Source: a virus (taxonomy: Duplodnaviria; Caudoviricetes). Taken from it: a DNA stretch of 57,432 nt. The stretch is from IMG/VR virus record IMGVR_UViG_3300036794_000037, positions 1 to 57,432 of that record; one strand, 5' to 3'. The number at the start of each line of letters is the position of its first letter. The stretch's first letter is position 1. The translations under genes and the position numbers were made by a program. Below are positions 1 to 57,432 of this stretch, one piece after another. The notes under the pieces were generated by a model. The model made no database searches. It worked only from the letters and a program-made list of their open reading frames with translations, and was not told the DNA's origin.

Positions 1-24
1 TCTGCTTTCGCGTCCTGGGGTCCT

Positions 25-68
25 TGCCTTACTGGTACGACTTTACACGTGACTCACGTACGTGTCAA
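25..68 (-). promoter_or_regulatory. Class I promoter (TTGACA-N17-TAAAGT) for a gene off the left edge
   Basis: Reverse complement TTGACA cgtacgtgagtcacgtg TAAAGT ... GTAAGG; one of 11 copies. Confidence 0.8.
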
Positions 69-806
69 ACCCTGGAGCACTTCTCCCGAGATTTTCTTGT
101 AATGCCTGGTCAGCTCCCTGGCAGCCGCTTCACGGCCACTGCCGAGGTGCTCCGTAGTGGGTGACCCCTTGCGCCGGAGGTACCAGTGACTTCCCCGCTG
201 GTCGATCATCCCGGCCTTCTGCGCGAGCCCCAGAAGCTCCATGCCGCTGTCGATGCCGTTCGGGGTGATCTCCAGCCCGGCTACCGTCGCCTCCCCCGAA
301 AGCTCGGTCCTGACGGTCGCAGTGGTGTGGTTGCCCGACCGGAGGCTGAGGTCAACCCACGGGTAGATCCCGGGAAGCCTGCGGTACCTCCAGGTGGTGG
401 CCACTACCGTCCGGCCCTCGGCTGCGATAGCCAGGCAGCGCTCGGCGTCCTCCCAGCCGGTCACGACGTCGGCCACGACGTGCTTGATCGGCCCGAGGTC
501 CCAGCGCGGCATGCCGTGCACGACCAGGAGTGCCCCGGTGTTGACACCTGCCTGCTCGGCCTTGCGCGGGGAGAATTCCCCCCGGAAGTCGAGCCAGAGG
601 ACCGGGCCTTCCCCGAGCTTCTGCATCTCGGCAGCCGCGACGTAGGCAAGGGTGGTCTTCCCGCTCATCGAGTCCCCGGTGATCTCGGAGACGCGGCCGA
701 CCGGCCAGCCGTGCAGTGCCATGTCGAGCACGAGGCTGCCCGTGGAGACGTACTCCTGCGGGGAGGGCTCCGATTCCAGCGCGGCCACTACTTCGCCCAT
801 CCTCAC
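54..806 (-). CDS. Divergent RecA-like protein
   Basis: STGSLVLDMAL-GWPVGRVSEITGDSMSGKTT (RecA N-terminus and Walker A); C-terminal ELLGLAQKAGMIDQRGSHWY; shortened core. Confidence 0.8.
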   Translation of the reverse strand: MRMGEVVAALESEPSPQEYVSTGSLVLDMALHGWPVGRVSEITGDSMSGKTTLAYVAAAEMQKLGEGPVLWLDFRGEFSPRKAEQAGVNTGALLVVHGMPRWDLGPIKHVVADVVTGWEDAERCLAIAAEGRTVVATTWRYRRLPGIYPWVDLSLRSGNHTTATVRTELSGEATVAGLEITPNGIDSGMELLGLAQKAGMIDQRGSHWYLRRKGSPTTEHLGSGREAAARELTRHYKKISGEVLQGLTRT

Positions 807-1099
807 AGGAGGACCCCCAGGACCAGGATGATGACCGGCAGCGCCAGGAGGACGAAGAACGTGGACAGGACATACCGGGCGAACCAGCGGCGGGTCATGA
901 ACGGCTCCCCCCGGAAGTGGATCGTGTTGAAGCCCCAGGTCCGCTCGGCGTGCTCCAGATACCTGCCAGGCTGGTAGTCACCACCGGCCCACCAGTAGGG
1001 GTTCCTGGGGGCGCGGTCGGAACTCTTGTGCGGCGCGTTCGGGGCAGCAGTTCCATGCCGCCTCGCCAGCTCCTCCGGCGTGTGCAGGTCCCTGTTCAC
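803..1099 (-). CDS. Hypothetical membrane protein
   Basis: C-terminal hydrophobic helix; 4-nt overlaps with neighbours. Confidence 0.65.
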   Translation of the reverse strand: MNRDLHTPEELARRHGTAAPNAPHKSSDRAPRNPYWWAGGDYQPGRYLEHAERTWGFNTIHFRGEPFMTRRWFARYVLSTFFVLLALPVIILVLGVLL

Positions 1100-1443
1100 T
1101 TGCCCTCCTCGTAGGTGACGGTGGTGGGGACGAGCGCCTTGAACTCAAGCTCGAACCGGGTCGGCTCTGCGTGCTTCTCGTAGTCCACGCGGTTGATGAA
1201 GTGCTGGACCTCGTCCGAGGACCAGGCCCGCAGGACCGGCTGACTCGGCTCGTCGTCCTGCTTCTCGTACAGGATGACGGAGAGCATGCCGGTCTCGGCC
1301 ACCAGCCCGGGGAAGATCTCGTTCAGGGCGTGGGAAATCGGGCACCTCCAGCACATCCCGGCCTCCCCCTGAGCGATGTGCTCCGCTGTCACGGGGAAGC
1401 GGACCTCGAACATCTCGTCCCGGCCCAGGCTCTTGGTGATCAC
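1096..1443 (-). CDS. Hypothetical protein
   Basis: High-GC3 ORF; GTG start overlaps the upstream stop. Confidence 0.65.
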   Translation of the reverse strand: MITKSLGRDEMFEVRFPVTAEHIAQGEAGMCWRCPISHALNEIFPGLVAETGMLSVILYEKQDDEPSQPVLRAWSSDEVQHFINRVDYEKHAEPTRFELEFKALVPTTVTYEEGK

Positions 1444-1655
1444 GCTGATTCCCCCGATTCGGTGTAGTTCCAGGACTGGCGGAAGAGGTGGACGGTCAGC
1501 CCGGCCACGAGGACCGGGGCGAGCCACTTCTGCTTGCGGGAGAGGCGGGTCAGCGTCGGGATCTTCTTGCGGGAGAGGATCGCGGCGACCTCGTACTGGC
1601 AGAGGCCGATCACGACCCCCTCGAAGGCCGCCTTCTTGATCCCGGGGGAGGTCAC
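1440..1655 (-). CDS. Small hypothetical membrane protein
   Basis: Translationally coupled ORF with hydrophobic segments. Confidence 0.6.
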   Translation of the reverse strand: MTSPGIKKAAFEGVVIGLCQYEVAAILSRKKIPTLTRLSRKQKWLAPVLVAGLTVHLFRQSWNYTESGESA

Positions 1656-1807
1656 TTGAGGATTCCCCAGACGGCGATGACGGTCAGGACCAGCAGCGCG
1701 AAAGCCCCGGCCGCGTAGTCGAACGGGGCGCTGGCCGTCACGAGGCGCATGCCCGTGGCCCCCGCGAGCACGGGGGTGATGATGACGTTGAAGGTCTTGC
1801 GTGACAT
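1652..1807 (-). CDS. Small membrane protein (MSRKTFNVIIT...)
   Basis: AGGAGG SD before the ATG at 1807; two TM segments; follows a class I promoter. Confidence 0.65.
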   Translation of the reverse strand: MSRKTFNVIITPVLAGATGMRLVTASAPFDYAAGAFALLVLTVIAVWGILK

Positions 1808-1828
1808 TGAGGTTCCTCCTGCTTGGTG

Positions 1829-1870
1829 CCTTACCTGACTGAGTTTACACGCGATCCGCAGATGGTGCAA
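1829..1870 (-). promoter_or_regulatory. Class I promoter (TTGCAC-N17-TAAACT)
   Basis: Matches the repeated motif including CGTG before the -10 and downstream GTAAGG. Confidence 0.8.
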
Positions 1871-1886
1871 CCCTGCGGTTGCGATG

Positions 1887-1970
1887 TGGTCCCAGCGACA
1901 GGATTCGAACCTGCATGCCCGAGGGCGGAGTATTTTAAGTACTCTGTGTAAACCGTTCCACCACGCTGGG
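1887..1970 (-). tRNA. tRNA-Leu, anticodon UAA (reads UUA; bldA-type specificity)
   Basis: Acceptor CCCAGCG/CGCTGGG, anticodon arm GAGTA-CT TAA AA-TACTC, long variable arm, T-loop TTCGAAT, encoded ACCA end. Confidence 0.95.
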
Positions 1971-2051
1971 TAGTCATTTAGTTGTCTCGGGGAAGACGAA
2001 GGGCCGCCTCTCCCGTATGTACTCTCCCGGAAGTTCTCTCCGGTAAGACAC

Positions 2052-2083
2052 ACACTAGGCGAGGCGGCCCCACGTGTCAGAAC
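2052..2083 (-). promoter_or_regulatory. Class II promoter upstream of tRNA-Leu (GTTCTGACA-N17-TAGTGT)
   Basis: One of 13 copies of TTCTGAC(A/G) with a -10 hexamer at 17-18 nt. Confidence 0.65.
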
Positions 2084-2116
2084 AGGCCGTTCTCCCAGGT
2101 CAGGGACCTAGCTGGA

Positions 2117-2590
2117 TCAGTCGTGGGTGAGCACGATCTGCGTGAGCGCGTCCGACTTGAAGGTCGGGACCGATGCGGCGTTCACGACATCGACCGCCGG
2201 GACCTTCGGGAAGACCTCGATCATGCCCTGCTGGGAAACCGTGGTCGGGGGGGTGGTCAGCTCGCCCGCGAGGTTGCTGGGGGAGCCCACGGCGTACCAC
2301 GGCGCGGCGTCGTCGTATGCGGTGTGCGCCAGGACGCTGCCGGGACCGGTGAGCTGGGGCAGGTTGGCGGTCGCGGCGGACTTGGTCCCACCCAGGGTCG
2401 GGTCGTAGACGCGGACGAAGCCGGTGCGCGACGCGATGGAGCGGATGCCGACGCCGTTAGCGAAGGTGAAGGTGTCGGCGGTGCGCCCCGCGTTGGTGAT
2501 CGAGAACGTGGTGGTGTTGCTGGCACCAGCAGCGGTGGCGTAGGCGGACGCTAACGCGCCCAGCGTGGTGACTACCTCGGTGTAAGCCAT
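2117..2590 (-). CDS. Hypothetical Thr/Ala-rich protein, possibly virion-associated
   Basis: Strong GC3 bias, AGGAG SD; TTA at codon 13. Confidence 0.75.
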   Translation of the reverse strand: MAYTEVVTTLGALASAYATAAGASNTTTFSITNAGRTADTFTFANGVGIRSIASRTGFVRVYDPTLGGTKSAATANLPQLTGPGSVLAHTAYDDAAPWYAVGSPSNLAGELTTPPTTVSQQGMIEVFPKVPAVDVVNAASVPTFKSDALTQIVLTHD

Positions 2591-2844
2591 TGGAACTCCT
2601 AAGTTCCTTGGGGCAGCGACAGTATCGTTTCTTCTGCCGCCTCGTACCCAAAGGATATTTCCCCGAGCCAGGGAAATGAGAATGGCCCGTACGGGGCGCT
2701 ACAGGAGAGCAATCCCCTGCCTGACTAACCCCGTACGGGCCATTGACCGGAACGCTTACTGCCCTACGGCAGCCATCCCTTTCTCCTCCCGGCACCGACG
2801 GGGGAGACATCTGCTTCTCATGCGTGCACACATGCGGCGCTGCG

Positions 2845-2916
2845 CACGGACGACAGGATTCGAACCTGCGACAAGCGGGTTTGGAAGCCGCTGCTCTGCC
2901 ACTGAGCTACGTCCGC
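2845..2916 (-). tRNA. tRNA-Trp (CCA)
   Basis: Acceptor GCGGACG/CGTCCGT, D arm GCTC-AGTGGCA-GAGC, loop TT CCA AA (C-C mismatch closing the stem), T arm GCAGG-TTCGAAT-CCTGT. Confidence 0.85.
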
Positions 2917-3026
2917 GATGTTACCCGGATTTCGCTCCGGGCGGGCGCTGATCTCACCGTGTTTGTCACCCGTGGCGTACCGGGAATGAAGGAGAATCCT
3001 CAGATCAGAAGAACCCTATCTCCTTG

Positions 3027-3094
3027 TGGCGACGCCGGTAATCGAAACTCGGAGCTGAGAAGCTTATGAGACTCCCGCTGCACCTGCCGTCGCC
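3027..3094 (-). tRNA. Atypical tRNA with CAT anticodon (Met/Ile2) and reduced D arm
   Basis: Acceptor GGCGACG/CGTCGCC, GGAGT-CT CAT AA-GCTTC, T-loop TTCGATT with bulged stem; only ~12 nt between acceptor and anticodon arms. Confidence 0.65.
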
Positions 3095-3118
3095 CTCTTT
3101 CCTGCTTTATATCCTACG

Positions 3119-3189
3119 CTCTCTCGCCTGGATTCGAACCAGGAAAAGGCAGGTAACAACCGCCCAGTTTGCCGTTAGCTTACGAGAGA
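3119..3189 (-). tRNA. tRNA-Asn (GTT)
   Basis: Acceptor TCTCTCG/CGAGAGA, GGCGG-TT GTT AC-CTGCC, T arm CCTGG-TTCGAAT-CCAGG. Confidence 0.9.
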
Positions 3190-3192
3190 CTG

Positions 3193-3318
3193 CCTCCGAA
3201 TCCGGCCGTGGACCAGTACAGAACACCTCGTGCTGTATAAGAACCGGATTCGGGGGGATTCAGTTGTAGCCGCCCCCTGCGCAGATCCGGGGACTTCAAC
3301 TTCCCCGGGACGGCTTAT
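3193..3318 (-). ncRNA. Putative structured RNA(s) at the 5' end of the tRNA transcript
   Basis: Two long stems (AGCCGTCCC/GGGGCGGCT; CCGAATCCGG/CCGGATTCGG) with inner hairpins, directly after a class II promoter. Confidence 0.4.
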
Positions 3319-3325
3319 GGGAGAT

Positions 3326-3357
3326 ACTCTACCCGGGGCTGCCCGGCGTGTCAGAAC
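3326..3357 (-). promoter_or_regulatory. Class II promoter for the tRNA cluster (GTTCTGACA-N17-TAGAGT)
   Basis: Motif copy with correct spacing. Confidence 0.75.
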
Positions 3358-3511
3358 CGGCCTTCGCGGGGAGGATCGCGATGACGAAGATCCCGAAGAT
3401 GCCTATCAGGAACCCGAGCACGAGGCCAAGGACGAGGCGGTTCTTGATGTGGCCGATGTACCCGGCGATGCCGGTCATGATCAGCCAGACGAGTACGAAC
3501 GCAGGTGACAT
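3329..3511 (-). CDS. Small two-TM membrane protein
   Basis: Hydrophobic ORF with GLVLGFLIGIFG pattern. Confidence 0.7.
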   Translation of the reverse strand: MSPAFVLVWLIMTGIAGYIGHIKNRLVLGLVLGFLIGIFGIFVIAILPAKAGSDTPGSPG

Positions 3512-3519
3512 TGTCTTCC

Positions 3520-4080
3520 TTACCTAGATTGGGCCAAGGCCCGGATGCGCGGGTCGTTGCGGAGCTTTTCCCGGGTCCTGGCCCAGAGCCATCGGTTCCG
3601 GAGAATCGGGTGCTCTCGCATTGCCTGGACCGTCCCGGGATTCCGGCTCGAAGGCTCTATTCCCTGCCAGAACCTCAAGTAGATGTACTCGCGCTGCTGC
3701 GGGCTCAGTTCCCGTAACGCGGCCATCAGCGTCGGCTCGGGAAGGTCGGGGAGGACTTCCCCCGGAATCCACGGGTTCTCATCGATCTGAAGTTCATCGA
3801 GACTCGCCACGACATCTACGGGCCGGACCCCGCGCACCGGCTGATGGCCGACAGGCTGTTCATCGCCCCAGACGAGCTTGTGCATGCGATGCCGGGCGCA
3901 GAGCTGGAGCCAGGGCATCAGCGGACCCTTCTCCGGGTCGTGCGTGTCCCGGGCTCTCCAGATGGCTATACGGCCCTCCTGGACTAAGTCCTCCAGCCCG
4001 GGGTTGTACGAGCCGCCGGGAAGGATTTCCCCGGCCGTCTTGTAGAGCCAGCGGACGTACACGTCACGCGGGTCGTTCAC
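3520..4080 (-). CDS. Phage RNA polymerase sigma factor (sigma-70/ECF-like)
   Basis: Region 2 EDLVQEGRIAIWRARDTHDPEKG; region 4 ALRELSPQQREYIYLRFWQG. Confidence 0.85.
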   Translation of the reverse strand: MNDPRDVYVRWLYKTAGEILPGGSYNPGLEDLVQEGRIAIWRARDTHDPEKGPLMPWLQLCARHRMHKLVWGDEQPVGHQPVRGVRPVDVVASLDELQIDENPWIPGEVLPDLPEPTLMAALRELSPQQREYIYLRFWQGIEPSSRNPGTVQAMREHPILRNRWLWARTREKLRNDPRIRALAQSR

Positions 4081-4214
4081 TGTACCGTCCCCGTCGTCAT
4101 ACCCGGGGAAGACCCCTGGAGCGGGGCGGAGGCGATGATCATCAGCAGCACGACAATGAACGCTCCGAACGCCACGGCGATGCCAAGGCCGATGGCCTTC
4201 CCGAAATCCTTCAC
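4077..4214 (-). CDS. Small membrane protein (45 aa)
   Basis: MKDFGKAIGLGIAVAFGAFIVVLL..., coupled to both neighbours. Confidence 0.6.
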   Translation of the reverse strand: MKDFGKAIGLGIAVAFGAFIVVLLMIIASAPLQGSSPGMTTGTVQ

Positions 4215-4432
4215 GCCGAGCCCTCCTCCACCAGCTCGTCCTGGAGCGCCCGCGAGTCGGCCAGGGCCTCCTGGATGTCGTTCCCGACGCCGAAGTAGCT
4301 CCGGGAGCCGCCGAGCGGCTTGACGACGACCGCGAACTGGTCGTTGAACGGCTCGATGGTGATCTTGTTGCCGTCGTCCAGCAGCTTGTGCAGGCCGGTC
4401 AGAGTGGCGTCTTCGATGTAGTCGCTGTTCAA
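4211..4432 (-). CDS. Hypothetical protein
   Basis: High-GC3 ORF in operon. Confidence 0.65.
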   Translation of the reverse strand: MNSDYIEDATLTGLHKLLDDGNKITIEPFNDQFAVVVKPLGGSRSYFGVGNDIQEALADSRALQDELVEEGSA

Positions 4433-4620
4433 TGGTCCCCCTCGGACACGTCTTCCCAGGTCATGACATATACGGCCCGCCGTACGCGAGCTGCGCTGTA
4501 AAGCTCGGCCTGTAAGCGGGCGTCAGCCTCGTCCTCGGCCTCGTGGACCGTCCCGTCGTTGTAACGGACCCCGTGCTCGAAGTAGTGCTCGGCGACGGGC
4601 TCGCCGTCCAGGAGCCTCAC
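4429..4620 (-). CDS. Hypothetical protein
   Basis: GTG start overlaps the upstream stop. Confidence 0.55.
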   Translation of the reverse strand: MRLLDGEPVAEHYFEHGVRYNDGTVHEAEDEADARLQAELYSAARVRRAVYVMTWEDVSEGDH

Positions 4621-4817
4621 CGGGAGAACCTCGGGTGGGGCTGGCCCTCGTGCTTGCCCTCCCACTCGTGCCCGACCGTCTCCCCGCACCAGCAGCGGCC
4701 GAGGCAGCCAATGGGCATCTGGTACCAGCCGGGCCTGCGGGCGTTCTTCTTGGGCTCGGACCCGTCGCCCCGGTACTTGTTCCGCGCAGATACCTGGCAG
4801 ACGTAGTTACTGGGCAT
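4617..4817 (-). CDS. Small Cys/His-rich hypothetical protein
   Basis: CLGRCWCG...H motif; operon context. Confidence 0.55.
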   Translation of the reverse strand: MPSNYVCQVSARNKYRGDGSEPKKNARRPGWYQMPIGCLGRCWCGETVGHEWEGKHEGQPHPRFSR

Positions 4818-4974
4818 TGCTGGCCCCCAGCAGCGCCACGGCGACAAGCACGACGGCCTTCGCCTGGATCTCCTCGGTCAGGCCGCGCTCAGCGACCTTC
4901 GCCCGGACCCAGTTGCAGTTCTCCTTCGCCCGCCACTCCTTGAGGAAGCGGTATTCGACCTCGGTGCTGCTCAT
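4807..4974 (-). CDS. Small hypothetical protein
   Basis: MSSTEVEYRFLKEW..., overlaps the whiB stop. Confidence 0.5.
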   Translation of the reverse strand: MSSTEVEYRFLKEWRAKENCNWVRAKVAERGLTEEIQAKAVVLVAVALLGASNAQ

Positions 4975-5288
4975 AACGCTGCCTCTTTCAGCTTGGCGTC
5001 ACGGAAGGTCAGGACCCCCGAGACGTGCTTCTTCTCGGAGCCGACCATCTCGGCCAGCTCTCCCGGGGTGAACCCCCCGTAGATCTGCTCGATCGCGTCG
5101 AACTCGATCACGTTCTCGATGCCGTACTCGGCGCACTCCCAGCGCACCGGGCAGGTCGAGCAGATCGCCTTGGCCTTGGCCTCGCGCTCCTGCATCCGCT
5201 TCTCAGCGCCGGGGCCGAACAGCTTCTCCACGTCCCAGAGGGTCGCGTCGTAGTACCGGCACGACGCCCTGTGGTTCCAGTCCTTCAA
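4971..5288 (-). CDS. whiB: WhiB family transcription factor
   Basis: WNHRASC...AKAICSTCPVRWEC...IYGG: four Cys plus G[IV]WGG-like turn. Confidence 0.9.
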   Translation of the reverse strand: MKDWNHRASCRYYDATLWDVEKLFGPGAEKRMQEREAKAKAICSTCPVRWECAEYGIENVIEFDAIEQIYGGFTPGELAEMVGSEKKHVSGVLTFRDAKLKEAAL

Positions 5289-5540
5289 CTACTCCCCCGC
5301 CTGGCCCTTGTAGTTCTTGGTCAGGATCGAGCGGTTGTCGCGGCGGACGATGTAGCCGTGGAAGTCGAGCGCGGTCTCATGCGCAGCGAAGTGGTGCGCG
5401 CACAGGTCGAGCACGTCCCCGAAGTCGTTGGCGACGCGGACGACGGCGGCCTCGGTACCGGACGCGGTGGCGTCGCAGGTGTCGGTCGGCTTCAGGTCAT
5501 CCACGCGGACGCCAAGCACTTCCTCGAATGTGGTGGTCAA
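5289..5540 (-). CDS. Small putative zinc-binding protein
   Basis: DTCD...AVVRV...LDLCAHH pattern; GAGGAGG SD. Confidence 0.65.
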   Translation of the reverse strand: MTTTFEEVLGVRVDDLKPTDTCDATASGTEAAVVRVANDFGDVLDLCAHHFAAHETALDFHGYIVRRDNRSILTKNYKGQAGE

Positions 5541-5574
5541 GGGGCCTCCTCAGATCCTCTCCCGCTACTGCTCT

Positions 5575-5605
5575 CCAGTCGCAACTACTAGGCAGTTGCG
5601 CTGGC
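5575..5605 (-). repeat. Co-varying hairpin element, copy 1
   Basis: CCAG-T-CGCAAC-TACTAGGCA-GTTGCG-CTGG (plus strand). Confidence 0.75.
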
Positions 5606-5676
5606 ATTGGCTCCGAAAAATCCTCTCCCAGAACCGCTCTCCACAAACTATATGACAAAGCCCTGCCCGTCAAGCT

Positions 5677-5708
5677 CCAGGTCGCAGATACTAAGCCTCT
5701 GCGCTGGC
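5677..5708 (-). repeat. Co-varying hairpin element, copy 2
   Basis: CCAG-GT-CGCAGA-TACTAAGCC-TCTGCG-CTGG. Confidence 0.75.
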
Positions 5709-5748
5709 GTTGTTGAGTCTCTGGCGTGCAGGGCCTTGCAGCACTGGG

Positions 5749-6771
5749 TTACGCGGTGAAGGTCACGGTGGCGTGCGGGGGCGCTACCGGCCCGCCGTTC
5801 GCCCAGACGTGGATCTCGTACTGCCGCCCGTGCATGAGCGTCAGGGTGGTGGAGGTTCCGGTGACCGTCTTGTCGCTGACCAGGCTGCCGGAGGAGCTGT
5901 AGAGCGCGACGGTGTAGCTAGTCGCAGCCTTCCCACTCAGGACGGACGGCTTCCAGCTCAGGGTGACCGACACGGACGGGGACACAGCCAGGCCAGCCGG
6001 GGCCGGGTAGGGGACCGGCTTCGGGGGAGCCGGGGGCGCGGGGATGGCGGCCTTGAGGTGGTCCCACAGGGACTGATCGACCTCGCCCTTGGCGACGTTC
6101 GCGGCGCTGTAGTGCCAGTACACGAGGGCGAGCTTGACGGCGACCTCGGTCAGCAGGCCGAACGAGCCGTCTGTCTTCAGGAGGGTGCCGAGGCCAATCT
6201 CCTTGGCCCACTTGTTGATCCAGCCCTGGACCGTCGCGACGTCGGTACCGCTCTGCCCCAGCTTGATCGGGAAGGTCGTGGTGACCGGGGAGCCGAAGAA
6301 GGAGCTGTTGACCTCGGACTCGTCCAGGGACCGGCCCATGGCGGTGTCAGTGAACTGGGTGCCGTCAGCCTGGGGGTAGCCGTCCTGCCCGCAGATGTGC
6401 TCGACCCCGTTGTAGTGGGCGGACCAGAGCAGGTACTGCGACCGGGATACTCCCCCGGCAGCCAGGACGTTGATCAGGGACTGGGCGTTGCCCGCGCTCG
6501 TGTAGAGGACCGGGGTGCCGGTCCTGGAGGACAGCTTCGCCTTGGTCCAGACCAGGGCGGCGGCGTTCGTCGCGTCCCCAGGCTCGACGTCCAGGCAGTT
6601 CGCCCCGATGTTGGAGGCGTTGACGTCGATCGCGAGGACGTGCGCGCCCGGGAACCGGGAACGGATCGCGCTGACGTTGGCGTAGATGCCGTCCACGTAC
6701 CCGGCATAGGCGGTATAGCCGCTGGGTAACAGGGCCACATCGGTATCGTCGAACATTAAAACGTTGGCCAT
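5749..6771 (-). CDS. Endolysin: GH25-like muramidase, peptidoglycan-binding domain and FN3-like domain
   Basis: CLDVE, PVLYTS, LWSAHY, ADGTQFT; PGBD LGQSGTDVATVQ...DGSFGLLTEVAVK; Pro linker then FN3-like LSWK...Y...GRQYEIHVWA; TTA at codons 5 and 15. Confidence 0.8.
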   Translation of the reverse strand: MANVLMFDDTDVALLPSGYTAYAGYVDGIYANVSAIRSRFPGAHVLAIDVNASNIGANCLDVEPGDATNAAALVWTKAKLSSRTGTPVLYTSAGNAQSLINVLAAGGVSRSQYLLWSAHYNGVEHICGQDGYPQADGTQFTDTAMGRSLDESEVNSSFFGSPVTTTFPIKLGQSGTDVATVQGWINKWAKEIGLGTLLKTDGSFGLLTEVAVKLALVYWHYSAANVAKGEVDQSLWDHLKAAIPAPPAPPKPVPYPAPAGLAVSPSVSVTLSWKPSVLSGKAATSYTVALYSSSGSLVSDKTVTGTSTTLTLMHGRQYEIHVWANGGPVAPPHATVTFTA

Positions 6772-6831
6772 CAGAGGCTCTCCCAGTAATTGCGGGTCAT
6801 CATTCCCAGGGTACCCGGGTAGCCTTCCCGC

Positions 6832-7101
6832 ATGATCAGCGAGCACATCATAGAACTGTCTGAAAACGGATGGATGGTCATCCACCCCCTCCGCTGCCCG
6901 GGGAATTTATTGGAATGCGACGTCACCCGGCTCTGCCGTGAAATGACTGATTCCCCCGCGACCGGGCGCTTCTGGTGCAGCGCCGAGAAGAAGGGGAATC
7001 ATGTCGTGCTCCAGCTAGGGGAAGCCGTTCCGAGGGAAATCCAGGGGACATCCCGACGAACCGGCTACCGGTTCATGACGGGCCACCAGCGGCCTAGCTA
7101 A
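6832..7101 (+). CDS. Hypothetical protein
   Basis: HIIEL...HPLRC..LLEC motif; divergent from the lysin. Confidence 0.55.
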   Translation: MISEHIIELSENGWMVIHPLRCPGNLLECDVTRLCREMTDSPATGRFWCSAEKKGNHVVLQLGEAVPREIQGTSRRTGYRFMTGHQRPS

Positions 7102-7244
7102 TCGTTCTTGCGCCCCCAGAGCATGTCCAGGATTCCACCGTAGACGCGGCTGGCGATCCAGCCGAACGCACCCAGGAATATGATGCTGGATAGGACACCC
7201 AGACCGGCTAAGCCGACCAGGGTCCAAAGGAGTATCCAGAGCAT
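7098..7244 (-). CDS. Small membrane protein
   Basis: MLWILLWTLVGLAGLGVLSSIIFLGAFGW..., GGAG SD. Confidence 0.5.
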   Translation of the reverse strand: MLWILLWTLVGLAGLGVLSSIIFLGAFGWIASRVYGGILDMLWGRKND

Positions 7245-7774
7245 TACTTCTCCTTCTCTTCCCCCGGGGATTCTCCCCGGAAGCTCTGCACGGCCTCGTC
7301 GATCGTCTCGTCCAGGGAGATCGCCGCTTCGCGTGCGTACTCTTCGAGCCAGGCCCGGGTCTCGTCGGAAGGCCGGTACGGGATCGCGGGGCGGTTCCGC
7401 TTCGCCTCGGGGCTGGACTCCGGACCCCGGTCCCTGAGTACCCCTGCGCGGCCCAGAATGGCCCGTACGGTGTTGTAAGCGAGTCCGGTGGCGTTGGACA
7501 CCTGCTGGACGTCGGGGCGCTCAGGGGCCGTGTACAGCTCCACCACGCGGCCATCCCGGGAAGACGTGTCGCGGGGCCGCTTGACCGAGGTGTCGATGCC
7601 CTGCTGGCGCAGAACCTCGCGGGCGAACGCATGGCTCTTCCCGACGGCGGTCCCGATGTCCCGCAGGGACTTGCCCTCGTTCCAGAGGGCTATGACCTGG
7701 GCGACGATCTTCTCGTCAGCCAACTGGGTTTCCTCGTCCGGCGTCATCCACATCCCGGATGCTACTGATTCCAT
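7244..7774 (-). CDS. DNA-binding protein with two HTH motifs and a C-terminal RHH-like segment
   Basis: GKSLRDIGTAVGKSHAFAREVL; DVQQVSNATGLAYNTVRAIL; IPYRPSDETRAWLEEYA. Confidence 0.75.
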   Translation of the reverse strand: MESVASGMWMTPDEETQLADEKIVAQVIALWNEGKSLRDIGTAVGKSHAFAREVLRQQGIDTSVKRPRDTSSRDGRVVELYTAPERPDVQQVSNATGLAYNTVRAILGRAGVLRDRGPESSPEAKRNRPAIPYRPSDETRAWLEEYAREAAISLDETIDEAVQSFRGESPGEEKEK

Positions 7775-7801
7775 AAGCTTCTCCTCAACTCGACAGGCAT
7801 T

Positions 7802-7830
7802 AGTTTACACGTGGATCGCAAGATTAGAAA
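7802..7830 (-). promoter_or_regulatory. Class I promoter with weak -35
   Basis: CGTG-TAAACT present; -35 TTTCTA. Confidence 0.55.
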
Positions 7831-8020
7831 GAGGCGGGGAATCCTGCCAGGCCAATGGCTGGACTCAACCCGCCCCTCGAAGGCGCAGCACCGGCCTCTC
7901 CTCGAAGGGTAAAGGAATCATGAGCCGGGCTTAGGAGGAGGCAACATGAAAAATCCCCCCTTGACGCCCTCTCCCGGGACTGCGATCCCGGAAGCTGTAG
8001 TCTCTCCCGTAATTCTACTC

Positions 8021-8051
8021 CCGGTCGCAGATACCAAGCCTCTGCGCTGGC
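8021..8051 (-). repeat. Co-varying hairpin element, copy 3
   Basis: CCGG-T-CGCAGA-TACCAAGCC-TCTGCG-CTGG. Confidence 0.75.
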
Positions 8052-8052
8052 G

Positions 8053-8277
8053 CTACAACTGGAAGTCCTCTTCCCCGAACGGGTCCTCGTCGTCGTTCTC
8101 CGCTATCTCCGCCGTCAGGGAATTCATGGTCGCGCTGAAGCTGGCGTCCTCGTCGAACGCCCGATGGGACAGGAGCATCGATCTCCCGAGGACCATGATC
8201 CTCTCGCCCTCGTCGATGCCCTCCCGGATTCTCCAGTTCGAGGGATAGCCGGGGATCAGTAAGCGGTGGTCTTCCAT
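8053..8277 (-). CDS. Acidic hypothetical protein, probably leaderless
   Basis: ATG 6 nt after the class II -10 (8284-8312); TTA at codon 6. Confidence 0.65.
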   Translation of the reverse strand: MEDHRLLIPGYPSNWRIREGIDEGERIMVLGRSMLLSHRAFDEDASFSATMNSLTAEIAENDDEDPFGEEDFQL

Positions 8278-8693
8278 GTCTCCAGCATGCCAGGCCGGGG
8301 CCGTCGTGTCAGAACAGACCGCAGGGCCGGGAAAACCAGGATTAGGGGAGAATTTAGGGAGTGTGATTTGCGTCACAAGCCCGTGACAGGAGCGGGTTAC
8401 GGGAGTAGTTTTCGGGGAGATGAGGCAGTCGCGGCAGCCCGTGCCGCGCGGGGGGTCTGCCCCGTCCGGAGACGGAGGTGAGGTCCCCTACCCCCCTTGC
8501 CCCGTCGCCAGGGAGTCCCGGGCTCGACCGGACAGGGTCACCCCCTTTAGAGTCCGGGGCTCCCGCAGACACCTAGCGGCGCACCGTGAGGGAGGCAGCC
8601 GGGAGGCAGTGCAGCACCCCGAGGCCACGCACACCTGCCGACTGGCGCGGTGCGCCGCTAGGCCCCGAAATTCCGAATATGGAAGGGGACGAC

Positions 8694-9164
8694 ATGAGAT
8701 TCCGTTTCTGGAAGCGCGGACGGCACGAGTTCCGCGAGGAAGACAACACGGACTGGGTCCGCTCGCTAGCCTGGGCCGACGAGCCCGTGCCGCCCCAGAG
8801 GCCGTCGGAGGACGAGCCGACCGAGGAGTGGAAGTGGCCGCCGCAGAGCATACTCAGGCGCATCCTGGACGGGCTGCGGGGCCTCCCTGACGGCCCGGTG
8901 GAACTGGAGGCCCGGCTCCGGGACGCCATGGCGAGCATGCCAGTCCCGGAGGAGACCCCGCCGCCGAAGTGGCGGCGTCCCCCGCGAGAGCTGCTGGAGC
9001 GGGTCCTGGAAGGACTGAGGGACCTGCCCGTCGAACAGGTTCCCCCGATGGAGTGCTGGCCGATGGCCCACGACTGGGCGAACTATCTCAGGCAGGTCGC
9101 CCGCGACACCGGGACGCACACGAGCATGGAGCACACGGCGGCCTGGGTCCGGCCGAAGCTCTGA
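8694..9164 (+). CDS. Hypothetical protein with an internal repeat
   Basis: WKWPPQSILRRILDGLRGLP / WRRPPRELLERVLEGLRDLP. Confidence 0.65.
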   Translation: MRFRFWKRGRHEFREEDNTDWVRSLAWADEPVPPQRPSEDEPTEEWKWPPQSILRRILDGLRGLPDGPVELEARLRDAMASMPVPEETPPPKWRRPPRELLERVLEGLRDLPVEQVPPMECWPMAHDWANYLRQVARDTGTHTSMEHTAAWVRPKL

Positions 9165-9170
9165 AATGAC

Positions 9171-9227
9171 AAGGCCCCCGGGCGTCGGCGGAGCAACCTA
9201 TTTCACTCCAACCGTCCCGGGGGCCTT
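9171..9227. terminator. Long hairpin between convergent genes
   Basis: AAGGCCCCCGGG...CCCGGGGGCCTT. Confidence 0.6.
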
Positions 9228-9234
9228 CCCGTGC

Positions 9235-9636
9235 CTAGCCCTCAGCGATCTTGCGGAGGGCCAGCCTCCGCTCCGAGATCTGCGCCTCCAGCCCCATCAG
9301 CTCCTGCTCGATCGCGCTGGCCCGGTTCCGCACTTCCTCGGTGGGCGCGGCGGGCGCGGTCTCCTCGGTAGCCCAGGAGAAGAGCGTCGCGAGGTTGACC
9401 TCCGCGACCTCGAAGCCCTCGTGCCGCAGGACGACGTACATCTCCTGCTGCCCCTCGCCGAACGAGCGGGGCTCGCCGTCCCGGTCATGGCCCCAGAACC
9501 CGGCGTTGTCGAAGTTGTCGCCGTGGAACTCGGCGTCGATCTCCACCTCATCCGGCTCGTGCCAGTCGCCCCGGAGCTGGTGCTCGCGGGCGAACTTCAC
9601 GAGGTCTTCCCGCTTGTCGATGCGCTTGATAGTCAT
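9235..9636 (-). CDS. Hypothetical protein
   Basis: High-GC3 ORF MTIKRIDKRED... Confidence 0.7.
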   Translation of the reverse strand: MTIKRIDKREDLVKFAREHQLRGDWHEPDEVEIDAEFHGDNFDNAGFWGHDRDGEPRSFGEGQQEMYVVLRHEGFEVAEVNLATLFSWATEETAPAAPTEEVRNRASAIEQELMGLEAQISERRLALRKIAEG

Positions 9637-9809
9637 CCGCCGAACCTTTCCCGTACGTTGCGCGATCCGTTGGTGTAGTCGATGGCCGTGGCGATCTGCA
9701 TCCCGATCACCGTGTACTCCTTGACCGAGATCTCCCCGGCCTGGAGCGCCTTGCTGGCGGTCGCGTAGGCGCGGTCGAGATCCGCGAGAAGCTCCTCCTT
9801 GACGGTCAT
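9633..9809 (-). CDS. Small hypothetical protein
   Basis: GAGGAG SD; MTVKEELLADLDR... Confidence 0.55.
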   Translation of the reverse strand: MTVKEELLADLDRAYATASKALQAGEISVKEYTVIGMQIATAIDYTNGSRNVRERFGG

Positions 9810-9826
9810 TTCTCCTCGTCCTCCGC

Positions 9827-9979
9827 TTAGCTGACGTGCCGTGACCAGCCCGCGTCGAACACATCGGCCAGTATCGCCCGGATGACGCGCGGGTCTACTT
9901 CCTCCTCGGGACCGGCGTTGCCGTACAGGCGCTGCATCGCGCGGTCGATGACCTGTTCCCTGGTCGCGCCCTTTGCCAT
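9827..9979 (-). CDS. Small hypothetical protein
   Basis: GAGGAG SD; MAKGATREQVIDRAM... Confidence 0.55.
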   Translation of the reverse strand: MAKGATREQVIDRAMQRLYGNAGPEEEVDPRVIRAILADVFDAGWSRHVS

Positions 9980-10425
9980 CAGTTCTCCTCGGTCTGCGGG
10001 TCCAGGTAGTCGGCGATGCTGTTCAGGGAGTCGGCGAGCGCGCCCCAGACTTCCTCGCGCGCCTCGGCGTCGTACTCCCTGTCCTCCCGGACCTGGTCGT
10101 ACTCCTCGGCGTACTGGTCGGCTTCCTGGAGCAGCTCGTAAGCGCCTTCGTCCCCGGTCTCCTCGGACCCGGGCAGGAGCGCGAGGAACTGCTCGACCTG
10201 CTGGACGGTCACCTTCGGGAGGAGCGGGTTCTCGTCGCCCGCCTCCTCAAGGTGCACCGCGAGGGACCGGAGGACGGACGCGGCTTCGTCCGCCGCCTGG
10301 ATGGCGTAGTCGGCCTCCTCATGGTGCTCGTCCAGCTCGCGGAGCTGGACCTGGATCTTCTCGAAGTTCGCGCTGTTCCGGCGGAGGCGGGAAAGGCGGC
10401 GGAGTTCCGTGGCGAGTTCACTCAT
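9979..10425 (-). CDS. Acidic helical hypothetical protein, probably leaderless
   Basis: ATG 7 nt after the class I -10; very high GC3. Confidence 0.75.
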   Translation of the reverse strand: MSELATELRRLSRLRRNSANFEKIQVQLRELDEHHEEADYAIQAADEAASVLRSLAVHLEEAGDENPLLPKVTVQQVEQFLALLPGSEETGDEGAYELLQEADQYAEEYDQVREDREYDAEAREEVWGALADSLNSIADYLDPQTEEN

Positions 10426-10432
10426 GGAACTG

Positions 10433-10461
10433 ACTTTACACGCGACTCACGATCTTGTCAA
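10433..10461 (-). promoter_or_regulatory. Class I promoter (TTGACA-N17-TAAAGT)
   Basis: Repeated motif. Confidence 0.8.
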
Positions 10462-10587
10462 AACGGGGAATCCTCCGGGCGATACGCCTGACCGGCATGG
10501 TGATCGTCCTCGCGAACCAGGAGGCGGCCCGGACACGGCAAGGCCCCCCGAAAACCGGAATTGGCCGTGAATTCGGGGACCTTGGTC

Positions 10588-10941
10588 CTACTGCTGGCTG
10601 ACCCGCTGCTCCAGCTTGTTGATCCGGCGCTCGTAGTTGACGAGGAGATCCTGGAGCCACTCGGGGGACTGGGACTTCTCGATGTAGCTGGCGAGCTTCT
10701 CCGCCCGGGACTCCGGCTTCTCCCGCTCGACCGTCACGTAGGTCTCCTGGACGGTCACCTCCCGGACGCGGAAGTCATCCTCGTGATAGAGGCCAGTCTG
10801 GATGTGGCTGTCCAGGGCCTTGAAGGCATCCTCGGCCGTGACGTAGCGCTGGAAGCCGCTGGACCTCCAGTGGAACCCGCCGGACACGCTGCGCGTCCGC
10901 TGCTGGATCTCGAACCTGCTGTACTTCATGATGGCCTCCAT
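10588..10941 (-). CDS. Hypothetical protein
   Basis: High-GC3 ORF after the class II promoter at 10967-10998. Confidence 0.7.
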   Translation of the reverse strand: MEAIMKYSRFEIQQRTRSVSGGFHWRSSGFQRYVTAEDAFKALDSHIQTGLYHEDDFRVREVTVQETYVTVEREKPESRAEKLASYIEKSQSPEWLQDLLVNYERRINKLEQRVSQQ

Positions 10942-10969
10942 TTTGGCCGGTTGATGATGTCCCCGGAAC

Positions 10970-11419
10970 CTACGCGAGATCCTCCGGGCTGTCAGAACAG
11001 GGCTGCCCGTCGTCGGTCATGATGTTCGAGGTGATCTTCATCAGCTCGACCTGGAGCTGGATGTTCTCCGTGAAAAGCCGGTTCGACCCCGCGTCCAGCT
11101 CGGAGTAGTAGTACGTCTTCGGCCTGGCACTGAACTCGAAGGTCATGACGGGCTCGTTCCCGGCCGTCTCCACAGTCCGGTGACCGGAGCCGACGTAGAC
11201 AGGGCGCGACTCCAGGAGGGTGACGCGGACGTTGCGCCAGTCCGCCAGCCGGACCCAGGACCGGAGGTAGTCATAGGGCGGGCAGAGCGCCCGCGTGATC
11301 CGGACGACTGACTTAGAGCCGTCAGGCTGCCTCGGCGCGAGTCCGGTGACCGACATGACTCCCAGCTCCGAGCCGTCGATCTCGACCGTGAAACGGTGGC
11401 TGCGCGGTAATTCCTGCAT
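10970..11419 (-). CDS. Tail tube protein gp19-like (divergent)
   Basis: HRFTVEIDG...SVTGL...RNVRVTLL...PKTYYYSELDAGSNRLFTENIQL matches the T4 gp19/Afp tube pattern; TTA at codon 4. Confidence 0.65.
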   Translation of the reverse strand: MQELPRSHRFTVEIDGSELGVMSVTGLAPRQPDGSKSVVRITRALCPPYDYLRSWVRLADWRNVRVTLLESRPVYVGSGHRTVETAGNEPVMTFEFSARPKTYYYSELDAGSNRLFTENIQLQVELMKITSNIMTDDGQPCSDSPEDLA

Positions 11420-11489
11420 AATGATTCTCCATGGTGATGGTCAATGATGCCGCCACGCTACCCCAGCCTGACCAGGACGTCAGAACAGG

Positions 11490-12225
11490 CCATGCCCCCC
11501 GAAATTCCTGGCTTATTCCTAATTGGGGTAAGCACGCAACTGCCTGGCTCCTCGAACGCCTAATTCTCGAATTTCTCCATTAGCGCCAACCCCTTGAGGC
11601 CACTATTCGGGAATTCGGGCTCAGAGACAATTATTTTTACGGGCGCGCTCAACACGATCAAACATTGGTTTAACGGTACCCCCCGCCTGACCTGCGGAAA
11701 CGCGAGATTGGTATGGGTTCGCGAGCGCACAAACGCACATCGAGGCCGCTAATCATGTTCGATCGCCCCCGATTCCAACATCCGCGCCCCAATGCCCCTG
11801 TGTTCGAATCACTCGAACGGCGCTGAGGCTATCACGTCGGCCCGTAGGCTGCCAAACAGGCTGCCCTGATTAGAACACCACGTGGAATTAGGCCCCTGAC
11901 CAGGCATGGAAGGCATAGTACGCGGTTACAACGCTCGCAACGAGCCCCCGGAATCGGCCACCAAGGAGGCCACCTATCAGCTAATTCGGAATTTAGATGA
12001 TTAGCGGCCCCGGACAGGGATGGGTAATGGCGCTGGGGAATAGGTCTGGAGGACAGGCCATGTAAATGGGGAATGGCTGTTACTCCGCTGGGGAATGGCA
12101 ATGGGCTGCTGGGAATGGCTAGCCTACTGGTCATAGACGCCCCTATGCCCGCCCTGCTATCCCTTACTGTCCTATGTCCTTATGTAGGCTTACCCATTTC
12201 CCCCGAAATCCTGGGGGCGAGCAGC
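11490..12225. other. Large AT-richer non-coding region between divergent promoters (candidate origin or packaging site)
   Basis: No credible ORF; GGGAATGGC x3; GGTACCCCCC; flanked by outward-facing class II promoters at 11455-11486 and 12229-12260. Confidence 0.5.
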
Positions 12226-12266
12226 CCTGTTCTGACAGCACGACGAGCAGGTGGGAGACTGAGGTC

Positions 12267-12440
12267 ATGGACACCTACGCTTCCCCCGAGCCCTTCGCCG
12301 AGATCTCCGAGGACCATGGCGGCTACAGGCTGCGGGTCAACCACAACAAGACGCAGAGCACGTCACTGACCGAGCTGACCGGCGAGCAGCTCCGCGAGAT
12401 CGCCACGGCCATCACCGTCTTCCTGAACCTGGAGAGCTAG
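12267..12440 (+). CDS. Small hypothetical protein, probably leaderless
   Basis: ATG 6 nt after the class II -10 GAGACT. Confidence 0.65.
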   Translation: MDTYASPEPFAEISEDHGGYRLRVNHNKTQSTSLTELTGEQLREIATAITVFLNLES

Positions 12441-12443
12441 GCA

Positions 12444-12761
12444 GTGGTCTGCGTGAGGTGCGGGACTGTATTCTGCGACGACACCGGCTACTTCCCCGAG
12501 TACGAGGGCGTCAAGCGCCTGTACTGCTCGAAATCGTGTGCCAAGAAGGCAAAGCCTAGCTGGCGGACCTGCAAGTACAGGAGGCGCGAGCGCCTTCTCT
12601 GCGCGGAGCGGGGGAAGCCGTCATACCCCAGCGAGGACTGGGCGCTTGCCAGCATCGCATGCCATGACAAGGACGTCGCCCCGCTGCTGCGCCCCTATAG
12701 ATGCGCATGCGGATCATGGCACATTACGAAGCGCCCCCTGGAGACCGAGCAGGTTGCGTAA
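12444..12761 (+). CDS. Cys-rich zinc-binding hypothetical protein
   Basis: CVRCG...YCSKSC...YRCACGSWHIT. Confidence 0.65.
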   Translation: MVCVRCGTVFCDDTGYFPEYEGVKRLYCSKSCAKKAKPSWRTCKYRRRERLLCAERGKPSYPSEDWALASIACHDKDVAPLLRPYRCACGSWHITKRPLETEQVA

Positions 12762-12975
12762 ACCCTAGCGGTAGCGATAGGGATTACGTAAGTGGGGATA
12801 TCCTCACCTTCCCGCGTGTTAGCATATCCTCACGTCCCCGGCTTGCCAGCTTATTGTCACCGATCGCCGACATCAGCATCGTGTCGTCGTACGTCGATAT
12901 CGGAGTCGAGCAGGCTGACGTCGATATTAGCGTCTGGTGATATCACCTTTTGGCAATATCTCCTCCCAGCGCTAG

Positions 12976-13350
12976 TCAGTCGGCCCATTCCCACATGTGC
13001 GCCTGGCTGCCCGGGTCATAGGACACCGGTAATCTCTCCACCCCGAGCTGGTGCGCCCTCGTGATCCTGCGGTGTCCTTCGAGCACTTCATTCTCCCCCG
13101 AGTCGGTGCGGTGGAGCAGGACAGGATCGATGCTGCCCGAGCGGATGGGCTCATCCAGTTCCTGGTACCTGGGGTTGGCCGCTATGTAGTCGGCCTTGGC
13201 CGCCTCCACGTCCCGGACCCTAGTGTGGTCCCCGTGGACGGCGTCGATGTCCACGTAGTGACGCTCGGCCAGGGCATCCTGGGAGTGCAGATCGAGCAGC
13301 GCAGCGACCGGCATGAACTGGGTCTTGGAGATGTTGTCCATGGCGCTCAC
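12976..13350 (-). CDS. ParB/Sulfiredoxin-like N-terminal domain protein
   Basis: IRSGSIDPVLL...VLEGHRRITRAHQLGVERLPV (GxxR motif). Confidence 0.75.
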   Translation of the reverse strand: MSAMDNISKTQFMPVAALLDLHSQDALAERHYVDIDAVHGDHTRVRDVEAAKADYIAANPRYQELDEPIRSGSIDPVLLHRTDSGENEVLEGHRRITRAHQLGVERLPVSYDPGSQAHMWEWAD

Positions 13351-14006
13351 CAGCGTCTCCCCGAGATCAGGATGGCTATCGCGACGGCCATGGCGAGCAG
13401 GACCAGGGCCATGCCCAGGCTGCTATAGTTCACCGGCTCTTCTCGCAGTGCTCGCACCAGTGATACTCACCATGGGGCCTGGAGAGATAGTCCTCCATCT
13501 TCCCCATTCCCCGTGCGTGGTGACGCGATAAGCGCATCCAGAAATGGAGCAGCGCGATGCGCAGCCTGTGCCGCTGCCTGCGCGCGGGGAGAGTCATGGT
13601 GCCCATCTGTTCATGGTACGCGTGTGTTTGCGTCAATCGGGAACGGGAAGTAGCGTTCCTGGAGGGCGACCGGAGAGGAATTAAGGTGGAGCACTTCGAG
13701 AGGCTGATGGAGACCAGGGACCATCGAGATGAGGCATGGGAACTCGCCCGCGAGTACCGGGACAAGATAAGAGAGCACGGGCTGCCCCTTCTCGTGGGGG
13801 TCAAGCCCGTGCGCGTGTTCGTCAAGCGGGGGTGCGCCGTCGATGTCTACGGCGTGTACATCACGTCTGCGCGAGGCGCTCCACCTCGAAGGCGCACGCC
13901 ACGTCAACCGGGAGCCCGCACTTGACACACCGGTCATGCATCCATCCGCACGGCGGAGGACACAGCTCCCGGTCGAACCAGGTGTCGGGCTCCTCATGAG
14001 TGCACA

Positions 14007-14297
14007 TCATGCCAGGCACACGAGGCCCTGGGAATGGTCGAAGTACAGTTCTTCCCGGACCCACGGAGCACCGTTAGGCGGCTCGGTCATGGCGCTGTGG
14101 AAGGTCCGCGTCTTCCCCCATTGCTTCGCGGGTGCCTCATGGGCGAACCAGAAGACATCCGTGCAGCGCGTGCACGTCATCTCTGTCCCGTAATCCTGCC
14201 TGCGCTTGCCGAACCGGCCGCAGACGAAGCAGTTCTTGAGCTTGATGGGCTCCCGGCGAGCAGGGGCGAGATCGAGCAGATTCGGATATGTGTACAT
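14007..14297 (-). CDS. Zinc-ribbon hypothetical protein
   Basis: CFVCG...CTRC. Confidence 0.55.
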   Translation of the reverse strand: MYTYPNLLDLAPARREPIKLKNCFVCGRFGKRRQDYGTEMTCTRCTDVFWFAHEAPAKQWGKTRTFHSAMTEPPNGAPWVREELYFDHSQGLVCLA

Positions 14298-14605
14298 CAG
14301 GCCCTCCCGGCGTACAGCTTGTCGAGCACGAAGCGGATCTCGCCGTCGTCCAGGTTGCTCTGGGTGCGGAACGCGGTGTGCACGACAGTCTCATTGACGG
14401 GGCCGTCATAGCCGGGGACGATCTCCAGTGCGACCAGCGTCCTGCCAGCGGGGCCAGGAGTGGCGGGCAGGCGATCTCCGTGGTAGAAGATCATGCCCGA
14501 GTGGTTGCCCTCGGAGGTGTGCGTAGCGGGGATGTTCTCCCACTTGACGTATGAGCCGAGTGTGCCGTGCCTCTCGGGCACGACCTGCATGCTTAATGAA
14601 ATCAC
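14297..14605 (-). CDS. Hypothetical protein, probably leaderless
   Basis: GTG 6 nt after the class II -10 TAACCT (14612-14643); TTA at codon 4. Confidence 0.65.
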   Translation of the reverse strand: MISLSMQVVPERHGTLGSYVKWENIPATHTSEGNHSGMIFYHGDRLPATPGPAGRTLVALEIVPGYDGPVNETVVHTAFRTQSNLDDGEIRFVLDKLYAGRA

Positions 14606-14614
14606 GCCATCAGG

Positions 14615-14860
14615 TTAGCTCGCAGATCCGCTGTCGTCAGAACTGACGAAGCTGCCCCAGGATGGCACGATGCGGATCACACCCTCATCGCGCAGGAGCA
14701 GCAGCGCCTTGCGGGCTGTGGTGCGAGCCACGCCGTATTCCTGCATCAGCCGGGTGATGCCCGGGACAGTCCTGGTGATCTCCCCCGAGTCGATGCGGTG
14801 CCTGATGTCGGCTGCCACCTGCTTATACGGCGGCACATCCGACTCATAGTCAACTCGCAC
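14615..14860 (-). CDS. GntR family winged-HTH regulator
   Basis: PPYKQVAADIRHRIDSGEI...LMQEYGVARTTARKALLLLRDEG...GSFV. Confidence 0.9.
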   Translation of the reverse strand: MRVDYESDVPPYKQVAADIRHRIDSGEITRTVPGITRLMQEYGVARTTARKALLLLRDEGVIRIVPSWGSFVSSDDSGSAS

Positions 14861-14968
14861 GACTTCAGCCTATCGATGCAGCTCAGGGCACCCATCACCA
14901 CCTAAGTTCATGGACTGGCATGGCTCGGCGTGATACGGTCTCGGCACGCCCCACGAGATGGAGTTCCG

Positions 14969-15181
14969 ATGCCAGTCATCAACGTGCCTACCGATGACGA
15001 GCTGGCGGCCATGAAGAAGTGGCTCCGCACTCATCCGTCCGACGAGATCAAGCGCGGCCCGGCCCTGGGCTGGTGCGCGTCACCCTGGGAGTTCAGGCGG
15101 GAGAAGCTGAGCGGCCCGCCGCTGATGCTCGGCAACGACCTAGGCCTCATGCTGGTCGTGCTGAGGCGCGAATTCAAATAG
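14969..15181 (+). CDS. Small hypothetical protein
   Basis: GGAG SD; divergent from GntR. Confidence 0.5.
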   Translation: MPVINVPTDDELAAMKKWLRTHPSDEIKRGPALGWCASPWEFRREKLSGPPLMLGNDLGLMLVVLRREFK

Positions 15182-15297
15182 TGCTCCCCCCGGCTCGGTC
15201 AGGTGTCACGTACCCGGGCCGGGGGGTACCAGTTCTGACGTGATGACCCTCTCCCGCATACGGTGACTCGACCAGCCCCGAGTAGCCAGGGAGAGCC

Positions 15298-15465
15298 ATG
15301 GAGCGCATCGCGTACAGCATCCAGGAGTTCGCCGACATGTTAGGCGTGTCGCGTGACTTAGTGAATGACATGCTGCGGGACCAGCAGGTCAAGAGTCTCA
15401 AGGCAGGCAACCGCCGCCTCATCCCCGCGACAGCCATCGATGAGTATCTTGCGAGCGCCGAGTGA
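15298..15465 (+). CDS. xis: Excisionase-like HTH protein
   Basis: MERIAYSIQEFADMLGVSRDLVNDMLRDQQVKSLKAGNRRLIPATAIDEYL; class II promoter at 15232-15264; two TTA codons (15340, 15358). Confidence 0.85.
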   Translation: MERIAYSIQEFADMLGVSRDLVNDMLRDQQVKSLKAGNRRLIPATAIDEYLASAE

Positions 15466-15470
15466 TGGAC

Positions 15471-15499
15471 TTGCGCTCATCGTGCATCGCGTGTAAACT
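15471..15499 (+). promoter_or_regulatory. Class I promoter for DUF2637-int (TTGCGC-N17-TAAACT)
   Basis: Only plus-strand copy of the motif. Confidence 0.75.
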
Positions 15500-15532
15500 C
15501 GCCCTCGTAATCCATCTCTTGGAGGGCACGCT

Positions 15533-16321
15533 GTGAAGAACCGATGGGTGGCTACGCTGGCCATCATCCTGGTCGCCGGGGTAGCCGCGTGGGCATCGTA
15601 CTGGCACATCACTGAGCTGAGCCTGGTCCTGCACCAGCCTCCGAAGATCGCCTACGTGATCGCGCTGGCCGTTGACGGCCTCGTGACCGTCGGCTCGCTG
15701 GCGCTCCTGGACGGGATGAAGACGGGCTGGGTTGCGATCAGCATCGGCCTCATCATCTCTGTCTATGCCAACGTGATGAGCGGCATACAGTTCGGGATCT
15801 GGTCTGCCATCTGGGCAGGCGTGCCGTCGGTCTCGCTGTTCATCGCGACCTTCGTGCTTGAGCGATGGCTGGCACACCGGGCACACTCTCCCGAGTTGGA
15901 GCACGCTCCTGTGCTCGCCGCCTACGACATGGTCGTAAGCACGCTGGAGGGGCACGCTGCGCTGCTTGAAGCACGCGAGGCCGTGACTGTGTCCGAGAAC
16001 GTGCTCGGTGCCTCACAGAGGCTCCTGGCGGCATACAAGCCCATCGTGATTCCCCCCGCGCCTGTGCCCGTGCCCGTTACCGAGGACGACAACGTTTGTA
16101 CCCCGAGGCGGGTACAAAAGCGGAGCACGCCGAAGCAGAGCACACCGCGCAAGGCAGTCACGCCCAAGCCCGAGCACAGTGACCTGCTCGCCGCGCTCAA
16201 GGCCGAGTTCGAGCACGAGCTGGAGCACGGCCTCCGCATCACCGTCCGCGCCGTGAAGCAGCGCATGCACGTCGCCACGCCGAAGGCACAGACCTACCAC
16301 GCGATGCTGGTGGCGGCATGA
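15533..16321 (+). CDS. DUF2637/SpdA-like membrane protein with C-terminal HTH
   Basis: VAGVAAWASYWHI...ALAVDGL...SVYANV; four TM helices; C-terminal TVRAVKQRMHVATPKAQ. Confidence 0.75.
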   Translation: MKNRWVATLAIILVAGVAAWASYWHITELSLVLHQPPKIAYVIALAVDGLVTVGSLALLDGMKTGWVAISIGLIISVYANVMSGIQFGIWSAIWAGVPSVSLFIATFVLERWLAHRAHSPELEHAPVLAAYDMVVSTLEGHAALLEAREAVTVSENVLGASQRLLAAYKPIVIPPAPVPVPVTEDDNVCTPRRVQKRSTPKQSTPRKAVTPKPEHSDLLAALKAEFEHELEHGLRITVRAVKQRMHVATPKAQTYHAMLVAA

Positions 16322-17553
16322 CCGCGAAGAGGGTGGTCGCCGACGGCGGGACGCGCAGGCGCAAGGGCGAAGGCTCGTACACGCAGCCCAAGAGCATGGC
16401 TGGCCGCTACCAGTTCCAGCTCAAGGGCGAGAACGGGTTCACGCTGAAGCAGCGGGCGGGAGAGTCGTACGCTGAGTTCGTCAAGCGCGTCGATCAGCGA
16501 AAGACGGAGAGCTACAAGAAGATGCGCTCCCCCGACAGCTACACGTTCGGGCAGTGCATCCAGGACTGGCTGGAGTGGAGGCGCGAGCAGCGGGACGATG
16601 AGGATCTCGCCCCGAAGACGGTGCGCACGAACGAGCACCTGGTCGCCGCGAGGTACACGGACGTCCCGCTGGTCCGCCTCCCGATGCGCGAGTTCTTCGG
16701 GTCCAACCTCTACGACTACCTCAAGAGCATCCGCGAGGAGGTGGCCGACGAGACCATGCACCACCTCAAGAGCATCGCACTCCAGTCGGTGGCGTACGCG
16801 ATGTCACGCGGGCTCACCGACCGGGACACGCTGGAGTCGGTCAGGGCGACGAAGCCGCCGAAGGGGCGGGCTGCCGGGCGTCCCACCAAGCGGTTCACGC
16901 TGGCCCAGATCCTCACTCTGCTGGAGTTTTCCAAGTGGCTGTGGGATGAGCGCCCCGAGGACCATGACGCGTGGCTGTGGCCCTACGTGGCCCTCACGCT
17001 CCTCGGTGGCGCACGGCCTGACGAAGCACGGGCATTCGAGTGGACAGACATCAGCCTGTCCCAGCCTTCCCCGTTCTTCTGGGTGCAGCGCGGTGACCGG
17101 TTCCAGGACCGCACGAAGACCGAGGCGTCCAAGCGTCGTATCGGGATGGAGCCGACCGCCGTCGATGCGCTGGCCGAGCACCAGCTCCGCCAGGCATCAT
17201 GGCGCGCAGCGGCGGGCGAGCTGTGGACGGAGACAGGCCGTGTCTTCACCGACCGGCTTGGCCGTGGCTTCAACAACACCCAGGTTCGCAGGCCCTTCGC
17301 ACGGCTGTGCCGTCGGGCAGGGCTGGAGGGGGACTGGGTTCCCCGCGAGACCAGGAAGACGTTCGCCAGCATCCTGGACGACGAGGGGGTGGACGTGAAG
17401 GACATCGCGAAGGCGCTCGGGCACTCCAACGAGTCCACGACCAGGAAGTCCTACATCGCGCCCCATGCTCCCGCGATCGTGGACGTCAGCATGGCCATCA
17501 CTCAGATACTCGATCGCGCTAAGGCTGCCAGACAGGCTGCGGCGAGCGTCTGA
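16318..17553 (+). CDS. int: Tyrosine integrase
   Basis: N-terminal RRKGEGS; GARPDEARAFEW, TKT, PRETRKTFAS, LGHS..STT..Y. Confidence 0.92.
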   Translation: MTAKRVVADGGTRRRKGEGSYTQPKSMAGRYQFQLKGENGFTLKQRAGESYAEFVKRVDQRKTESYKKMRSPDSYTFGQCIQDWLEWRREQRDDEDLAPKTVRTNEHLVAARYTDVPLVRLPMREFFGSNLYDYLKSIREEVADETMHHLKSIALQSVAYAMSRGLTDRDTLESVRATKPPKGRAAGRPTKRFTLAQILTLLEFSKWLWDERPEDHDAWLWPYVALTLLGGARPDEARAFEWTDISLSQPSPFFWVQRGDRFQDRTKTEASKRRIGMEPTAVDALAEHQLRQASWRAAAGELWTETGRVFTDRLGRGFNNTQVRRPFARLCRRAGLEGDWVPRETRKTFASILDDEGVDVKDIAKALGHSNESTTRKSYIAPHAPAIVDVSMAITQILDRAKAARQAAASV

Positions 17554-17878
17554 CCTGCGGGTTGAGCCTACATGGGCATCAAGCCCCCGTATAGGCTGCA
17601 AATGGCTGCGTGGGGTTTGACGTGCCGTTATCCATCAGCACCCCGGGCTGCGCATGGCTATCGATGGCCAGGAGGTGCTGCCCATCGGCTGCCCCTCGGG
17701 CTGCCATCGGGAGATCGTGCAGAACGTCGTCAACCTCGATGAACCGCACCTTGCCAGATCGAAGTGTCAACATGATGATCATTCGTTCCCCTGAATCAGC
17801 TAGCAACGGCATGTGGTGCGCGGGCGCGGCGCGGGGGAGTGCAAAACTCCTGGTAATTAGATTGCATAGGCTAAGCAA

Positions 17879-18451
17879 CTACAACACTTTTTGCCATAGA
17901 ACTTCTAGTGACCCAGTCGTCACACGAGGAGACCCCAAACGCACTGATAGCGGCTGACCGTCTCCGATCCAGCCGCTACCAGCGCAAAGTAATAAGGCGT
18001 CTCCAGGTAAGGCGTCCGCCCTCTGCCGGGCACGCTCGCCGGTCACGAGGGGCTTGTGCATGCGGAACCAGAGCACGTACTTCCCATCCCCGGGGATCTT
18101 CCCGAGCCAGTCCGTCTTACCCCGTGCGCCGCCCCGGGCGATTTCCTCACCGCGCTGGTTAGTGACCAGGAGATCGACCTTCAGCTCGTCCCGATCCGGG
18201 TCGTCCAGCAGCTCTGCCCCGCGCTCCTCAGTCAGCCTCCTGGCCGCGAGGCGCAGCGTGCTCCGCAGAGCCTTGATCTCTTCCCTGTCCACCTCGGTAC
18301 GCACCCGTGCGTACCTGCCCTCCTGGTCCCAGAATGAGTCCATGAGGATCTTGTTGAACGCGGTCGTCACCTCCGTCTGCGGGCGTCCGCCAGCCGACTT
18401 CCTCAGCTTCGGCTGCATCGTAGGTATGTACGCATTCGATGCCATGAGCAC
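17879..18451 (-). CDS. Hypothetical protein with an atypical AT-rich C-terminal ~45 codons
   Basis: GGAGG SD; normal codon usage to about 18010, then three TTA codons. Confidence 0.6.
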   Translation of the reverse strand: MLMASNAYIPTMQPKLRKSAGGRPQTEVTTAFNKILMDSFWDQEGRYARVRTEVDREEIKALRSTLRLAARRLTEERGAELLDDPDRDELKVDLLVTNQRGEEIARGGARGKTDWLGKIPGDGKYVLWFRMHKPLVTGERARQRADALPGDALLLCAGSGWIGDGQPLSVRLGSPRVTTGSLEVLWQKVL

Positions 18452-18605
18452 CTAGCTCTCCTCCCCCCGCTGCCTGTCTGCTAGAACTTCTCCTAGTTAC
18501 ACGCCGGTCCTACCCCGGGTATGAGTAAAGCATAGTCGAGCGTGCACATGGCTGTCAATGGCGTTTACGGAGACAGGGAGGAGAGGGGAGTATGTTACGG
18601 GAGTG

Positions 18606-19145
18606 TTAACGCTGGAGAGACTGGTCAAGAACGTAGATGTCCATGGGCATGACATCCCCCGACCAGCGCCCGTCCCTGAAGAGTTTCAGGCCAGCAGCCT
18701 CGTACGCGCCATCGGCGAGCTGCGAGCAGATGACATGCCCTGATCGCTGGATGAGGTACTTCAGTCCGGGGAACCAGAGGTGCAGCCGGTGGACGAACAG
18801 GTAGAGGTAGTCCGTGAAGCTGTAGGGCACGTCCTCGTACCGAAGTGCCTTGACAGCGGCCTGCTCTAACTGTGCCGGGGTGAACTCCCCCGCGATGTTG
18901 GAGCACCAGTAGACGTCGATACCCTCGTACTCCGAGAGGTCCCTGATTCGGGCTCCCCCGGGCTCGGCCTCGATGAGCCTGCCGCCGTCTAACAGCACGA
19001 ATGCGTGCTGGAGGTTGGGCTCGGTGTTCCGGTGCAGCCAGCTCGCTATCGGGTTCTCCGCGAGCCATTGCCCTAAGCGGATGAGCTTGCCGACGTTGCC
19101 CGCGATCGGGACTAAGCCGATCGTGCCGGGCTGCGGACCCATCAC
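18606..19145 (-). CDS. Permuted papain-like (NlpC/P60, YiiX-type) amidase/peptidase
   Basis: His before Cys: QHAFV...IEA...PYSF...VICSQL; four TTA codons. Confidence 0.8.
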   Translation of the reverse strand: MMGPQPGTIGLVPIAGNVGKLIRLGQWLAENPIASWLHRNTEPNLQHAFVLLDGGRLIEAEPGGARIRDLSEYEGIDVYWCSNIAGEFTPAQLEQAAVKALRYEDVPYSFTDYLYLFVHRLHLWFPGLKYLIQRSGHVICSQLADGAYEAAGLKLFRDGRWSGDVMPMDIYVLDQSLQR

Positions 19146-19324
19146 TCGCCGCCCTTCTGCACGTACTGCGACACGAACTCCTCCGCGTTGGGTTCCAGCA
19201 CCACATCGATCTCGTCCAGGATGCTGTCTACGTCGGCGGACAGCTCCTCATCCTGCGGGCGGGCCGGTAACTCTTCGGCCTGCGTCTCCTCGCGCTTGTC
19301 TGCGCGCTGCTTGTCCTGAGCCAT
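19142..19324 (-). CDS. pup: Prokaryotic ubiquitin-like protein Pup
   Basis: DVDSILDEIDVVLEPNAEEFVSQYVQKGGE C-terminal signature. Confidence 0.95.
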   Translation of the reverse strand: MAQDKQRADKREETQAEELPARPQDEELSADVDSILDEIDVVLEPNAEEFVSQYVQKGGE

Positions 19325-19345
19325 TCTCACTCCTGAAATTGGTGA

Positions 19346-19382
19346 AGCCCCCTACCCGCTCATACTAGCCGGTAGGGGGCTT
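19346..19382. terminator. GC-rich hairpin, probable terminator
   Basis: AAGCCCCCTACC...GGTAGGGGGCTT after the stop of 19399..20655. Confidence 0.55.
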
Positions 19383-19398
19383 CCGCTCAGAAGGGTGG

Positions 19399-20655
19399 TC
19401 AGACGGAGGGGGCGATGTCCTCCAGAACCTTGACCCGGGTGAGCACCGTGGACTTGGTGCCGTTGTACTCGTCGAACTTCTTGATCGAGCCCTTGATCTT
19501 GAAGGTGTGGTTCGTGACTTCCTCGCCCAGAGCCCAGGTCCCGGTGAACCACTTGGCCAGGTGGCCGTCGTCGGTCACCAGGGTGTAGATCGCGGTGGCG
19601 GGGGAGTTGTAGGCGTAGCCGGGGGTGGACCGGATGCTCTTGACCTGGACGGTCAGCTCGACCTTGTCCCCGGTCTCCCCGAAGAACTCGTTCTTGATCT
19701 CGCTGGTCTCGGCCTGGCGCTTGAGGTCCCGCTCGACTCCGCGAGCCCAAGCCTGCGGGGCGGAGGCGAGGAGGCCGAAGAAGCGGCTGCTCACCCGGTC
19801 GGCGGAGAGGATCGCCTTGAGGTTAACCACGTACTCGTTGTCGCCCGCGAAGGCATCGCTGAGGAGGTAGTCGCGGATCAGCTTGGCCTGCTCCTTGGCC
19901 TGCTCGGCGAGGGGGCGGAGCTTCGCGCCGACCGCGAGGTGCTCGCTGCGGAGGGGCTCCTTGTTCGCGGGGAAGAGCACCTGGGAGATGCGGGTCTTGG
20001 TGGGGACCTCGCCACCACCGAACTCGGCGGCGTTGCTCTTGACGAAGCCGTACTCGGTGACGGCTGCCCAGGCGACGGCCAGGGCGGTCTCTATGGTGAC
20101 GTCCGCGTCGCCGTAGCCGCCGTAGCCTCCGAAGCCCAGCTCCTCCGCCAGCTCCTCGCTGTCCTTGGCGTAGATGAAGGTCGGAGAGAACTCCTGCCCG
20201 AGGAAGTCCCGGATGCAGGTGCTGCCGACCTGCTTCGTGGTGCCGTCCTCGTGCTGGACCAGGTAGGTGGTCTTGCGGTAGCGGTTGACGTGGCAGTGGT
20301 CGCAGGCCCCCTCCACGAAGCCCGACCGGTCGATCTTGCCCTCGTAGCCGGGCACGACCTTGGTGATCAGCCCGGCGTTCTTGTCGAAGTCCAGCACCGC
20401 GATGAAGGCCCAGCCGTTGAGCTGCGGGGCGGTGCCGGTGATGGCGACCTCGTTGACCACCCGGGTGATCTCGAAGCCCGAGTGCTCGTCGGTCTCGGTG
20501 ACCTCGAAGGTCTTGACGACCTCCAGCTCCAGGCTCCCCGCGCCGAGGCCCTTCTTGGCGGCTCGGGCGTTGATCTTGGCCAGCTTCTCCTGGGTCAGCT
20601 CCAGCTCGTAGTTGCTGAGGTTCCAGGTCCAGGTGCTGGTCTCGGTGTCGCTCAT
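19399..20655 (-). CDS. Large probable early protein with Zn-finger and C-terminal OB-fold-like region
   Basis: CDHC..NRYRK...QVGSTC; class I promoter; extreme GC3; no TTA in 418 codons. Confidence 0.8.
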   Translation of the reverse strand: MSDTETSTWTWNLSNYELELTQEKLAKINARAAKKGLGAGSLELEVVKTFEVTETDEHSGFEITRVVNEVAITGTAPQLNGWAFIAVLDFDKNAGLITKVVPGYEGKIDRSGFVEGACDHCHVNRYRKTTYLVQHEDGTTKQVGSTCIRDFLGQEFSPTFIYAKDSEELAEELGFGGYGGYGDADVTIETALAVAWAAVTEYGFVKSNAAEFGGGEVPTKTRISQVLFPANKEPLRSEHLAVGAKLRPLAEQAKEQAKLIRDYLLSDAFAGDNEYVVNLKAILSADRVSSRFFGLLASAPQAWARGVERDLKRQAETSEIKNEFFGETGDKVELTVQVKSIRSTPGYAYNSPATAIYTLVTDDGHLAKWFTGTWALGEEVTNHTFKIKGSIKKFDEYNGTKSTVLTRVKVLEDIAPSV

Positions 20656-20677
20656 CGTGCCCCTCCTCGTTCCCGCT

Positions 20678-20720
20678 GCCTTACAAGTATGAGTTTACAC
20701 GAGAGTCACGAGCCATGCAA
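20678..20720 (-). promoter_or_regulatory. Class I promoter (TTGCAT-N17-TAAACT)
   Basis: Repeated motif followed by GTAAGG and GAGGAGG SD. Confidence 0.8.
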
Positions 20721-20780
20721 CTCGGCTGAGCAGGAAACTTCATGGGATACATAGTTCCCCGGATCTCCGGCGCGCGGAAG

Positions 20781-22250
20781 TTAATCCCCGGCGTCCACCA
20801 CCGTGGCTTCCACGCTGAGGATCTCGGCCGTGTGGACGGGTGCGGGCAGGGCCGTCGCAGCATCGCCGACGTCCCGCCCGAACAGCCGCGAGATCGCTCC
20901 GGTTCCGGCGTCGCCGGTCCCTTCGATGTTGATGGAGATCCCTTGCTTCTCGGCGTCCAGCTTGACCTTGGTCATGCGGGTGAAGCGGTCCATCTCCGCA
21001 CTCAGGTTCGCATCGGCGTAGCCACCCTGGAGCTGCTCAATCATCGTCATGCGCGCGATTCTCTGGAATTGCAGGCTCAGGATCGTGTCGAAGGCGTGGG
21101 TGAGCTGGCGCTTGGACGTCAGGTCAACTGGCAGCTCGTAGGCACACTCGGCGTTCGGCCGGAACTCAGGACACACGTCACGGATGACACACGTGTCACA
21201 CCGCATCATGCTCTTGGGAGATGCCCCTACAAGGCCCTCAGCGCCATTCTCCCGGCCCTCTTCGTCCGGGGCACTCGTGACACCGATGACCGGCAAAAGC
21301 TTCTGAGAACGGCGCTCCGGGACGGCAGGGAGCAACCTGGGCGTTCGCCCTTCACCCCCCTGGGGATCAACTGCTGATGACCCCCGTTCCCCGTTTTGTC
21401 CCGGAGCCCATGACGTGTGGGGAGTAACTCGATCCCCCCCGATCGAGTCCATGTACTGCTGCCAGGACCACACCGAGAGCCGCAGCACCTCTTTGCGGTC
21501 ATCGGCGATGATCTTCTCCACGTCGAAGCCTTGCTGCTCGATGTACGAGCGGTGCCTCTTGCGGGCCTGGTCCTTGAATTTCTTCGGGTACCAGTGGAGC
21601 TTGTTCTGCGCCCAGATGATGGTGGACCCGTTCATGCTCGGGTCAATCCAGGAGAGGCTGCCGACGGAGTCCCACTTGACGGCCTCGATCATGTCCGGCT
21701 TGGTCATGCCGAGGGCGTGCAGCTTCACGTCATATTGGGTCATGGTGGCGTTGAGCAGTGGCACGGAGTTGTCGCTGATATCGGCCCGCAGGATGCCGAT
21801 CCTGTCGTATCGAGCAGCCAGCTCTTCCAGCTCTACCCGCCCGCCATGCCAGATCGGGATGAACTTGTCCTCGGGGAGGTCATCATAGAAGTCCCGGCGC
21901 ATCGATTTGAGCCAGTCTTTCCCGAGCGACAGGCAGTCGAATTCCGTGACCGCGTCCACCCGGTCGATGTTGGCGGTGACGAACGACATGTAGTTCGTCG
22001 CCAGCTCCATCGCTGCCTCTTCGGTCAGCGGCTCCTCGCCCTCCCGGGGTGCGCGGTTGAAGCTGTAGGCCCCGGCATCGAGCAGGACGTGCGTGTCCTC
22101 GGGGAAATGATCAGCGATCGACCACGGCCTAGCTAGCTTCAGCCGCTTGGACAATCCGACGTAGGACATGGAGACGTGGGAGACGCCCATCTCCGCGAGG
22201 AACGGCCTCCATTCCCCCGACTCGCCCCCGCCGAAATACAGGACGGTCAC
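20781..22250 (-). CDS. TGT/DpdA-like (queuine tRNA-ribosyltransferase fold) protein with C-terminal Cys cluster
   Basis: LLDAGAYS, FIPIWH, KLHALG, DSVGSLSW; C-terminal CDTC..RDVCP...CAY. Confidence 0.65.
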   Translation of the reverse strand: MTVLYFGGGESGEWRPFLAEMGVSHVSMSYVGLSKRLKLARPWSIADHFPEDTHVLLDAGAYSFNRAPREGEEPLTEEAAMELATNYMSFVTANIDRVDAVTEFDCLSLGKDWLKSMRRDFYDDLPEDKFIPIWHGGRVELEELAARYDRIGILRADISDNSVPLLNATMTQYDVKLHALGMTKPDMIEAVKWDSVGSLSWIDPSMNGSTIIWAQNKLHWYPKKFKDQARKRHRSYIEQQGFDVEKIIADDRKEVLRLSVWSWQQYMDSIGGDRVTPHTSWAPGQNGERGSSAVDPQGGEGRTPRLLPAVPERRSQKLLPVIGVTSAPDEEGRENGAEGLVGASPKSMMRCDTCVIRDVCPEFRPNAECAYELPVDLTSKRQLTHAFDTILSLQFQRIARMTMIEQLQGGYADANLSAEMDRFTRMTKVKLDAEKQGISINIEGTGDAGTGAISRLFGRDVGDAATALPAPVHTAEILSVEATVVDAGD

Positions 22251-22726
22251 AGTGTTCCTCCCGAGAGTCGCACGTCAGTCGTACGACGGTGAATATCCTT
22301 CTTGCGGCTGCTCTTGATCTCGTCCCAGGTCCGCATGGAGTACTCGTTGTCCGGCCGCCATTCTGGATGACTGTAGCCAGGCGATAACCAGAGCAGCGTG
22401 GTGTAGCCATTGGCCATCAGATCTGCGGCGATAGCCGGGTCCGGCTCCAGGACTAGCTCGATGGGGTAGCCCCACTCGTGCCTGATCCTGCGGAGCTGGG
22501 CAACCCGGTCCTCCCGCGCGCCGAGCACCAGGCCCGAGAGGTCGCACATGTCGAGCCATTCCTCCACCGACGCCGCGTCCCCGTGCGTCAGGAACACCAC
22601 GTTGTAGGGATGCTGGGAATCGTGCATGTTGGTGAGCTGGACCAGTAGGTTGACGCCCTCGCTGATGCGGGAGCCGTCGGTGAGCTTGCGCAACACCCCT
22701 TCGATCGTGACCACGATAGTTTTCAT
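22247..22726 (-). CDS. HAD-fold-like protein lacking the canonical DxD
   Basis: MKTIVVTIEGVL resembles hhhDxDGVL. Confidence 0.5.
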   Translation of the reverse strand: MKTIVVTIEGVLRKLTDGSRISEGVNLLVQLTNMHDSQHPYNVVFLTHGDAASVEEWLDMCDLSGLVLGAREDRVAQLRRIRHEWGYPIELVLEPDPAIAADLMANGYTTLLWLSPGYSHPEWRPDNEYSMRTWDEIKSSRKKDIHRRTTDVRLSGGTL

Positions 22727-23643
22727 CGCTGGGACCTCCATTGTGCTGCCCGCACGGTCGCCACGTCGGCCGGGTTGATCATCCTGCCCTCGAACCTGAC
22801 CTCAGCCCGCCCTCCCCGCGCCTCCGCCTGCTCGATGACGGCACGCAGAGTCTCAGCGTGACCGAGCTGCTTGGCACGCTGCCAGCGGAAATTGCGGTAG
22901 TCCCCGTAGCCAGTGCCCTGGTCCGTGAACGCCCCGTGGCGTCCGAGATGGATGTCATCGTAGAGTGCGCGGGCCTGGGAGCCAAGCCGCTGCACGTAAG
23001 CCCGAGCGTTCGCGCGAATAACCGGGGACGGGTGATCATCATCCCGGCACCGCAGCACGAACTCAGAGAACAGCGCGGCGGCAGCATCGTGGTCGGCCTG
23101 GGTGGTGTCGAACCAGCTCTGCGGGTACAGCGTGGCCGGGTCGGCAGGGAGCTTCGGCGGCCGGACGATCCACGCCCCGCTGGTGAGGTCGTAGGCCGCG
23201 TAGGCGTGGACGCCCTCGGGAGTCGGACGGTTGCCCGGGTTGCAGTAGAAGGTGATTTCGTATGTCTTGCCCCCGATGTTCGAGTTCGACGTCGCGGGCC
23301 ACAGCTCGGCCTTGGCCACCGTGTTCAGCAGGTTGGCCACGCCCTCTTCCCCGAGGCCGTGCAGCTCCCCCGGAGCGTGCAGGTCCAGGTATACGGAGTA
23401 CATGACATCCAGGTCGCCGTTCCCCCGGTCGGCAGCCCACTGGTAGCTGATGCCGGAGCCGGAGAGCCAGACGTGGACCATGCGCGAGTCGATGCCGAAC
23501 CGGCTGCTCAGCCAGCTCAGCAGCGTGCTCAGGATGGCACCGCGAACGTCGGACTTGATGTGGTCCCCGTCGAAAAGCGCGGGGTCCAGCGTGTCCGACG
23601 GCGTGCTGAAGTAGCCGCTGGACCCCTGGGGAAGGTCGGTCAC
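22723..23643 (-). CDS. Pol-beta superfamily nucleotidyltransferase
   Basis: WLSGSGISYQW...GDLDV (GS-x-DxD), YEITFY, AAYDL..W. Confidence 0.8.
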   Translation of the reverse strand: MTDLPQGSSGYFSTPSDTLDPALFDGDHIKSDVRGAILSTLLSWLSSRFGIDSRMVHVWLSGSGISYQWAADRGNGDLDVMYSVYLDLHAPGELHGLGEEGVANLLNTVAKAELWPATSNSNIGGKTYEITFYCNPGNRPTPEGVHAYAAYDLTSGAWIVRPPKLPADPATLYPQSWFDTTQADHDAAAALFSEFVLRCRDDDHPSPVIRANARAYVQRLGSQARALYDDIHLGRHGAFTDQGTGYGDYRNFRWQRAKQLGHAETLRAVIEQAEARGGRAEVRFEGRMINPADVATVRAAQWRSQR

Positions 23644-24146
23644 TTCCCACCCGCGAGCTTGGCCTGGATCTGCTGGTTCTGCATCTGCTGCTGCATCGCC
23701 CTCCCGGCCATCATCTGGGCCTGGACGACGGCCTGAGCGAAGTAGGGCGCGTGGGAGATCGTATCCACGTCGCGGACGACGGCGGCCAGCATGCCCCTGA
23801 CGTCATGCGAATGCGGCGTCCGCTCGGCCACGATGGGCACGTCGATGTCCGTGTTCGCCAGCACCTCGCCCTCCGCGCCACGGTAGACGAGGAACGCGGT
23901 GGAGACCCTGCCGTCCTCCGGGCCGCCGAACTCATCCGTTTCGGGATTAACGGCCTCGGACATGCCGATGATGTCATGCGGGTGGGCCTGACGGTCGATA
24001 GTCAGCTCGTCGTCGTCCCAGTACGTCAGGCCGACCTTCCCGTCCGGGTACCGGTAGACGATGAAGGCGGTCTCGGCCTCGATCAGCGCGGCCTCGGGCT
24101 CGGGGGCGGGGACGGAACGGCCCTGTCCCAGTAACGGTACTTCCAT
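23640..24146 (-). CDS. Hypothetical protein with a duplicated domain
   Basis: TAFIVYR...DRQAHPHDIIGM / TAFLVYR...ERTPHSHDVRGM; TTA at codon 5. Confidence 0.75.
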   Translation of the reverse strand: MEVPLLGQGRSVPAPEPEAALIEAETAFIVYRYPDGKVGLTYWDDDELTIDRQAHPHDIIGMSEAVNPETDEFGGPEDGRVSTAFLVYRGAEGEVLANTDIDVPIVAERTPHSHDVRGMLAAVVRDVDTISHAPYFAQAVVQAQMMAGRAMQQQMQNQQIQAKLAGGK

Positions 24147-24157
24147 ATCACTTCTCC

Positions 24158-24442
24158 TCAGTATCGCTTCGGGTTGAACTGCTGCTCGGCCTGCTGCATG
24201 GCGGCCTTGAGCTGGTTGATCTGGACCGTCGGGTTCTGGTTGTCGGCCGTGAACAGCTCCCAGGTGATGTCACGCGCCCAGGCGTGGACCTTGGCCATGC
24301 CGTCCTTCGTGGCCCGGCTGTACTCGGCATCCATGTCGCGCTCGTACTTCTCCCCGAGCACAGTCAGGGCCTCAGTATTCGCCCTGGCTAACGAGTTCAT
24401 CTCGCGCCTGTGGGTCTTCTTGAGCATGAATGGCCAATGCAT
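24158..24442 (-). CDS. Hypothetical protein
   Basis: GAGGAG SD; TTA at codon 18. Confidence 0.65.
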   Translation of the reverse strand: MHWPFMLKKTHRREMNSLARANTEALTVLGEKYERDMDAEYSRATKDGMAKVHAWARDITWELFTADNQNPTVQINQLKAAMQQAEQQFNPKRY

Positions 24443-24454
24443 GGCGGTCTCCTC

Positions 24455-25006
24455 TTACTCGGGGCGGTCGTAGTGACCGGCGTCGGCGTTGGCGCGGGAC
24501 TGCATGATCGACCGGACGGGGCAGTAGTCGCAGAGGAACGCGGCGGTCGGCCGGTGCTTGTCCCTGGTCTCCAGCCCCAGCTCCTTGCGCAGCTCCTTGG
24601 TCGGGGGGACCAGGCGCTTGGACGCGGCCTTCCAGTCCCCACAGTTCTTGGTCCGGCCGTGCTGCTTCCAGCACATGGAGGCGTCCTGGGTGAAGTTCGA
24701 GCGGAGATCGAACATATCCGCGCCGTATGGGGTCGCTTCTCCCGGGGGGCGGAGGTTCTTCAGGATCTCCTTGCGGATGCTGAGCTTGCCCCACTCGTCA
24801 GCATCGACGTCGAAGAGGCCCAGAGTCGCGTGGAAGTAGTGGCCCGTGGCCTGGCTGACCGTGTGCTCGATCATCCGCGCCTGGAGCGCGTCATCGCACT
24901 GGGCGTGTCCGCAGTCGGGGTTAGCCCCGGCCTTCTCGGCGCACCACTCGATGGGCTCCACGGACTGACACGCGGGGCAGATAACTAATCGCAGGCGCTT
25001 GCTCAT
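24455..25006 (-). CDS. Cys-rich hypothetical protein, probably leaderless
   Basis: ATG 7 nt after TAGACT of the class II promoter (25014-25045); CPAC...FLCDYCPV; TTA at codon 7. Confidence 0.75.
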   Translation of the reverse strand: MSKRLRLVICPACQSVEPIEWCAEKAGANPDCGHAQCDDALQARMIEHTVSQATGHYFHATLGLFDVDADEWGKLSIRKEILKNLRPPGEATPYGADMFDLRSNFTQDASMCWKQHGRTKNCGDWKAASKRLVPPTKELRKELGLETRDKHRPTAAFLCDYCPVRSIMQSRANADAGHYDRPE

Positions 25007-25087
25007 GCGGGCCAGTCTAGCCGGGGCGGGCGGAGGTGTCAGAACACGCAAAAGACCCTCCCCCGAAGAGAAGGGCCATGCGGTGGG

Positions 25088-25357
25088 TCAGGAAGGCTGG
25101 TGCGTGACCTGGATGCCCGGGTCCGGGGTGACGACCGCGTAGGGGCTGCGGAAGCTCTCCCCGATCGTGCCGGGGACCGACTTGTCCGCCTGCTCCACGA
25201 TGCCGTAGAGCGACACGGAGAGGTCGCGGCGGCCCTGGGAGTACGTCAGGGTCTCGACGACGCCGCCACGGTCCTTGACGACCTGCTTGTAGGTGCCGTC
25301 GATAGCACCCTGCTTCAGCTCTGCGTTCACTGAGCCGATGTTGCTGGGTAAGGCCAT
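25088..25357 (-). CDS. Small hypothetical protein, possibly virion
   Basis: AAGGAG SD; TTA at codon 3. Confidence 0.7.
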   Translation of the reverse strand: MALPSNIGSVNAELKQGAIDGTYKQVVKDRGGVVETLTYSQGRRDLSVSLYGIVEQADKSVPGTIGESFRSPYAVVTPDPGIQVTHQPS

Positions 25358-25389
25358 TGGGAGATCTCCTTAAGACGTCTCCCCCGATT

Positions 25390-25605
25390 TTACTCGGCTT
25401 CGGCCTCGCGGTTGGAGACGCAGCCAGCCTTGGTGCACAGCTCGGCCACGGTGTCATACCATCCGTCCACGACTCCCCGGGTCCAGGCGAAGGCGCAGCG
25501 GATGAGGTCGCTGTTCTCGATGCCCGGCCTGGGGACGTGGCAGTAGATGCCGGGAAGGAGGACTTCAACGTCCTCCCCGCACTCCTTGCAGTGTCCTACG
25601 GGCAT
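25390..25605 (-). CDS. Small Cys-rich protein
   Basis: MPVGHCKECG...; operon from the class I promoter. Confidence 0.55.
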   Translation of the reverse strand: MPVGHCKECGEDVEVLLPGIYCHVPRPGIENSDLIRCAFAWTRGVVDGWYDTVAELCTKAGCVSNREAEAE

Positions 25606-25850
25606 TACTCTTCCCCGATCGGTGAGCCCTTGAGCCCGAGAGCCCAGGCACGGGACTTCGCCTCCGCATAGGTGACGTTCTCGGTGTCCAGGTAGAGGCC
25701 CCACTCGTCGAACCGGGTGAAGCAGGCGTGCTCCGGGTCAGCGGGCTGGACCCAGAGACCCCATACCGGCTCCTTGTGAAGATCCGCATGCCCGAGCGGG
25801 AAGATCACGCCCTCCCCGTTCGGGTCCTTGGCGTAGATTGACCAGTCCAT
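25605..25850 (-). CDS. Hypothetical protein
   Basis: GAGGAG SD; MDWSIYAKDPNG. Confidence 0.6.
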   Translation of the reverse strand: MDWSIYAKDPNGEGVIFPLGHADLHKEPVWGLWVQPADPEHACFTRFDEWGLYLDTENVTYAEAKSRAWALGLKGSPIGEE

Positions 25851-25866
25851 TGCTCCTCCTCTGCCC

Positions 25867-25992
25867 CTACCGGGTGCTGAGAACATACTCGATGGCAGCG
25901 AGGTGCTCGCCCGTGGAGCGCTCCGCGTCCTCAAGAAGCTCTTCGGTGTCGAACTCGGCGTAGTAGTCGGTGAGGTCAAGAAGCTCGCTCAT
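25867..25992 (-). CDS. Small acidic protein
   Basis: MSELLDLTDYYAEFD..., first gene after the class I promoter. Confidence 0.5.
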   Translation of the reverse strand: MSELLDLTDYYAEFDTEELLEDAERSTGEHLAAIEYVLSTR

Positions 25993-26015
25993 GGTGTCCC
26001 CCTCGGTTCCTGCTG

Positions 26016-26057
26016 CCTTACGAGACCGAGTTTACACGAGGATCACGGAGGGCGCAA
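26016..26057 (-). promoter_or_regulatory. Class I promoter (TTGCGC-N17-TAAACT)
   Basis: Repeated motif. Confidence 0.8.
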
Positions 26058-27119
26058 CTAGTCCTGGCCGATCGGCTTCCCGAGGTCGGAGCGGGAGAGC
26101 GAGCGGCTTCCCCGGCCGTTCTCGTTCGGGATGCGGAAGATGTTCGTCTTGCTATCGATCGACCGCGTAGCGCCGGGGTAGTCAGCCATGCGGGCATCGA
26201 CGTCCCGCTTGTCACCCCACCAGGCTACGGCCTGGATCTGGTGCGGCCTCAGTGGCTCGGCCTGCTCGCGCATGTCGGGGTAGTCGGCGTTGATCCGGGC
26301 GGTGGCACGGTTCGTCGCCTCTTCGTACATGCTGTAGCGGCCCCGCGCCGAGAGCCCCCGGTCGTCTGAGGTGTCCTGGAGCTGGCCCCTCGCGATGTCG
26401 TGGTGGCGGAAGTCCACCGTCGTCCGCTCGGATGTGGACGGGTTCACGATGTTGTTGTAGAAGGACCCGATCTTGACGACGTTCTTGCCCTCGTGGCGGA
26501 CGTAGTCCCCGACCTCCCCGCGACCGTGCGCGAGATCGACGGCCTTGATGACGTTCACCGTCGGGTGGTTGTTCAGGTCCCCGGGGATGGGGTCGCGGAA
26601 CTTGGTCTCCCCGGCCGCGTGGGCGCGGAGATTCTGCATCGTCGGCCCGTCGGGGTCCATCTGGTAAGCCTGGTGGGCCTGGCGGATGTTCATGCCCCAG
26701 CCGGTCTGCGGGGATAACCGCGCGAGGACACCGGCCGCGCGGTGGATGCCCGGTAACTGCTCGGGGGAGTGCTTGGCGACGTTGAGGTCGGGGTGGACCT
26801 GCTCGTAGCCAGCCGTCTTCGCTCCGAGCGGGGCACGGCGGTACAGCTTGCCGACCGGGCTGTCAGGATCACGGCCCCGGGAGATCGCGTGAGCCGCGCC
26901 GTGCGCGTCATGGGAGTAGAACTTCTCCCCCAAGAGGCTGTTGCTGCGGTCCTGGACGGACGCGACGTAGGAGGACACGATGTTGTCGGCCATGCCGTTG
27001 ACAGCCGACTCGTACTCGGGCGTGCCAGGCTTGTGAATCGGGATCGCCTTCGGGGCCACCTTCGGAGCAGCCTGCGCGGCATCGCCGACAGAGCCCTCTC
27101 CCCATTCTTCGCTAGCCAT
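26058..27119 (-). CDS. Phage protein with HhH-glycosylase-like motifs (DUF7178-like)
   Basis: AGVLARLSPQTGW..N, KIGSFYNNI, TVDFRH, PHQIQAVAW. Confidence 0.6.
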   Translation of the reverse strand: MASEEWGEGSVGDAAQAAPKVAPKAIPIHKPGTPEYESAVNGMADNIVSSYVASVQDRSNSLLGEKFYSHDAHGAAHAISRGRDPDSPVGKLYRRAPLGAKTAGYEQVHPDLNVAKHSPEQLPGIHRAAGVLARLSPQTGWGMNIRQAHQAYQMDPDGPTMQNLRAHAAGETKFRDPIPGDLNNHPTVNVIKAVDLAHGRGEVGDYVRHEGKNVVKIGSFYNNIVNPSTSERTTVDFRHHDIARGQLQDTSDDRGLSARGRYSMYEEATNRATARINADYPDMREQAEPLRPHQIQAVAWWGDKRDVDARMADYPGATRSIDSKTNIFRIPNENGRGSRSLSRSDLGKPIGQD

Positions 27120-27418
27120 TAGTGCATCCCGCCTTGTACTTGATCGGCCCTTCCCCGAGCCCGGGGAGAGGAAATTGAAAGGACGTCCATGATCCCCGGC
27201 TGCTCTCGATCGTAGCCATAGCGGGGAGGCATTTCAGAATTGGTTAGGTTCGCCTCGATGAACGCCTCCGGTGTCTGCGGGGAAGCGCAGAGCAGCGCGA
27301 AGGTCATCTTCTGCTCTTCCGGGCCGGACACGTCAGCATTCTGGTACTGCGCCATGTCGGCCTGCTGCTGCCAGGCCAGCGTCCGGTCGATGAGATCGGG
27401 GGAAATGGGTACGGGCAT
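27119..27418 (-). CDS. Hypothetical protein
   Basis: Coupled ORF in the probable late operon. Confidence 0.6.
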   Translation of the reverse strand: MPVPISPDLIDRTLAWQQQADMAQYQNADVSGPEEQKMTFALLCASPQTPEAFIEANLTNSEMPPRYGYDREQPGIMDVLSISSPRARGRADQVQGGMH

Positions 27419-28227
27419 CAGACCTTCGCCGTCCCCTCGGGGTGCTCCCGGCTTTCCTGCCCGGGGTACATCGCCTTCTGGGCTTCCCGGGTGTCCGGCC
27501 TGTAGCCCTTCTCGGCCTTCGCTATCTGTCGCGGGTCCGGCCCCGTGGACGCGGGCTGACCGGGGAGACTACCGGCCCGTCGCTCAGCACGGTAAGGACC
27601 GGCATCGAAGTTCCATCCCGTGTTGCCCGAAGCCTCGTGATCGTCATAGACGTGATTTGTATGTCCCGGGGCGTACTTAGCCGCGTAGTTCTCGGCGCGG
27701 GCTTCCTTCATAGAGTGCGCGAGCACGCCGGTCTCTGCACCCCGGCCCTGCTCTTCCTGCTCCACATGGTGGCCGAGTTCGTGGGTGAACATCCCGGCGA
27801 AGTCCGCCCGCTGCCGTGCATTCGCGGAGTCGGCCGGACCCTCAGCCAGGTGAATGCTGGAAGCGCGCCGGTTGTAGTAGCCGTAGGTGTCAGCGGCGGT
27901 TGTCTCCGGGCTCCCATAGTGAATGGCATTCAGGCCCTGTAAGTGCTCGGGGGGGATGCTGGTCTGCCCGGAGATGGAGTGGATCATCCTCTGTCGGCGT
28001 ACCGTCTCCCCGATTCCCGTGGACGGGGGAGCCCCGCCTGACTGGATGCTGGTATGCCCGAGCGCGCCGCTGACGTCGATGCGCCGCTGCATGGCGGACT
28101 GCTGCTCCCGCGTGGCATGGACCCTGCCAAACTGCATCTGCTGGATGTTGCGGTTCAGCGGGGCCATGCCCGGCATCTCCTGCGGTGCAGGCGATACTGC
28201 CGTCTGGTTACGCTTGAACCCGAACAT
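27418..28227 (-). CDS. Zincin-like metallopeptidase, paralog A
   Basis: FTHELGHH...EARAENYA; GGAG SD before the ATG at 28227. Confidence 0.7.
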   Translation of the reverse strand: MFGFKRNQTAVSPAPQEMPGMAPLNRNIQQMQFGRVHATREQQSAMQRRIDVSGALGHTSIQSGGAPPSTGIGETVRRQRMIHSISGQTSIPPEHLQGLNAIHYGSPETTAADTYGYYNRRASSIHLAEGPADSANARQRADFAGMFTHELGHHVEQEEQGRGAETGVLAHSMKEARAENYAAKYAPGHTNHVYDDHEASGNTGWNFDAGPYRAERRAGSLPGQPASTGPDPRQIAKAEKGYRPDTREAQKAMYPGQESREHPEGTAKV

Positions 28228-28745
28228 CAGTAGTTCTCTCCGTATTCCGGGAGCTTGCCGAACGTCTGGCCGTGCTTCTCGCTGTCCTGGCCAGCCTTGG
28301 CGGCTTCCTTGTCCTCGTCGGAATAGCCCCATTGTGAGACCGGCTCCCCCCAGAGATTCGTGTGGTCCGGCCCGAGGTACTTCGAGTAGATGTCGCGCCT
28401 GCGCTGACTTGCGTACTCCGCGACGGGCTTCATCCGCTCCTTGTGGTCCGTGTACGCCTGACTGAATGACTCGCTCCAGCCGGGTGCTTCTTTGTGATAG
28501 TGGAATCCCCCGGGGTCTCGCTCGTTCCAGTAAGCATCTGCCTGCTCATCCGCCGCAGCGTGTGCCTTGTTCACCTCTGCAAACGACAGATCGTGCTGAT
28601 TCTTATGCCAGGCTTCCAGATCGCCCAGATCCTTGTAGAGCTGCTTGTTCGCAGGCTTAGACCCGGGGGCGGCTTCCCCGCCCCACCAGTGGGCCTTAAC
28701 GCCAGTACCCCAGCGGCGGGCATTGTGCTCGTGATTAACATCCAC
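28227..28745 (-). CDS. Hypothetical protein
   Basis: ORF with lower GC3 than its neighbours. Confidence 0.6.
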   Translation of the reverse strand: MDVNHEHNARRWGTGVKAHWWGGEAAPGSKPANKQLYKDLGDLEAWHKNQHDLSFAEVNKAHAAADEQADAYWNERDPGGFHYHKEAPGWSESFSQAYTDHKERMKPVAEYASQRRRDIYSKYLGPDHTNLWGEPVSQWGYSDEDKEAAKAGQDSEKHGQTFGKLPEYGENY

Positions 28746-28748
28746 CGT

Positions 28749-29324
28749 TTACCAGCTTGTCTGCGGGAGCATGCCCGCGATTATCTGCGCGCGGGCGGGA
28801 TCGACGGAGTCGGTCCCCTGTCCAGTATGGGCGTTCACGCCGTACCGACTGTAAAGGGCCATCATCTCCCGCTCGGAGGCAATGCCAGCGGAGAACTTGT
28901 CCACCGGGTTGCCGGGCGGGGAGAACCGCTTGACCAGGATGGTTCCCTCGGGACTCATTTTCCCGCGAGCCTGGTTCTTGAGGCCGCTATCGGGGTTGAA
29001 GTCGCTGGGCCACATATAGGCGTTGGCGGGCATCTTGACATCCTTGTGGACGCCCCGCTGATAGGACCGGTCGGATAGCCGCGTTACGAGCTGGGCGTCG
29101 ATGTCCTTCTTCCCGCTGTAGCGGTTCTGGACCGAGCCGAGATAGCCATCAGGCCATTGAGCCTCTGGTGTCTGCCCGACACCCATTCGAAGTCGATCAA
29201 GCCGAGTACCGGATTGAACTGCCATGGGATCTCCGCCAGCCCCATAAACGTTGGACCCAACGTTCCCGGCAGCCAGCCCGCCCGTATTCACGGACCAGTT
29301 GCTGTTGTTCGCGGTCAGTGCCAT
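28749..29324 (-). CDS. Hypothetical protein, probably virion
   Basis: PEAQWPDGYLG...RSYQRGVHK motif; Gly/Asn-rich. Confidence 0.7.
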   Translation of the reverse strand: MALTANNSNWSVNTGGLAAGNVGSNVYGAGGDPMAVQSGTRLDRLRMGVGQTPEAQWPDGYLGSVQNRYSGKKDIDAQLVTRLSDRSYQRGVHKDVKMPANAYMWPSDFNPDSGLKNQARGKMSPEGTILVKRFSPPGNPVDKFSAGIASEREMMALYSRYGVNAHTGQGTDSVDPARAQIIAGMLPQTSW

Positions 29325-30005
29325 TTACTTCCCCCGCATCCGGTCGTTGAACTTCGAGGCGGCCGGGATGTAATCCGGGGCTGTCCCGAACATCTCGTCG
29401 TCGGACGCTACCTCGCCCGGCATCTTCCCCGCGCCACGGTACGAGCGATAATCCTGGACACCCGGCGCTCCGCCCAGGTACTGCTGGGTTGAGTAGTTCG
29501 ACATATAGACGTGCTGGTCGTATACGGAGTCCCGGGGTGAATTCGTGTACCTGTCCGCGTAGTTCTCCGCCACGGCCTCGTTAAGTCCGGGCCTTGCCCA
29601 CTCGAACTGCACAGGGTTCAGCATGTTGTGCTGGTGATGCCCCATCTCATGCGTCAGCGTGCCTAGCGTGTCCAGCCGCGAGGCTAACCGTGTCTTCGGG
29701 GTCGCCCTCAGACCGGCGCTGCTCATGCTGCCCTGGAGGTGTATCTCACGGGCGTACGGGTCATAGTGACCGGCGTTCGAGACACTCACGTCTTCTGAAT
29801 CGGCAGCGATCTTGGATAGGCCAGCCAGATGCTCGGCAGGAATGCTCGTATTCCTCGCGACCTGATAGGACATACGATGACGCTCGGCCGGATCGCTCTC
29901 GGGCGAGAACTCCGCGCGCTCGTCGTCGTAACCCGGACGCGTCACCTCTGGCATGGCGGCCTTGATCGCGTCGCGGCGTTCCCGCCACTTCGGAGGAACG
30001 GTCAT
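29325..30005 (-). CDS. Zincin-like metallopeptidase, paralog B
   Basis: LTHEMGHH...EAVAENYA. Confidence 0.7.
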   Translation of the reverse strand: MTVPPKWRERRDAIKAAMPEVTRPGYDDERAEFSPESDPAERHRMSYQVARNTSIPAEHLAGLSKIAADSEDVSVSNAGHYDPYAREIHLQGSMSSAGLRATPKTRLASRLDTLGTLTHEMGHHQHNMLNPVQFEWARPGLNEAVAENYADRYTNSPRDSVYDQHVYMSNYSTQQYLGGAPGVQDYRSYRGAGKMPGEVASDDEMFGTAPDYIPAASKFNDRMRGK

Positions 30006-30013
30006 GGCCCCTC

Positions 30014-30439
30014 CTAGTCGTCGCCGGGGGGCTCAGAGAAGGTCAGGTTGTGCTGGTCCTGGACCCGGTTCCGGATCGTCTGGGCGAACGGGTCGTTCCC
30101 GGCCGTGCTGGCCGCGTCGTTGAAGTGGTCGCTGCGCGACTCTCCCCCGGTGTAGGGGCGGTCAGGGGCGGTCGTGTTGTAGAGCGTCGGCAGGCCCCAG
30201 ATACTGGCCTTGCGCGGGGCATGGGTCATGAAGCCGCCGCCCGTAGGCGCGGTGTCCGTGCCCCCGGTAGAGCCGACAGTGTTCATGCCCCAGGACGTCT
30301 TGTTCCCGATGCTCTTGGGCTGCGGCTGGACGCTGTGACGCAGCTTGCTGTCCTGCGGTACGCCTCCGCTGCGGGGCGGCGCGTCCGGGCCGGACAGGGG
30401 CACCATGTTGGACCCGCCCCACCACTTGCGGTTCTTCAT
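30014..30439 (-). CDS. Low-complexity hypothetical protein
   Basis: High-GC3 ORF. Confidence 0.6.
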   Translation of the reverse strand: MKNRKWWGGSNMVPLSGPDAPPRSGGVPQDSKLRHSVQPQPKSIGNKTSWGMNTVGSTGGTDTAPTGGGFMTHAPRKASIWGLPTLYNTTAPDRPYTGGESRSDHFNDAASTAGNDPFAQTIRNRVQDQHNLTFSEPPGDD

Positions 30440-30720
30440 CGCGGCATCACCATGCTTACCCCGCGCTCGCGGGCGGGCTCGTTGTAGGTAGAGAACCGCC
30501 CCGAGTACGCGTCGTAGTCACGGGTTCCGGGGAGCGGACGAGTGGTCGGCGAATAGCGGAGCAGCCGGTTGCACGACGGGTCGCTGCACCTGGTGGACTC
30601 CGCGTAGTCGTCCCGCCGGGCATTCGCCGGAGGGTGCCGGTACACGCTGACGCCCTGGCCCCCGCAGCCGGGGCAGTTCGCCATCGACTGCGTGTCACGG
30701 ATGAAGTTGCGCTGCCCCAT
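30436..30720 (-). CDS. Zinc-ribbon protein
   Basis: CPGCGG...CSDPSC. Confidence 0.6.
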   Translation of the reverse strand: MGQRNFIRDTQSMANCPGCGGQGVSVYRHPPANARRDDYAESTRCSDPSCNRLLRYSPTTRPLPGTRDYDAYSGRFSTYNEPARERGVSMVMPR

Positions 30721-30722
30721 GA

Positions 30723-31046
30723 CTAGCCCCGCTGGTCCCAGAACGAGCTGGTGCCGGTGCGCGGGGCGAGGAGCTTGACGTTCCGCCCGGTCTGCTCGTG
30801 CCCGGCAGCGTTCGGGTAGTACAGCGTGGTAATAGGCTTGCAGCAGGGGCCGAGCACCTCGGCGTTGACCAGGGTGGCGGGCTGCGCAGCTCCAGCCGGG
30901 GCGGTCGGGCCGTCGATGCCGACACCGGACGGCACGCCGCCAACCGGAACGGCCTTCGTATACGGCGACCTAGCCCCGCTGATATTCACGACTGCGCCCA
31001 TTCCGGACGGCCCCATGGGCTCGAAGGAGGTCTTAATCTGGTCCAT
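30723..31046 (-). CDS. Hypothetical protein
   Basis: MDQIKTSFEPMG...; Pro/Gly-rich. Confidence 0.6.
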   Translation of the reverse strand: MDQIKTSFEPMGPSGMGAVVNISGARSPYTKAVPVGGVPSGVGIDGPTAPAGAAQPATLVNAEVLGPCCKPITTLYYPNAAGHEQTGRNVKLLAPRTGTSSFWDQRG

Positions 31047-31050
31047 GGAT

Positions 31051-31263
31051 CTAGCCCTTCCGGACGGTGTGCTGGTTGGAGCCGGTGGATGCGTCCTGGA
31101 CGGTCCAGCCGGAGACAAGGACGGGCGTCCCGTGGGAGCCCTGGCTCGTGAACAGGCTGGCGGTGTGGCCAGGGTTCACCTGAGTGGTGCGGACGGACAT
31201 GCCCGAGTTCGTGACTACGCCGGACTGGGGGGTGCCGTCGGGTGTGGTGAATACCGCAGTCAT
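31051..31263 (-). CDS. Hypothetical protein
   Basis: Coupled ORF. Confidence 0.55.
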   Translation of the reverse strand: MTAVFTTPDGTPQSGVVTNSGMSVRTTQVNPGHTASLFTSQGSHGTPVLVSGWTVQDASTGSNQHTVRKG

Positions 31264-31544
31264 CAGTGCCGCCCCATGTTGTACTTCATCACGTCGTAGT
31301 TATTCTTGGCCAGACCGTTCATGGTCGGGAAAGCACCGCCCAAGGTGTCCTGGTACTGGTGGGCGCTCATGCCGTTCATCGAGCCGGACGCCCGGTAGGC
31401 ATGCGGAACCTGCGCGTTATACCGCGCGGCTTCCTGAGCCAGGCCATTGCCGTACATCGCCTGGCCGCCGATCATTCCACCGCCGAACGCGCTATTGCGG
31501 TTCTCGAAGGGCGGTGCGCCCCCGAAATCTTCTTCGTCGTTCAT
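31263..31544 (-). CDS. Gly-rich hypothetical protein
   Basis: GAGGTG SD. Confidence 0.6.
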   Translation of the reverse strand: MNDEEDFGGAPPFENRNSAFGGGMIGGQAMYGNGLAQEAARYNAQVPHAYRASGSMNGMSAHQYQDTLGGAFPTMNGLAKNNYDVMKYNMGRH

Positions 31545-31578
31545 TCGTCACCTCTATCCCCAGAATACGGGGGAAGGG

Positions 31579-31968
31579 CTACTTCTTAGGAGCGCGCTTC
31601 CTCTTCTTCTTCGGGACGGTCGGGTCGAGGATAATGCCGAACGCTGGAGGATCGTTCAGGTATTCCCCCGCGCGGATCAATAGGTCCCCATCGCGGTGGC
31701 GTCCGACAGTCCGATGGTTATGGTAGGCGCACAATATCCCGCGAACTCTCCTGGATGCATGGTCGTGATCAATCACCCACTTCTCGTCGTCCAGGAATTC
31801 TCCCCCGACGGGGCATATCCAGCCGCCCTGGGCCGCGATGATCTGGCCGACCTCTTCGAGACCGATGCCGTATGTTCTCTTGATGCGTAAGTCGCGGGCA
31901 TGATGCGGAGGGCAGAGGCCATCCTTCCCGACCGCGCCCTCCTCGTGGCACCACCAGCAGGTCACCAC
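31579..31968 (-). CDS. Endonuclease VII domain protein
   Basis: KRTYGI...QGGWICP...IDHDHASRRVRGILC. Confidence 0.85.
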   Translation of the reverse strand: MVTCWWCHEEGAVGKDGLCPPHHARDLRIKRTYGIGLEEVGQIIAAQGGWICPVGGEFLDDEKWVIDHDHASRRVRGILCAYHNHRTVGRHRDGDLLIRAGEYLNDPPAFGIILDPTVPKKKRKRAPKK

Positions 31969-32342
31969 AGGCTGATCAGCTCAGTCTGGTGCGTGCCGTC
32001 CTGCTCCTGGACCAGGAAGGCGTCGTGTCCGGACAGCATGGCGTAGTAGAACTCGGCGAGGCAGCCGGTGGACCGGGTCCAGCCCTCGGTCAGCGCGATG
32101 GCGTCGCAGTCCTTCAGCCCGAACTCGATGTCCTTGCGGATGTACTCGCCGTGGGAGAACGTCGGGTTGACGTGGGACTTCCCGTCCTCGGACAGCGGGA
32201 TCTCATGCGGGACCACGAACTCGTAGTCCGGGTAGGCGTCGCGTAACTCGGAGGCGAGCCTCTCCCCCCGGGACAGTGACAGGTCGGGTGACCCAGACAT
32301 GGCATAGCTGACGTACACGCGCATCGCGTAGTCCATTACCAC
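31962..32342 (-). CDS. Nucleoside 2-deoxyribosyltransferase-like (DUF4406) protein
   Basis: RVYVSYAMSG...CDAIALTEGWTRSTGCLAE. Confidence 0.75.
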   Translation of the reverse strand: MVMDYAMRVYVSYAMSGSPDLSLSRGERLASELRDAYPDYEFVVPHEIPLSEDGKSHVNPTFSHGEYIRKDIEFGLKDCDAIALTEGWTRSTGCLAEFYYAMLSGHDAFLVQEQDGTHQTELISLW

Positions 32343-32833
32343 AGCCCTAGCTGATCGTGCCGCTCGTGCTGTGCCCGCTTCTGGACCAGCAGCTCGTGGA
32401 GGTAGCCGTCCGTGTTGAAGCGGATCGCGCAGAGGACCGTCTCGATGTCCTGCTCGGTCGCCTCGTCGGCGAAGCCCTCCAGGTGCAGCCGGAGATCCGT
32501 GACATGCCGGGAGAGGGAGTCGGCGAGCACTTCAAGGCCGAAGCCATTCTTCCAGTTGTCCCCCGCGCGGGTCTTCCCGTCGGTCTGGACCTGCTTGCCC
32601 AGCATGTACTCCCCGTATCGCTTGTCCGCCAGCGCGGAGCCATAGCGCCACGGGACCGGCTTGCCGTCGGCCGTGTCGCGCGTCGCCCCGCCCGGGAACG
32701 TGCGCAGCGTGCCGTCGTCCTGGACGTACTTGTCCACGAGCTTCTCCCGTAAGGCGGCCAGGGCCTCTTCGTTCTGGCGCTGGCTGTCATCCGTGTAGAT
32801 GCAGCTCCCTGTCCAGTAGGCGTCGTCAGCCAT
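32336..32833 (-). CDS. dATP/dGTP diphosphohydrolase-like (DUF5664) protein
   Basis: RTFPGGATRD..GK, DNWKNG, SLSRH. Confidence 0.7.
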   Translation of the reverse strand: MADDAYWTGSCIYTDDSQRQNEEALAALREKLVDKYVQDDGTLRTFPGGATRDTADGKPVPWRYGSALADKRYGEYMLGKQVQTDGKTRAGDNWKNGFGLEVLADSLSRHVTDLRLHLEGFADEATEQDIETVLCAIRFNTDGYLHELLVQKRAQHERHDQLGLW

Positions 32834-33318
32834 TAGTCCTCCTCCGCCCGGTTCCCCCGGGTCTCCTGTGCTCCCCGGCCGGTTCGCCGGGTGATCTCAC
32901 GGGACAGGAGCTTGAAGTCCCTGTCGGTGATGTCGTAGAGCGCCTTGATCATCGTGAAGTAGTTCTTCGCTTCGACGCGGGCGTCCTCAAGCTCTTCGAG
33001 GTCTTCCTTACGCGTCTTCGCCCGCGCTACGGCCCTTGCGGCGGACGACTCGTCGGCCGTTGCCGCTGCTACCTGAACCGTCAGGTACCTGGTCCACCTC
33101 GACAGGCTGGTGAACAGCTTCATCAGCTCTCGGTCGGCCAGCCCCGTCACGTCGGCGGGCAGCTCGGGGGGCATCCCCGTCGGTCGGCGAGCCCACGCGT
33201 TCAGTTCTATCCCCCGGGCGCTGAGCTTCTGCGCGACGTCGGACGACCCGCTTCCGAGGTACAGCCCCTCCGGGCTCTCCTCCTGCGGTAACTCCTCCCG
33301 GACTCTCCGGCTTGGCAT
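32833..33318 (-). CDS. Helical hypothetical protein, possibly a recombination mediator
   Basis: GAGGAG SD before the ATG at 33318; ends LLSREITRR; TTA at codon 10. Confidence 0.7.
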   Translation of the reverse strand: MPSRRVREELPQEESPEGLYLGSGSSDVAQKLSARGIELNAWARRPTGMPPELPADVTGLADRELMKLFTSLSRWTRYLTVQVAAATADESSAARAVARAKTRKEDLEELEDARVEAKNYFTMIKALYDITDRDFKLLSREITRRTGRGAQETRGNRAEED

Positions 33319-34216
33319 TGAACTCCTCGTTGTACGGGCGGCAACTGCTGCAATCGACGCCATCTCCCCGCTGATTGCACTCGGGGGGAACGCCCTGCTC
33401 AAGAGCGTATTCGACGACCCTTATGCCCGTCAGAATTGGCTCCATGATCCGGTCGCTCAGCGGGACGGAGAACTCCTTGGTGGAGCTGTTGTGCTTCAAC
33501 TCGTACAGGAACCGGACGCGGGTGAACGGGAGGCCCATCTGCTTGGCCAGCCAGAGATAGACGTTGGCCTGGCGGACATGGGTCGGGAAGGGCCGGGTCA
33601 GGCTCTTCCAGAGGGAGTCGATGTCGTAGATCTTCCCGCCGCCGACCACCTCCTTGTAGTGCTCGGCCAGGAGCTTCGGGGCGTCATGGCGGACGGTCCC
33701 GGTGCCGATCGTCTTGACCTCCACGAGGTAGTCGTCCATCGCGCCGTCCTCATGCCCGGCGACGAGTCCATGATGGAGGCTGACCTCGCGATACTCCCAG
33801 ATATGCCCTCCTGAACGGGTGCAGCCATCGGCGAACTCGGTCGGAGGCTCCAGCATTCCCTTCGCGACCCATGCGCACGATGTGCAGCGCCAGTCGCCCC
33901 AGAGCTTCCCGGTTTGTCGCATCCTCCGCTGCCACTTAGTGTGGGCTTCGTTCCCCGTTGCGAATATGCGCTGCATCTGGGCGCTGAACTTCTCGTCCTT
34001 GACGTACCGGTTGTTCTTGATCCGGAGATAGCTGGCCCGGTAGCACCAGTCTTTCTTGGCCATCTCTGAGGGGTGTAAGACGTCCGCCCGGCGGTCGCTC
34101 TCGGCCTCGAACTCCGCCAGCTCTGCCTTCTCCAGCTCGCCGAGGAGCACGTTCTTCGATTTCCTGATCCGGGCCATCTCCGCCATGACGCCGACCGGCT
34201 TGCTAGTCATCGTCAT
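33008..34216 (-). CDS. Cas4-like / PD-(D/E)XK exonuclease
   Basis: LHPSE..C.R, GNEAH, GHEDG, LVEVKT, QANVY, C-terminal C...CSSC. Confidence 0.85.
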   Translation of the reverse strand: MTMTSKPVGVMAEMARIRKSKNVLLGELEKAELAEFEAESDRRADVLHPSEMAKKDWCYRASYLRIKNNRYVKDEKFSAQMQRIFATGNEAHTKWQRRMRQTGKLWGDWRCTSCAWVAKGMLEPPTEFADGCTRSGGHIWEYREVSLHHGLVAGHEDGAMDDYLVEVKTIGTGTVRHDAPKLLAEHYKEVVGGGKIYDIDSLWKSLTRPFPTHVRQANVYLWLAKQMGLPFTRVRFLYELKHNSSTKEFSVPLSDRIMEPILTGIRVVEYALEQGVPPECNQRGDGVDCSSCRPYNEEFNAKPESPGGVTAGGEPGGAVPRKRVVRRRAEAQRPGDRTERVGSPTDGDAPRAARRRDGAGRPRADEAVHQPVEVDQVPDGSGSSGNGRRVVRRKGRSAGEDA

Positions 34217-34580
34217 CCTCCTCCAGCTCTTCCGGTGCGAACCAGGAGCTAGGGATTCCAGGTTCGAATAACTTCCACTCGGGGCGGGGAATGCGGCCCC
34301 GGCGGAGCGGCCATTTCTTCCGGATCGCCTTGCGGTCCTCTACTCCGTGTCCGCCCCATACGCCGTCGCGCTCGTTATTCAGGAGCGCGAAGATCAGGCA
34401 GTTCGATAACTGGGGGCACGGAGTGCTGTCGTCAGTGCCACGGCAGAACGCGACCGCCTCGGCCTCCTCACCCTCGAAGAACGGGTCGTCCCAGCCCTCC
34501 TTGCCGTAGGGGCCGCTGACTGCCCCGGAACACTTCTCGGTGCCATTCCACGGAGCTTCCTGGCGCGGGACGGCTACCAC
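34203..34580 (-). CDS. whiB: WhiB family transcription factor (second copy)
   Basis: C...PFF...AVAFC...CPQLSNC...GVWGG. Confidence 0.85.
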   Translation of the reverse strand: MVAVPRQEAPWNGTEKCSGAVSGPYGKEGWDDPFFEGEEAEAVAFCRGTDDSTPCPQLSNCLIFALLNNERDGVWGGHGVEDRKAIRKKWPLRRGRIPRPEWKLFEPGIPSSWFAPEELEEDDDD

Positions 34581-34984
34581 GCCTCGTACTCCTCACGGAT
34601 GGCCGAATCCAGGTGACGGTTCAGGTCCTGGTTCTCTTCCTCCAGGTCGCGGATGCGCTGCTTCAGGGCGATGTAGTCATCCTCGGGAGCCACTACGTAC
34701 CGGCGCGGGATTCCGGGGTAGTAGGCGAGATCGTCGGCGAAGAACTCGATGCCGAAGACCATCTCCCGGTCCTCCAGGAGAGCATGACGGTAGGCAATTG
34801 CGAGGTCGGCGTAAGTCAGCTTGTAGCTGGCCGCCTTGGTCCCCTTGAACTCGATAAGCTCATCGGGGGTGCGGACGTCGCTCTTGAACTTGTCCCCGTT
34901 GCCGGAGCCGGAGTTGACCTGGCCGCCCCAGCGCTTCGCGCCCTCGGCCTCCTGCTTGCGGGAGCGCTTCATCCGGTCGTCCAT
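34574..34984 (-). CDS. Holliday junction resolvase (PD-(D/E)XK)
   Basis: QE...A..GG..NSGSG..KSDV...LIEFK.T. Confidence 0.75.
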   Translation of the reverse strand: MDDRMKRSRKQEAEGAKRWGGQVNSGSGNGDKFKSDVRTPDELIEFKGTKAASYKLTYADLAIAYRHALLEDREMVFGIEFFADDLAYYPGIPRRYVVAPEDDYIALKQRIRDLEEENQDLNRHLDSAIREEYEAW

Positions 34985-36099
34985 TATCGCTTCCTCTTGG
35001 TCTCGGCCTCGTCGGCGGCCTGCTGGGCGATCTCGTCGGCCAGCCGGGGGTCGGACGCGTACTCCAGCACCTCGTCGCGGAGCTTCTCCCGGAGCGTGAG
35101 ATCCTCCAGGAGGGACGCCTCCATGTCGGCCTTGGACTTCCAGGACATCCCGTCGAAGTCGAGCCAGCTCCCCCGGACGCCGATGACGCCGAAGAGCTTA
35201 CCGAGCGAGATGTACTCGGGGGCGAAGTCGATTTCCCCGCGACGGTGACCGGAGAAGGGCGCGTTCCTGAAGTAGAAGTCGAACTCGGCCTTCTGCTCGG
35301 GCGCGGTGGACTTGTTCTTCATCGTGGTGACCATGACGGTCTTCCCGACGGTCACCGGCTTCTCGACGCCCGGCCGCTTCTCGGTCTTGTATTCCTTGTG
35401 CTGGATCTTCAGCCGGGTGTAGAACGCGTAGTCCTTCCCGTGGCCGCCGGGGCTGGTCTGCGGGACGCCGCGAGGGGAGAATCCCCCGATCTTGTCGCGG
35501 AACTGGTTGATCACGATGCCGTAGAAAGGCTTCTCGGAGCCGTCCGACTTCCGGTAGCTGACCTTACCGGCCTTCCTCCAGAACTTGTTGAACAGCTTCG
35601 CCCCGGTGCCGACGACGAATTCGTCCATCGACTTCTCGTATTCCTCGTCCGGAATGAGGGCCGGGTAGCTGTCCAGCACCACGCAGTCGTACAGCTTGGA
35701 GGCGGTGGCGAATTCGACCAGTTCCAGGCCCAGCTCCATTGCCTGGGCGGCCGGTGCTACGACGACCCGCGCGTTATCGACGCCGATCATCTCGGCGTAT
35801 TCCGTGTTGTACGGCTCGGCCGCGCACCAGAAGGTGGTGAACTCCGGGTCCGCTTTCTGGTTGGCCGCCACGGAATTCAGGGCGACCAGGGTCTTGCCCG
35901 AGGATTCGTTGCCGATCAGCTCTGTCCACTGGTTACCCGCGAACCCGCCCCCGAGGGCGACGTCCAGCGCTAAGTCGCCGGAGGTGAACCGGCGGGGGAC
36001 CACAACGTCCGACGCGAGGACAATGGTCCCTTCCCCCGCCCTCTTGTTTAGCTGGCTCATCCAGGCCCGCACCTCGGGGCTTAGCGAAGAATCTGTCAT
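34984..36099 (-). CDS. recA: RecA recombinase, probably leaderless
   Basis: TSGDLALDVALGGG, GNESSGKT, VVLDS, INQFRDKIG, PGG; class II promoter at 36106-36137. Confidence 0.95.
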   Translation of the reverse strand: MTDSSLSPEVRAWMSQLNKRAGEGTIVLASDVVVPRRFTSGDLALDVALGGGFAGNQWTELIGNESSGKTLVALNSVAANQKADPEFTTFWCAAEPYNTEYAEMIGVDNARVVVAPAAQAMELGLELVEFATASKLYDCVVLDSYPALIPDEEYEKSMDEFVVGTGAKLFNKFWRKAGKVSYRKSDGSEKPFYGIVINQFRDKIGGFSPRGVPQTSPGGHGKDYAFYTRLKIQHKEYKTEKRPGVEKPVTVGKTVMVTTMKNKSTAPEQKAEFDFYFRNAPFSGHRRGEIDFAPEYISLGKLFGVIGVRGSWLDFDGMSWKSKADMEASLLEDLTLREKLRDEVLEYASDPRLADEIAQQAADEAETKRKR

Positions 36100-36108
36100 G
36101 CCCGCACT

Positions 36109-36270
36109 CTATGCGGTGGGCGTGTCTCTTGTCAGAAGGGACCAGAGGGCAATCTCAAGACGGGTGGCGGGACGGCAATGACCGCTGACGTTCTCCACGA
36201 CAACGGTGTGCTCCGACACCCTTCGTATTGCTCTCACGCCGGTCGCCTCCTCAATCTCCCGGCGTTCCAT
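36109..36270 (-). CDS. Small hypothetical protein
   Basis: GGAG SD; MERREIEE. Confidence 0.45.
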   Translation of the reverse strand: MERREIEEATGVRAIRRVSEHTVVVENVSGHCRPATRLEIALWSLLTRDTPTA

Positions 36271-36272
36271 GA

Positions 36273-36713
36273 TTACTCCACCCTGATAGTTCCGAAGTTC
36301 TGGCCCAGTGAATGGGGCTGGCGCGTGGCCTGGACGTTCCCGGGCTGGCGGAAGGTCATGTCCCCTGCATGCGGCTGGAAAGTCCGGCCGGGCAGATAGC
36401 CGCATTCATAGCAGCGGGCGGTGAATGCGCCTCTCGTCGTCGCGAACGAGTTCCCCCCGCATTCGGGGCATGTGTCGGTCGGCTGCGACCGCATCCACTC
36501 CGGCGGCTTCTTGATGTAGCCCTGCTGGGCTGCGATGGCCCCTGCCTGGTCCGTAGCGGCGCTCGGGGCGGCCACTGCCAGGCCCTGTGGCACCTGGTAC
36601 CCCCCGGGCACCTGACCGCCCTGGAGTGCCGCTGAGGGCGTCTGAGATGCATTCCAGTGCGGGGCGGGCTGCGCAGGCTGGACGCCCAGCGCCTTGCTCC
36701 AGAAGCTAGACAC
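36273..36713 (-). CDS. Zinc-ribbon hypothetical protein
   Basis: SFWSKALG...CPECGG...RCYECGYP-like. Confidence 0.7.
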   Translation of the reverse strand: MSSFWSKALGVQPAQPAPHWNASQTPSAALQGGQVPGGYQVPQGLAVAAPSAATDQAGAIAAQQGYIKKPPEWMRSQPTDTCPECGGNSFATTRGAFTARCYECGYLPGRTFQPHAGDMTFRQPGNVQATRQPHSLGQNFGTIRVE

Positions 36714-37104
36714 GCTTCACCTCGGGACCGTACGCGAGGACGCCCTCCTGGAGCAGCTCAGCGATGATCGCCAGGCTGGCCGACTGCATATGCCTGAACA
36801 CGACGTCCGAGTACATCTCCTCGGCATCCTCCCGCTCATCCTCGGCCAGCATGTCGCCAGCCGCATCGATGATGTAGGCGGTCTGGATCTCGGAGGCCAT
36901 CGCCGCGAACGCCGAGATCAGCGGGGAGAGCGGCTGAACCAGAGCGGCGCGCTTGTGGCACGCGACGTGGTCCATCTCCAGCCCTTCCTCACTCGGCGGA
37001 ACGAGCCCGAGCTTGGACATCCACCCCCGGACCTCATCATGCTCCAGCAGGTCCCACAGCAGGCGAGCCTTGTACTTGGGCTCTAAGTCGATTATGTCAA
37101 CCAT
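36706..37104 (-). CDS. Hypothetical protein
   Basis: High-GC3 ORF; TTA at codon 7. Confidence 0.7.
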   Translation of the reverse strand: MVDIIDLEPKYKARLLWDLLEHDEVRGWMSKLGLVPPSEEGLEMDHVACHKRAALVQPLSPLISAFAAMASEIQTAYIIDAAGDMLAEDEREDAEEMYSDVVFRHMQSASLAIIAELLQEGVLAYGPEVKRV

Positions 37105-37131
37105 TCTCTCTCCCTCAGTCACGTGGGAATC

Positions 37132-37593
37132 CTACCCGATCTCGTCTTCATGCGGGCATACGCCATCGTTCACGCGCTTGCCGCAATTACAGTTGTAGCA
37201 GAGAAGCTCGAATCCCTCGGGGAAGTCATTCTTCACCAGCCAGATGCTGATCGCAGAAGCACCTATCTCCTTGCGGTGCTGCCTGCCGCCGCCGTTAATG
37301 TGCTCCACCGTCAAGAATTTAGGGTTAGACTCTCCGCAGCATCGGCATAATCGGCCATAGTGCTCCATGACCTTCTCCCGAGCTTCTATGCGCTGCTGGC
37401 GACCCTTCGCCCTGCGTGCTTCCTCCTTCTCCGGGTTGGCCGCGCGATACCCAGCGAGATACTCAGCCCTGCACTGCTTGCAATACTGTTGTAACCCATC
37501 GCCCCTCTGTTTGTTCTTCTGGAACTCCGATAACTCCTTCGACTTATCGCAGCGGATGCATACCTTAGCCCCGGTCACTTTGCCTCCGACCAT
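37132..37593 (-). CDS. Free-standing HNH-type endonuclease
   Basis: KVCIRC...CKQC; CRCCGE..FLTVEHINGGG...LLCYNCN; lower GC3. Confidence 0.8.
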   Translation of the reverse strand: MVGGKVTGAKVCIRCDKSKELSEFQKNKQRGDGLQQYCKQCRAEYLAGYRAANPEKEEARRAKGRQQRIEAREKVMEHYGRLCRCCGESNPKFLTVEHINGGGRQHRKEIGASAISIWLVKNDFPEGFELLCYNCNCGKRVNDGVCPHEDEIG

Positions 37594-39527
37594 GTACGGC
37601 CGATGCCAGCGTCCGCAGTAACGGGCACCCTGATCATGCGTGCGATACGGTTATCAATCATCGCCTTCTCCAAGAGATGCTTCGTCTCCTCCACATGTTC
37701 TTCAGGCGAAGAGCACACCAACTCATCATGTACCGAAAGCAGAACCTTCGCCCCGTGACCGGCCGCCCGGAATGCCTTGTTGGCCTCGGTTATGGCGACC
37801 TTGGTGAGGTCCCCGGAGCCACCCTGGATGAGGCTGTTGAATGTCTGCCGTTCGGCATACTGCCTCAGCTTGTCGTCGGCCGCGAACAGCTCGGGCACCC
37901 GGCGCATTCTCCCGCCGATGGTGCGGATGTGCGGGGGACGCCGTTTCTTGGCCTCGCGGATGACCTTCTGCCGGAACGAGTCGATCTCGGGGGAGTTATC
38001 GTTGAAGGTGTCCAAGAAGTTCCTGGCCTCCTTCTGGGAAATCCCGATCATCTTCGCAACCTTGGCTGCCCCGGCACCGTAGACGATAGCGAAGTTGATG
38101 CTCTTGCCGTATTTCTGCCGCTCGTCCTTGGTGACGTCCTGGACCTTCTTCCCGAGCGCGGACGCGGCTGTCGAATAGTGCGGATCGATGCCATTGAGGA
38201 ACCCCTCGTACATCGTGCCCCGGCCGATGTAGTGGGCCAGCAGTACCAGCTCGATCTGGCCGTAGTCGGCCACCACCAGTGTCTCTCCCGGGGCAGCGTC
38301 GAAGATGGACCGGAGCAGCCCGCCAGCGCCTTCGCCATCCTCATCCGCCCGGGGCAGGTTCTGGAGGTTCGGAGCGCGATAGGAGAACCGGCCGGTGCGG
38401 GTGCCGTGCTGCTGGGCCTCGGCGTAGATCCGGCTGTCATGGACCAGGCGGGGCTTGGCCTTGATTCCCGCCTGCTTGTCCTCCTCCACCCCGAGGTAGG
38501 AGTTCACGTACGTGGACAGGATCTTGTTGGTGTCCTGGTAGGCCAGCAGGGCGTCAACCAGCGGATTGCCCTCGAACCCTTCCAGGGCATCCGAGTCAGT
38601 GCTCCAGCCGCCGGTCTTGGTCTTCTTCCAGGGCTTAAGGGCCTGGCCGCCCTCGCGCTTCGGCCCATAGAGGATGCGCTGCTTCTGCGGGACGGAGCCG
38701 ATGTTGAACTCCTGCCCGGCGGCCTTGTAGACCCGGGCCTCATCCTCTACCAGCCGCGCGCCCAGAGTCTCCCGCAGCTCCTCCAGCTTCGGGACATCAA
38801 CATGGGTGCCGGTCAGGCGCATCTCGGTCAGCTCGTAGAACAGCGGCTGCTCGATGCCGTGGTAGACGTCCTCCAGCCCGGCGGCCTTGATCTTGGGGAA
38901 CTCGTCCTTGAAGATCATCCAGGTGTAGAGAGCGTCCATATAGGCGTAGTGCGCGACGGTGGAGAAGGGGTGCTTCTCCACGCATTTCCCGACGTTCTCA
39001 TGGTCATAGTCCACGCCGTAGAGCCGCTTGGTGTGGTACTTCAGGCCCTGCTGCGGACGGTTCTCATTCAGCAGCCATTCGATGACCTTGGTGTCGTGGT
39101 ATTCGCCGGGCGGGATTTCCCCGAAGTACTTCGCGATGGAGCCACGGTCGAATGAGGTCTCATGGTTGACGAAGAAATGGTCGGGCGAGAAGAAGAGCGG
39201 GCGTAAGATCTCGATCGCCGTCCCGATGTCTAACTGCTCGGGCGGGTCCTCATAGACCGGGACGGTGAACATCCGCGTCTTGCCGTTCTTATCGACGCGG
39301 GGCTCTTTTGCCGTCCCGACGACTTTGTCTCCGATCGGATGACCAAACGGTACGACGACGCACATGCCGTCCGTGGCCATGCTGAGCCAGGCCACGGTGT
39401 TCAGCGCCGGGTTCCCTCGCGCTTCTCCGACAGTCTCAAGGTCGTAAGCCAGACCTTTTTGGCCCATGAAGTGAGCGACCACCGAGCGGAGATGCTCGGT
39501 GGTCGTCACGACGGTGCTGGAGATCAC
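37575..39527 (-). CDS. polA: DNA polymerase family A with 3'-5' exonuclease
   Basis: DLET exo I, TGRFS..PNLQN, ADYGQIEL, KSINFAIVYG, VHDEL. Confidence 0.95.
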   Translation of the reverse strand: MISSTVVTTTEHLRSVVAHFMGQKGLAYDLETVGEARGNPALNTVAWLSMATDGMCVVVPFGHPIGDKVVGTAKEPRVDKNGKTRMFTVPVYEDPPEQLDIGTAIEILRPLFFSPDHFFVNHETSFDRGSIAKYFGEIPPGEYHDTKVIEWLLNENRPQQGLKYHTKRLYGVDYDHENVGKCVEKHPFSTVAHYAYMDALYTWMIFKDEFPKIKAAGLEDVYHGIEQPLFYELTEMRLTGTHVDVPKLEELRETLGARLVEDEARVYKAAGQEFNIGSVPQKQRILYGPKREGGQALKPWKKTKTGGWSTDSDALEGFEGNPLVDALLAYQDTNKILSTYVNSYLGVEEDKQAGIKAKPRLVHDSRIYAEAQQHGTRTGRFSYRAPNLQNLPRADEDGEGAGGLLRSIFDAAPGETLVVADYGQIELVLLAHYIGRGTMYEGFLNGIDPHYSTAASALGKKVQDVTKDERQKYGKSINFAIVYGAGAAKVAKMIGISQKEARNFLDTFNDNSPEIDSFRQKVIREAKKRRPPHIRTIGGRMRRVPELFAADDKLRQYAERQTFNSLIQGGSGDLTKVAITEANKAFRAAGHGAKVLLSVHDELVCSSPEEHVEETKHLLEKAMIDNRIARMIRVPVTADAGIGRTWSEAK

Positions 39528-40388
39528 CTAGCTCAGTTCCTCGACAACCTCGTCCAGGGTATCGAGCGAGTCCAGCTTGACGACGTCCTTCTGGGTGAAG
39601 AAGTCGTCCGCCAGCTCCTCCAGCTCGTCCGCCGACAGCGGGACGATCTTGCGCTCCTCTTCGAGGTCGCGGGACCGGATGAATTCGATCCGGTACTTGA
39701 ACGGGGCATCCTTATTCGGCCGCGCCTTCGAGACCTTGAAGTAGGTCTTGGGGTTGTTCAGCGGCCCGTGCGGCTCGGTCCACTCCTCATCAAAGGCGAA
39801 ACGCTCGATCTCGCTGATGACCGCCGGGGTGGCGACCCAGTACTTGACCTCGGGGTTCCCCTTCTTGTCGAAGACGATGACGTTGAATGCCCGCCGGAAT
39901 CCGGCGTGGCCGTCCTTCGCGCCGACATCGTCCAGGTACTCGCAGATCGGGCACGCGTCCTCAGCGCAGACATAGCTCTTCCTGGTGCCCTTGGGCAGCT
40001 TGTTCAGGAAGTGCTCGTTCCAGCTAGCGATGGGGGCTTCCTCCGCGAAACGGAACACGTAGGTCGTGTCCTCATCGACGGTGAACTTCTCCTTGTCGAA
40101 GTCCCGGGACTTCATCTTCCCCGAGCCCCAGCCGCTCTTCAGCGAGCTTCCCCCCGCGCTGGCCGGGCGCTTCCGCTCGGGCGCGTCGCCAGACTTGCGG
40201 AACCGGGGGCGCGGGCGCTCCTCTTCCTCGTCGTCCTCCTCGCGGGCGGGGCGACGGCGGGGGGCCGGACGCTCGTCCTCTTCGTCACGGGTCCGGCGGG
40301 CGCGGGGGCGCTCCTCCTGGACCTCGTCCTCGTCGTCTTCCACGGGCTCCGGGTTGACCGACCGGCGGCGGGATAACTGCCTAGGCAC
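39528..40388 (-). CDS. Single-stranded DNA-binding protein (gp32-like)
   Basis: Charged N-terminal repeats, VFRF, C..DACPIC Zn site, acidic tail; next to the polymerase; TTA at codon 5. Confidence 0.7.
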   Translation of the reverse strand: MPRQLSRRRSVNPEPVEDDEDEVQEERPRARRTRDEEDERPAPRRRPAREEDDEEEERPRPRFRKSGDAPERKRPASAGGSSLKSGWGSGKMKSRDFDKEKFTVDEDTTYVFRFAEEAPIASWNEHFLNKLPKGTRKSYVCAEDACPICEYLDDVGAKDGHAGFRRAFNVIVFDKKGNPEVKYWVATPAVISEIERFAFDEEWTEPHGPLNNPKTYFKVSKARPNKDAPFKYRIEFIRSRDLEEERKIVPLSADELEELADDFFTQKDVVKLDSLDTLDEVVEELS

Positions 40389-40453
40389 TGATACTCCTCC
40401 TTGGTGATGTTGCCATTCTCCCCGATCGGGGAGGGGTTGTCAGAACAGGGCCA

Positions 40454-40696
40454 CTACTCCCCGGGAGCCCAGGTCTCCAGGTGGGACGGCTGCTTGGCCG
40501 GGACGTTGGCCAGGGCCTCCTTGAGGTCCCGGTCCAGCAGCTTGTCGAGCATGTCGTCGGCGTACTTGACAGCCTTGCTGGGCTCCGGCCCGAGCGCGCG
40601 GATGTCGTCCTCGGTCAGCTCCACGAACGCACCGACCTTGACGTTCTCGTAGTTGCCTAAATTGACCGTGTGCTCGCGGCTCCGGGTGATCTTCAT
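40454..40696 (-). CDS. Hypothetical protein
   Basis: TVNLGNYENVKV motif; TTA at codon 13. Confidence 0.7.
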   Translation of the reverse strand: MKITRSREHTVNLGNYENVKVGAFVELTEDDIRALGPEPSKAVKYADDMLDKLLDRDLKEALANVPAKQPSHLETWAPGE

Positions 40697-41098
40697 TTAC
40701 TTCTCCCCGTTGAACAGGATGTGCGCCATGGCGGCGAACTGGGTTTTGGTGACGGCCTTGGTGAGATCGTCCAGGAGCCCTTCTTCCCGGGCAATGTCAC
40801 GCAAGCCCACTATCTGCGCCCGGGTATAGAGCCGGACCCTGCCGCCCAATGCCTTCGACGGAGTGCCGAACGTGGCCTTGGGAATGAAGCCCTTGCCCTC
40901 CCATTTCCTGATGGTCACGACCGACCGGTTAAGCGCGGCGGCCAGGCTGGAGATCGGGAAGAACTCCTTCTCCTCCCCGCGATGGAAGAGGATGACCGGC
41001 GTGCCTAACAGCTCGTCGGGCTCCCCATACTCGGGGGAGGGCTCGGGCTCCTTTTCCTGGACCCAGCCCTTCCCCGGGACGAAATAGCCGTCAGCCAT
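40697..41098 (-). CDS. MerR-like HTH DNA-binding protein
   Basis: FPISSLAAALNRSVVTIRKWEGKGFIP...RLYT. Confidence 0.8.
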   Translation of the reverse strand: MADGYFVPGKGWVQEKEPEPSPEYGEPDELLGTPVILFHRGEEKEFFPISSLAAALNRSVVTIRKWEGKGFIPKATFGTPSKALGGRVRLYTRAQIVGLRDIAREEGLLDDLTKAVTKTQFAAMAHILFNGEK

Positions 41099-41248
41099 CG
41101 TGCTCAGCATCCCGGCCAAGCTCGTAGGCGCGCTCGACCATTCCCAGGACGAGCTTCTGGATTATGGGACCGAGGAAGCGGAGCATGACGTTGACCTCAT
41201 CACGGAGATCGGTCATGGTGGCGTTCTCGAAAGGGTTCTCGTCAGCCA

Positions 41249-41596
41249 TTACTTCTCCTCCGGCACGAGCTTGCGGAGAGGCCGAGTGGGGTAGTCCTCA
41301 TGCCAGTGGGACGTAACTCCGGGTACGATCTCGGCCCAAGGCCAGTCCCCGGTGCCGCGCATGAACTTGACCCCCTTAGCGTCCATGTAGAATTCTCCGG
41401 TCTCGTACTCGGGCTCGCGCTTGTTCATCACGACCCACTCCGCGAACCAGCGGACGGCGAAGCCGAGGTTTACCTCTGAGTTGTAACCGGAGCTGTTGAC
41501 GTTCTCCCACGGGGAAGCCCCGGCCGCCTCCATCAGCTCGTACATGGTGAAGGACTCGGCCTCCAGGACGTGCTCAGGAACTTTACCGTTGATCAT
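41249..41596 (-). CDS. Hypothetical protein
   Basis: Coupled ORF. Confidence 0.6.
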   Translation of the reverse strand: MINGKVPEHVLEAESFTMYELMEAAGASPWENVNSSGYNSEVNLGFAVRWFAEWVVMNKREPEYETGEFYMDAKGVKFMRGTGDWPWAEIVPGVTSHWHEDYPTRPLRKLVPEEK

Positions 41597-41820
41597 TCTG
41601 TTTCCCCCGAGTTCTCGATGAAGCGGTAGCCGGTGCTGGTCGGCTTGAACCGGCTGAGCTTGATGCGCGTGGTCTTCTTGGGCATGTGACCCTCGTACGC
41701 CGGTTCGTTTGTAAGGACCGTGCAGATAGCATGCTCGCCTTCTACTGCGTCAACACGGAGAGTTCTCCCCGGGACGCGAGGGTCGTTGTCAGCCCATACC
41801 TGTCCAGGCTGGACGGTCAT
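41593..41820 (-). CDS. Small SH3-like hypothetical protein
   Basis: VQPGQVWADNDPR..GRTLRV. Confidence 0.65.
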   Translation of the reverse strand: MTVQPGQVWADNDPRVPGRTLRVDAVEGEHAICTVLTNEPAYEGHMPKKTTRIKLSRFKPTSTGYRFIENSGETE

Positions 41821-42314
41821 TCGTTCTCCTCCATATCTTCTCCCGCAGCTTCGAGCGGGAAGAACCGGTAAACGGGCTCGGCACCCTCGGGGAGAACGAG
41901 GAGAGAATCAATCTCTTCCTCCGAGAACACGCCCTTCTGGTGCAGACGGTAGAAAGCGTTCTGGTCCGCGACCCAGATCTGCTCGGCCACCTCGCTGAGG
42001 TCGATGCCCTTTACCTTGGCCAGTTCCAGCGCGGCGTCCTCGTCGAATGCCGGGGAAGGGTCGGTGCGGCGCTTCTCGAAGCCCGCGTACGCCTTCTCCC
42101 CGATGTAGACGGGCTGGCCGAACCTGTAGACGATGTTCCCGGGATTTCCCTCGTCGTCCTTCAGCTCGGTCCCGTTGTTGTCCAGGAAGGTCTTGAGCTT
42201 CTTCCCGAAACTGTCGAAGGACTTCTTCGCGTTCGACTGCTGACCCCGGTAATACATGAACTGCTGGAAGTCGTGGAGCACGTCGCCCAGGGAGTTGCGC
42301 TTCCGCTGGGCCAT
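41817..42314 (-). CDS. Hypothetical protein
   Basis: MAQRKRNS...; high GC3. Confidence 0.7.
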   Translation of the reverse strand: MAQRKRNSLGDVLHDFQQFMYYRGQQSNAKKSFDSFGKKLKTFLDNNGTELKDDEGNPGNIVYRFGQPVYIGEKAYAGFEKRRTDPSPAFDEDAALELAKVKGIDLSEVAEQIWVADQNAFYRLHQKGVFSEEEIDSLLVLPEGAEPVYRFFPLEAAGEDMEENE

Positions 42315-42946
42315 CAGGCCCCCTTCGGGAGCTGGTCGTTCTCGACCAGGGTCTTGTAGAGGTTCCGACCGGCCTCGTGGTGGGTCACGACCCCCTCGGG
42401 GTTCATGAACCCGGGGGCGGCCACGCTGCCCAGGGTCCGCAGCCGCTCGACCTGGGTGCTCACGACGTCCGTGGTGAACAGCCCCTGGTACAAGACAGGG
42501 ACTACGCCCAGCTCGGGGAGGCCGGAGTTCTCCAGGTTCTCCCGGGTCCAGCGGTTGGTGTTGAAGAGGGAGAACCGCTTCTCCCCGCGAGGGAGGCCGT
42601 AGCCCCGGTTGATCCCGTTCCCCCACCACTCGCCGTAGTGGAGGCCCGGCCCGAGGGTGCTCACCAGGACGGGGGCGTTCTCATGCACCCAGGCGGCGAA
42701 GCCATGGTTGTCGGTCTGCTTGCCGGGGGTGATGATCCGGCTGCGACTCTGCGCGTAGACCGCGAAGGCACCACCATGGCCGTCGTAGAAGACCTTGGCC
42801 GTGGTGATGTTCTCCGGAACGTTGTCCCGCCGCTCGATCGCCTTGATACCGACAGCGGCATTCGTACCGTCGATTTTTTCACTGATCGTGCAGTCCCGGA
42901 ATAACCGGGGGATCTTCGGGAAGGCGTGGAACTCTAAGTCGCTCAT
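42314..42946 (-). CDS. RNA ligase (Rnl2-like adenylyltransferase domain), probably leaderless
   Basis: EKIDGTN, YGEWWG, FSLF, EGVV, K; class II promoter at 42954-42985; TTA at codons 4 and 15. Confidence 0.85.
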   Translation of the reverse strand: MSDLEFHAFPKIPRLFRDCTISEKIDGTNAAVGIKAIERRDNVPENITTAKVFYDGHGGAFAVYAQSRSRIITPGKQTDNHGFAAWVHENAPVLVSTLGPGLHYGEWWGNGINRGYGLPRGEKRFSLFNTNRWTRENLENSGLPELGVVPVLYQGLFTTDVVSTQVERLRTLGSVAAPGFMNPEGVVTHHEAGRNLYKTLVENDQLPKGA

Positions 42947-42974
42947 GCGGGCCAGTCTAGTAGAGGGGAGTAGG

Positions 42975-44630
42975 TCATGTCAGAAGGGACAAGCCCTCAA
43001 TGGTCTGCTCAAGGAAATTTGTCAGGGACTGGGTCTGGCGTTCCATCTCCTTGACGCCCTTCTTGTCCCCGAGGAATGCACGACTAGTCTCCCGCTTCCC
43101 CGACTGGACATCGAGCATGCGCGCCTCCACTGTCCCCGAAGTCACGAGATTGTGGATATAGACGGTCTTGAAGGTCGAGCTGGCCCGGACGTGGCGGGCG
43201 TTAATCTGGTCAGCTTTCCCGCTCGACCAGGCAGGGTCGTAGTTAATGAGGTGGTCCGCGACCGGCAGGTCCACGCCGTGGCTCCCCGCGTGCGAACTCA
43301 GGAACACCTTCGGCCCGGACTTCGCCTTGAACTGAGCCAGGGCGCTAGCCTTGTCGTGCGGGTTCATCGCGCCGTGGAACTGGACAGACTCCTGGCCGAT
43401 CTCCTCCGCGAGGATCTCCAGCATCCCCCGGTACTTGGTGTAGACCAGGACCTTGCTCCCCGAGTTGGTCAGTTCATTTAGCTGCTCGATCAGGTGACCA
43501 AGTTTTGGGGAGCCGATTATCTCATCCAGGGCACCGGACTGCCAGAGGTCATAGCAGTACCTGGACCCCTTCTGCTTGGCCTCGGGAAGGCCCCGGGTCT
43601 CCTCATAGTCCATGCCGGACATGATGATCAGGTCGGGGTGGTCGAGGAGCTGTTCCATTGCGGTGTGGACGCACATGATTTTCCCGACCGCGCTCTTCTC
43701 GTCGGAGTGCCCCGCGTAGTAGGCCGCGACGTCGAAGCCGCCGCCGTTCTTGGCCTGCTGCTTGATCCGGTCGTAGAGATCCATGCCCATCTGCTCGTAG
43801 ACCGCCCGCGCGTCTTCCCCGAGATCGACATGCCATTCGTCGATGACGGCGTCCGGCATGTGCTTGGCGACCTCGGGCTGCTCTTTGGTGAGCCGGTGCA
43901 TTACCGGGGCCATCTTCTCCAGCAGGAGGTCGATGTTCTGGTACCCGAGGACAATCCCCCGGTCGTCCCGGACGATATACGTCGCGTCGAAGAGATCCCA
44001 GCGGCCCAGGATGGTGTCGTCCACCCACTGCATGATGCTGAACAGCTCCTCCGGCCGACCATTCTCCAGCGGGGTGCCGGTCAGGCCAATCCGGTAAGGG
44101 CTGTCCAGGTACTTCTTGAGCTTCTTCGAGCGCTGGGCCTTGAATGACTTGATGGCCGTGATCTCGTCGGCGATCACCAGGTCCGGCTCGATGCGGCGTA
44201 AGTACCGGTAGTCCGCGAGTACGTCCTCATAGGACACGATGACGTACTCCGTGGCCTCCCCGACTTCAGCCCACTGCCTCTTCCTGTCGTCGGCGGCGGA
44301 GTATTGGTGGGTATTCCGCTGGAAGGGCTTGCCGTCGATCACGATGCAGTCGGGGCTGGCGGGGATGACCACCGTCTGCTGCTTGAGCTTGTGCTTCTTC
44401 TTCGGCAGGTCGGTGAACTGCGCGAGGCTCTGCGCCCACTGGTACTTGAGCGCGGACGGGCAGACGATGACGCACAGCTTGGCCTGGCCGATGCCCAGCA
44501 TCTCCTCCGCGACCGCGATGGACATGGGCGTCTTCCCCGTGCCCTGCTCAGCCGCGATTAAGAATCTCCCCCGGGCCACTGCCCGATCGACAGGCTCTTC
44601 CTGGTACCCATGCAGGTCTCCAGCGAACAC
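42975..44630 (-). CDS. SNF2-family helicase
   Basis: EQGTGKT, IADE, LTGTPLEN, GVDL, YDPAWS..Q..R. Confidence 0.9.
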   Translation of the reverse strand: MFAGDLHGYQEEPVDRAVARGRFLIAAEQGTGKTPMSIAVAEEMLGIGQAKLCVIVCPSALKYQWAQSLAQFTDLPKKKHKLKQQTVVIPASPDCIVIDGKPFQRNTHQYSAADDRKRQWAEVGEATEYVIVSYEDVLADYRYLRRIEPDLVIADEITAIKSFKAQRSKKLKKYLDSPYRIGLTGTPLENGRPEELFSIMQWVDDTILGRWDLFDATYIVRDDRGIVLGYQNIDLLLEKMAPVMHRLTKEQPEVAKHMPDAVIDEWHVDLGEDARAVYEQMGMDLYDRIKQQAKNGGGFDVAAYYAGHSDEKSAVGKIMCVHTAMEQLLDHPDLIIMSGMDYEETRGLPEAKQKGSRYCYDLWQSGALDEIIGSPKLGHLIEQLNELTNSGSKVLVYTKYRGMLEILAEEIGQESVQFHGAMNPHDKASALAQFKAKSGPKVFLSSHAGSHGVDLPVADHLINYDPAWSSGKADQINARHVRASSTFKTVYIHNLVTSGTVEARMLDVQSGKRETSRAFLGDKKGVKEMERQTQSLTNFLEQTIEGLSLLT

Positions 44631-44640
44631 GGGTCCTCCT

Positions 44641-44670
44641 CAGCCGCGAATACTAAGCCTTCGCGTTGGC
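44641..44670 (-). repeat. Co-varying hairpin element, copy 4
   Basis: CAG-C-CGCGAA-TACTAAGCC-TTCGCG-TTGG, just upstream of the helicase SD. Confidence 0.7.
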
Positions 44671-44671
44671 A

Positions 44672-45616
44672 TCAGAACCTTGCGATTATTGACGGGATGG
44701 CGTGCTTGATTCCCCAGCGGATCTCTTCGTCAGTCAGGTCGCCCGGGTCCTTGGCCTCGCTGTCTCCGTAGTCGAAGAAGGAAACAGGGAGGCGACGGTA
44801 CCCCTTGCGGAGCTTCTCCGATTCCGACCAGCCCGCCCGGTCATTGTCGAGGGCGATTACCAGGCTGTCGAAACGGGCAGTGATGAAGTCAAGCTGAACG
44901 CGCGCGACACGAACACCGTAGCTGCTGACTCCGCCTTTGACTCCGGCAGTCCGGAGGCGAGCAACATCGAGCGGGCTCTCCACCAGGACACCTCGACCTG
45001 GAGCTGCCGCATGTAACCCAAAGAGGAAATCAGACTTCTTAATTCCTCGGGGATAGTTCCGTACACGCTTCTCACCCCGCGTCTCTTTGACCTGCCAGCC
45101 GTGGAGGGTGCCGTCGGCGTCCCGGAACGGGAGAATCCACGCGTGCTGTTCTTCATCCCAGAGTATCCCGAGAGCGGCTGCCGAGTCAGAACTGATGTGC
45201 CGCCGTTCGAGCTGGCGCTGGGGCGGGGGTACGAACTTCCAGAGCGACGCCTCCGTGATCCTGGGGGCCGCTTCCTCCTCGGGCTCCTGGTGCCGGTCGT
45301 TCCACCGGCTGAGCAGCACCGTGGGCTCGCCCCGGCGGATGCGGCTGGCCATGGGCATGACCCGGACCCAGCGCTCGGCCTCATCCTCCCGGAGACCCTT
45401 GAGGTCCCGAACGAGACGAACGAGCGGACCCCGGTAGCCGCAGGAGAAGCAGTTGAAAAGTCCCGACTCAGTATTAACCGACCATGAGGGGCTGCTGTCA
45501 TGGTGCTCGGGGTTGGGGCACAGAGCCGTGGCCTCGTCCCCTGCCACCCGATAGTCGATGCCCAGCTCGTCCAGGATCTGGAGCACGTCAGACAACGACG
45601 ACCTCCTGCGCTGCAC
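44672..45616 (-). CDS. dnaG: DNA primase (CHC2 Zn finger and TOPRIM)
   Basis: CP..HHD..PSW...CFSCG; LVESPLD; ALDNDRAG; KDPGD. Confidence 0.9.
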   Translation of the reverse strand: MQRRRSSLSDVLQILDELGIDYRVAGDEATALCPNPEHHDSSPSWSVNTESGLFNCFSCGYRGPLVRLVRDLKGLREDEAERWVRVMPMASRIRRGEPTVLLSRWNDRHQEPEEEAAPRITEASLWKFVPPPQRQLERRHISSDSAAALGILWDEEQHAWILPFRDADGTLHGWQVKETRGEKRVRNYPRGIKKSDFLFGLHAAAPGRGVLVESPLDVARLRTAGVKGGVSSYGVRVARVQLDFITARFDSLVIALDNDRAGWSESEKLRKGYRRLPVSFFDYGDSEAKDPGDLTDEEIRWGIKHAIPSIIARF

Positions 45617-46211
45617 CCTCGAATCGACTGAGATAGGCCACGGCCTTCTTCAGATGGTCGGCGGTATCTCCGAGCTGGCCGATGGCACGGTTGCACCTGC
45701 GGCACAGGACTCCACGGACCTTGCCGCTCGCATGATCATGGTCCACGCACATGGATTCCTGGTCGCCGCCGCAGATCTCGCACTTGCCATCTACAGCCTC
45801 CACCATGGACAGCCACTCATCCAGGGTGATTCCATATCTGGTGCGCAGCTCATAGTCACGGGCATAACCGGTGCGCTCTCTAAATGCGCGCTGGTACTGG
45901 TTAACCGTGTCCCGGAAAGTCCCGGCCTCTTCTTCCCGCTGACGCCATGCCTGCCAGCGCTCCCGCTGTCGTGACTTGACACACGTTTCGTCCTTGCAGA
46001 ACCTTAACGCCGCGCGGGCGTCCGCCGGAAGCTCGCGTCCGCAGCTTTCACAGGTACGACCAGCACCACGGCTGGCAGCAGTTTTCTCCCGGTAGTTCTT
46101 GGCCGAGCGCTCCCGGCTCCTCTGAACCTTGCACGGCTCGCACAGCTTACGATTCGGGTGAACGTTCCGCATAAAGCGCCCGCACCCGTCGCATAACTTC
46201 GACACGTCCAT
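45588..46211 (-). CDS. Free-standing endonuclease VII-type homing endonuclease
   Basis: YGITLDEW...KCEICG...VDHDHASGKVRGVLCRRCNRAIG; lower GC3. Confidence 0.85.
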   Translation of the reverse strand: MDVSKLCDGCGRFMRNVHPNRKLCEPCKVQRSRERSAKNYREKTAASRGAGRTCESCGRELPADARAALRFCKDETCVKSRQRERWQAWRQREEEAGTFRDTVNQYQRAFRERTGYARDYELRTRYGITLDEWLSMVEAVDGKCEICGGDQESMCVDHDHASGKVRGVLCRRCNRAIGQLGDTADHLKKAVAYLSRFEGAAQEVVVV

Positions 46212-46683
46212 TGGGGGTCACCACCTCTCCGATACCTGCACCGGATATCAGCTTCCAGCAAGAGAAGCATGGCTCATCGGTGCAATACAGCGTCGCACCC
46301 TCGCACTTGTCTCTTTCCGAGTATATCAAAGCATTAGCTTCAGCGTGGCAGCTAACACAGTTATCATAGGAGCTGTATTCGGCAGCGCTGTCGGGGCAGG
46401 GCCACACCTTCCCGCAGATGCACCGTATGGGAATGATCCCGTGAACCGACACGAGATACTCCTCCGCCATATCGTCCAGGCGCGTAGCAGCATAGTGACG
46501 CCCCCGGGGGCAGGCACCGGCCGTCAGGCAGCCCGGCAGCCCGGCAGGGGAACCATTGTAGCCAGTTGACACAATGCGATTACCTCTAGTAATGACAGCA
46601 CCGACCTGACGACGGGTGCAGTCCGCGCGGGTCGCGACAGCAACCGCAATCCCTAAGAAGTACTCATCCCATGTCGGCCTCAT
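46147..46683 (-). CDS. dCMP deaminase
   Basis: RPTWDEYFL, RRQVGAVI, TGYNG, HAEANA, PCFSC. Confidence 0.9.
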   Translation of the reverse strand: MRPTWDEYFLGIAVAVATRADCTRRQVGAVITRGNRIVSTGYNGSPAGLPGCLTAGACPRGRHYAATRLDDMAEEYLVSVHGIIPIRCICGKVWPCPDSAAEYSSYDNCVSCHAEANALIYSERDKCEGATLYCTDEPCFSCWKLISGAGIGEVVTPNGRVEVMRRVRALYAERSPES

Positions 46684-46946
46684 CGCCGACCCCTTCCGTT
46701 CCTGCCCCAGGTCGGCTGGATGGAGCACATGCCGTGGCACTTCACCAGGCTCTTAGCCTCATGAACCTTGAACGGGTTACCGCACCCCGTGCAGCGGGCA
46801 TAGGTGATGAGCGGCATGACCTCCTGGACGTACCACGTGGTAGACGGCCTGCTCCGGGCCATGATGTCTGCCCCACGGACGCCAAGTGACGTTAAGTGAC
46901 GCCACTCCTCGGCATAGTCGGTCGGGTCGAACTTGCGGGCGTTCAT
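46680..46946 (-). CDS. Hypothetical Zn-binding protein
   Basis: CTGCG...CHGMC. Confidence 0.55.
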   Translation of the reverse strand: MNARKFDPTDYAEEWRHLTSLGVRGADIMARSRPSTTWYVQEVMPLITYARCTGCGNPFKVHEAKSLVKCHGMCSIQPTWGRNGRGRR

Positions 46947-48229
46947 TAGTAGTCAGCCTCTTCCTCGTCGTCGTTGATGTCTTCGCCTACCGGGTCGAAG
47001 GAGCAGTCCTTCCACATCCAGATGCCCCGGAGGGTGGGCAGGTAGCCCGTTCGCGCCCTCGTGTTCGTCATGGTGTTGATGCCGGTGTCCGGGTCGAAGT
47101 CGAGCGTGAACATGTAGAAGCACGCCATGGTCAGTCCGGTGCCGCCGACGATGCTGTTGTCGTCGAAGCCCGACCCCTTCTTCCCCGAGCGGGCCTGCTT
47201 CTCCCGGATCTGCATCGTGACCAGCGTGCTTATGCCCCGTCGCAGGGTCAGCTCAGCGATCTCGCGGGAGAGGTTGTCGTTCCCTTCCCAGTTCGCCCCG
47301 CTCTTCCCGGTAGCCCGGTCGATGAGGAAGTAGAACCCGTCCACCACCACGTAGTCCGGCTCGTACCGGTCGATGTCCGACTCTAAGTCGGTCAGCGTGT
47401 ACGCGCTGGTCGGCTGGACGATGTGGAGCTTCCCGTCAAGGCCGCGCCGCTCCTGCATCTCCAGGAGCTTCGACCGCTGCTTGTCCGACAGCCGACCGCG
47501 AACGTAGTCGCTGTGGTCGATGCCTGCCGCGTGGCAGTCGAACCGGTCGGCGATAGAGTCGGCCGTGATCTCCACGGAGACGAACAGCACGTTCCAGCCG
47601 TCCTCATGGGCTGCCAGCGCGCTCTTGATAGCGTGGGTGGTCTTCATGGCCTTCGAGCGCCCGAGGTAGACGATGAGCTGTCCGGGCTGGAACCCGGGGA
47701 AGGCATCGTCAAGGGTCGGGTGGCCGGTTCGGATGCCCGGTGTCTCCGTCCGCCCGAACTTGTCCTCCACGTCGTACTCGTCGGAGTCCAGCACGAGGTG
47801 GACCGACGGGTTGACGCCCTGGTTGCGCAGATTCCTGGCCGTCTCGTCGATGAGCTGCTCAGCCTGGTCGAACTTCCCCGCGTCGAATAAATCGATGAAG
47901 TCCGAGCCGACGACTTCGAGCTGGCGGATCTTCCGCTCGCGGACAGCGACGTCAAGCACCTCGTCCGGCGTCATCGTCGGCCTCGGGACCTTCATCGTCT
48001 CCGGGGGGAAGGACCGCTCGAAGTAGTCCCGGCTTGGTGCCTGGTGGTGCTTCTCGTAGTGCTTCAGCATGAACCGGTACGCGTCGGTCCCGGTCTCGCT
48101 GAATACTGCCGTCTGCGAGAGGTCGTCCTTGCTGCCGAGCCATGCCAGGTCGAACCTGGACTCGATGAACTTCTTCAGGGTTCCCGGGTCGTCTAAGACG
48201 GTCGCCAGGATCTGCATGCCGGTGTCCAA
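46946..48229 (-). CDS. dnaB: DnaB-like replicative helicase
   Basis: TGHPTLD..G..PGQL, GRSKAMKT (Walker A variant), FVSVE, VVVDG; three TTA codons. Confidence 0.85.
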   Translation of the reverse strand: MDTGMQILATVLDDPGTLKKFIESRFDLAWLGSKDDLSQTAVFSETGTDAYRFMLKHYEKHHQAPSRDYFERSFPPETMKVPRPTMTPDEVLDVAVRERKIRQLEVVGSDFIDLFDAGKFDQAEQLIDETARNLRNQGVNPSVHLVLDSDEYDVEDKFGRTETPGIRTGHPTLDDAFPGFQPGQLIVYLGRSKAMKTTHAIKSALAAHEDGWNVLFVSVEITADSIADRFDCHAAGIDHSDYVRGRLSDKQRSKLLEMQERRGLDGKLHIVQPTSAYTLTDLESDIDRYEPDYVVVDGFYFLIDRATGKSGANWEGNDNLSREIAELTLRRGISTLVTMQIREKQARSGKKGSGFDDNSIVGGTGLTMACFYMFTLDFDPDTGINTMTNTRARTGYLPTLRGIWMWKDCSFDPVGEDINDDEEEADY

Positions 48230-48808
48230 CTATCTCTCCTCCTGATGCATCCGCAGGAGATTCCAGTCGTAAGCCCTCTCCCGGGACTCCCGGATCATAT
48301 CCCGGAAGATGGCCGGAGCGCAGAACGTGTCCGCCGCGTACTCGTCCTCGTAGTACTTCGCGAAGTGCCAGCGGATCGCCTGCTCCACGACCTCCACCCA
48401 ATTCTCCGCGACGTGGACGTCCTTCGTGCTGGAACCCACGTAGACGGGCCGGAGAGGCCTGCCTGAGCGACTTTTCTCCCCGGCGGTGATCCCGGCCTGG
48501 CGGCGGGAGAACCACGCCCTGAAGGGCTCGCAGGCCCTCTCCAGGTAGGCATAGGTCAGCGGGAGGCCGTGCTCCAGCCGGATCTTCTCGTCCAGGGTCT
48601 CCCGCCGGGTCGTGGACTCCGCCACCTGCTTGAAGTACAGCGCGAGGTGCCAGACGTCCGGGTCCCAGCCGGGCGGGCATGCATCCAGGTCCGGCTTGCG
48701 CGCTACGCGCGGGGCTGCCGAAGCGGGCCGTAACTCCCGGACATTGCTTCGGGGCTCACGCTCATAGCGGTCCTTCTGGGTGCCCCTGCCGCCCTTGATC
48801 GAAGTCAT
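48230..48808 (-). CDS. Hypothetical protein
   Basis: GGAGG SD; between the HTH gene and the helicase. Confidence 0.7.
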   Translation of the reverse strand: MTSIKGGRGTQKDRYEREPRSNVRELRPASAAPRVARKPDLDACPPGWDPDVWHLALYFKQVAESTTRRETLDEKIRLEHGLPLTYAYLERACEPFRAWFSRRQAGITAGEKSRSGRPLRPVYVGSSTKDVHVAENWVEVVEQAIRWHFAKYYEDEYAADTFCAPAIFRDMIRESRERAYDWNLLRMHQEER

Positions 48809-48847
48809 TGATCCTCCTGGGTTCGACTCGTAGTTCTTCTACTTCTT

Positions 48848-49270
48848 CTATAAGGAATAGATGCGGCAATGGTTGCCGTCTCTGTGTGCGCCTATTGCCG
48901 TCTCTGTGGCTACAGGACCGGCAACCATTGCCGATCCTGTGTGCTCCTCCAGCACGTCCAGCATGACCGAAATTCTGTCTGGCTGGCTCCCGCTCTTGCC
49001 GTTCCGGGAGGCATATCGTTTGACCAGTCCGAGATCATGCAGCATCTTCAGGCCGTCTCGTACCTGCCGGGTCTTGTACCCCGTGAGTTTCGCGAGGGTT
49101 TCCTGGGAGGTCTTCCAGTGCACGACGTCGCCATACCTGGCGCTGGTGAAGTGCGTGTTCTCCAGCAGAATGCGGAAAATGATGAACGCGCAGCGCTGAC
49201 TCGGCAGCGGAGGGTCAGATAACATCCACGCGTCCAGTGCGTCGCGTGCCTCAAAAAAGCTTTTGAACAT
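48848..49270 (-). CDS. Winged-HTH protein, possible replication initiator
   Basis: SQETLAKLTGYKTRQVRDGLKMLHDLGLVKR. Confidence 0.7.
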   Translation of the reverse strand: MFKSFFEARDALDAWMLSDPPLPSQRCAFIIFRILLENTHFTSARYGDVVHWKTSQETLAKLTGYKTRQVRDGLKMLHDLGLVKRYASRNGKSGSQPDRISVMLDVLEEHTGSAMVAGPVATETAIGAHRDGNHCRIYSL

Positions 49271-49393
49271 GGGTAGCCTCAGAATGTCTGTGTCGGCGTC
49301 GCCTCTCCGGCTGTTGAGGTGGGAGGCCACCCGGGGGATCAATCCCGGGCAGCTCTCCCGAAGCCAACACAGAGGCAACCAGATCTCATTATA

Positions 49394-49843
49394 TCAATAG
49401 CCGAACTGGTTCGGGTCGGTGATGTGCCTGCCCTTTGGCCCGTACATCAGGGCATTCTGCGGCCACGGGTCGTACACGCGGGCGATGTCCCGCTGGTAGC
49501 TGAGCTGCCTGCCCAGCTTCTGCGGGGTGGTGGCCCAGACGGAATGGACCGGCAGCTCCTGCTCGCCGATTCTCCTGGCCACTTCGTCGGCCCATTCCTG
49601 CGGGCCTAGGTATGTACAGATGTCGATTTGCATGCTCATCCTGTAGGCCCGGTCCCAGAGGACGGCCTCCATCCTCGGGTTGAACTCGAAGAGGTCGGCC
49701 ATCTCTCCCCACTTTTCCCGCGAAAGGGCACGCTCGTAGGCGCGCTGCTTCTTCCGGTCGTCGGGGGGAACCCAGGCTAATGCGCCTTCGAAGACCAGCA
49801 CAAGTTTGGGTACAGGCTGGCTTGACAAATTGTTGCGCTCCAT
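49394..49843 (-). CDS. Hypothetical HAD-fold-like protein
   Basis: LVLVFEGALA; GGAGG SD. Confidence 0.6.
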   Translation of the reverse strand: MERNNLSSQPVPKLVLVFEGALAWVPPDDRKKQRAYERALSREKWGEMADLFEFNPRMEAVLWDRAYRMSMQIDICTYLGPQEWADEVARRIGEQELPVHSVWATTPQKLGRQLSYQRDIARVYDPWPQNALMYGPKGRHITDPNQFGY

Positions 49844-49868
49844 ACCCTCCCCATTCTGTAATAGCGCG

Positions 49869-49899
49869 CGGGTCGCAACTACTAGGCCGTTGCGCTGGC
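49869..49899 (-). repeat. Co-varying hairpin element, copy 5
   Basis: GG-T-CGCAAC-TACTAGGCC-GTTGCG-CTGG. Confidence 0.75.
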
Positions 49900-49965
49900 T
49901 TTGTGTTCTGCAATACTGCGGGGAGAATGGTACCTTGATTCTGCCAGTCTCCTCCTCCTCACTGG

Positions 49966-50012
49966 CAAGAGGGGCAACGCTTGAGATTACTCGCGTTGCC
50001 CCTCTTTATTTC
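49966..50012. terminator. Hairpin followed by a T-rich tail
   Basis: AAGAGGGGCAACGC...GCGTTGCCCCTCTT TATTT. Confidence 0.6.
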
Positions 50013-50023
50013 CAGCGGGAGGA

Positions 50024-50212
50024 TTACTTCCTGGCTGCTGACCTAACGCCGACCCGCACGCCGTCGGCGATCACGAGACCGACGGCGATGACGATGCCGA
50101 ACGCAGCAATGAACGGGACGTGGACCCCTGCCGCCGAGAGGGCGACCATGCCGATGTAGGCATAGAGCGCATCGAGCGCCACGCCCGCGACGATCTGGAC
50201 GAGTGTCTCCAT
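50024..50212 (-). CDS. Small membrane protein
   Basis: Two TM segments; GGAGG SD. Confidence 0.6.
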   Translation of the reverse strand: METLVQIVAGVALDALYAYIGMVALSAAGVHVPFIAAFGIVIAVGLVIADGVRVGVRSAARK

Positions 50213-50394
50213 TAGCTCGTCACCTCCCGCAGTTTCTCCATGCTCCGGGCCTGCGGGACGTGCAGCCCACGGTGCCAGCCCGAGAGCTGGCCGTGGTGGA
50301 CGCCGGTCTCCCGGCTGGCAGCGGCGTACGTTCCCCCGCTGTTGTGTAAGAGCGCGGACACGCGTGCCTGCGCCTCCTCTTCCCGGTGATTCAT
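50212..50394 (-). CDS. Small XRE-like HTH protein
   Basis: TYAAASRETGVHHGQLSGWHRGLHVP. Confidence 0.7.
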   Translation of the reverse strand: MNHREEEAQARVSALLHNSGGTYAAASRETGVHHGQLSGWHRGLHVPQARSMEKLREVTS

Positions 50395-51344
50395 CAGTTC
50401 TCCTCACTGAAGCCGCGTGATGCGGCCTCGTTCTTGGTCAGGAACTCGACCTTCTGCCCGGCGGCGGGCTTGCCCCGGCCACGGCGCTTCAGGATGGTTC
50501 CGTCCTCGCCCACGAGGTAGGCGTGGGTCTCTTCCTGGGGGCGGCCGAGGTCACCCTTCAGCGCGGCCAGCGCGCCCTCCAGGGCGACGATCATGACCGC
50601 CTTGAACTGGTCGGTGCTGGCGTGCTCGAAGAAGTCCACGCGGACCTGCGGGTCGCTCTGGGCCTCCGGCGTCCCGAGGATCTTGTTGACGTCCAGCCCC
50701 GGCGGCGGCGTGTCGATCGCGGGCGGGACGGCCTCCACATACGGCGGCTCGAACGGCGGGTCGATCTCCGGGTGGCCGACGGTCTTGTCCGGGTCCTTCC
50801 CGCGCGGAACGCCCCTGGTCCTGCGAGGCTCGGAGGGCTCTTCTGCGGCCTTCTCCGGCTCGGGGGTGGTCGTGGTCCGCTGACGCCGCCTCGGACGCTC
50901 AGCGGGCTCCTCCGGCTCTTCTGCGGCCGGTTCTGCGGGAGAGGTTCCCCCGGTGTATTCATCCAGCCCGGCGGCCAGGTCCAGGACCTTCACACCAGAC
51001 TCGCGGGCCTGCTTGATCAGCGCCTCGGTCGTGTTGTCCATCTCGGCTTCCCCGAGAACGACGATCAGGTACCTGTCCGTCGTCTCGTGGTCGAGCAGCG
51101 CCTCCACGAGCTTGCTGGCGGAGGCGGTCTCGAACGGGTCCTCGTCGCCCTCGTCGTCCGCCCAGTCCTCCATGAGGTAGCCGACGATGTTCGCGAGACC
51201 GGGCTGGTCGGCCTTGCTGATGGCGGACGGGACGAAGAACCCGGTGACCTCGGTGTCGTCGGTGATCCAGGTGTTCAGTAACGACTTCGTGTTGCGCGGG
51301 GAAGATTCCCCCGGCCCGGCGAAGGCGATGACTCTGCTTGCCAC
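50394..51344 (-). CDS. Hypothetical protein with a Pro/Glu-rich linker
   Basis: Class II promoter at 51374-51406; single TTA at codon 22. Confidence 0.75.
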   Translation of the reverse strand: MASRVIAFAGPGESSPRNTKSLLNTWITDDTEVTGFFVPSAISKADQPGLANIVGYLMEDWADDEGDEDPFETASASKLVEALLDHETTDRYLIVVLGEAEMDNTTEALIKQARESGVKVLDLAAGLDEYTGGTSPAEPAAEEPEEPAERPRRRQRTTTTPEPEKAAEEPSEPRRTRGVPRGKDPDKTVGHPEIDPPFEPPYVEAVPPAIDTPPPGLDVNKILGTPEAQSDPQVRVDFFEHASTDQFKAVMIVALEGALAALKGDLGRPQEETHAYLVGEDGTILKRRGRGKPAAGQKVEFLTKNEAASRGFSEEN

Positions 51345-51410
51345 TTGCTCTCCTCACTGTCGTGTGCCTGCTCAGGCTAGGTGGTTAGGCCCTGGTATGT
51401 CAGAACAGGG

Positions 51411-51896
51411 CTACTTGTTGATGCGGTAGAACGCGGTTACGTTCCAGCTAGTTCCCGGGAAATATGGGGTCCACCCGATGCGCTGCCCGGTCGTGTGCGC
51501 CCCGTAGGTGTGGTGGTACCAGGTCGTGCAGAACTCGACATGCCCGGAGCCGTAGAACGCGAGGTCCCCCCGCTGCGGGTACTTGACCTTCGTCACGTAC
51601 CCGTGGGACACACCGTAGGAGAGGATGTCGTAGGTGGTGCGGAGCTGGGACGGCCAGGAATACCCGGCAGCCCGGACGGACCAGTAGACCAGGCCCGAGC
51701 AGTCGAGCGAGACGGTGGGATAGTACGCCCGCGCGTCGTACCAGTCGCCCGCCTTGGTCTCGGCCTTGGCCAGTACCTTGACGCCCACGGTCTCGGTTGA
51801 CATGGTCGCAGCGTGCGCGGGGGAAGTGGTGAATGCCGCCGTGGTGCCCAGCAGCCCGCCGAGCACGGCCAGGCCGGTGATAGTTCGCTTGATCAT
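51411..51896 (-). CDS. Secreted NlpC/P60 peptidoglycan hydrolase
   Basis: Signal peptide ending AHA; DCSGLV, GDLAFY, GHV. Confidence 0.9.
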   Translation of the reverse strand: MIKRTITGLAVLGGLLGTTAAFTTSPAHAATMSTETVGVKVLAKAETKAGDWYDARAYYPTVSLDCSGLVYWSVRAAGYSWPSQLRTTYDILSYGVSHGYVTKVKYPQRGDLAFYGSGHVEFCTTWYHHTYGAHTTGQRIGWTPYFPGTSWNVTAFYRINK

Positions 51897-51913
51897 GAAG
51901 TCCTCCTCGGTCT

Positions 51914-51955
51914 CCTTACAAGATCGAGTTTACACGAGAGTCACGCAGATAGCAA
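51914..51955 (-). promoter_or_regulatory. Class I promoter (TTGCTA-N17-TAAACT)
   Basis: Repeated motif. Confidence 0.8.
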
Positions 51956-51999
51956 AACAGGCCGCCCCCGGAGGGACAGCCTGCTGGCGTCTGTGGGTG

Positions 52000-52272
52000 T
52001 CAGTGCTCCCAAAGGTCGAGCTGGTAGCCGCGCTCGGGGTCGTAGTGGACCACGTTGCCCGCCCGCGTCCCGGCGTTGATGTTGTCGAAGACGTGGAACA
52101 GGAAGTCCTGGGCCTCGTCGGGCTCGTACCGCTCGACCTCCACGAGGTACGCGAGCAGCGCGTTGAAGGACCGGGCGTGCAGGTTCGGGATCTGCCGCTG
52201 CGTCCCCCGGACCTCCGGCCGCTGGTCCTGGCCCGCCAGGAACGTCGTGACGACGTGCGCGTCGTGCTGCAT
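52000..52272 (-). CDS. Hypothetical protein
   Basis: AAGGAG SD; high GC3. Confidence 0.6.
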   Translation of the reverse strand: MQHDAHVVTTFLAGQDQRPEVRGTQRQIPNLHARSFNALLAYLVEVERYEPDEAQDFLFHVFDNINAGTRAGNVVHYDPERGYQLDLWEH

Positions 52273-52460
52273 CAGCTCTCCTTCTCGGCAGCGCCCTTGC
52301 ACTGCGGGATCTTATGCGAAAAGGTCACCGGGGCGTTCCCGTCTATGCCGTCGCGGTAGTACGCGTAGTCCCGCGTTGCGACGGACTTGATGAGCACCGC
52401 CCCGCAGCGCTCGCAGGTCCGCTCTTCGTTCCCAGGTCCTTTGTCCCACTTATGCCGCAT
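52272..52460 (-). CDS. Small Cys/His protein
   Basis: HKW...CERCG. Confidence 0.55.
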   Translation of the reverse strand: MRHKWDKGPGNEERTCERCGAVLIKSVATRDYAYYRDGIDGNAPVTFSHKIPQCKGAAEKES

Positions 52461-52651
52461 CAGTTCTCCTCCAGCGGGGTGAGCCCGGTGCGCTCCGAGA
52501 GCGACTGGACCTTGACGTCCTTGGTGAAGTAGGCCCCGGCGCGCTTCTTGCCGTCCAGCAGGACCTTCACCGACTCCGCGTTAAGCCCGGGGGTGCGGGG
52601 AGCCACCGTGCCGGTCTTCCCGTTCACCGTTACTCGCGTTCCTGCGTCCAT
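52460..52651 (-). CDS. Small SH3-like hypothetical protein
   Basis: GAGGAGG SD after the class I promoter. Confidence 0.6.
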   Translation of the reverse strand: MDAGTRVTVNGKTGTVAPRTPGLNAESVKVLLDGKKRAGAYFTKDVKVQSLSERTGLTPLEEN

Positions 52652-52669
52652 CGTGTCCTCCTCGTCACT

Positions 52670-52712
52670 GCCTTACAAGACTGACTTTACACGAGATGCA
52701 CGGGGAGTGCAA
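52670..52712 (-). promoter_or_regulatory. Class I promoter (TTGCAC-N17-TAAAGT)
   Basis: Repeated motif. Confidence 0.8.
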
Positions 52713-52722
52713 GCTGGGCGGA

Positions 52723-53040
52723 CTAGAATCTTGGAATTCTTCGGCCGGGTCCGGGCATGGCCTCTGGCCTGGGGCGACGTCGCGCGGGGCGGACGGCCTC
52801 GTAGACAGCCCGCCAGTCCCATGCGTTGGGCGGCTCAATGCGGGAGAGGACGGTCAGCAGTACCAGTCCCCCCGCGCCTGCAAGCGCTTCTAAGGCACGC
52901 GGGGGAGCGTAGGTCAGACCGTACGCGGAACCCCCGTACAGGAGCAGGGCGAGCCTGTCAGGCACCCGTACGGGGGCGAGGAAGCGAAGGGTGGTCCAGC
53001 ACCAGAATGCGGCCAGGGCGATGAGTAAGACAGTCTCCAT
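52723..53040 (-). CDS. Membrane protein, holin-like candidate
   Basis: Three hydrophobic segments, basic C-terminus; TTA at codon 5. Confidence 0.5.
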   Translation of the reverse strand: METVLLIALAAFWCWTTLRFLAPVRVPDRLALLLYGGSAYGLTYAPPRALEALAGAGGLVLLTVLSRIEPPNAWDWRAVYEAVRPARRRPRPEAMPGPGRRIPRF

Positions 53041-53050
53041 GGCGGGGAGT

Positions 53051-53224
53051 CTAGTTCCCGTTCGCCCTGGCGTTCGCCTCGTAGGGGCTGAGCCCTTCTT
53101 CCCGGGCGGCCAGGTACCTCGCGGCGGCGGCCTTCCGTTCCTTGTCGAACGTCTCGTTGCGAAGCCCTACGACATCGTCCACGATGTCGCGGGCGAGTTC
53201 GTCGGTCATGGTCCAGTAGGTCAT
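53051..53224 (-). CDS. Small hypothetical protein
   Basis: MTYWTMTDELARD..., coupled ORF. Confidence 0.5.
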   Translation of the reverse strand: MTYWTMTDELARDIVDDVVGLRNETFDKERKAAAARYLAAREEGLSPYEANARANGN

Positions 53225-53550
53225 CAGAGATCCCTTCCCCGGAATTCTCCGGGCTTGCCGAGCAGCTCGACCACCTTGGAGGGCAGCTCGTCGTAGGTCG
53301 AGAAGCGGTTCCGGCCCCCGGTGTAGTCCGAGTCAGACTCGGCCGTGCGGTAGAAGGCGTCGTTCGGGCGGGTGCCGTGGTTGTGGTCCGTGTTGACGTA
53401 GACGATGCGGCCAGACCCGGGGTCGATCACGAACCCGGAGCAGCCCATCAGCGCGCCGTTGATGCGGACGTTGCGGAGCTTGACCACCAGGTCGGGCTGG
53501 AGCTTGAGGAGCTGGTTGCGGAGCTTGGTCATCGCGAGTGTCGTGGTCAC
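53224..53550 (-). CDS. Hypothetical protein
   Basis: AGGAGG SD; GCSGFV...YRTA....DYTGGRN motif. Confidence 0.7.
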   Translation of the reverse strand: MTTTLAMTKLRNQLLKLQPDLVVKLRNVRINGALMGCSGFVIDPGSGRIVYVNTDHNHGTRPNDAFYRTAESDSDYTGGRNRFSTYDELPSKVVELLGKPGEFRGRDL

Positions 53551-53606
53551 GGTTCCTCCTACGGGTAGGGGCGGGGGAGATTCCCCCGCCCCGGTCCTGC
53601 TGGTGA

Positions 53607-54146
53607 TCAGAAGTTGTAGTCGTAGAACTCGTGGCGACCGTGGCCGATCCTGGAGCCGCCGGGGGTGGTCCAGCCGCGCTTGGTGTAGCGGGCGGTGAAG
53701 GTCGCGCCCTCGGGGTCGGCCTCGTAGGTGTAGCTCTGCTCGTGCTGGTTGACCGTGTGCCCGACGAAGCCGCCGAGGATGGTCTCCGGCTTGAAGTCGG
53801 GGCTCAGGGTGGCGGTGTCGCGCTGGATGGTGATGGTCTTGCCGCTCGGGGAGACCTTGATGACCGTGTAGGCGTGGGAGTCGGTGTACAGCCGCTCGGT
53901 CGCGCCCTCGCCGACCGCGAAGGACTCGTCCCGCTGGAGGTGATCGCGCTCGGGGCGGGTGATCGCCAGGCCGTCCTCGAACCGGATGTTCCGGTAGAAG
54001 TTCTGCTCGGCCTTGTCGAAGGAGATCTCGTTCTCGCGGACGATCCGGCGCTGGCCCTCGAAGATGACCGGGGTTCCGGCTCGCAGGTCGCGGGCCTCGA
54101 CGGAGCGGGTGATGTCGGTGGCGCGGGCGGCGGTCTTGGTGCTCAT
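53607..54146 (-). CDS. Hypothetical probable early protein
   Basis: Extreme GC3; class I promoter at 54172-54214. Confidence 0.75.
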   Translation of the reverse strand: MSTKTAARATDITRSVEARDLRAGTPVIFEGQRRIVRENEISFDKAEQNFYRNIRFEDGLAITRPERDHLQRDESFAVGEGATERLYTDSHAYTVIKVSPSGKTITIQRDTATLSPDFKPETILGGFVGHTVNQHEQSYTYEADPEGATFTARYTKRGWTTPGGSRIGHGRHEFYDYNF

Positions 54147-54171
54147 CTTGGGTTCCTCCCCTTGTTCTTCT

Positions 54172-54214
54172 TCCTTACAAGTATGAGTTTACACGAGGTG
54201 CGCGCCTCCCGCAA
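54172..54214 (-). promoter_or_regulatory. Class I promoter (TTGCGG-N17-TAAACT)
   Basis: CCTTACAAGTATGAGTTTACACGAG is identical to the copy at about 20679. Confidence 0.8.
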
Positions 54215-54219
54215 CCCCC

Positions 54220-54486
54220 TCAGAGAAGAATGTCTACGGTGTAGTGCTCGTCCCCGTACTCGTCCCGCCAGGACTGGCGGTCAGTGCTGACGGACAGGAC
54301 GGTGCGGACGTCCCATCCGACATAGCCGGGGACCTTGACCTGGTTCCCGATGTATGCCGCCCGCTTCTGGTGCTTGTCCGGGCGGTACGTGCCCTCCAGC
54401 GAGAGGGTGCGCTCGAAGGTCTCGTCCTCGGGACGGACCTCGGTGAGGGTGCCGTTGACGTAGATCTGGATGTTCCGGGGGTCCAT
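54220..54486 (-). CDS. Hypothetical protein
   Basis: MDPRNIQIYVNG... Confidence 0.6.
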   Translation of the reverse strand: MDPRNIQIYVNGTLTEVRPEDETFERTLSLEGTYRPDKHQKRAAYIGNQVKVPGYVGWDVRTVLSVSTDRQSWRDEYGDEHYTVDILL

Positions 54487-54494
54487 GGTTCGCC

Positions 54495-54641
54495 CTACTT
54501 TCCGGAGAGGTGCTCGGAGCGGCCGGTCTCGTGAACGATGATCGTTCCGCCAGGACCCGCCTCGGTCCACCAGGTGATCTCGTCGTCCGCGTGGCTGCGG
54601 GTCCAGCGCGACTGGTCTGCCTTGCTGTTGAACTCGGTCAT
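54495..54641 (-). CDS. Small hypothetical protein
   Basis: GAGGAGG SD after the class I promoter. Confidence 0.5.
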   Translation of the reverse strand: MTEFNSKADQSRWTRSHADDEITWWTEAGPGGTIIVHETGRSEHLSGK

Positions 54642-54665
54642 CTCAGGTCCCTCCTCGGCCTTGCT

Positions 54666-54708
54666 GCCTTACAAGACTGAGTTTACACGAGATGCGCACC
54701 GGGGTCAA
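54666..54708 (-). promoter_or_regulatory. Class I promoter (TTGACC-N17-TAAACT)
   Basis: Repeated motif. Confidence 0.8.
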
Positions 54709-54711
54709 CTC

Positions 54712-55818
54712 CTACTGGGAGGGCGGAGAAAAATATTCTGGGTCGGCCGCGCTGATCGACAGCGGGGTCTGCCTAGTCATGATGTCGTTGACGACTACCT
54801 GGCCAGGTTTCCAGTTCTCATACCAGTAAGACCTGCTCAGGCCGGGTGTTCCGTCCCACCCGTAGTCGGGGTTGCCGAAGCTTCCGTCGAAGTAGCTCCC
54901 GACGATCTCCCCCGATTCGATCAGGGTCTCGGAGAGCTGTACCGTCAGCGGGAAGGTGACGTCGCTGTTATAGATCGGCTGGACATAGAGCTGCACCGTG
55001 GACGCCGGGGCGGTGAAGGTCAGCTGGGGCTGGTAGGTTCCGGCCGCGAGGTCGAGCCCGGTCGCTCCGGGGATACCGCCGACCTGGGTGCCGACGACGA
55101 GCGCGACGTCCTGAATCCCGGCCGCCGTGAAGGCGGCCTCCAGGCTGGCCGTGAACTGGTCGCCGAGGATGAGGTCCGGCACGTTGAGGTAGACCGAGTC
55201 GGCAGGGCTGTGGAGGGTCACCAGACCGGTCGCGGAGATGGTCGCGGAGCCTACGGTCGTCCATCCCGCTGCGGATATCTGGAAGTTCGGGTTCGGCGCG
55301 TAGTTCAGGCGGTTCGGCTTGATGATGGCCGTGACCGTCCGGGGGAGCTGGTAGGGGCTCGGGGTGGGCGCGTCGTCTAGTCCGTCGGCTGAGCTGAGCG
55401 GCATGACCTCTGCCTGCACGCCGGTCAGGTTCTGCTGTCCGCTCGCAGGGACGTTCGCGAACTGGAAGCCGACCGCCATGTAGGCAGCACGCGGCCACAG
55501 GCGCACCCCCCCGCTGACGTGATAGTCACGCGGGGGGTAGAAGATGCCCCACGGCCTGGAGTACCCGGTGCTGGCACTCTGGAGCCCGGCAGTGGACCAG
55601 CCCGCATAGGTCTGAGCCGGATCGGGGTCGCCTGCCTGCCACATCGCGAAGTCGGACAGCGCGGCTGACGGGGTGACCTGCTCGGCCAGGCCAATCGATC
55701 CGGTGACATCCGTTACGCCCGGAGAAAGGTAGACCTGGAAATCTTCCCCGGGGGAGACGACCTGGGTAATGTGCCCCTCTGTGAGCGTCCCGCCGATCAG
55801 AACAATCTGCTGCGTCAC
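54712..55818 (-). CDS. Baseplate/minor tail protein
   Basis: KPNRLNYAPNPNF carbohydrate-binding-like start; SYFDGS...W.GTPGLSRSYWY. Confidence 0.65.
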   Translation of the reverse strand: MTQQIVLIGGTLTEGHITQVVSPGEDFQVYLSPGVTDVTGSIGLAEQVTPSAALSDFAMWQAGDPDPAQTYAGWSTAGLQSASTGYSRPWGIFYPPRDYHVSGGVRLWPRAAYMAVGFQFANVPASGQQNLTGVQAEVMPLSSADGLDDAPTPSPYQLPRTVTAIIKPNRLNYAPNPNFQISAAGWTTVGSATISATGLVTLHSPADSVYLNVPDLILGDQFTASLEAAFTAAGIQDVALVVGTQVGGIPGATGLDLAAGTYQPQLTFTAPASTVQLYVQPIYNSDVTFPLTVQLSETLIESGEIVGSYFDGSFGNPDYGWDGTPGLSRSYWYENWKPGQVVVNDIMTRQTPLSISAADPEYFSPPSQ

Positions 55819-57432
55819 TATGCCACCGTCCGGTCATTCATCATTAATCCATGGCTGGTGGCTGCGGAGTTCACGCTGCTTGTCGCGCTCGCTACCTGCA
55901 CGCCGTTGCGCAGCACGGTGATGGAGCTGCCGCTCAGGGTGACGGTCATCCGGTCACCGTCGGAGAACGGGGTCGAGTGGGTGGCGACGTCGGTCCAGGT
56001 CGATCCCGAGACGTACCGCAGCCCGGTTCGATCGCAGCGCCAGTACGAGGTGTCGCTGCTCCAGCGGAAGACCAGGCCCTGGGCCTCGTTGCCAGCCGCC
56101 ACGGCGGTCGAGTCCGGGGAGGACCGGAATGTCACGCCGAGGCTGGTGTTCGCCTGCCCCGTCACCAGGGCATAGCTTCGTGTGCCTGCCGTCTGCGGGT
56201 AGGCCATGCCAGACGCGGTCGTCAGCGTGCCCCCGTGGGAGGCCCAGTTATAGTTCCCGTCGTCCGTCCGCCTCCCCGCGATCGTGGAGGAATACTGCGT
56301 GGCTCCCCCAGTGGCGGTGTAGGGCACCGGAGCGGTGAGGGTCAGCCCGGTCGGGACGACCTTCCCCATCACCTGCGTGAAGCTGTGGGAGAACCCTGCC
56401 CCGGACCCGGTGAGGCTGACGTACACGCTGGCCCAGTTCGCGCCCTCCGGCGGGGTGCCGCTGACCGTAGCGGTCGTGGTGCCGTTCGCTGATGCCTGTC
56501 CGATCAGCGTGGTGCCGTTGTACCAGGAGACCTGCGCGGTGATCTGGGCGGCCCCGGTCGTGAACTGGATCAGCCCGGACCATGCACCGTTCCCCCCGCT
56601 GCTCTCGGCCATCACGCGCCAGCCGTAGAGCGTGCCGGGCGTCAGCCCGGTGAGCTTCATGCCAGCCGACCCGGTCGTGCCACCGCCCGTCTGATCAATC
56701 ACCTTCGCCCCGCTCAGGGAGTCGCCCTGGTAGACCTGGACGCGGTATGAGGTCGCTCCGGATACGCCGGTGAAGTTGATCTGCGCAGAGGTGTTAGAGA
56801 TGTTGGTGGTCTTGGCGTTGGACGGGATGCCCAGAGTTACTTCCGGGGCCACCGCTGCCGCTTTCTTCGCCCTGGACTTCCTGGGCTTCGGGGCCACGGC
56901 GGACACCGCACCAGCCACGCCTGCCGTGCCTGCGGATGCCTGGTAGGTATAGCTGTAGTTCGCTACCACCGGGAAGAGCGGGCTGGTCCAGCTCGCAGGG
57001 ATGGACGTCGGGTTGAATACCCCCGGGATGAGGTTGGCCGTCGTCGCCCCCGATCCTTCGGCCGGGACGTAGTAGTCCACCTCTACAGACGCCGAGGTGC
57101 CTGCGGTCAGGGTGACCGTCCCGGTCTGGGCGGTGGTTGACTGGGCGGCCCAGTTGTCGATGACCGTCCGGCCGTTGACCAGGGCGCGGAACCCTCCCCC
57201 GGGAGACTGGAGAGTGAACCGGTAGGTTCCGCCGACGGTGGGCGTGAACTTCGTCGTCCACTTCGCGGACCAGGACGTGTTGCCCACCGACTGCGCGGGC
57301 TGCGTACCTGCCCAGGTGAAGCTCACGGCGGAGTCCGCCCGCGTGTACGCGCTCGGACCGGTCATCGTGGCGTTCGCCCAGAACGTGGCCTGCCACGGAC
57401 CCACGGCAGCCGTGCCGCTCAGCCCTACCATG
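55818..57432 (-). CDS. Tail/baseplate protein with PA14 and FN3 domains (5' end truncated)
   Basis: PA14: VSFTW..WSAKW...GTYRF...VNGRTVIDNW; FN3: GLTPGTLYGWRVMA...GAWS. Confidence 0.75.
   Translation of the reverse strand, partial: MVGLSGTAAVGPWQATFWANATMTGPSAYTRADSAVSFTWAGTQPAQSVGNTSWSAKWTTKFTPTVGGTYRFTLQSPGGGFRALVNGRTVIDNWAAQSTTAQTGTVTLTAGTSASVEVDYYVPAEGSGATTANLIPGVFNPTSIPASWTSPLFPVVANYSYTYQASAGTAGVAGAVSAVAPKPRKSRAKKAAAVAPEVTLGIPSNAKTTNISNTSAQINFTGVSGATSYRVQVYQGDSLSGAKVIDQTGGGTTGSAGMKLTGLTPGTLYGWRVMAESSGGNGAWSGLIQFTTGAAQITAQVSWYNGTTLIGQASANGTTTATVSGTPPEGANWASVYVSLTGSGAGFSHSFTQVMGKVVPTGLTLTAPVPYTATGGATQYSSTIAGRRTDDGNYNWASHGGTLTTASGMAYPQTAGTRSYALVTGQANTSLGVTFRSSPDSTAVAAGNEAQGLVFRWSSDTSYWRCDRTGLRYVSGSTWTDVATHSTPFSDGDRMTVTLSGSSITVLRNGVQVASATSSVNSAATSHGLMMNDRTVA

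Follow-up and report, generated by a model that had tools for sequence, protein, structure and literature searches.

Start-proximal TTA codons and a phage-encoded tRNA-Leu(UAA) in a temperate actinophage

In Streptomyces, rare UUA codons are found near gene starts, a bias that, in the accounts drawn on here, is not seen outside the Streptomycineae (PMC10732093, PMC4255298). UUA scarcity has been suggested to act against phages (PMC2000904), and for the Streptomyces phage phiHau3 it has been proposed that UUA in the terminase gene acts, through translational bypassing, as a sensor of host state for the choice between lysis and lysogeny (PMC10732093). A match between phage tRNAs and the codons favoured by late genes is an established idea (PMC12482277, PMC10264068).

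The DNA analysed here (57,432 nucleotides in all, the window) covers around half the genome, roughly 110 kb in full, of a temperate actinophage of soil origin and leaves out most morphogenesis and lysis genes; its nearest named kin, which are distant, are Streptomyces phages of the BRock/LuckySocke type. Genes and start codons were called with a purpose-written script rather than a standard caller, yielding 105 genes, of which 44 (42%) carry a total of 62 in-frame TTA codons; the same calls contain 25 TTG, 19 CTA, 11 TTT and 20 CAA codons. These counts bear out a first-pass annotation of the sequence, in which TTA had been noted in about 40 genes, many near the start and often as one codon per gene (31 of the 44, as read from the gene list).

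tRNA genes, promoter motifs and TTA-carrying genes

Two promoter classes were recovered as repeated motifs by a scan of the window, a list that is incomplete (there is an extra TTGACG-N17-TAGTTT site near 5680-5650), and both look like ordinary sigma-70-type promoters of actinobacteria or the host. The tRNA-Leu(UAA) is a regular class II tRNA, with a 7-bp acceptor stem, a long variable arm, A73, the loop CUUAAAA and an encoded CCA, and lies 82 nt downstream of a class II promoter motif; ARAGORN, Rfam and the motif scan agree with its earlier placement behind a promoter of this class.

1887..1970, minus strand: tRNA-Leu(UAA), 84 nt (ARAGORN tRNA-Leu(taa); Rfam RF00005, 52.6 bits)
2052..2085, minus strand: class II promoter motif CTGTTCTGACA-N17-TAGTGT (motif scan), upstream of tRNA-Leu
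2117..2590, minus strand: 157-aa gene between the tRNAs, TTA codon 13
2844-2916: tRNA-Trp(cca), ARAGORN, confirmed by Rfam
3118-3189: tRNA-Asn(gtt), ARAGORN, below the Rfam gathering score
3326..3359, minus strand: class II promoter motif preceding tRNA-Asn, tRNA-Trp and the gene at 2117-2590

In the related genome G407, the homologue of the gene at 2117-2590 likewise carries a TTA at codon 13 of its own frame, with a tRNA(UAA) next downstream whose anticodon loop contains an unusual C33. Protein-coding genes and gene blocks referred to below are the following.

3520..4080, minus strand: small sigma factor, sigma-70 region 2 (Pfam PF04542, 2e-9), TTA codons 32 and 122
15298..15465, plus strand: HTH_17 protein (Pfam PF12728, 2e-9), class II motif 15230 upstream, TTA codons 15 and 21
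15533..17553, plus strand: DUF2637-like gene (weak match) and tyrosine integrase, class I motif 15490 upstream, no TTA
19399..20655, minus strand: 418-aa gene, GC3 0.95 and very strong codon bias, class I motif 20701, no TTA
34203..34580, minus strand: WhiB-like regulator, TTA codons 58 and 104
34984..36099, minus strand: RecA (Pfam), leaderless from class II motif 36140, TTA codon 43 (codon 30 when counted from the conservative start at 36060)
37575..39527, minus strand: DNA polymerase A, TTA codons 99 and 108
39528..40388, minus strand: 286-aa gene, class II motif 40448 upstream, TTA codon 5
42314..42946, minus strand: RNA ligase, leaderless from class II motif 42988, TTA codons 4 and 15
42975..44630, minus strand: SNF2 helicase, TTA codons 24 and 144
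46147..46683, minus strand: dCMP deaminase, TTA codon 10 (absent from the gene calls; the longer ORF, 46147-46740, has a GC3 of 0.63)
46946..48229, minus strand: DnaB-like helicase, TTA codons 12, 114 and 282
50394..51344, minus strand: first gene after class II motif 51408, TTA codon 22
51411..54708, minus strand: small-gene block including an NlpC/P60 protein, four class I promoters (54689, 54195, 52693, 51936), called genes without TTA; the uncalled ORF 52723-53040 within it has TTA codons 5 and 50

Nine of the 11 called genes between the gene at 50394-51344 and the SNF2 helicase have a TTA no more than 26 codons from the start. On our reading the HTH_17 protein is of the excisionase type.

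Most TTA positions given in the first-pass annotation were found as stated: those in the RNA ligase, DnaB, SNF2, dCMP deaminase, sigma factor and RecA genes (the last counted from the ATG at 36099), codon 19 of Pup, codons 11 and 24 of the gene at 18606-19145, codon 7 of the 24455 gene (from the ATG at 25006), and codons 3, 5, 5 and 4 of the genes denoted 25088, 23640, 52723 and 14297. TTA is also present, as claimed, in PolA, primase, a Cas4-like gene and WhiB. Some of the names fared less well than the positions. The gene at 5749-6771 has TTA at codons 5 and 15, but its designation as an endolysin is at best tentative, an fn3 domain being its sole match, and the "tube-like" gene at 10970-11419 has TTA at codon 4 and owes its name to a sub-threshold gp19 match. 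No gene could be identified as the SSB that was listed; the guessed candidate, the 286-aa gene at 39528-40388, has no family match, and its TTA codon 5 aligns with a TTA in the relative L015.

Placement of TTA within genes and among relatives

Of the 62 TTA codons, 37 fall in codons 2-36, a region that accounts for 22.5% of the codons in total (OR 5.1, p=3e-10), and the other 25 sit past codon 36. The bias is as pronounced when measured against leucine codons (OR 5.6, p=2e-10), and is retained with longest-ORF starts (35/70, p=8e-8) and next-downstream starts (27/52, p=1e-5). It is confined to frame 0, where TTA occurs at 10.1 per 1000 in the 5' region versus 2.0 elsewhere, the +1 and +2 frames being flat. 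The first-pass annotation would have been refuted had other AT-rich codons matched TTA in 5' bias, which is not what is seen: TTA alone is strongly biased, the next most 5'-biased codon reaching p=0.003 and the other A/T-ending codons, when pooled, having 23.9% of their number in codons 2-36. TTA density is 8-13 per 1000 up to codon 36 and 0.8-0.9 afterwards, with a peak in codons 2-6, the only stretch in which other A/T-ending codons are also raised. With this reach, the enrichment is at odds with a general preference for unfolded 5' ends. No shared nucleotide motif was found around the TTA codons of the window.

Across related phages, TTA use follows the presence of a tRNA with a UAA anticodon. 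Carriers of such a tRNA have 3.8 (window), 5.4 (G407), 2.75 (G410) and 6.5 (G412) TTA per 1000 codons, versus 0.09-0.6 in the non-carriers G408, G411, G413, G414 and LuckySocke (1-50 kb); this comparison of four carriers with five non-carriers (Mann-Whitney p=0.01) does not include the fragments with the strongest bias, L007, L008, L009 and L014, which fall outside the grouping. The complete genome of the non-carrier G408 has 3 TTA in 34024 codons versus 197 CTA. These genomic comparisons support the view that TTA use and a phage tRNA with the UAA anticodon belong together.

The 5' placement recurs in independent relatives as well. TTA codons within the first 36 codons make up 12/14 in L009, 18/33 in L007 and 13/27 in L014, and 53/111 in the pooled relatives (p=2e-12), where TTA is again the most 5'-biased codon and its profile has the same shape as in the window, with decay after about codon 48. 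Conservation of 5' TTA across related phages, a check suggested in the first-pass annotation, holds at the level of the gene: among orthologue pairs the partner has a 5' TTA in 20/23 cases when the window gene has one versus 4/21 when it does not (p=6e-6), and it is shared by recA, dnaB, SNF2 and others, mostly with a shift in codon position between orthologues. In the TTA-poor L028 lineage, just two TTA remain in 6903 codons, one at codon 14 of recA and the other at codon 12 of dnaB, the same codon as in the window. Because the 5' TTA is frame- and codon-specific, reappears in orthologues although its position shifts, and has been retained by the recA and dnaB genes of L028, the data support selection for it at the level of translation. 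Among low-GC carriers the bias is weak in L013 (6/19, p=0.15) and L025 (17/43, p=0.016) and absent in L055, so tRNA carriage by itself is insufficient for the pattern.

Promoter class and readings of the pattern

The claim that class I genes lack TTA is true of the blocks originally listed, which were partly picked after the fact (0 TTA in 2764 codons, versus 62 in 13549 for the rest of the window), but not of contiguous class I operons, which include TTA genes at 7098-7244 (codon 12) and 25088-25357 (codon 3); the ORF at 52723-53040 is likewise downstream of a class I promoter. Among genes that are first behind a promoter, TTA is found in 0/10 of class I versus 8/12 of class II (p=0.002). This absence had been taken as a signature of a translational gate, but it is not specific to TTA: CTA, AAA, CAA, AGA and CCA are depleted about fivefold in class I genes (6 vs 119) and TTA to no greater degree (2 vs 60; Fisher p=1.0), and thus the contrast between early and late genes may stem from codon usage being optimised in general where genes are early or highly expressed. 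Furthermore, since the tRNA and its client genes have one promoter type in common, that of the TTA-rich operons, the arrangement suggests co-expression rather than a delayed lock.

The gate proposed in the first-pass annotation is therefore upheld in part, by the pairing of tRNA with TTA and by the selection of 5' TTA, and weakened by a class I contrast that is not specific to TTA and by promoter sharing that argues against delay. With somewhat more confidence than doubt, we favour a phage-autonomous, bldA-like checkpoint on translation close to the start, and we infer that translation of the TTA genes is conditional. Family members that lack a UUA decoder are almost devoid of TTA; this phage, with its own tRNA-Leu(UAA), which would also free it from scarce host decoding of UUA, has reintroduced the codon selectively, mostly singly and no deeper than about codon 36. 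The clients lie mostly behind class II-type promoters (the replication module of DnaB, its neighbours and SNF2, and the recA, RNA ligase, dCMP deaminase, sigma and HTH genes), with PolA and WhiB carrying TTA deeper in the gene. At a UUA lacking charged tRNA-Leu(UAA) the ribosome would stall with the nascent chain still inside it, so that failed attempts would be cheap, and a stall in promoter-proximal genes may silence those downstream by polarity. Making a client protein would thus depend both on transcription of its gene and on a UUA decoder supplied by the phage tRNA or a bldA-type host tRNA, and this double requirement would make the switch into lytic development, out of the early or lysogenic state, a sharper one. 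TTA-free class I genes would be translatable at once, the integrase (no TTA, versus two in the excisionase-type protein) included.

It is possible, although unlikely, that the pattern is plain codon compensation with no regulation, the phage tRNA making TTA usable in a host that reads it poorly. TTA would then cluster near starts as the sole AT-rich codon well supplied with tRNA, and would loosen mRNA structure there, chiefly to the benefit of leaderless class II transcripts. Such an account is in keeping with the covariation of TTA use and tRNA carriage across relatives, with the peak at codons 2-6 that other AT-ending codons share, with TTA at codons 4-7 of several leaderless class II genes, and with the known fit of phage tRNAs to late-gene codons (PMC12482277, PMC10264068). 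However, the generic effect ends at codons 2-6 and the TTA enrichment extends to codon 36-48, one TTA barely shifts local GC content, the presence of a 5' TTA is gene-specific and conserved between lineages, and the L028 lineage has retained only the two TTAs in recA and dnaB. Moreover, in G410 and G412, where a phage tRNA-Ile(UAU) likewise unlocks ATA, that codon is not 5'-biased.

The length of the enrichment would also suit a constitutive translational ramp, for which about 36-48 codons is the length proposed, and in which an early slow TTA would space ribosomes and limit collisions independently of changes in tRNA level; TTA carriers do span many gene functions. A ramp should be served by any rare codon, yet CTA, ATA, AAA, AGA and TTG have no 5' bias, there is usually just one slow codon per gene, and TTA is absent where codon bias is strongest, in class I genes and the 418-aa gene, all of which makes this reading improbable. 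Slightly less probable still is that the tRNA exists for lysogeny, complementing a host tRNA-Leu(UAA) destroyed by integration, or replaces tRNAs lost to an anticodon nuclease, with TTA use as a side effect. The tyrosine integrase and the RNA ligase gene are compatible with these roles, as are tRNA-dependent lysogeny as described in actinophages (PMC10865867) and the C33 of the G407 tRNA, altered loops being said to evade tRNA-targeting defences (PMC10264068). Neither role predicts frame- and gene-specific 5' placement, or the TTA that recA and dnaB retain in a lineage nearly free of it, and no attP-like core common to the tRNAs and the region beside int was found, the longest shared word being a 9-mer.

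Comparison with known systems

The favoured checkpoint most resembles the bldA system, which serves development in Streptomyces and with which it shares one rare leucine codon and one dedicated tRNA, single TTA codons near starts (PMC10732093, PMC4255298), and regulators among the carriers, here the sigma factor, WhiB and the putative excisionase. Unlike that system, the tRNA and the TTA genes are both phage-borne, TTA is found in 42% of genes rather than the 2-3% given for Streptomyces, and the carriers, known here from sequence, are core replication and recombination genes instead of accessory ones. Codon compensation by phage tRNAs offers a second parallel, in that the phage tRNA fits a codon in use in the phage but avoided by its tRNA-less relatives, and early-type genes avoid rare A-ending codons, but it predicts neither the in-frame concentration of one particular codon in about the first 36 positions nor gene-wise conservation at shifting positions.

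Among phages, phiHau3 provides a proposed precedent for UUA decoding as a sensor of host state, although the published description concerns one gene, in which each of two internal UUAs precedes a non-coding insert, and, in the part drawn on here, mentions no phage tRNA (PMC10732093); in the window, TTA lies in intact frames of many genes, close to the start and accompanied by a tRNA. The avoidance of TTA by Streptomyces phages is evident in most relatives, which have 0-0.6 TTA per 1000 codons, whereas the phage studied here and a few relatives use the codon and carry its decoder. In tRNA-dependent lysogeny (Guerrero-Bustamante and Hatfull 2024, PMC10865867), as far as that account is drawn on here, a temperate actinophage likewise combines a tyrosine integrase with a phage tRNA; no evidence of an attP core inside a tRNA-Leu gene was found here, and that model is silent on the placement of codons.

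Gene content and tRNA genes of the window

The window, which makes up a whole IMG/VR virus record of 57,432 bp, has a GC content of 64% and an estimated completeness of 51% (CheckV), and the structural genes lie outside it. It encodes PolA, SNF2, a DnaB-like protein, primase, RecA and a tyrosine integrase, in addition to a sigma-70 region 2 protein, Pup, RNA ligase, WhiB, endonuclease VII, a Cas4-like exonuclease, a TGT-like protein, dCMP deaminase, and HTH proteins of the GntR and HTH_17 types. The nearest cultured relatives are the Streptomyces phages LuckySocke, BRock, Alone3 and GiJojo (113-116 kb), whose PolA is 42-43% identical to that of the window, and a 418-aa protein is 42% identical to its counterpart in Zuko. 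Megablast of 20 kb of the window against GenBank phages returned no match. A search of sequencing runs for a stretch of the window found a soil metagenome, probably the source, as sole holder, with no RNA runs listed among the holders, and a scan of genome contigs turned up a single related prophage; it lies in Terracoccus and has no TTA. PHROGs and Pfam name nothing beyond fn3 in 5749-6771 and supply no name for 39528-40388. At 18606-19324, downstream of the 418-aa gene, which has very strong codon bias, a Pup-like protein (Pfam 3e-19) lies immediately upstream of a 179-aa protein whose PHROG match is annotated as enoyl-CoA hydratase/carnithine racemase-like; the Pup-like gene and its neighbour each carry TTA.

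ARAGORN calls three tRNAs in the window (Leu(taa), Trp and Asn), of which Rfam confirms Leu and Trp. The tRNA-Leu(UAA) gene and the class II promoter ahead of it (class I and class II being two repeated promoter motifs of the window) had both been claimed in the first-pass annotation, and the gene and the promoter motif are both present.

Features bearing on the tRNA genes and integration
1887-1970, minus strand: tRNA-Leu(taa), called by ARAGORN and confirmed by Rfam
2085: class II motif copy upstream of tRNA-Leu
3118-3189: tRNA-Asn, called by ARAGORN, below the Rfam gathering score
3359: class II motif copy ahead of tRNA-Asn, tRNA-Trp and gene 2117-2590
16318-17553: tyrosine integrase, Phage_integrase domain match

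The tRNA-Leu folds as a regular class II tRNA; it has A73, and its loop reads CUUAAAA. Its identity to sequences in 401 sampled actinobacterial genomes is at most 80%, and blastn against phages found only a generic likeness to tRNA-Leu of phages that infect Gram-negative hosts. The exact anticodon-arm pattern occurs in IMG/VR in two unrelated low-GC contigs, neither of which has a tRNA call. The tRNA-Asn has a D-arm mismatch, and its anticodon stem is drawn with six pairs by ARAGORN.

Placement of TTA codons within genes and promoter classes

Genes were called by our own script, which combines codon-usage log-odds, a Shine-Dalgarno term and non-overlap; a second version kept TTA neutral in scoring, so that the choice of start was unbiased either way. 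TTA accounts for 62 of 16313 codons, spread over 44 of the 105 called genes (for comparison, TTG 25, CTA 19, CTT 68, TTT 11 and CAA 20), and its observed/expected ratio of 1.99, relative to position-specific base composition, is the highest among A/T-ending codons. All 62 TTA codons lie in unbroken reading frames, surrounded by ordinary GC3-rich codons. Thirty-seven of them fall in codons 2-36, a zone that accounts for 22.5% of the total codon count (OR 5.1, p=3e-10) and whose limit at codon 36 was picked after a first look at the window and then used unaltered on the relatives. Among leucine codons, TTA makes up 37/285 early and 25/955 later (OR 5.6). Its frequency per 1000 codons is 13.3 in codons 2-6, 7.9 in 7-12, 11.9 in 13-24 and 7.9 in 25-36, then 0.8 in 37-48, 0.9 in 49-72, 3.3-3.6 in 73-200 and 0.6 beyond. 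The remaining 25 codons are deeper in genes, for instance in PolA. An early TTA is also present in four ORFs that the caller had overlooked or given a later start: dCMP deaminase (codon 10), 52723-53040 (codon 5), 14297-14605 (codon 4) and the 24455 gene (codon 7 from the ATG at 25006).

The first-pass annotation had remarked that many TTA codons sit near gene starts, and the observation holds up against other AT-rich codons: TTA alone is strongly biased, the next most 5'-biased codon reaching p=0.003, and the other A/T-ending codons, pooled, are 23.9% early and raised in codons 2-6 only.

Two other origins of the bias were rejected. Were TTA a piece of a DNA or RNA motif, a flanking consensus and a bias in the other frames would be expected; the consensus is absent, and a 5' excess of the TTA trinucleotide was found neither in frame +1 (1.63 vs 1.68 per 1000) nor in frame +2 (1.91 vs 1.36 per 1000). 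Starts called too far upstream could also produce an apparent bias, but other AT-rich codons are not enriched past codon 6, and the bias is kept both with longest-ORF starts (35/70, p=8e-8) and with next-downstream starts (27/52, p=1e-5).

Some regions stand apart in composition or TTA content. The stretch 45807-46740 has a lower GC3 (0.63-0.71), and our caller placed no gene there; the dCMP deaminase gene (46147-46683) lies within this low-GC3 stretch, and a possible zinc-ribbon ORF (45588-46211) overlaps. The TGT-like gene (20781-22250; queuine tRNA-ribosyltransferase family) and an 11-gene block at 26058-31544 have no start-proximal TTA, and together they may be a DNA-modification module exempt from the TTA pattern.

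Behind the class I motif, TTGAC-N17-cgTGTAAACt, come a conserved leader, CTTGTAAGGCAG, and a Shine-Dalgarno site; ten copies of the motif are on the minus strand and a single copy is on the plus strand. The class II motif, CTGTTCTGACA-N17/18-TAGnnT, has about 13 copies, several of which have an ATG 6-7 nt past the -10 element, suggesting leaderless transcripts. Judged by their motifs, both classes resemble the usual sigma-70-type promoters of actinobacteria; which of them is early is something that we infer. The list of promoters is incomplete, because a further TTGACG-N17-TAGTTT site is found near 5680-5650, and operon ends are uncertain, because terminator-like sites in the window show no excess over shuffled controls. 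The sole convincing intrinsic terminator, a hairpin at 25054-25077 on the minus strand with 10 pairs followed by TTTT, has a class I operon on one side and the class II motif at 25047 on the other. The conserved leader is transcribed from class I sites such as 54660-54708, 54166-54214 and 20672-20720, among others. About 7 nt after TGTAAAC comes CTTGTAAGG, and the two make up a near-repeat of TGTAA that spans the -10 element as well as the region of the start; it could be a repressor operator or a leader RNA element. At 14615-15465 a minus-strand GntR-type HTH gene lies opposite small plus-strand genes, followed by a class II motif with the HTH_17 gene and then by a class I motif with DUF2637 and int. 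This arrangement is likely an immunity region.

The first gene after the promoter carries TTA in 0/10 class I cases and 8/12 class II cases (p=0.002), or 9/12 of the latter if the 24455 gene takes its promoter-supported start. Genes under class I promoters had been described as free of TTA, and the blocks originally named do hold 0 TTA in 2764 codons, as against 62 in 13549 elsewhere (p=2e-5); class I operons delimited by contiguity hold 2 in 3386, as against 60 in 12927 (p=1e-4). The contrast with the rest of the window is thus real but not specific to TTA, because other A/T-ending codons are depleted too. The share of non-TTA A/T-ending codons is 0.096 in class I genes and 0.143 otherwise, and CTA, AAA, CAA, AGA and CCA are about fivefold depleted there (6 vs 119), a depletion from which that of TTA is indistinguishable (p=1.0). 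Scaled for the general depletion, 10.6 TTA would be expected in class I genes and 2 are observed (Poisson p=0.002).

TTA codons and UAA-anticodon tRNAs in related phages

A scan of IMG/VR with PolA as a single protein found no relative. With an alignment of PolA homologues, 79 IMG/VR loci were recovered (numbered L below), on which the same gene caller was run; closer PolA relatives, at 61-82% identity and including a 109-kb contig, were found in Logan assemblies only. Locus L009 (GC 66%) has 12 of its 14 TTA in codons 2-36 (p=1e-8), and early TTA make up 18/33 in L007, 16/36 in L008 and 13/27 in L014. Pooled over five relative loci, 53/111 TTA are early (OR 4.1, p=2e-12), and TTA is the most 5'-biased codon. 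Other relatives are poor in TTA: L005 and L006 have one each, L028 two, and L016-L021 and L027 none or one. BRock has none in 6425 codons, and the first 50 kb of LuckySocke have two in 12798 codons, despite a GC3 of only 0.55.

Orthologue mapping shows that early TTA are shared by the same genes across lineages, at codon positions that mostly differ.

Codon positions of TTA in orthologous genes (RecA in window coordinates, from the conservative start 36060)
RecA: window 30; L007/L008 15 and 32; L009 13 and 19; L014 19 and 36; L062 4; L005/L006/L028 4
DnaB: window 12, equal to L028 codon 12; L007/L008 18; L009 31; L014 26
SNF2: window 24; L009 14 and 18; L014 6 and 44

In orthologue pairs from four lineages, a TTA in the first 45 codons is found in 20/23 where the window gene has one and in 4/21 where it has not (p=6e-6), lineages and genes not being fully independent. 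The only two TTA in the 6903 codons of L028 are at recA codon 14 and dnaB codon 12. Of the 21 window TTA sites that could be aligned, 11 have leucine, mostly CTN, in half or more of the orthologues that avoid TTA. In the high-GC members, selection at the level of the reading frame keeps TTA close to the start of particular genes. In PolA (37575-39527 and its orthologues), a TTA cluster lies away from the start, inside the exonuclease domain, at aligned codons 99-141 in most of the TTA-using lineages compared (window 99 and 108; L009 119; L062 111; L014 111, 128 and 141; L007/L008 128); L007, L008 and L062 also have PolA TTA outside this range.

A tRNA scan of the fragments L007, L008, L009, L014 and L062 (15-32% complete) gave one odd 146-nt match, which ARAGORN does not call. 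In related contigs and genomes (numbered G below), tRNA content and TTA use were compared. The four carriers of a UAA-anticodon tRNA, namely the window, G407, G410 and G412, use 2.75-6.5 TTA per 1000 codons and the five non-carriers 0.09-0.6 (Mann-Whitney p=0.01). One carrier, G407 (L172; 9.6 kb, GC 64%), was found by a scan with the protein adjoining the window tRNA; its homologue of that gene has TTA at its own codon 13, the same as the window gene, and is followed by tRNA-Met and a 74-nt UAA-anticodon tRNA. This contig has 14 TTA in 2603 codons, nine of them within the first 36. The complete genomes G410 (L013) and G412 (L025) carry Leu(taa) and Ile(tat), and use TTA in 19/6915 and 43/6585 codons. 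Among the genomes lacking such a tRNA, G408, complete at 112,017 bp and bearing terminal repeats, has Asn as its only tRNA and 3 TTA in 34,024 codons, compared with 197 CTA and 177 ATA; G411, with Leu(caa) and Leu(tag) only, has 4 in 6694; and G413 and G414, with no tRNA, have 1/6159 and 3/6026. The LuckySocke stretch encodes 30 tRNAs, neither Leu(taa) nor Ile(tat) among them, and holds 2 TTA and 0 ATA in 12,798 codons. The phage's own tRNA accompanies renewed use of a codon otherwise avoided in the family.

The four UAA-anticodon tRNAs are about 53-75% alike, and two are of a short type. That of G407 (8830-8903) is 74 nt long, with no long variable arm and with C at position 33, and that of G410 has the 74-nt form too. 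ATA tracks its tRNA as TTA does: G410 and G412, with Ile(tat), use 96 and 45 ATA, and the LuckySocke stretch without it uses none. The 5' bias of TTA is weak in these two low-GC carriers, and no 5' bias of ATA was found in them. The class I and II motifs were sought in the relatives and are not conserved, and for that reason regulons cannot be compared across them.

A putative translational checkpoint and its known counterparts

For metagenomic phages, these comparisons yield a simple rule: TTA use is predicted by the presence of a tRNA with a UAA anticodon. The lineage reverses the TTA avoidance ascribed to Streptomyces phages, in that it brings its own decoder and sets the codon where a stall would be cheapest, in genes of replication, recombination and regulation that are the same in diverged relatives. 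The first-pass annotation had read the tRNA and its codons as a translational gate on lytic genes. In such a mechanism, translation of TTA-bearing genes would depend on a UUA decoder, as a second requirement beside transcription; the near absence of TTA from relatives lacking the tRNA lends this indirect support. The distribution of TTA among Int and the regulators, a small sample, fits a switch: Int has none, the excisionase-type HTH protein has two, and the sigma factor and WhiB carry it. The gate is weakened by the common promoter type of the tRNA and its client genes, by a class I contrast that is not TTA-specific, and by the 25 of 62 TTA that lie deep in genes. The sequence statistics are strong, and the gate is proposed as a mechanism.

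A wider reading, which we consider improbable, is that this actinophage clade has a private 'bldA', with tRNA-Leu(UAA) and start-proximal TTA forming a portable switch between integration, where Int lacks TTA, and a course of excision, replication and late transcription, where the excisionase-type protein, DnaB, RecA and the sigma factor each carry it; a tRNA expressed from the prophage could then also unlock the host's TTA regulon, altering lysogen development and antibiotic production. Should the checkpoint work, one tRNA gene and one codon per gene would suffice for a compact translation switch with two inputs. It would also open to direct experiment the ways in which phages live with scarce host UUA decoding or turn it to use, and it might serve as a tool for timed expression in high-GC bacteria.

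A literature search of openly accessible full texts found bldA, phage TTA avoidance and the bypass hypothesis for phiHau3, and no phage-borne tRNA-Leu(UAA) coupled to 5' TTA. Several known systems nonetheless share features with the window. As in tRNA-dependent lysogeny, a tyrosine integrase and three phage tRNAs are present; when the phage tRNAs were compared with the flanks of int for a common attP core, the longest shared word was a 9-mer, with none of at least 10 nt. UUA bypassing of the phiHau3 type differs, in that no non-coding insert or frame break follows any of the 62 TTA. As in codon compensation, the window tRNA reads a codon used more by carriers than by non-carriers; with respect to late-gene use, the class I genes lack TTA but are also poor in other rare A-ending codons.

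Control of rare codons by a single tRNA is a textbook trait of Streptomyces development. According to two studies, the few UUA codons of Streptomyces are near gene starts, where energy wastage would be minimal, and such a start-proximal bias reportedly does not occur outside Streptomycineae (PMC10732093, PMC4255298). Streptomyces phages are described as usually lacking UUA, its scarcity has been proposed as a barrier to phages (PMC2000904), and nine TTA genes are noted in phage CW39 (PMC13350457). The window phage shares with bldA-type control both a dedicated tRNA-Leu(UAA) and TTA codons that are rare (62/16313), start-placed (37/62) and frame-specific, and in UUA placement the parallel with Streptomyces is a close one.
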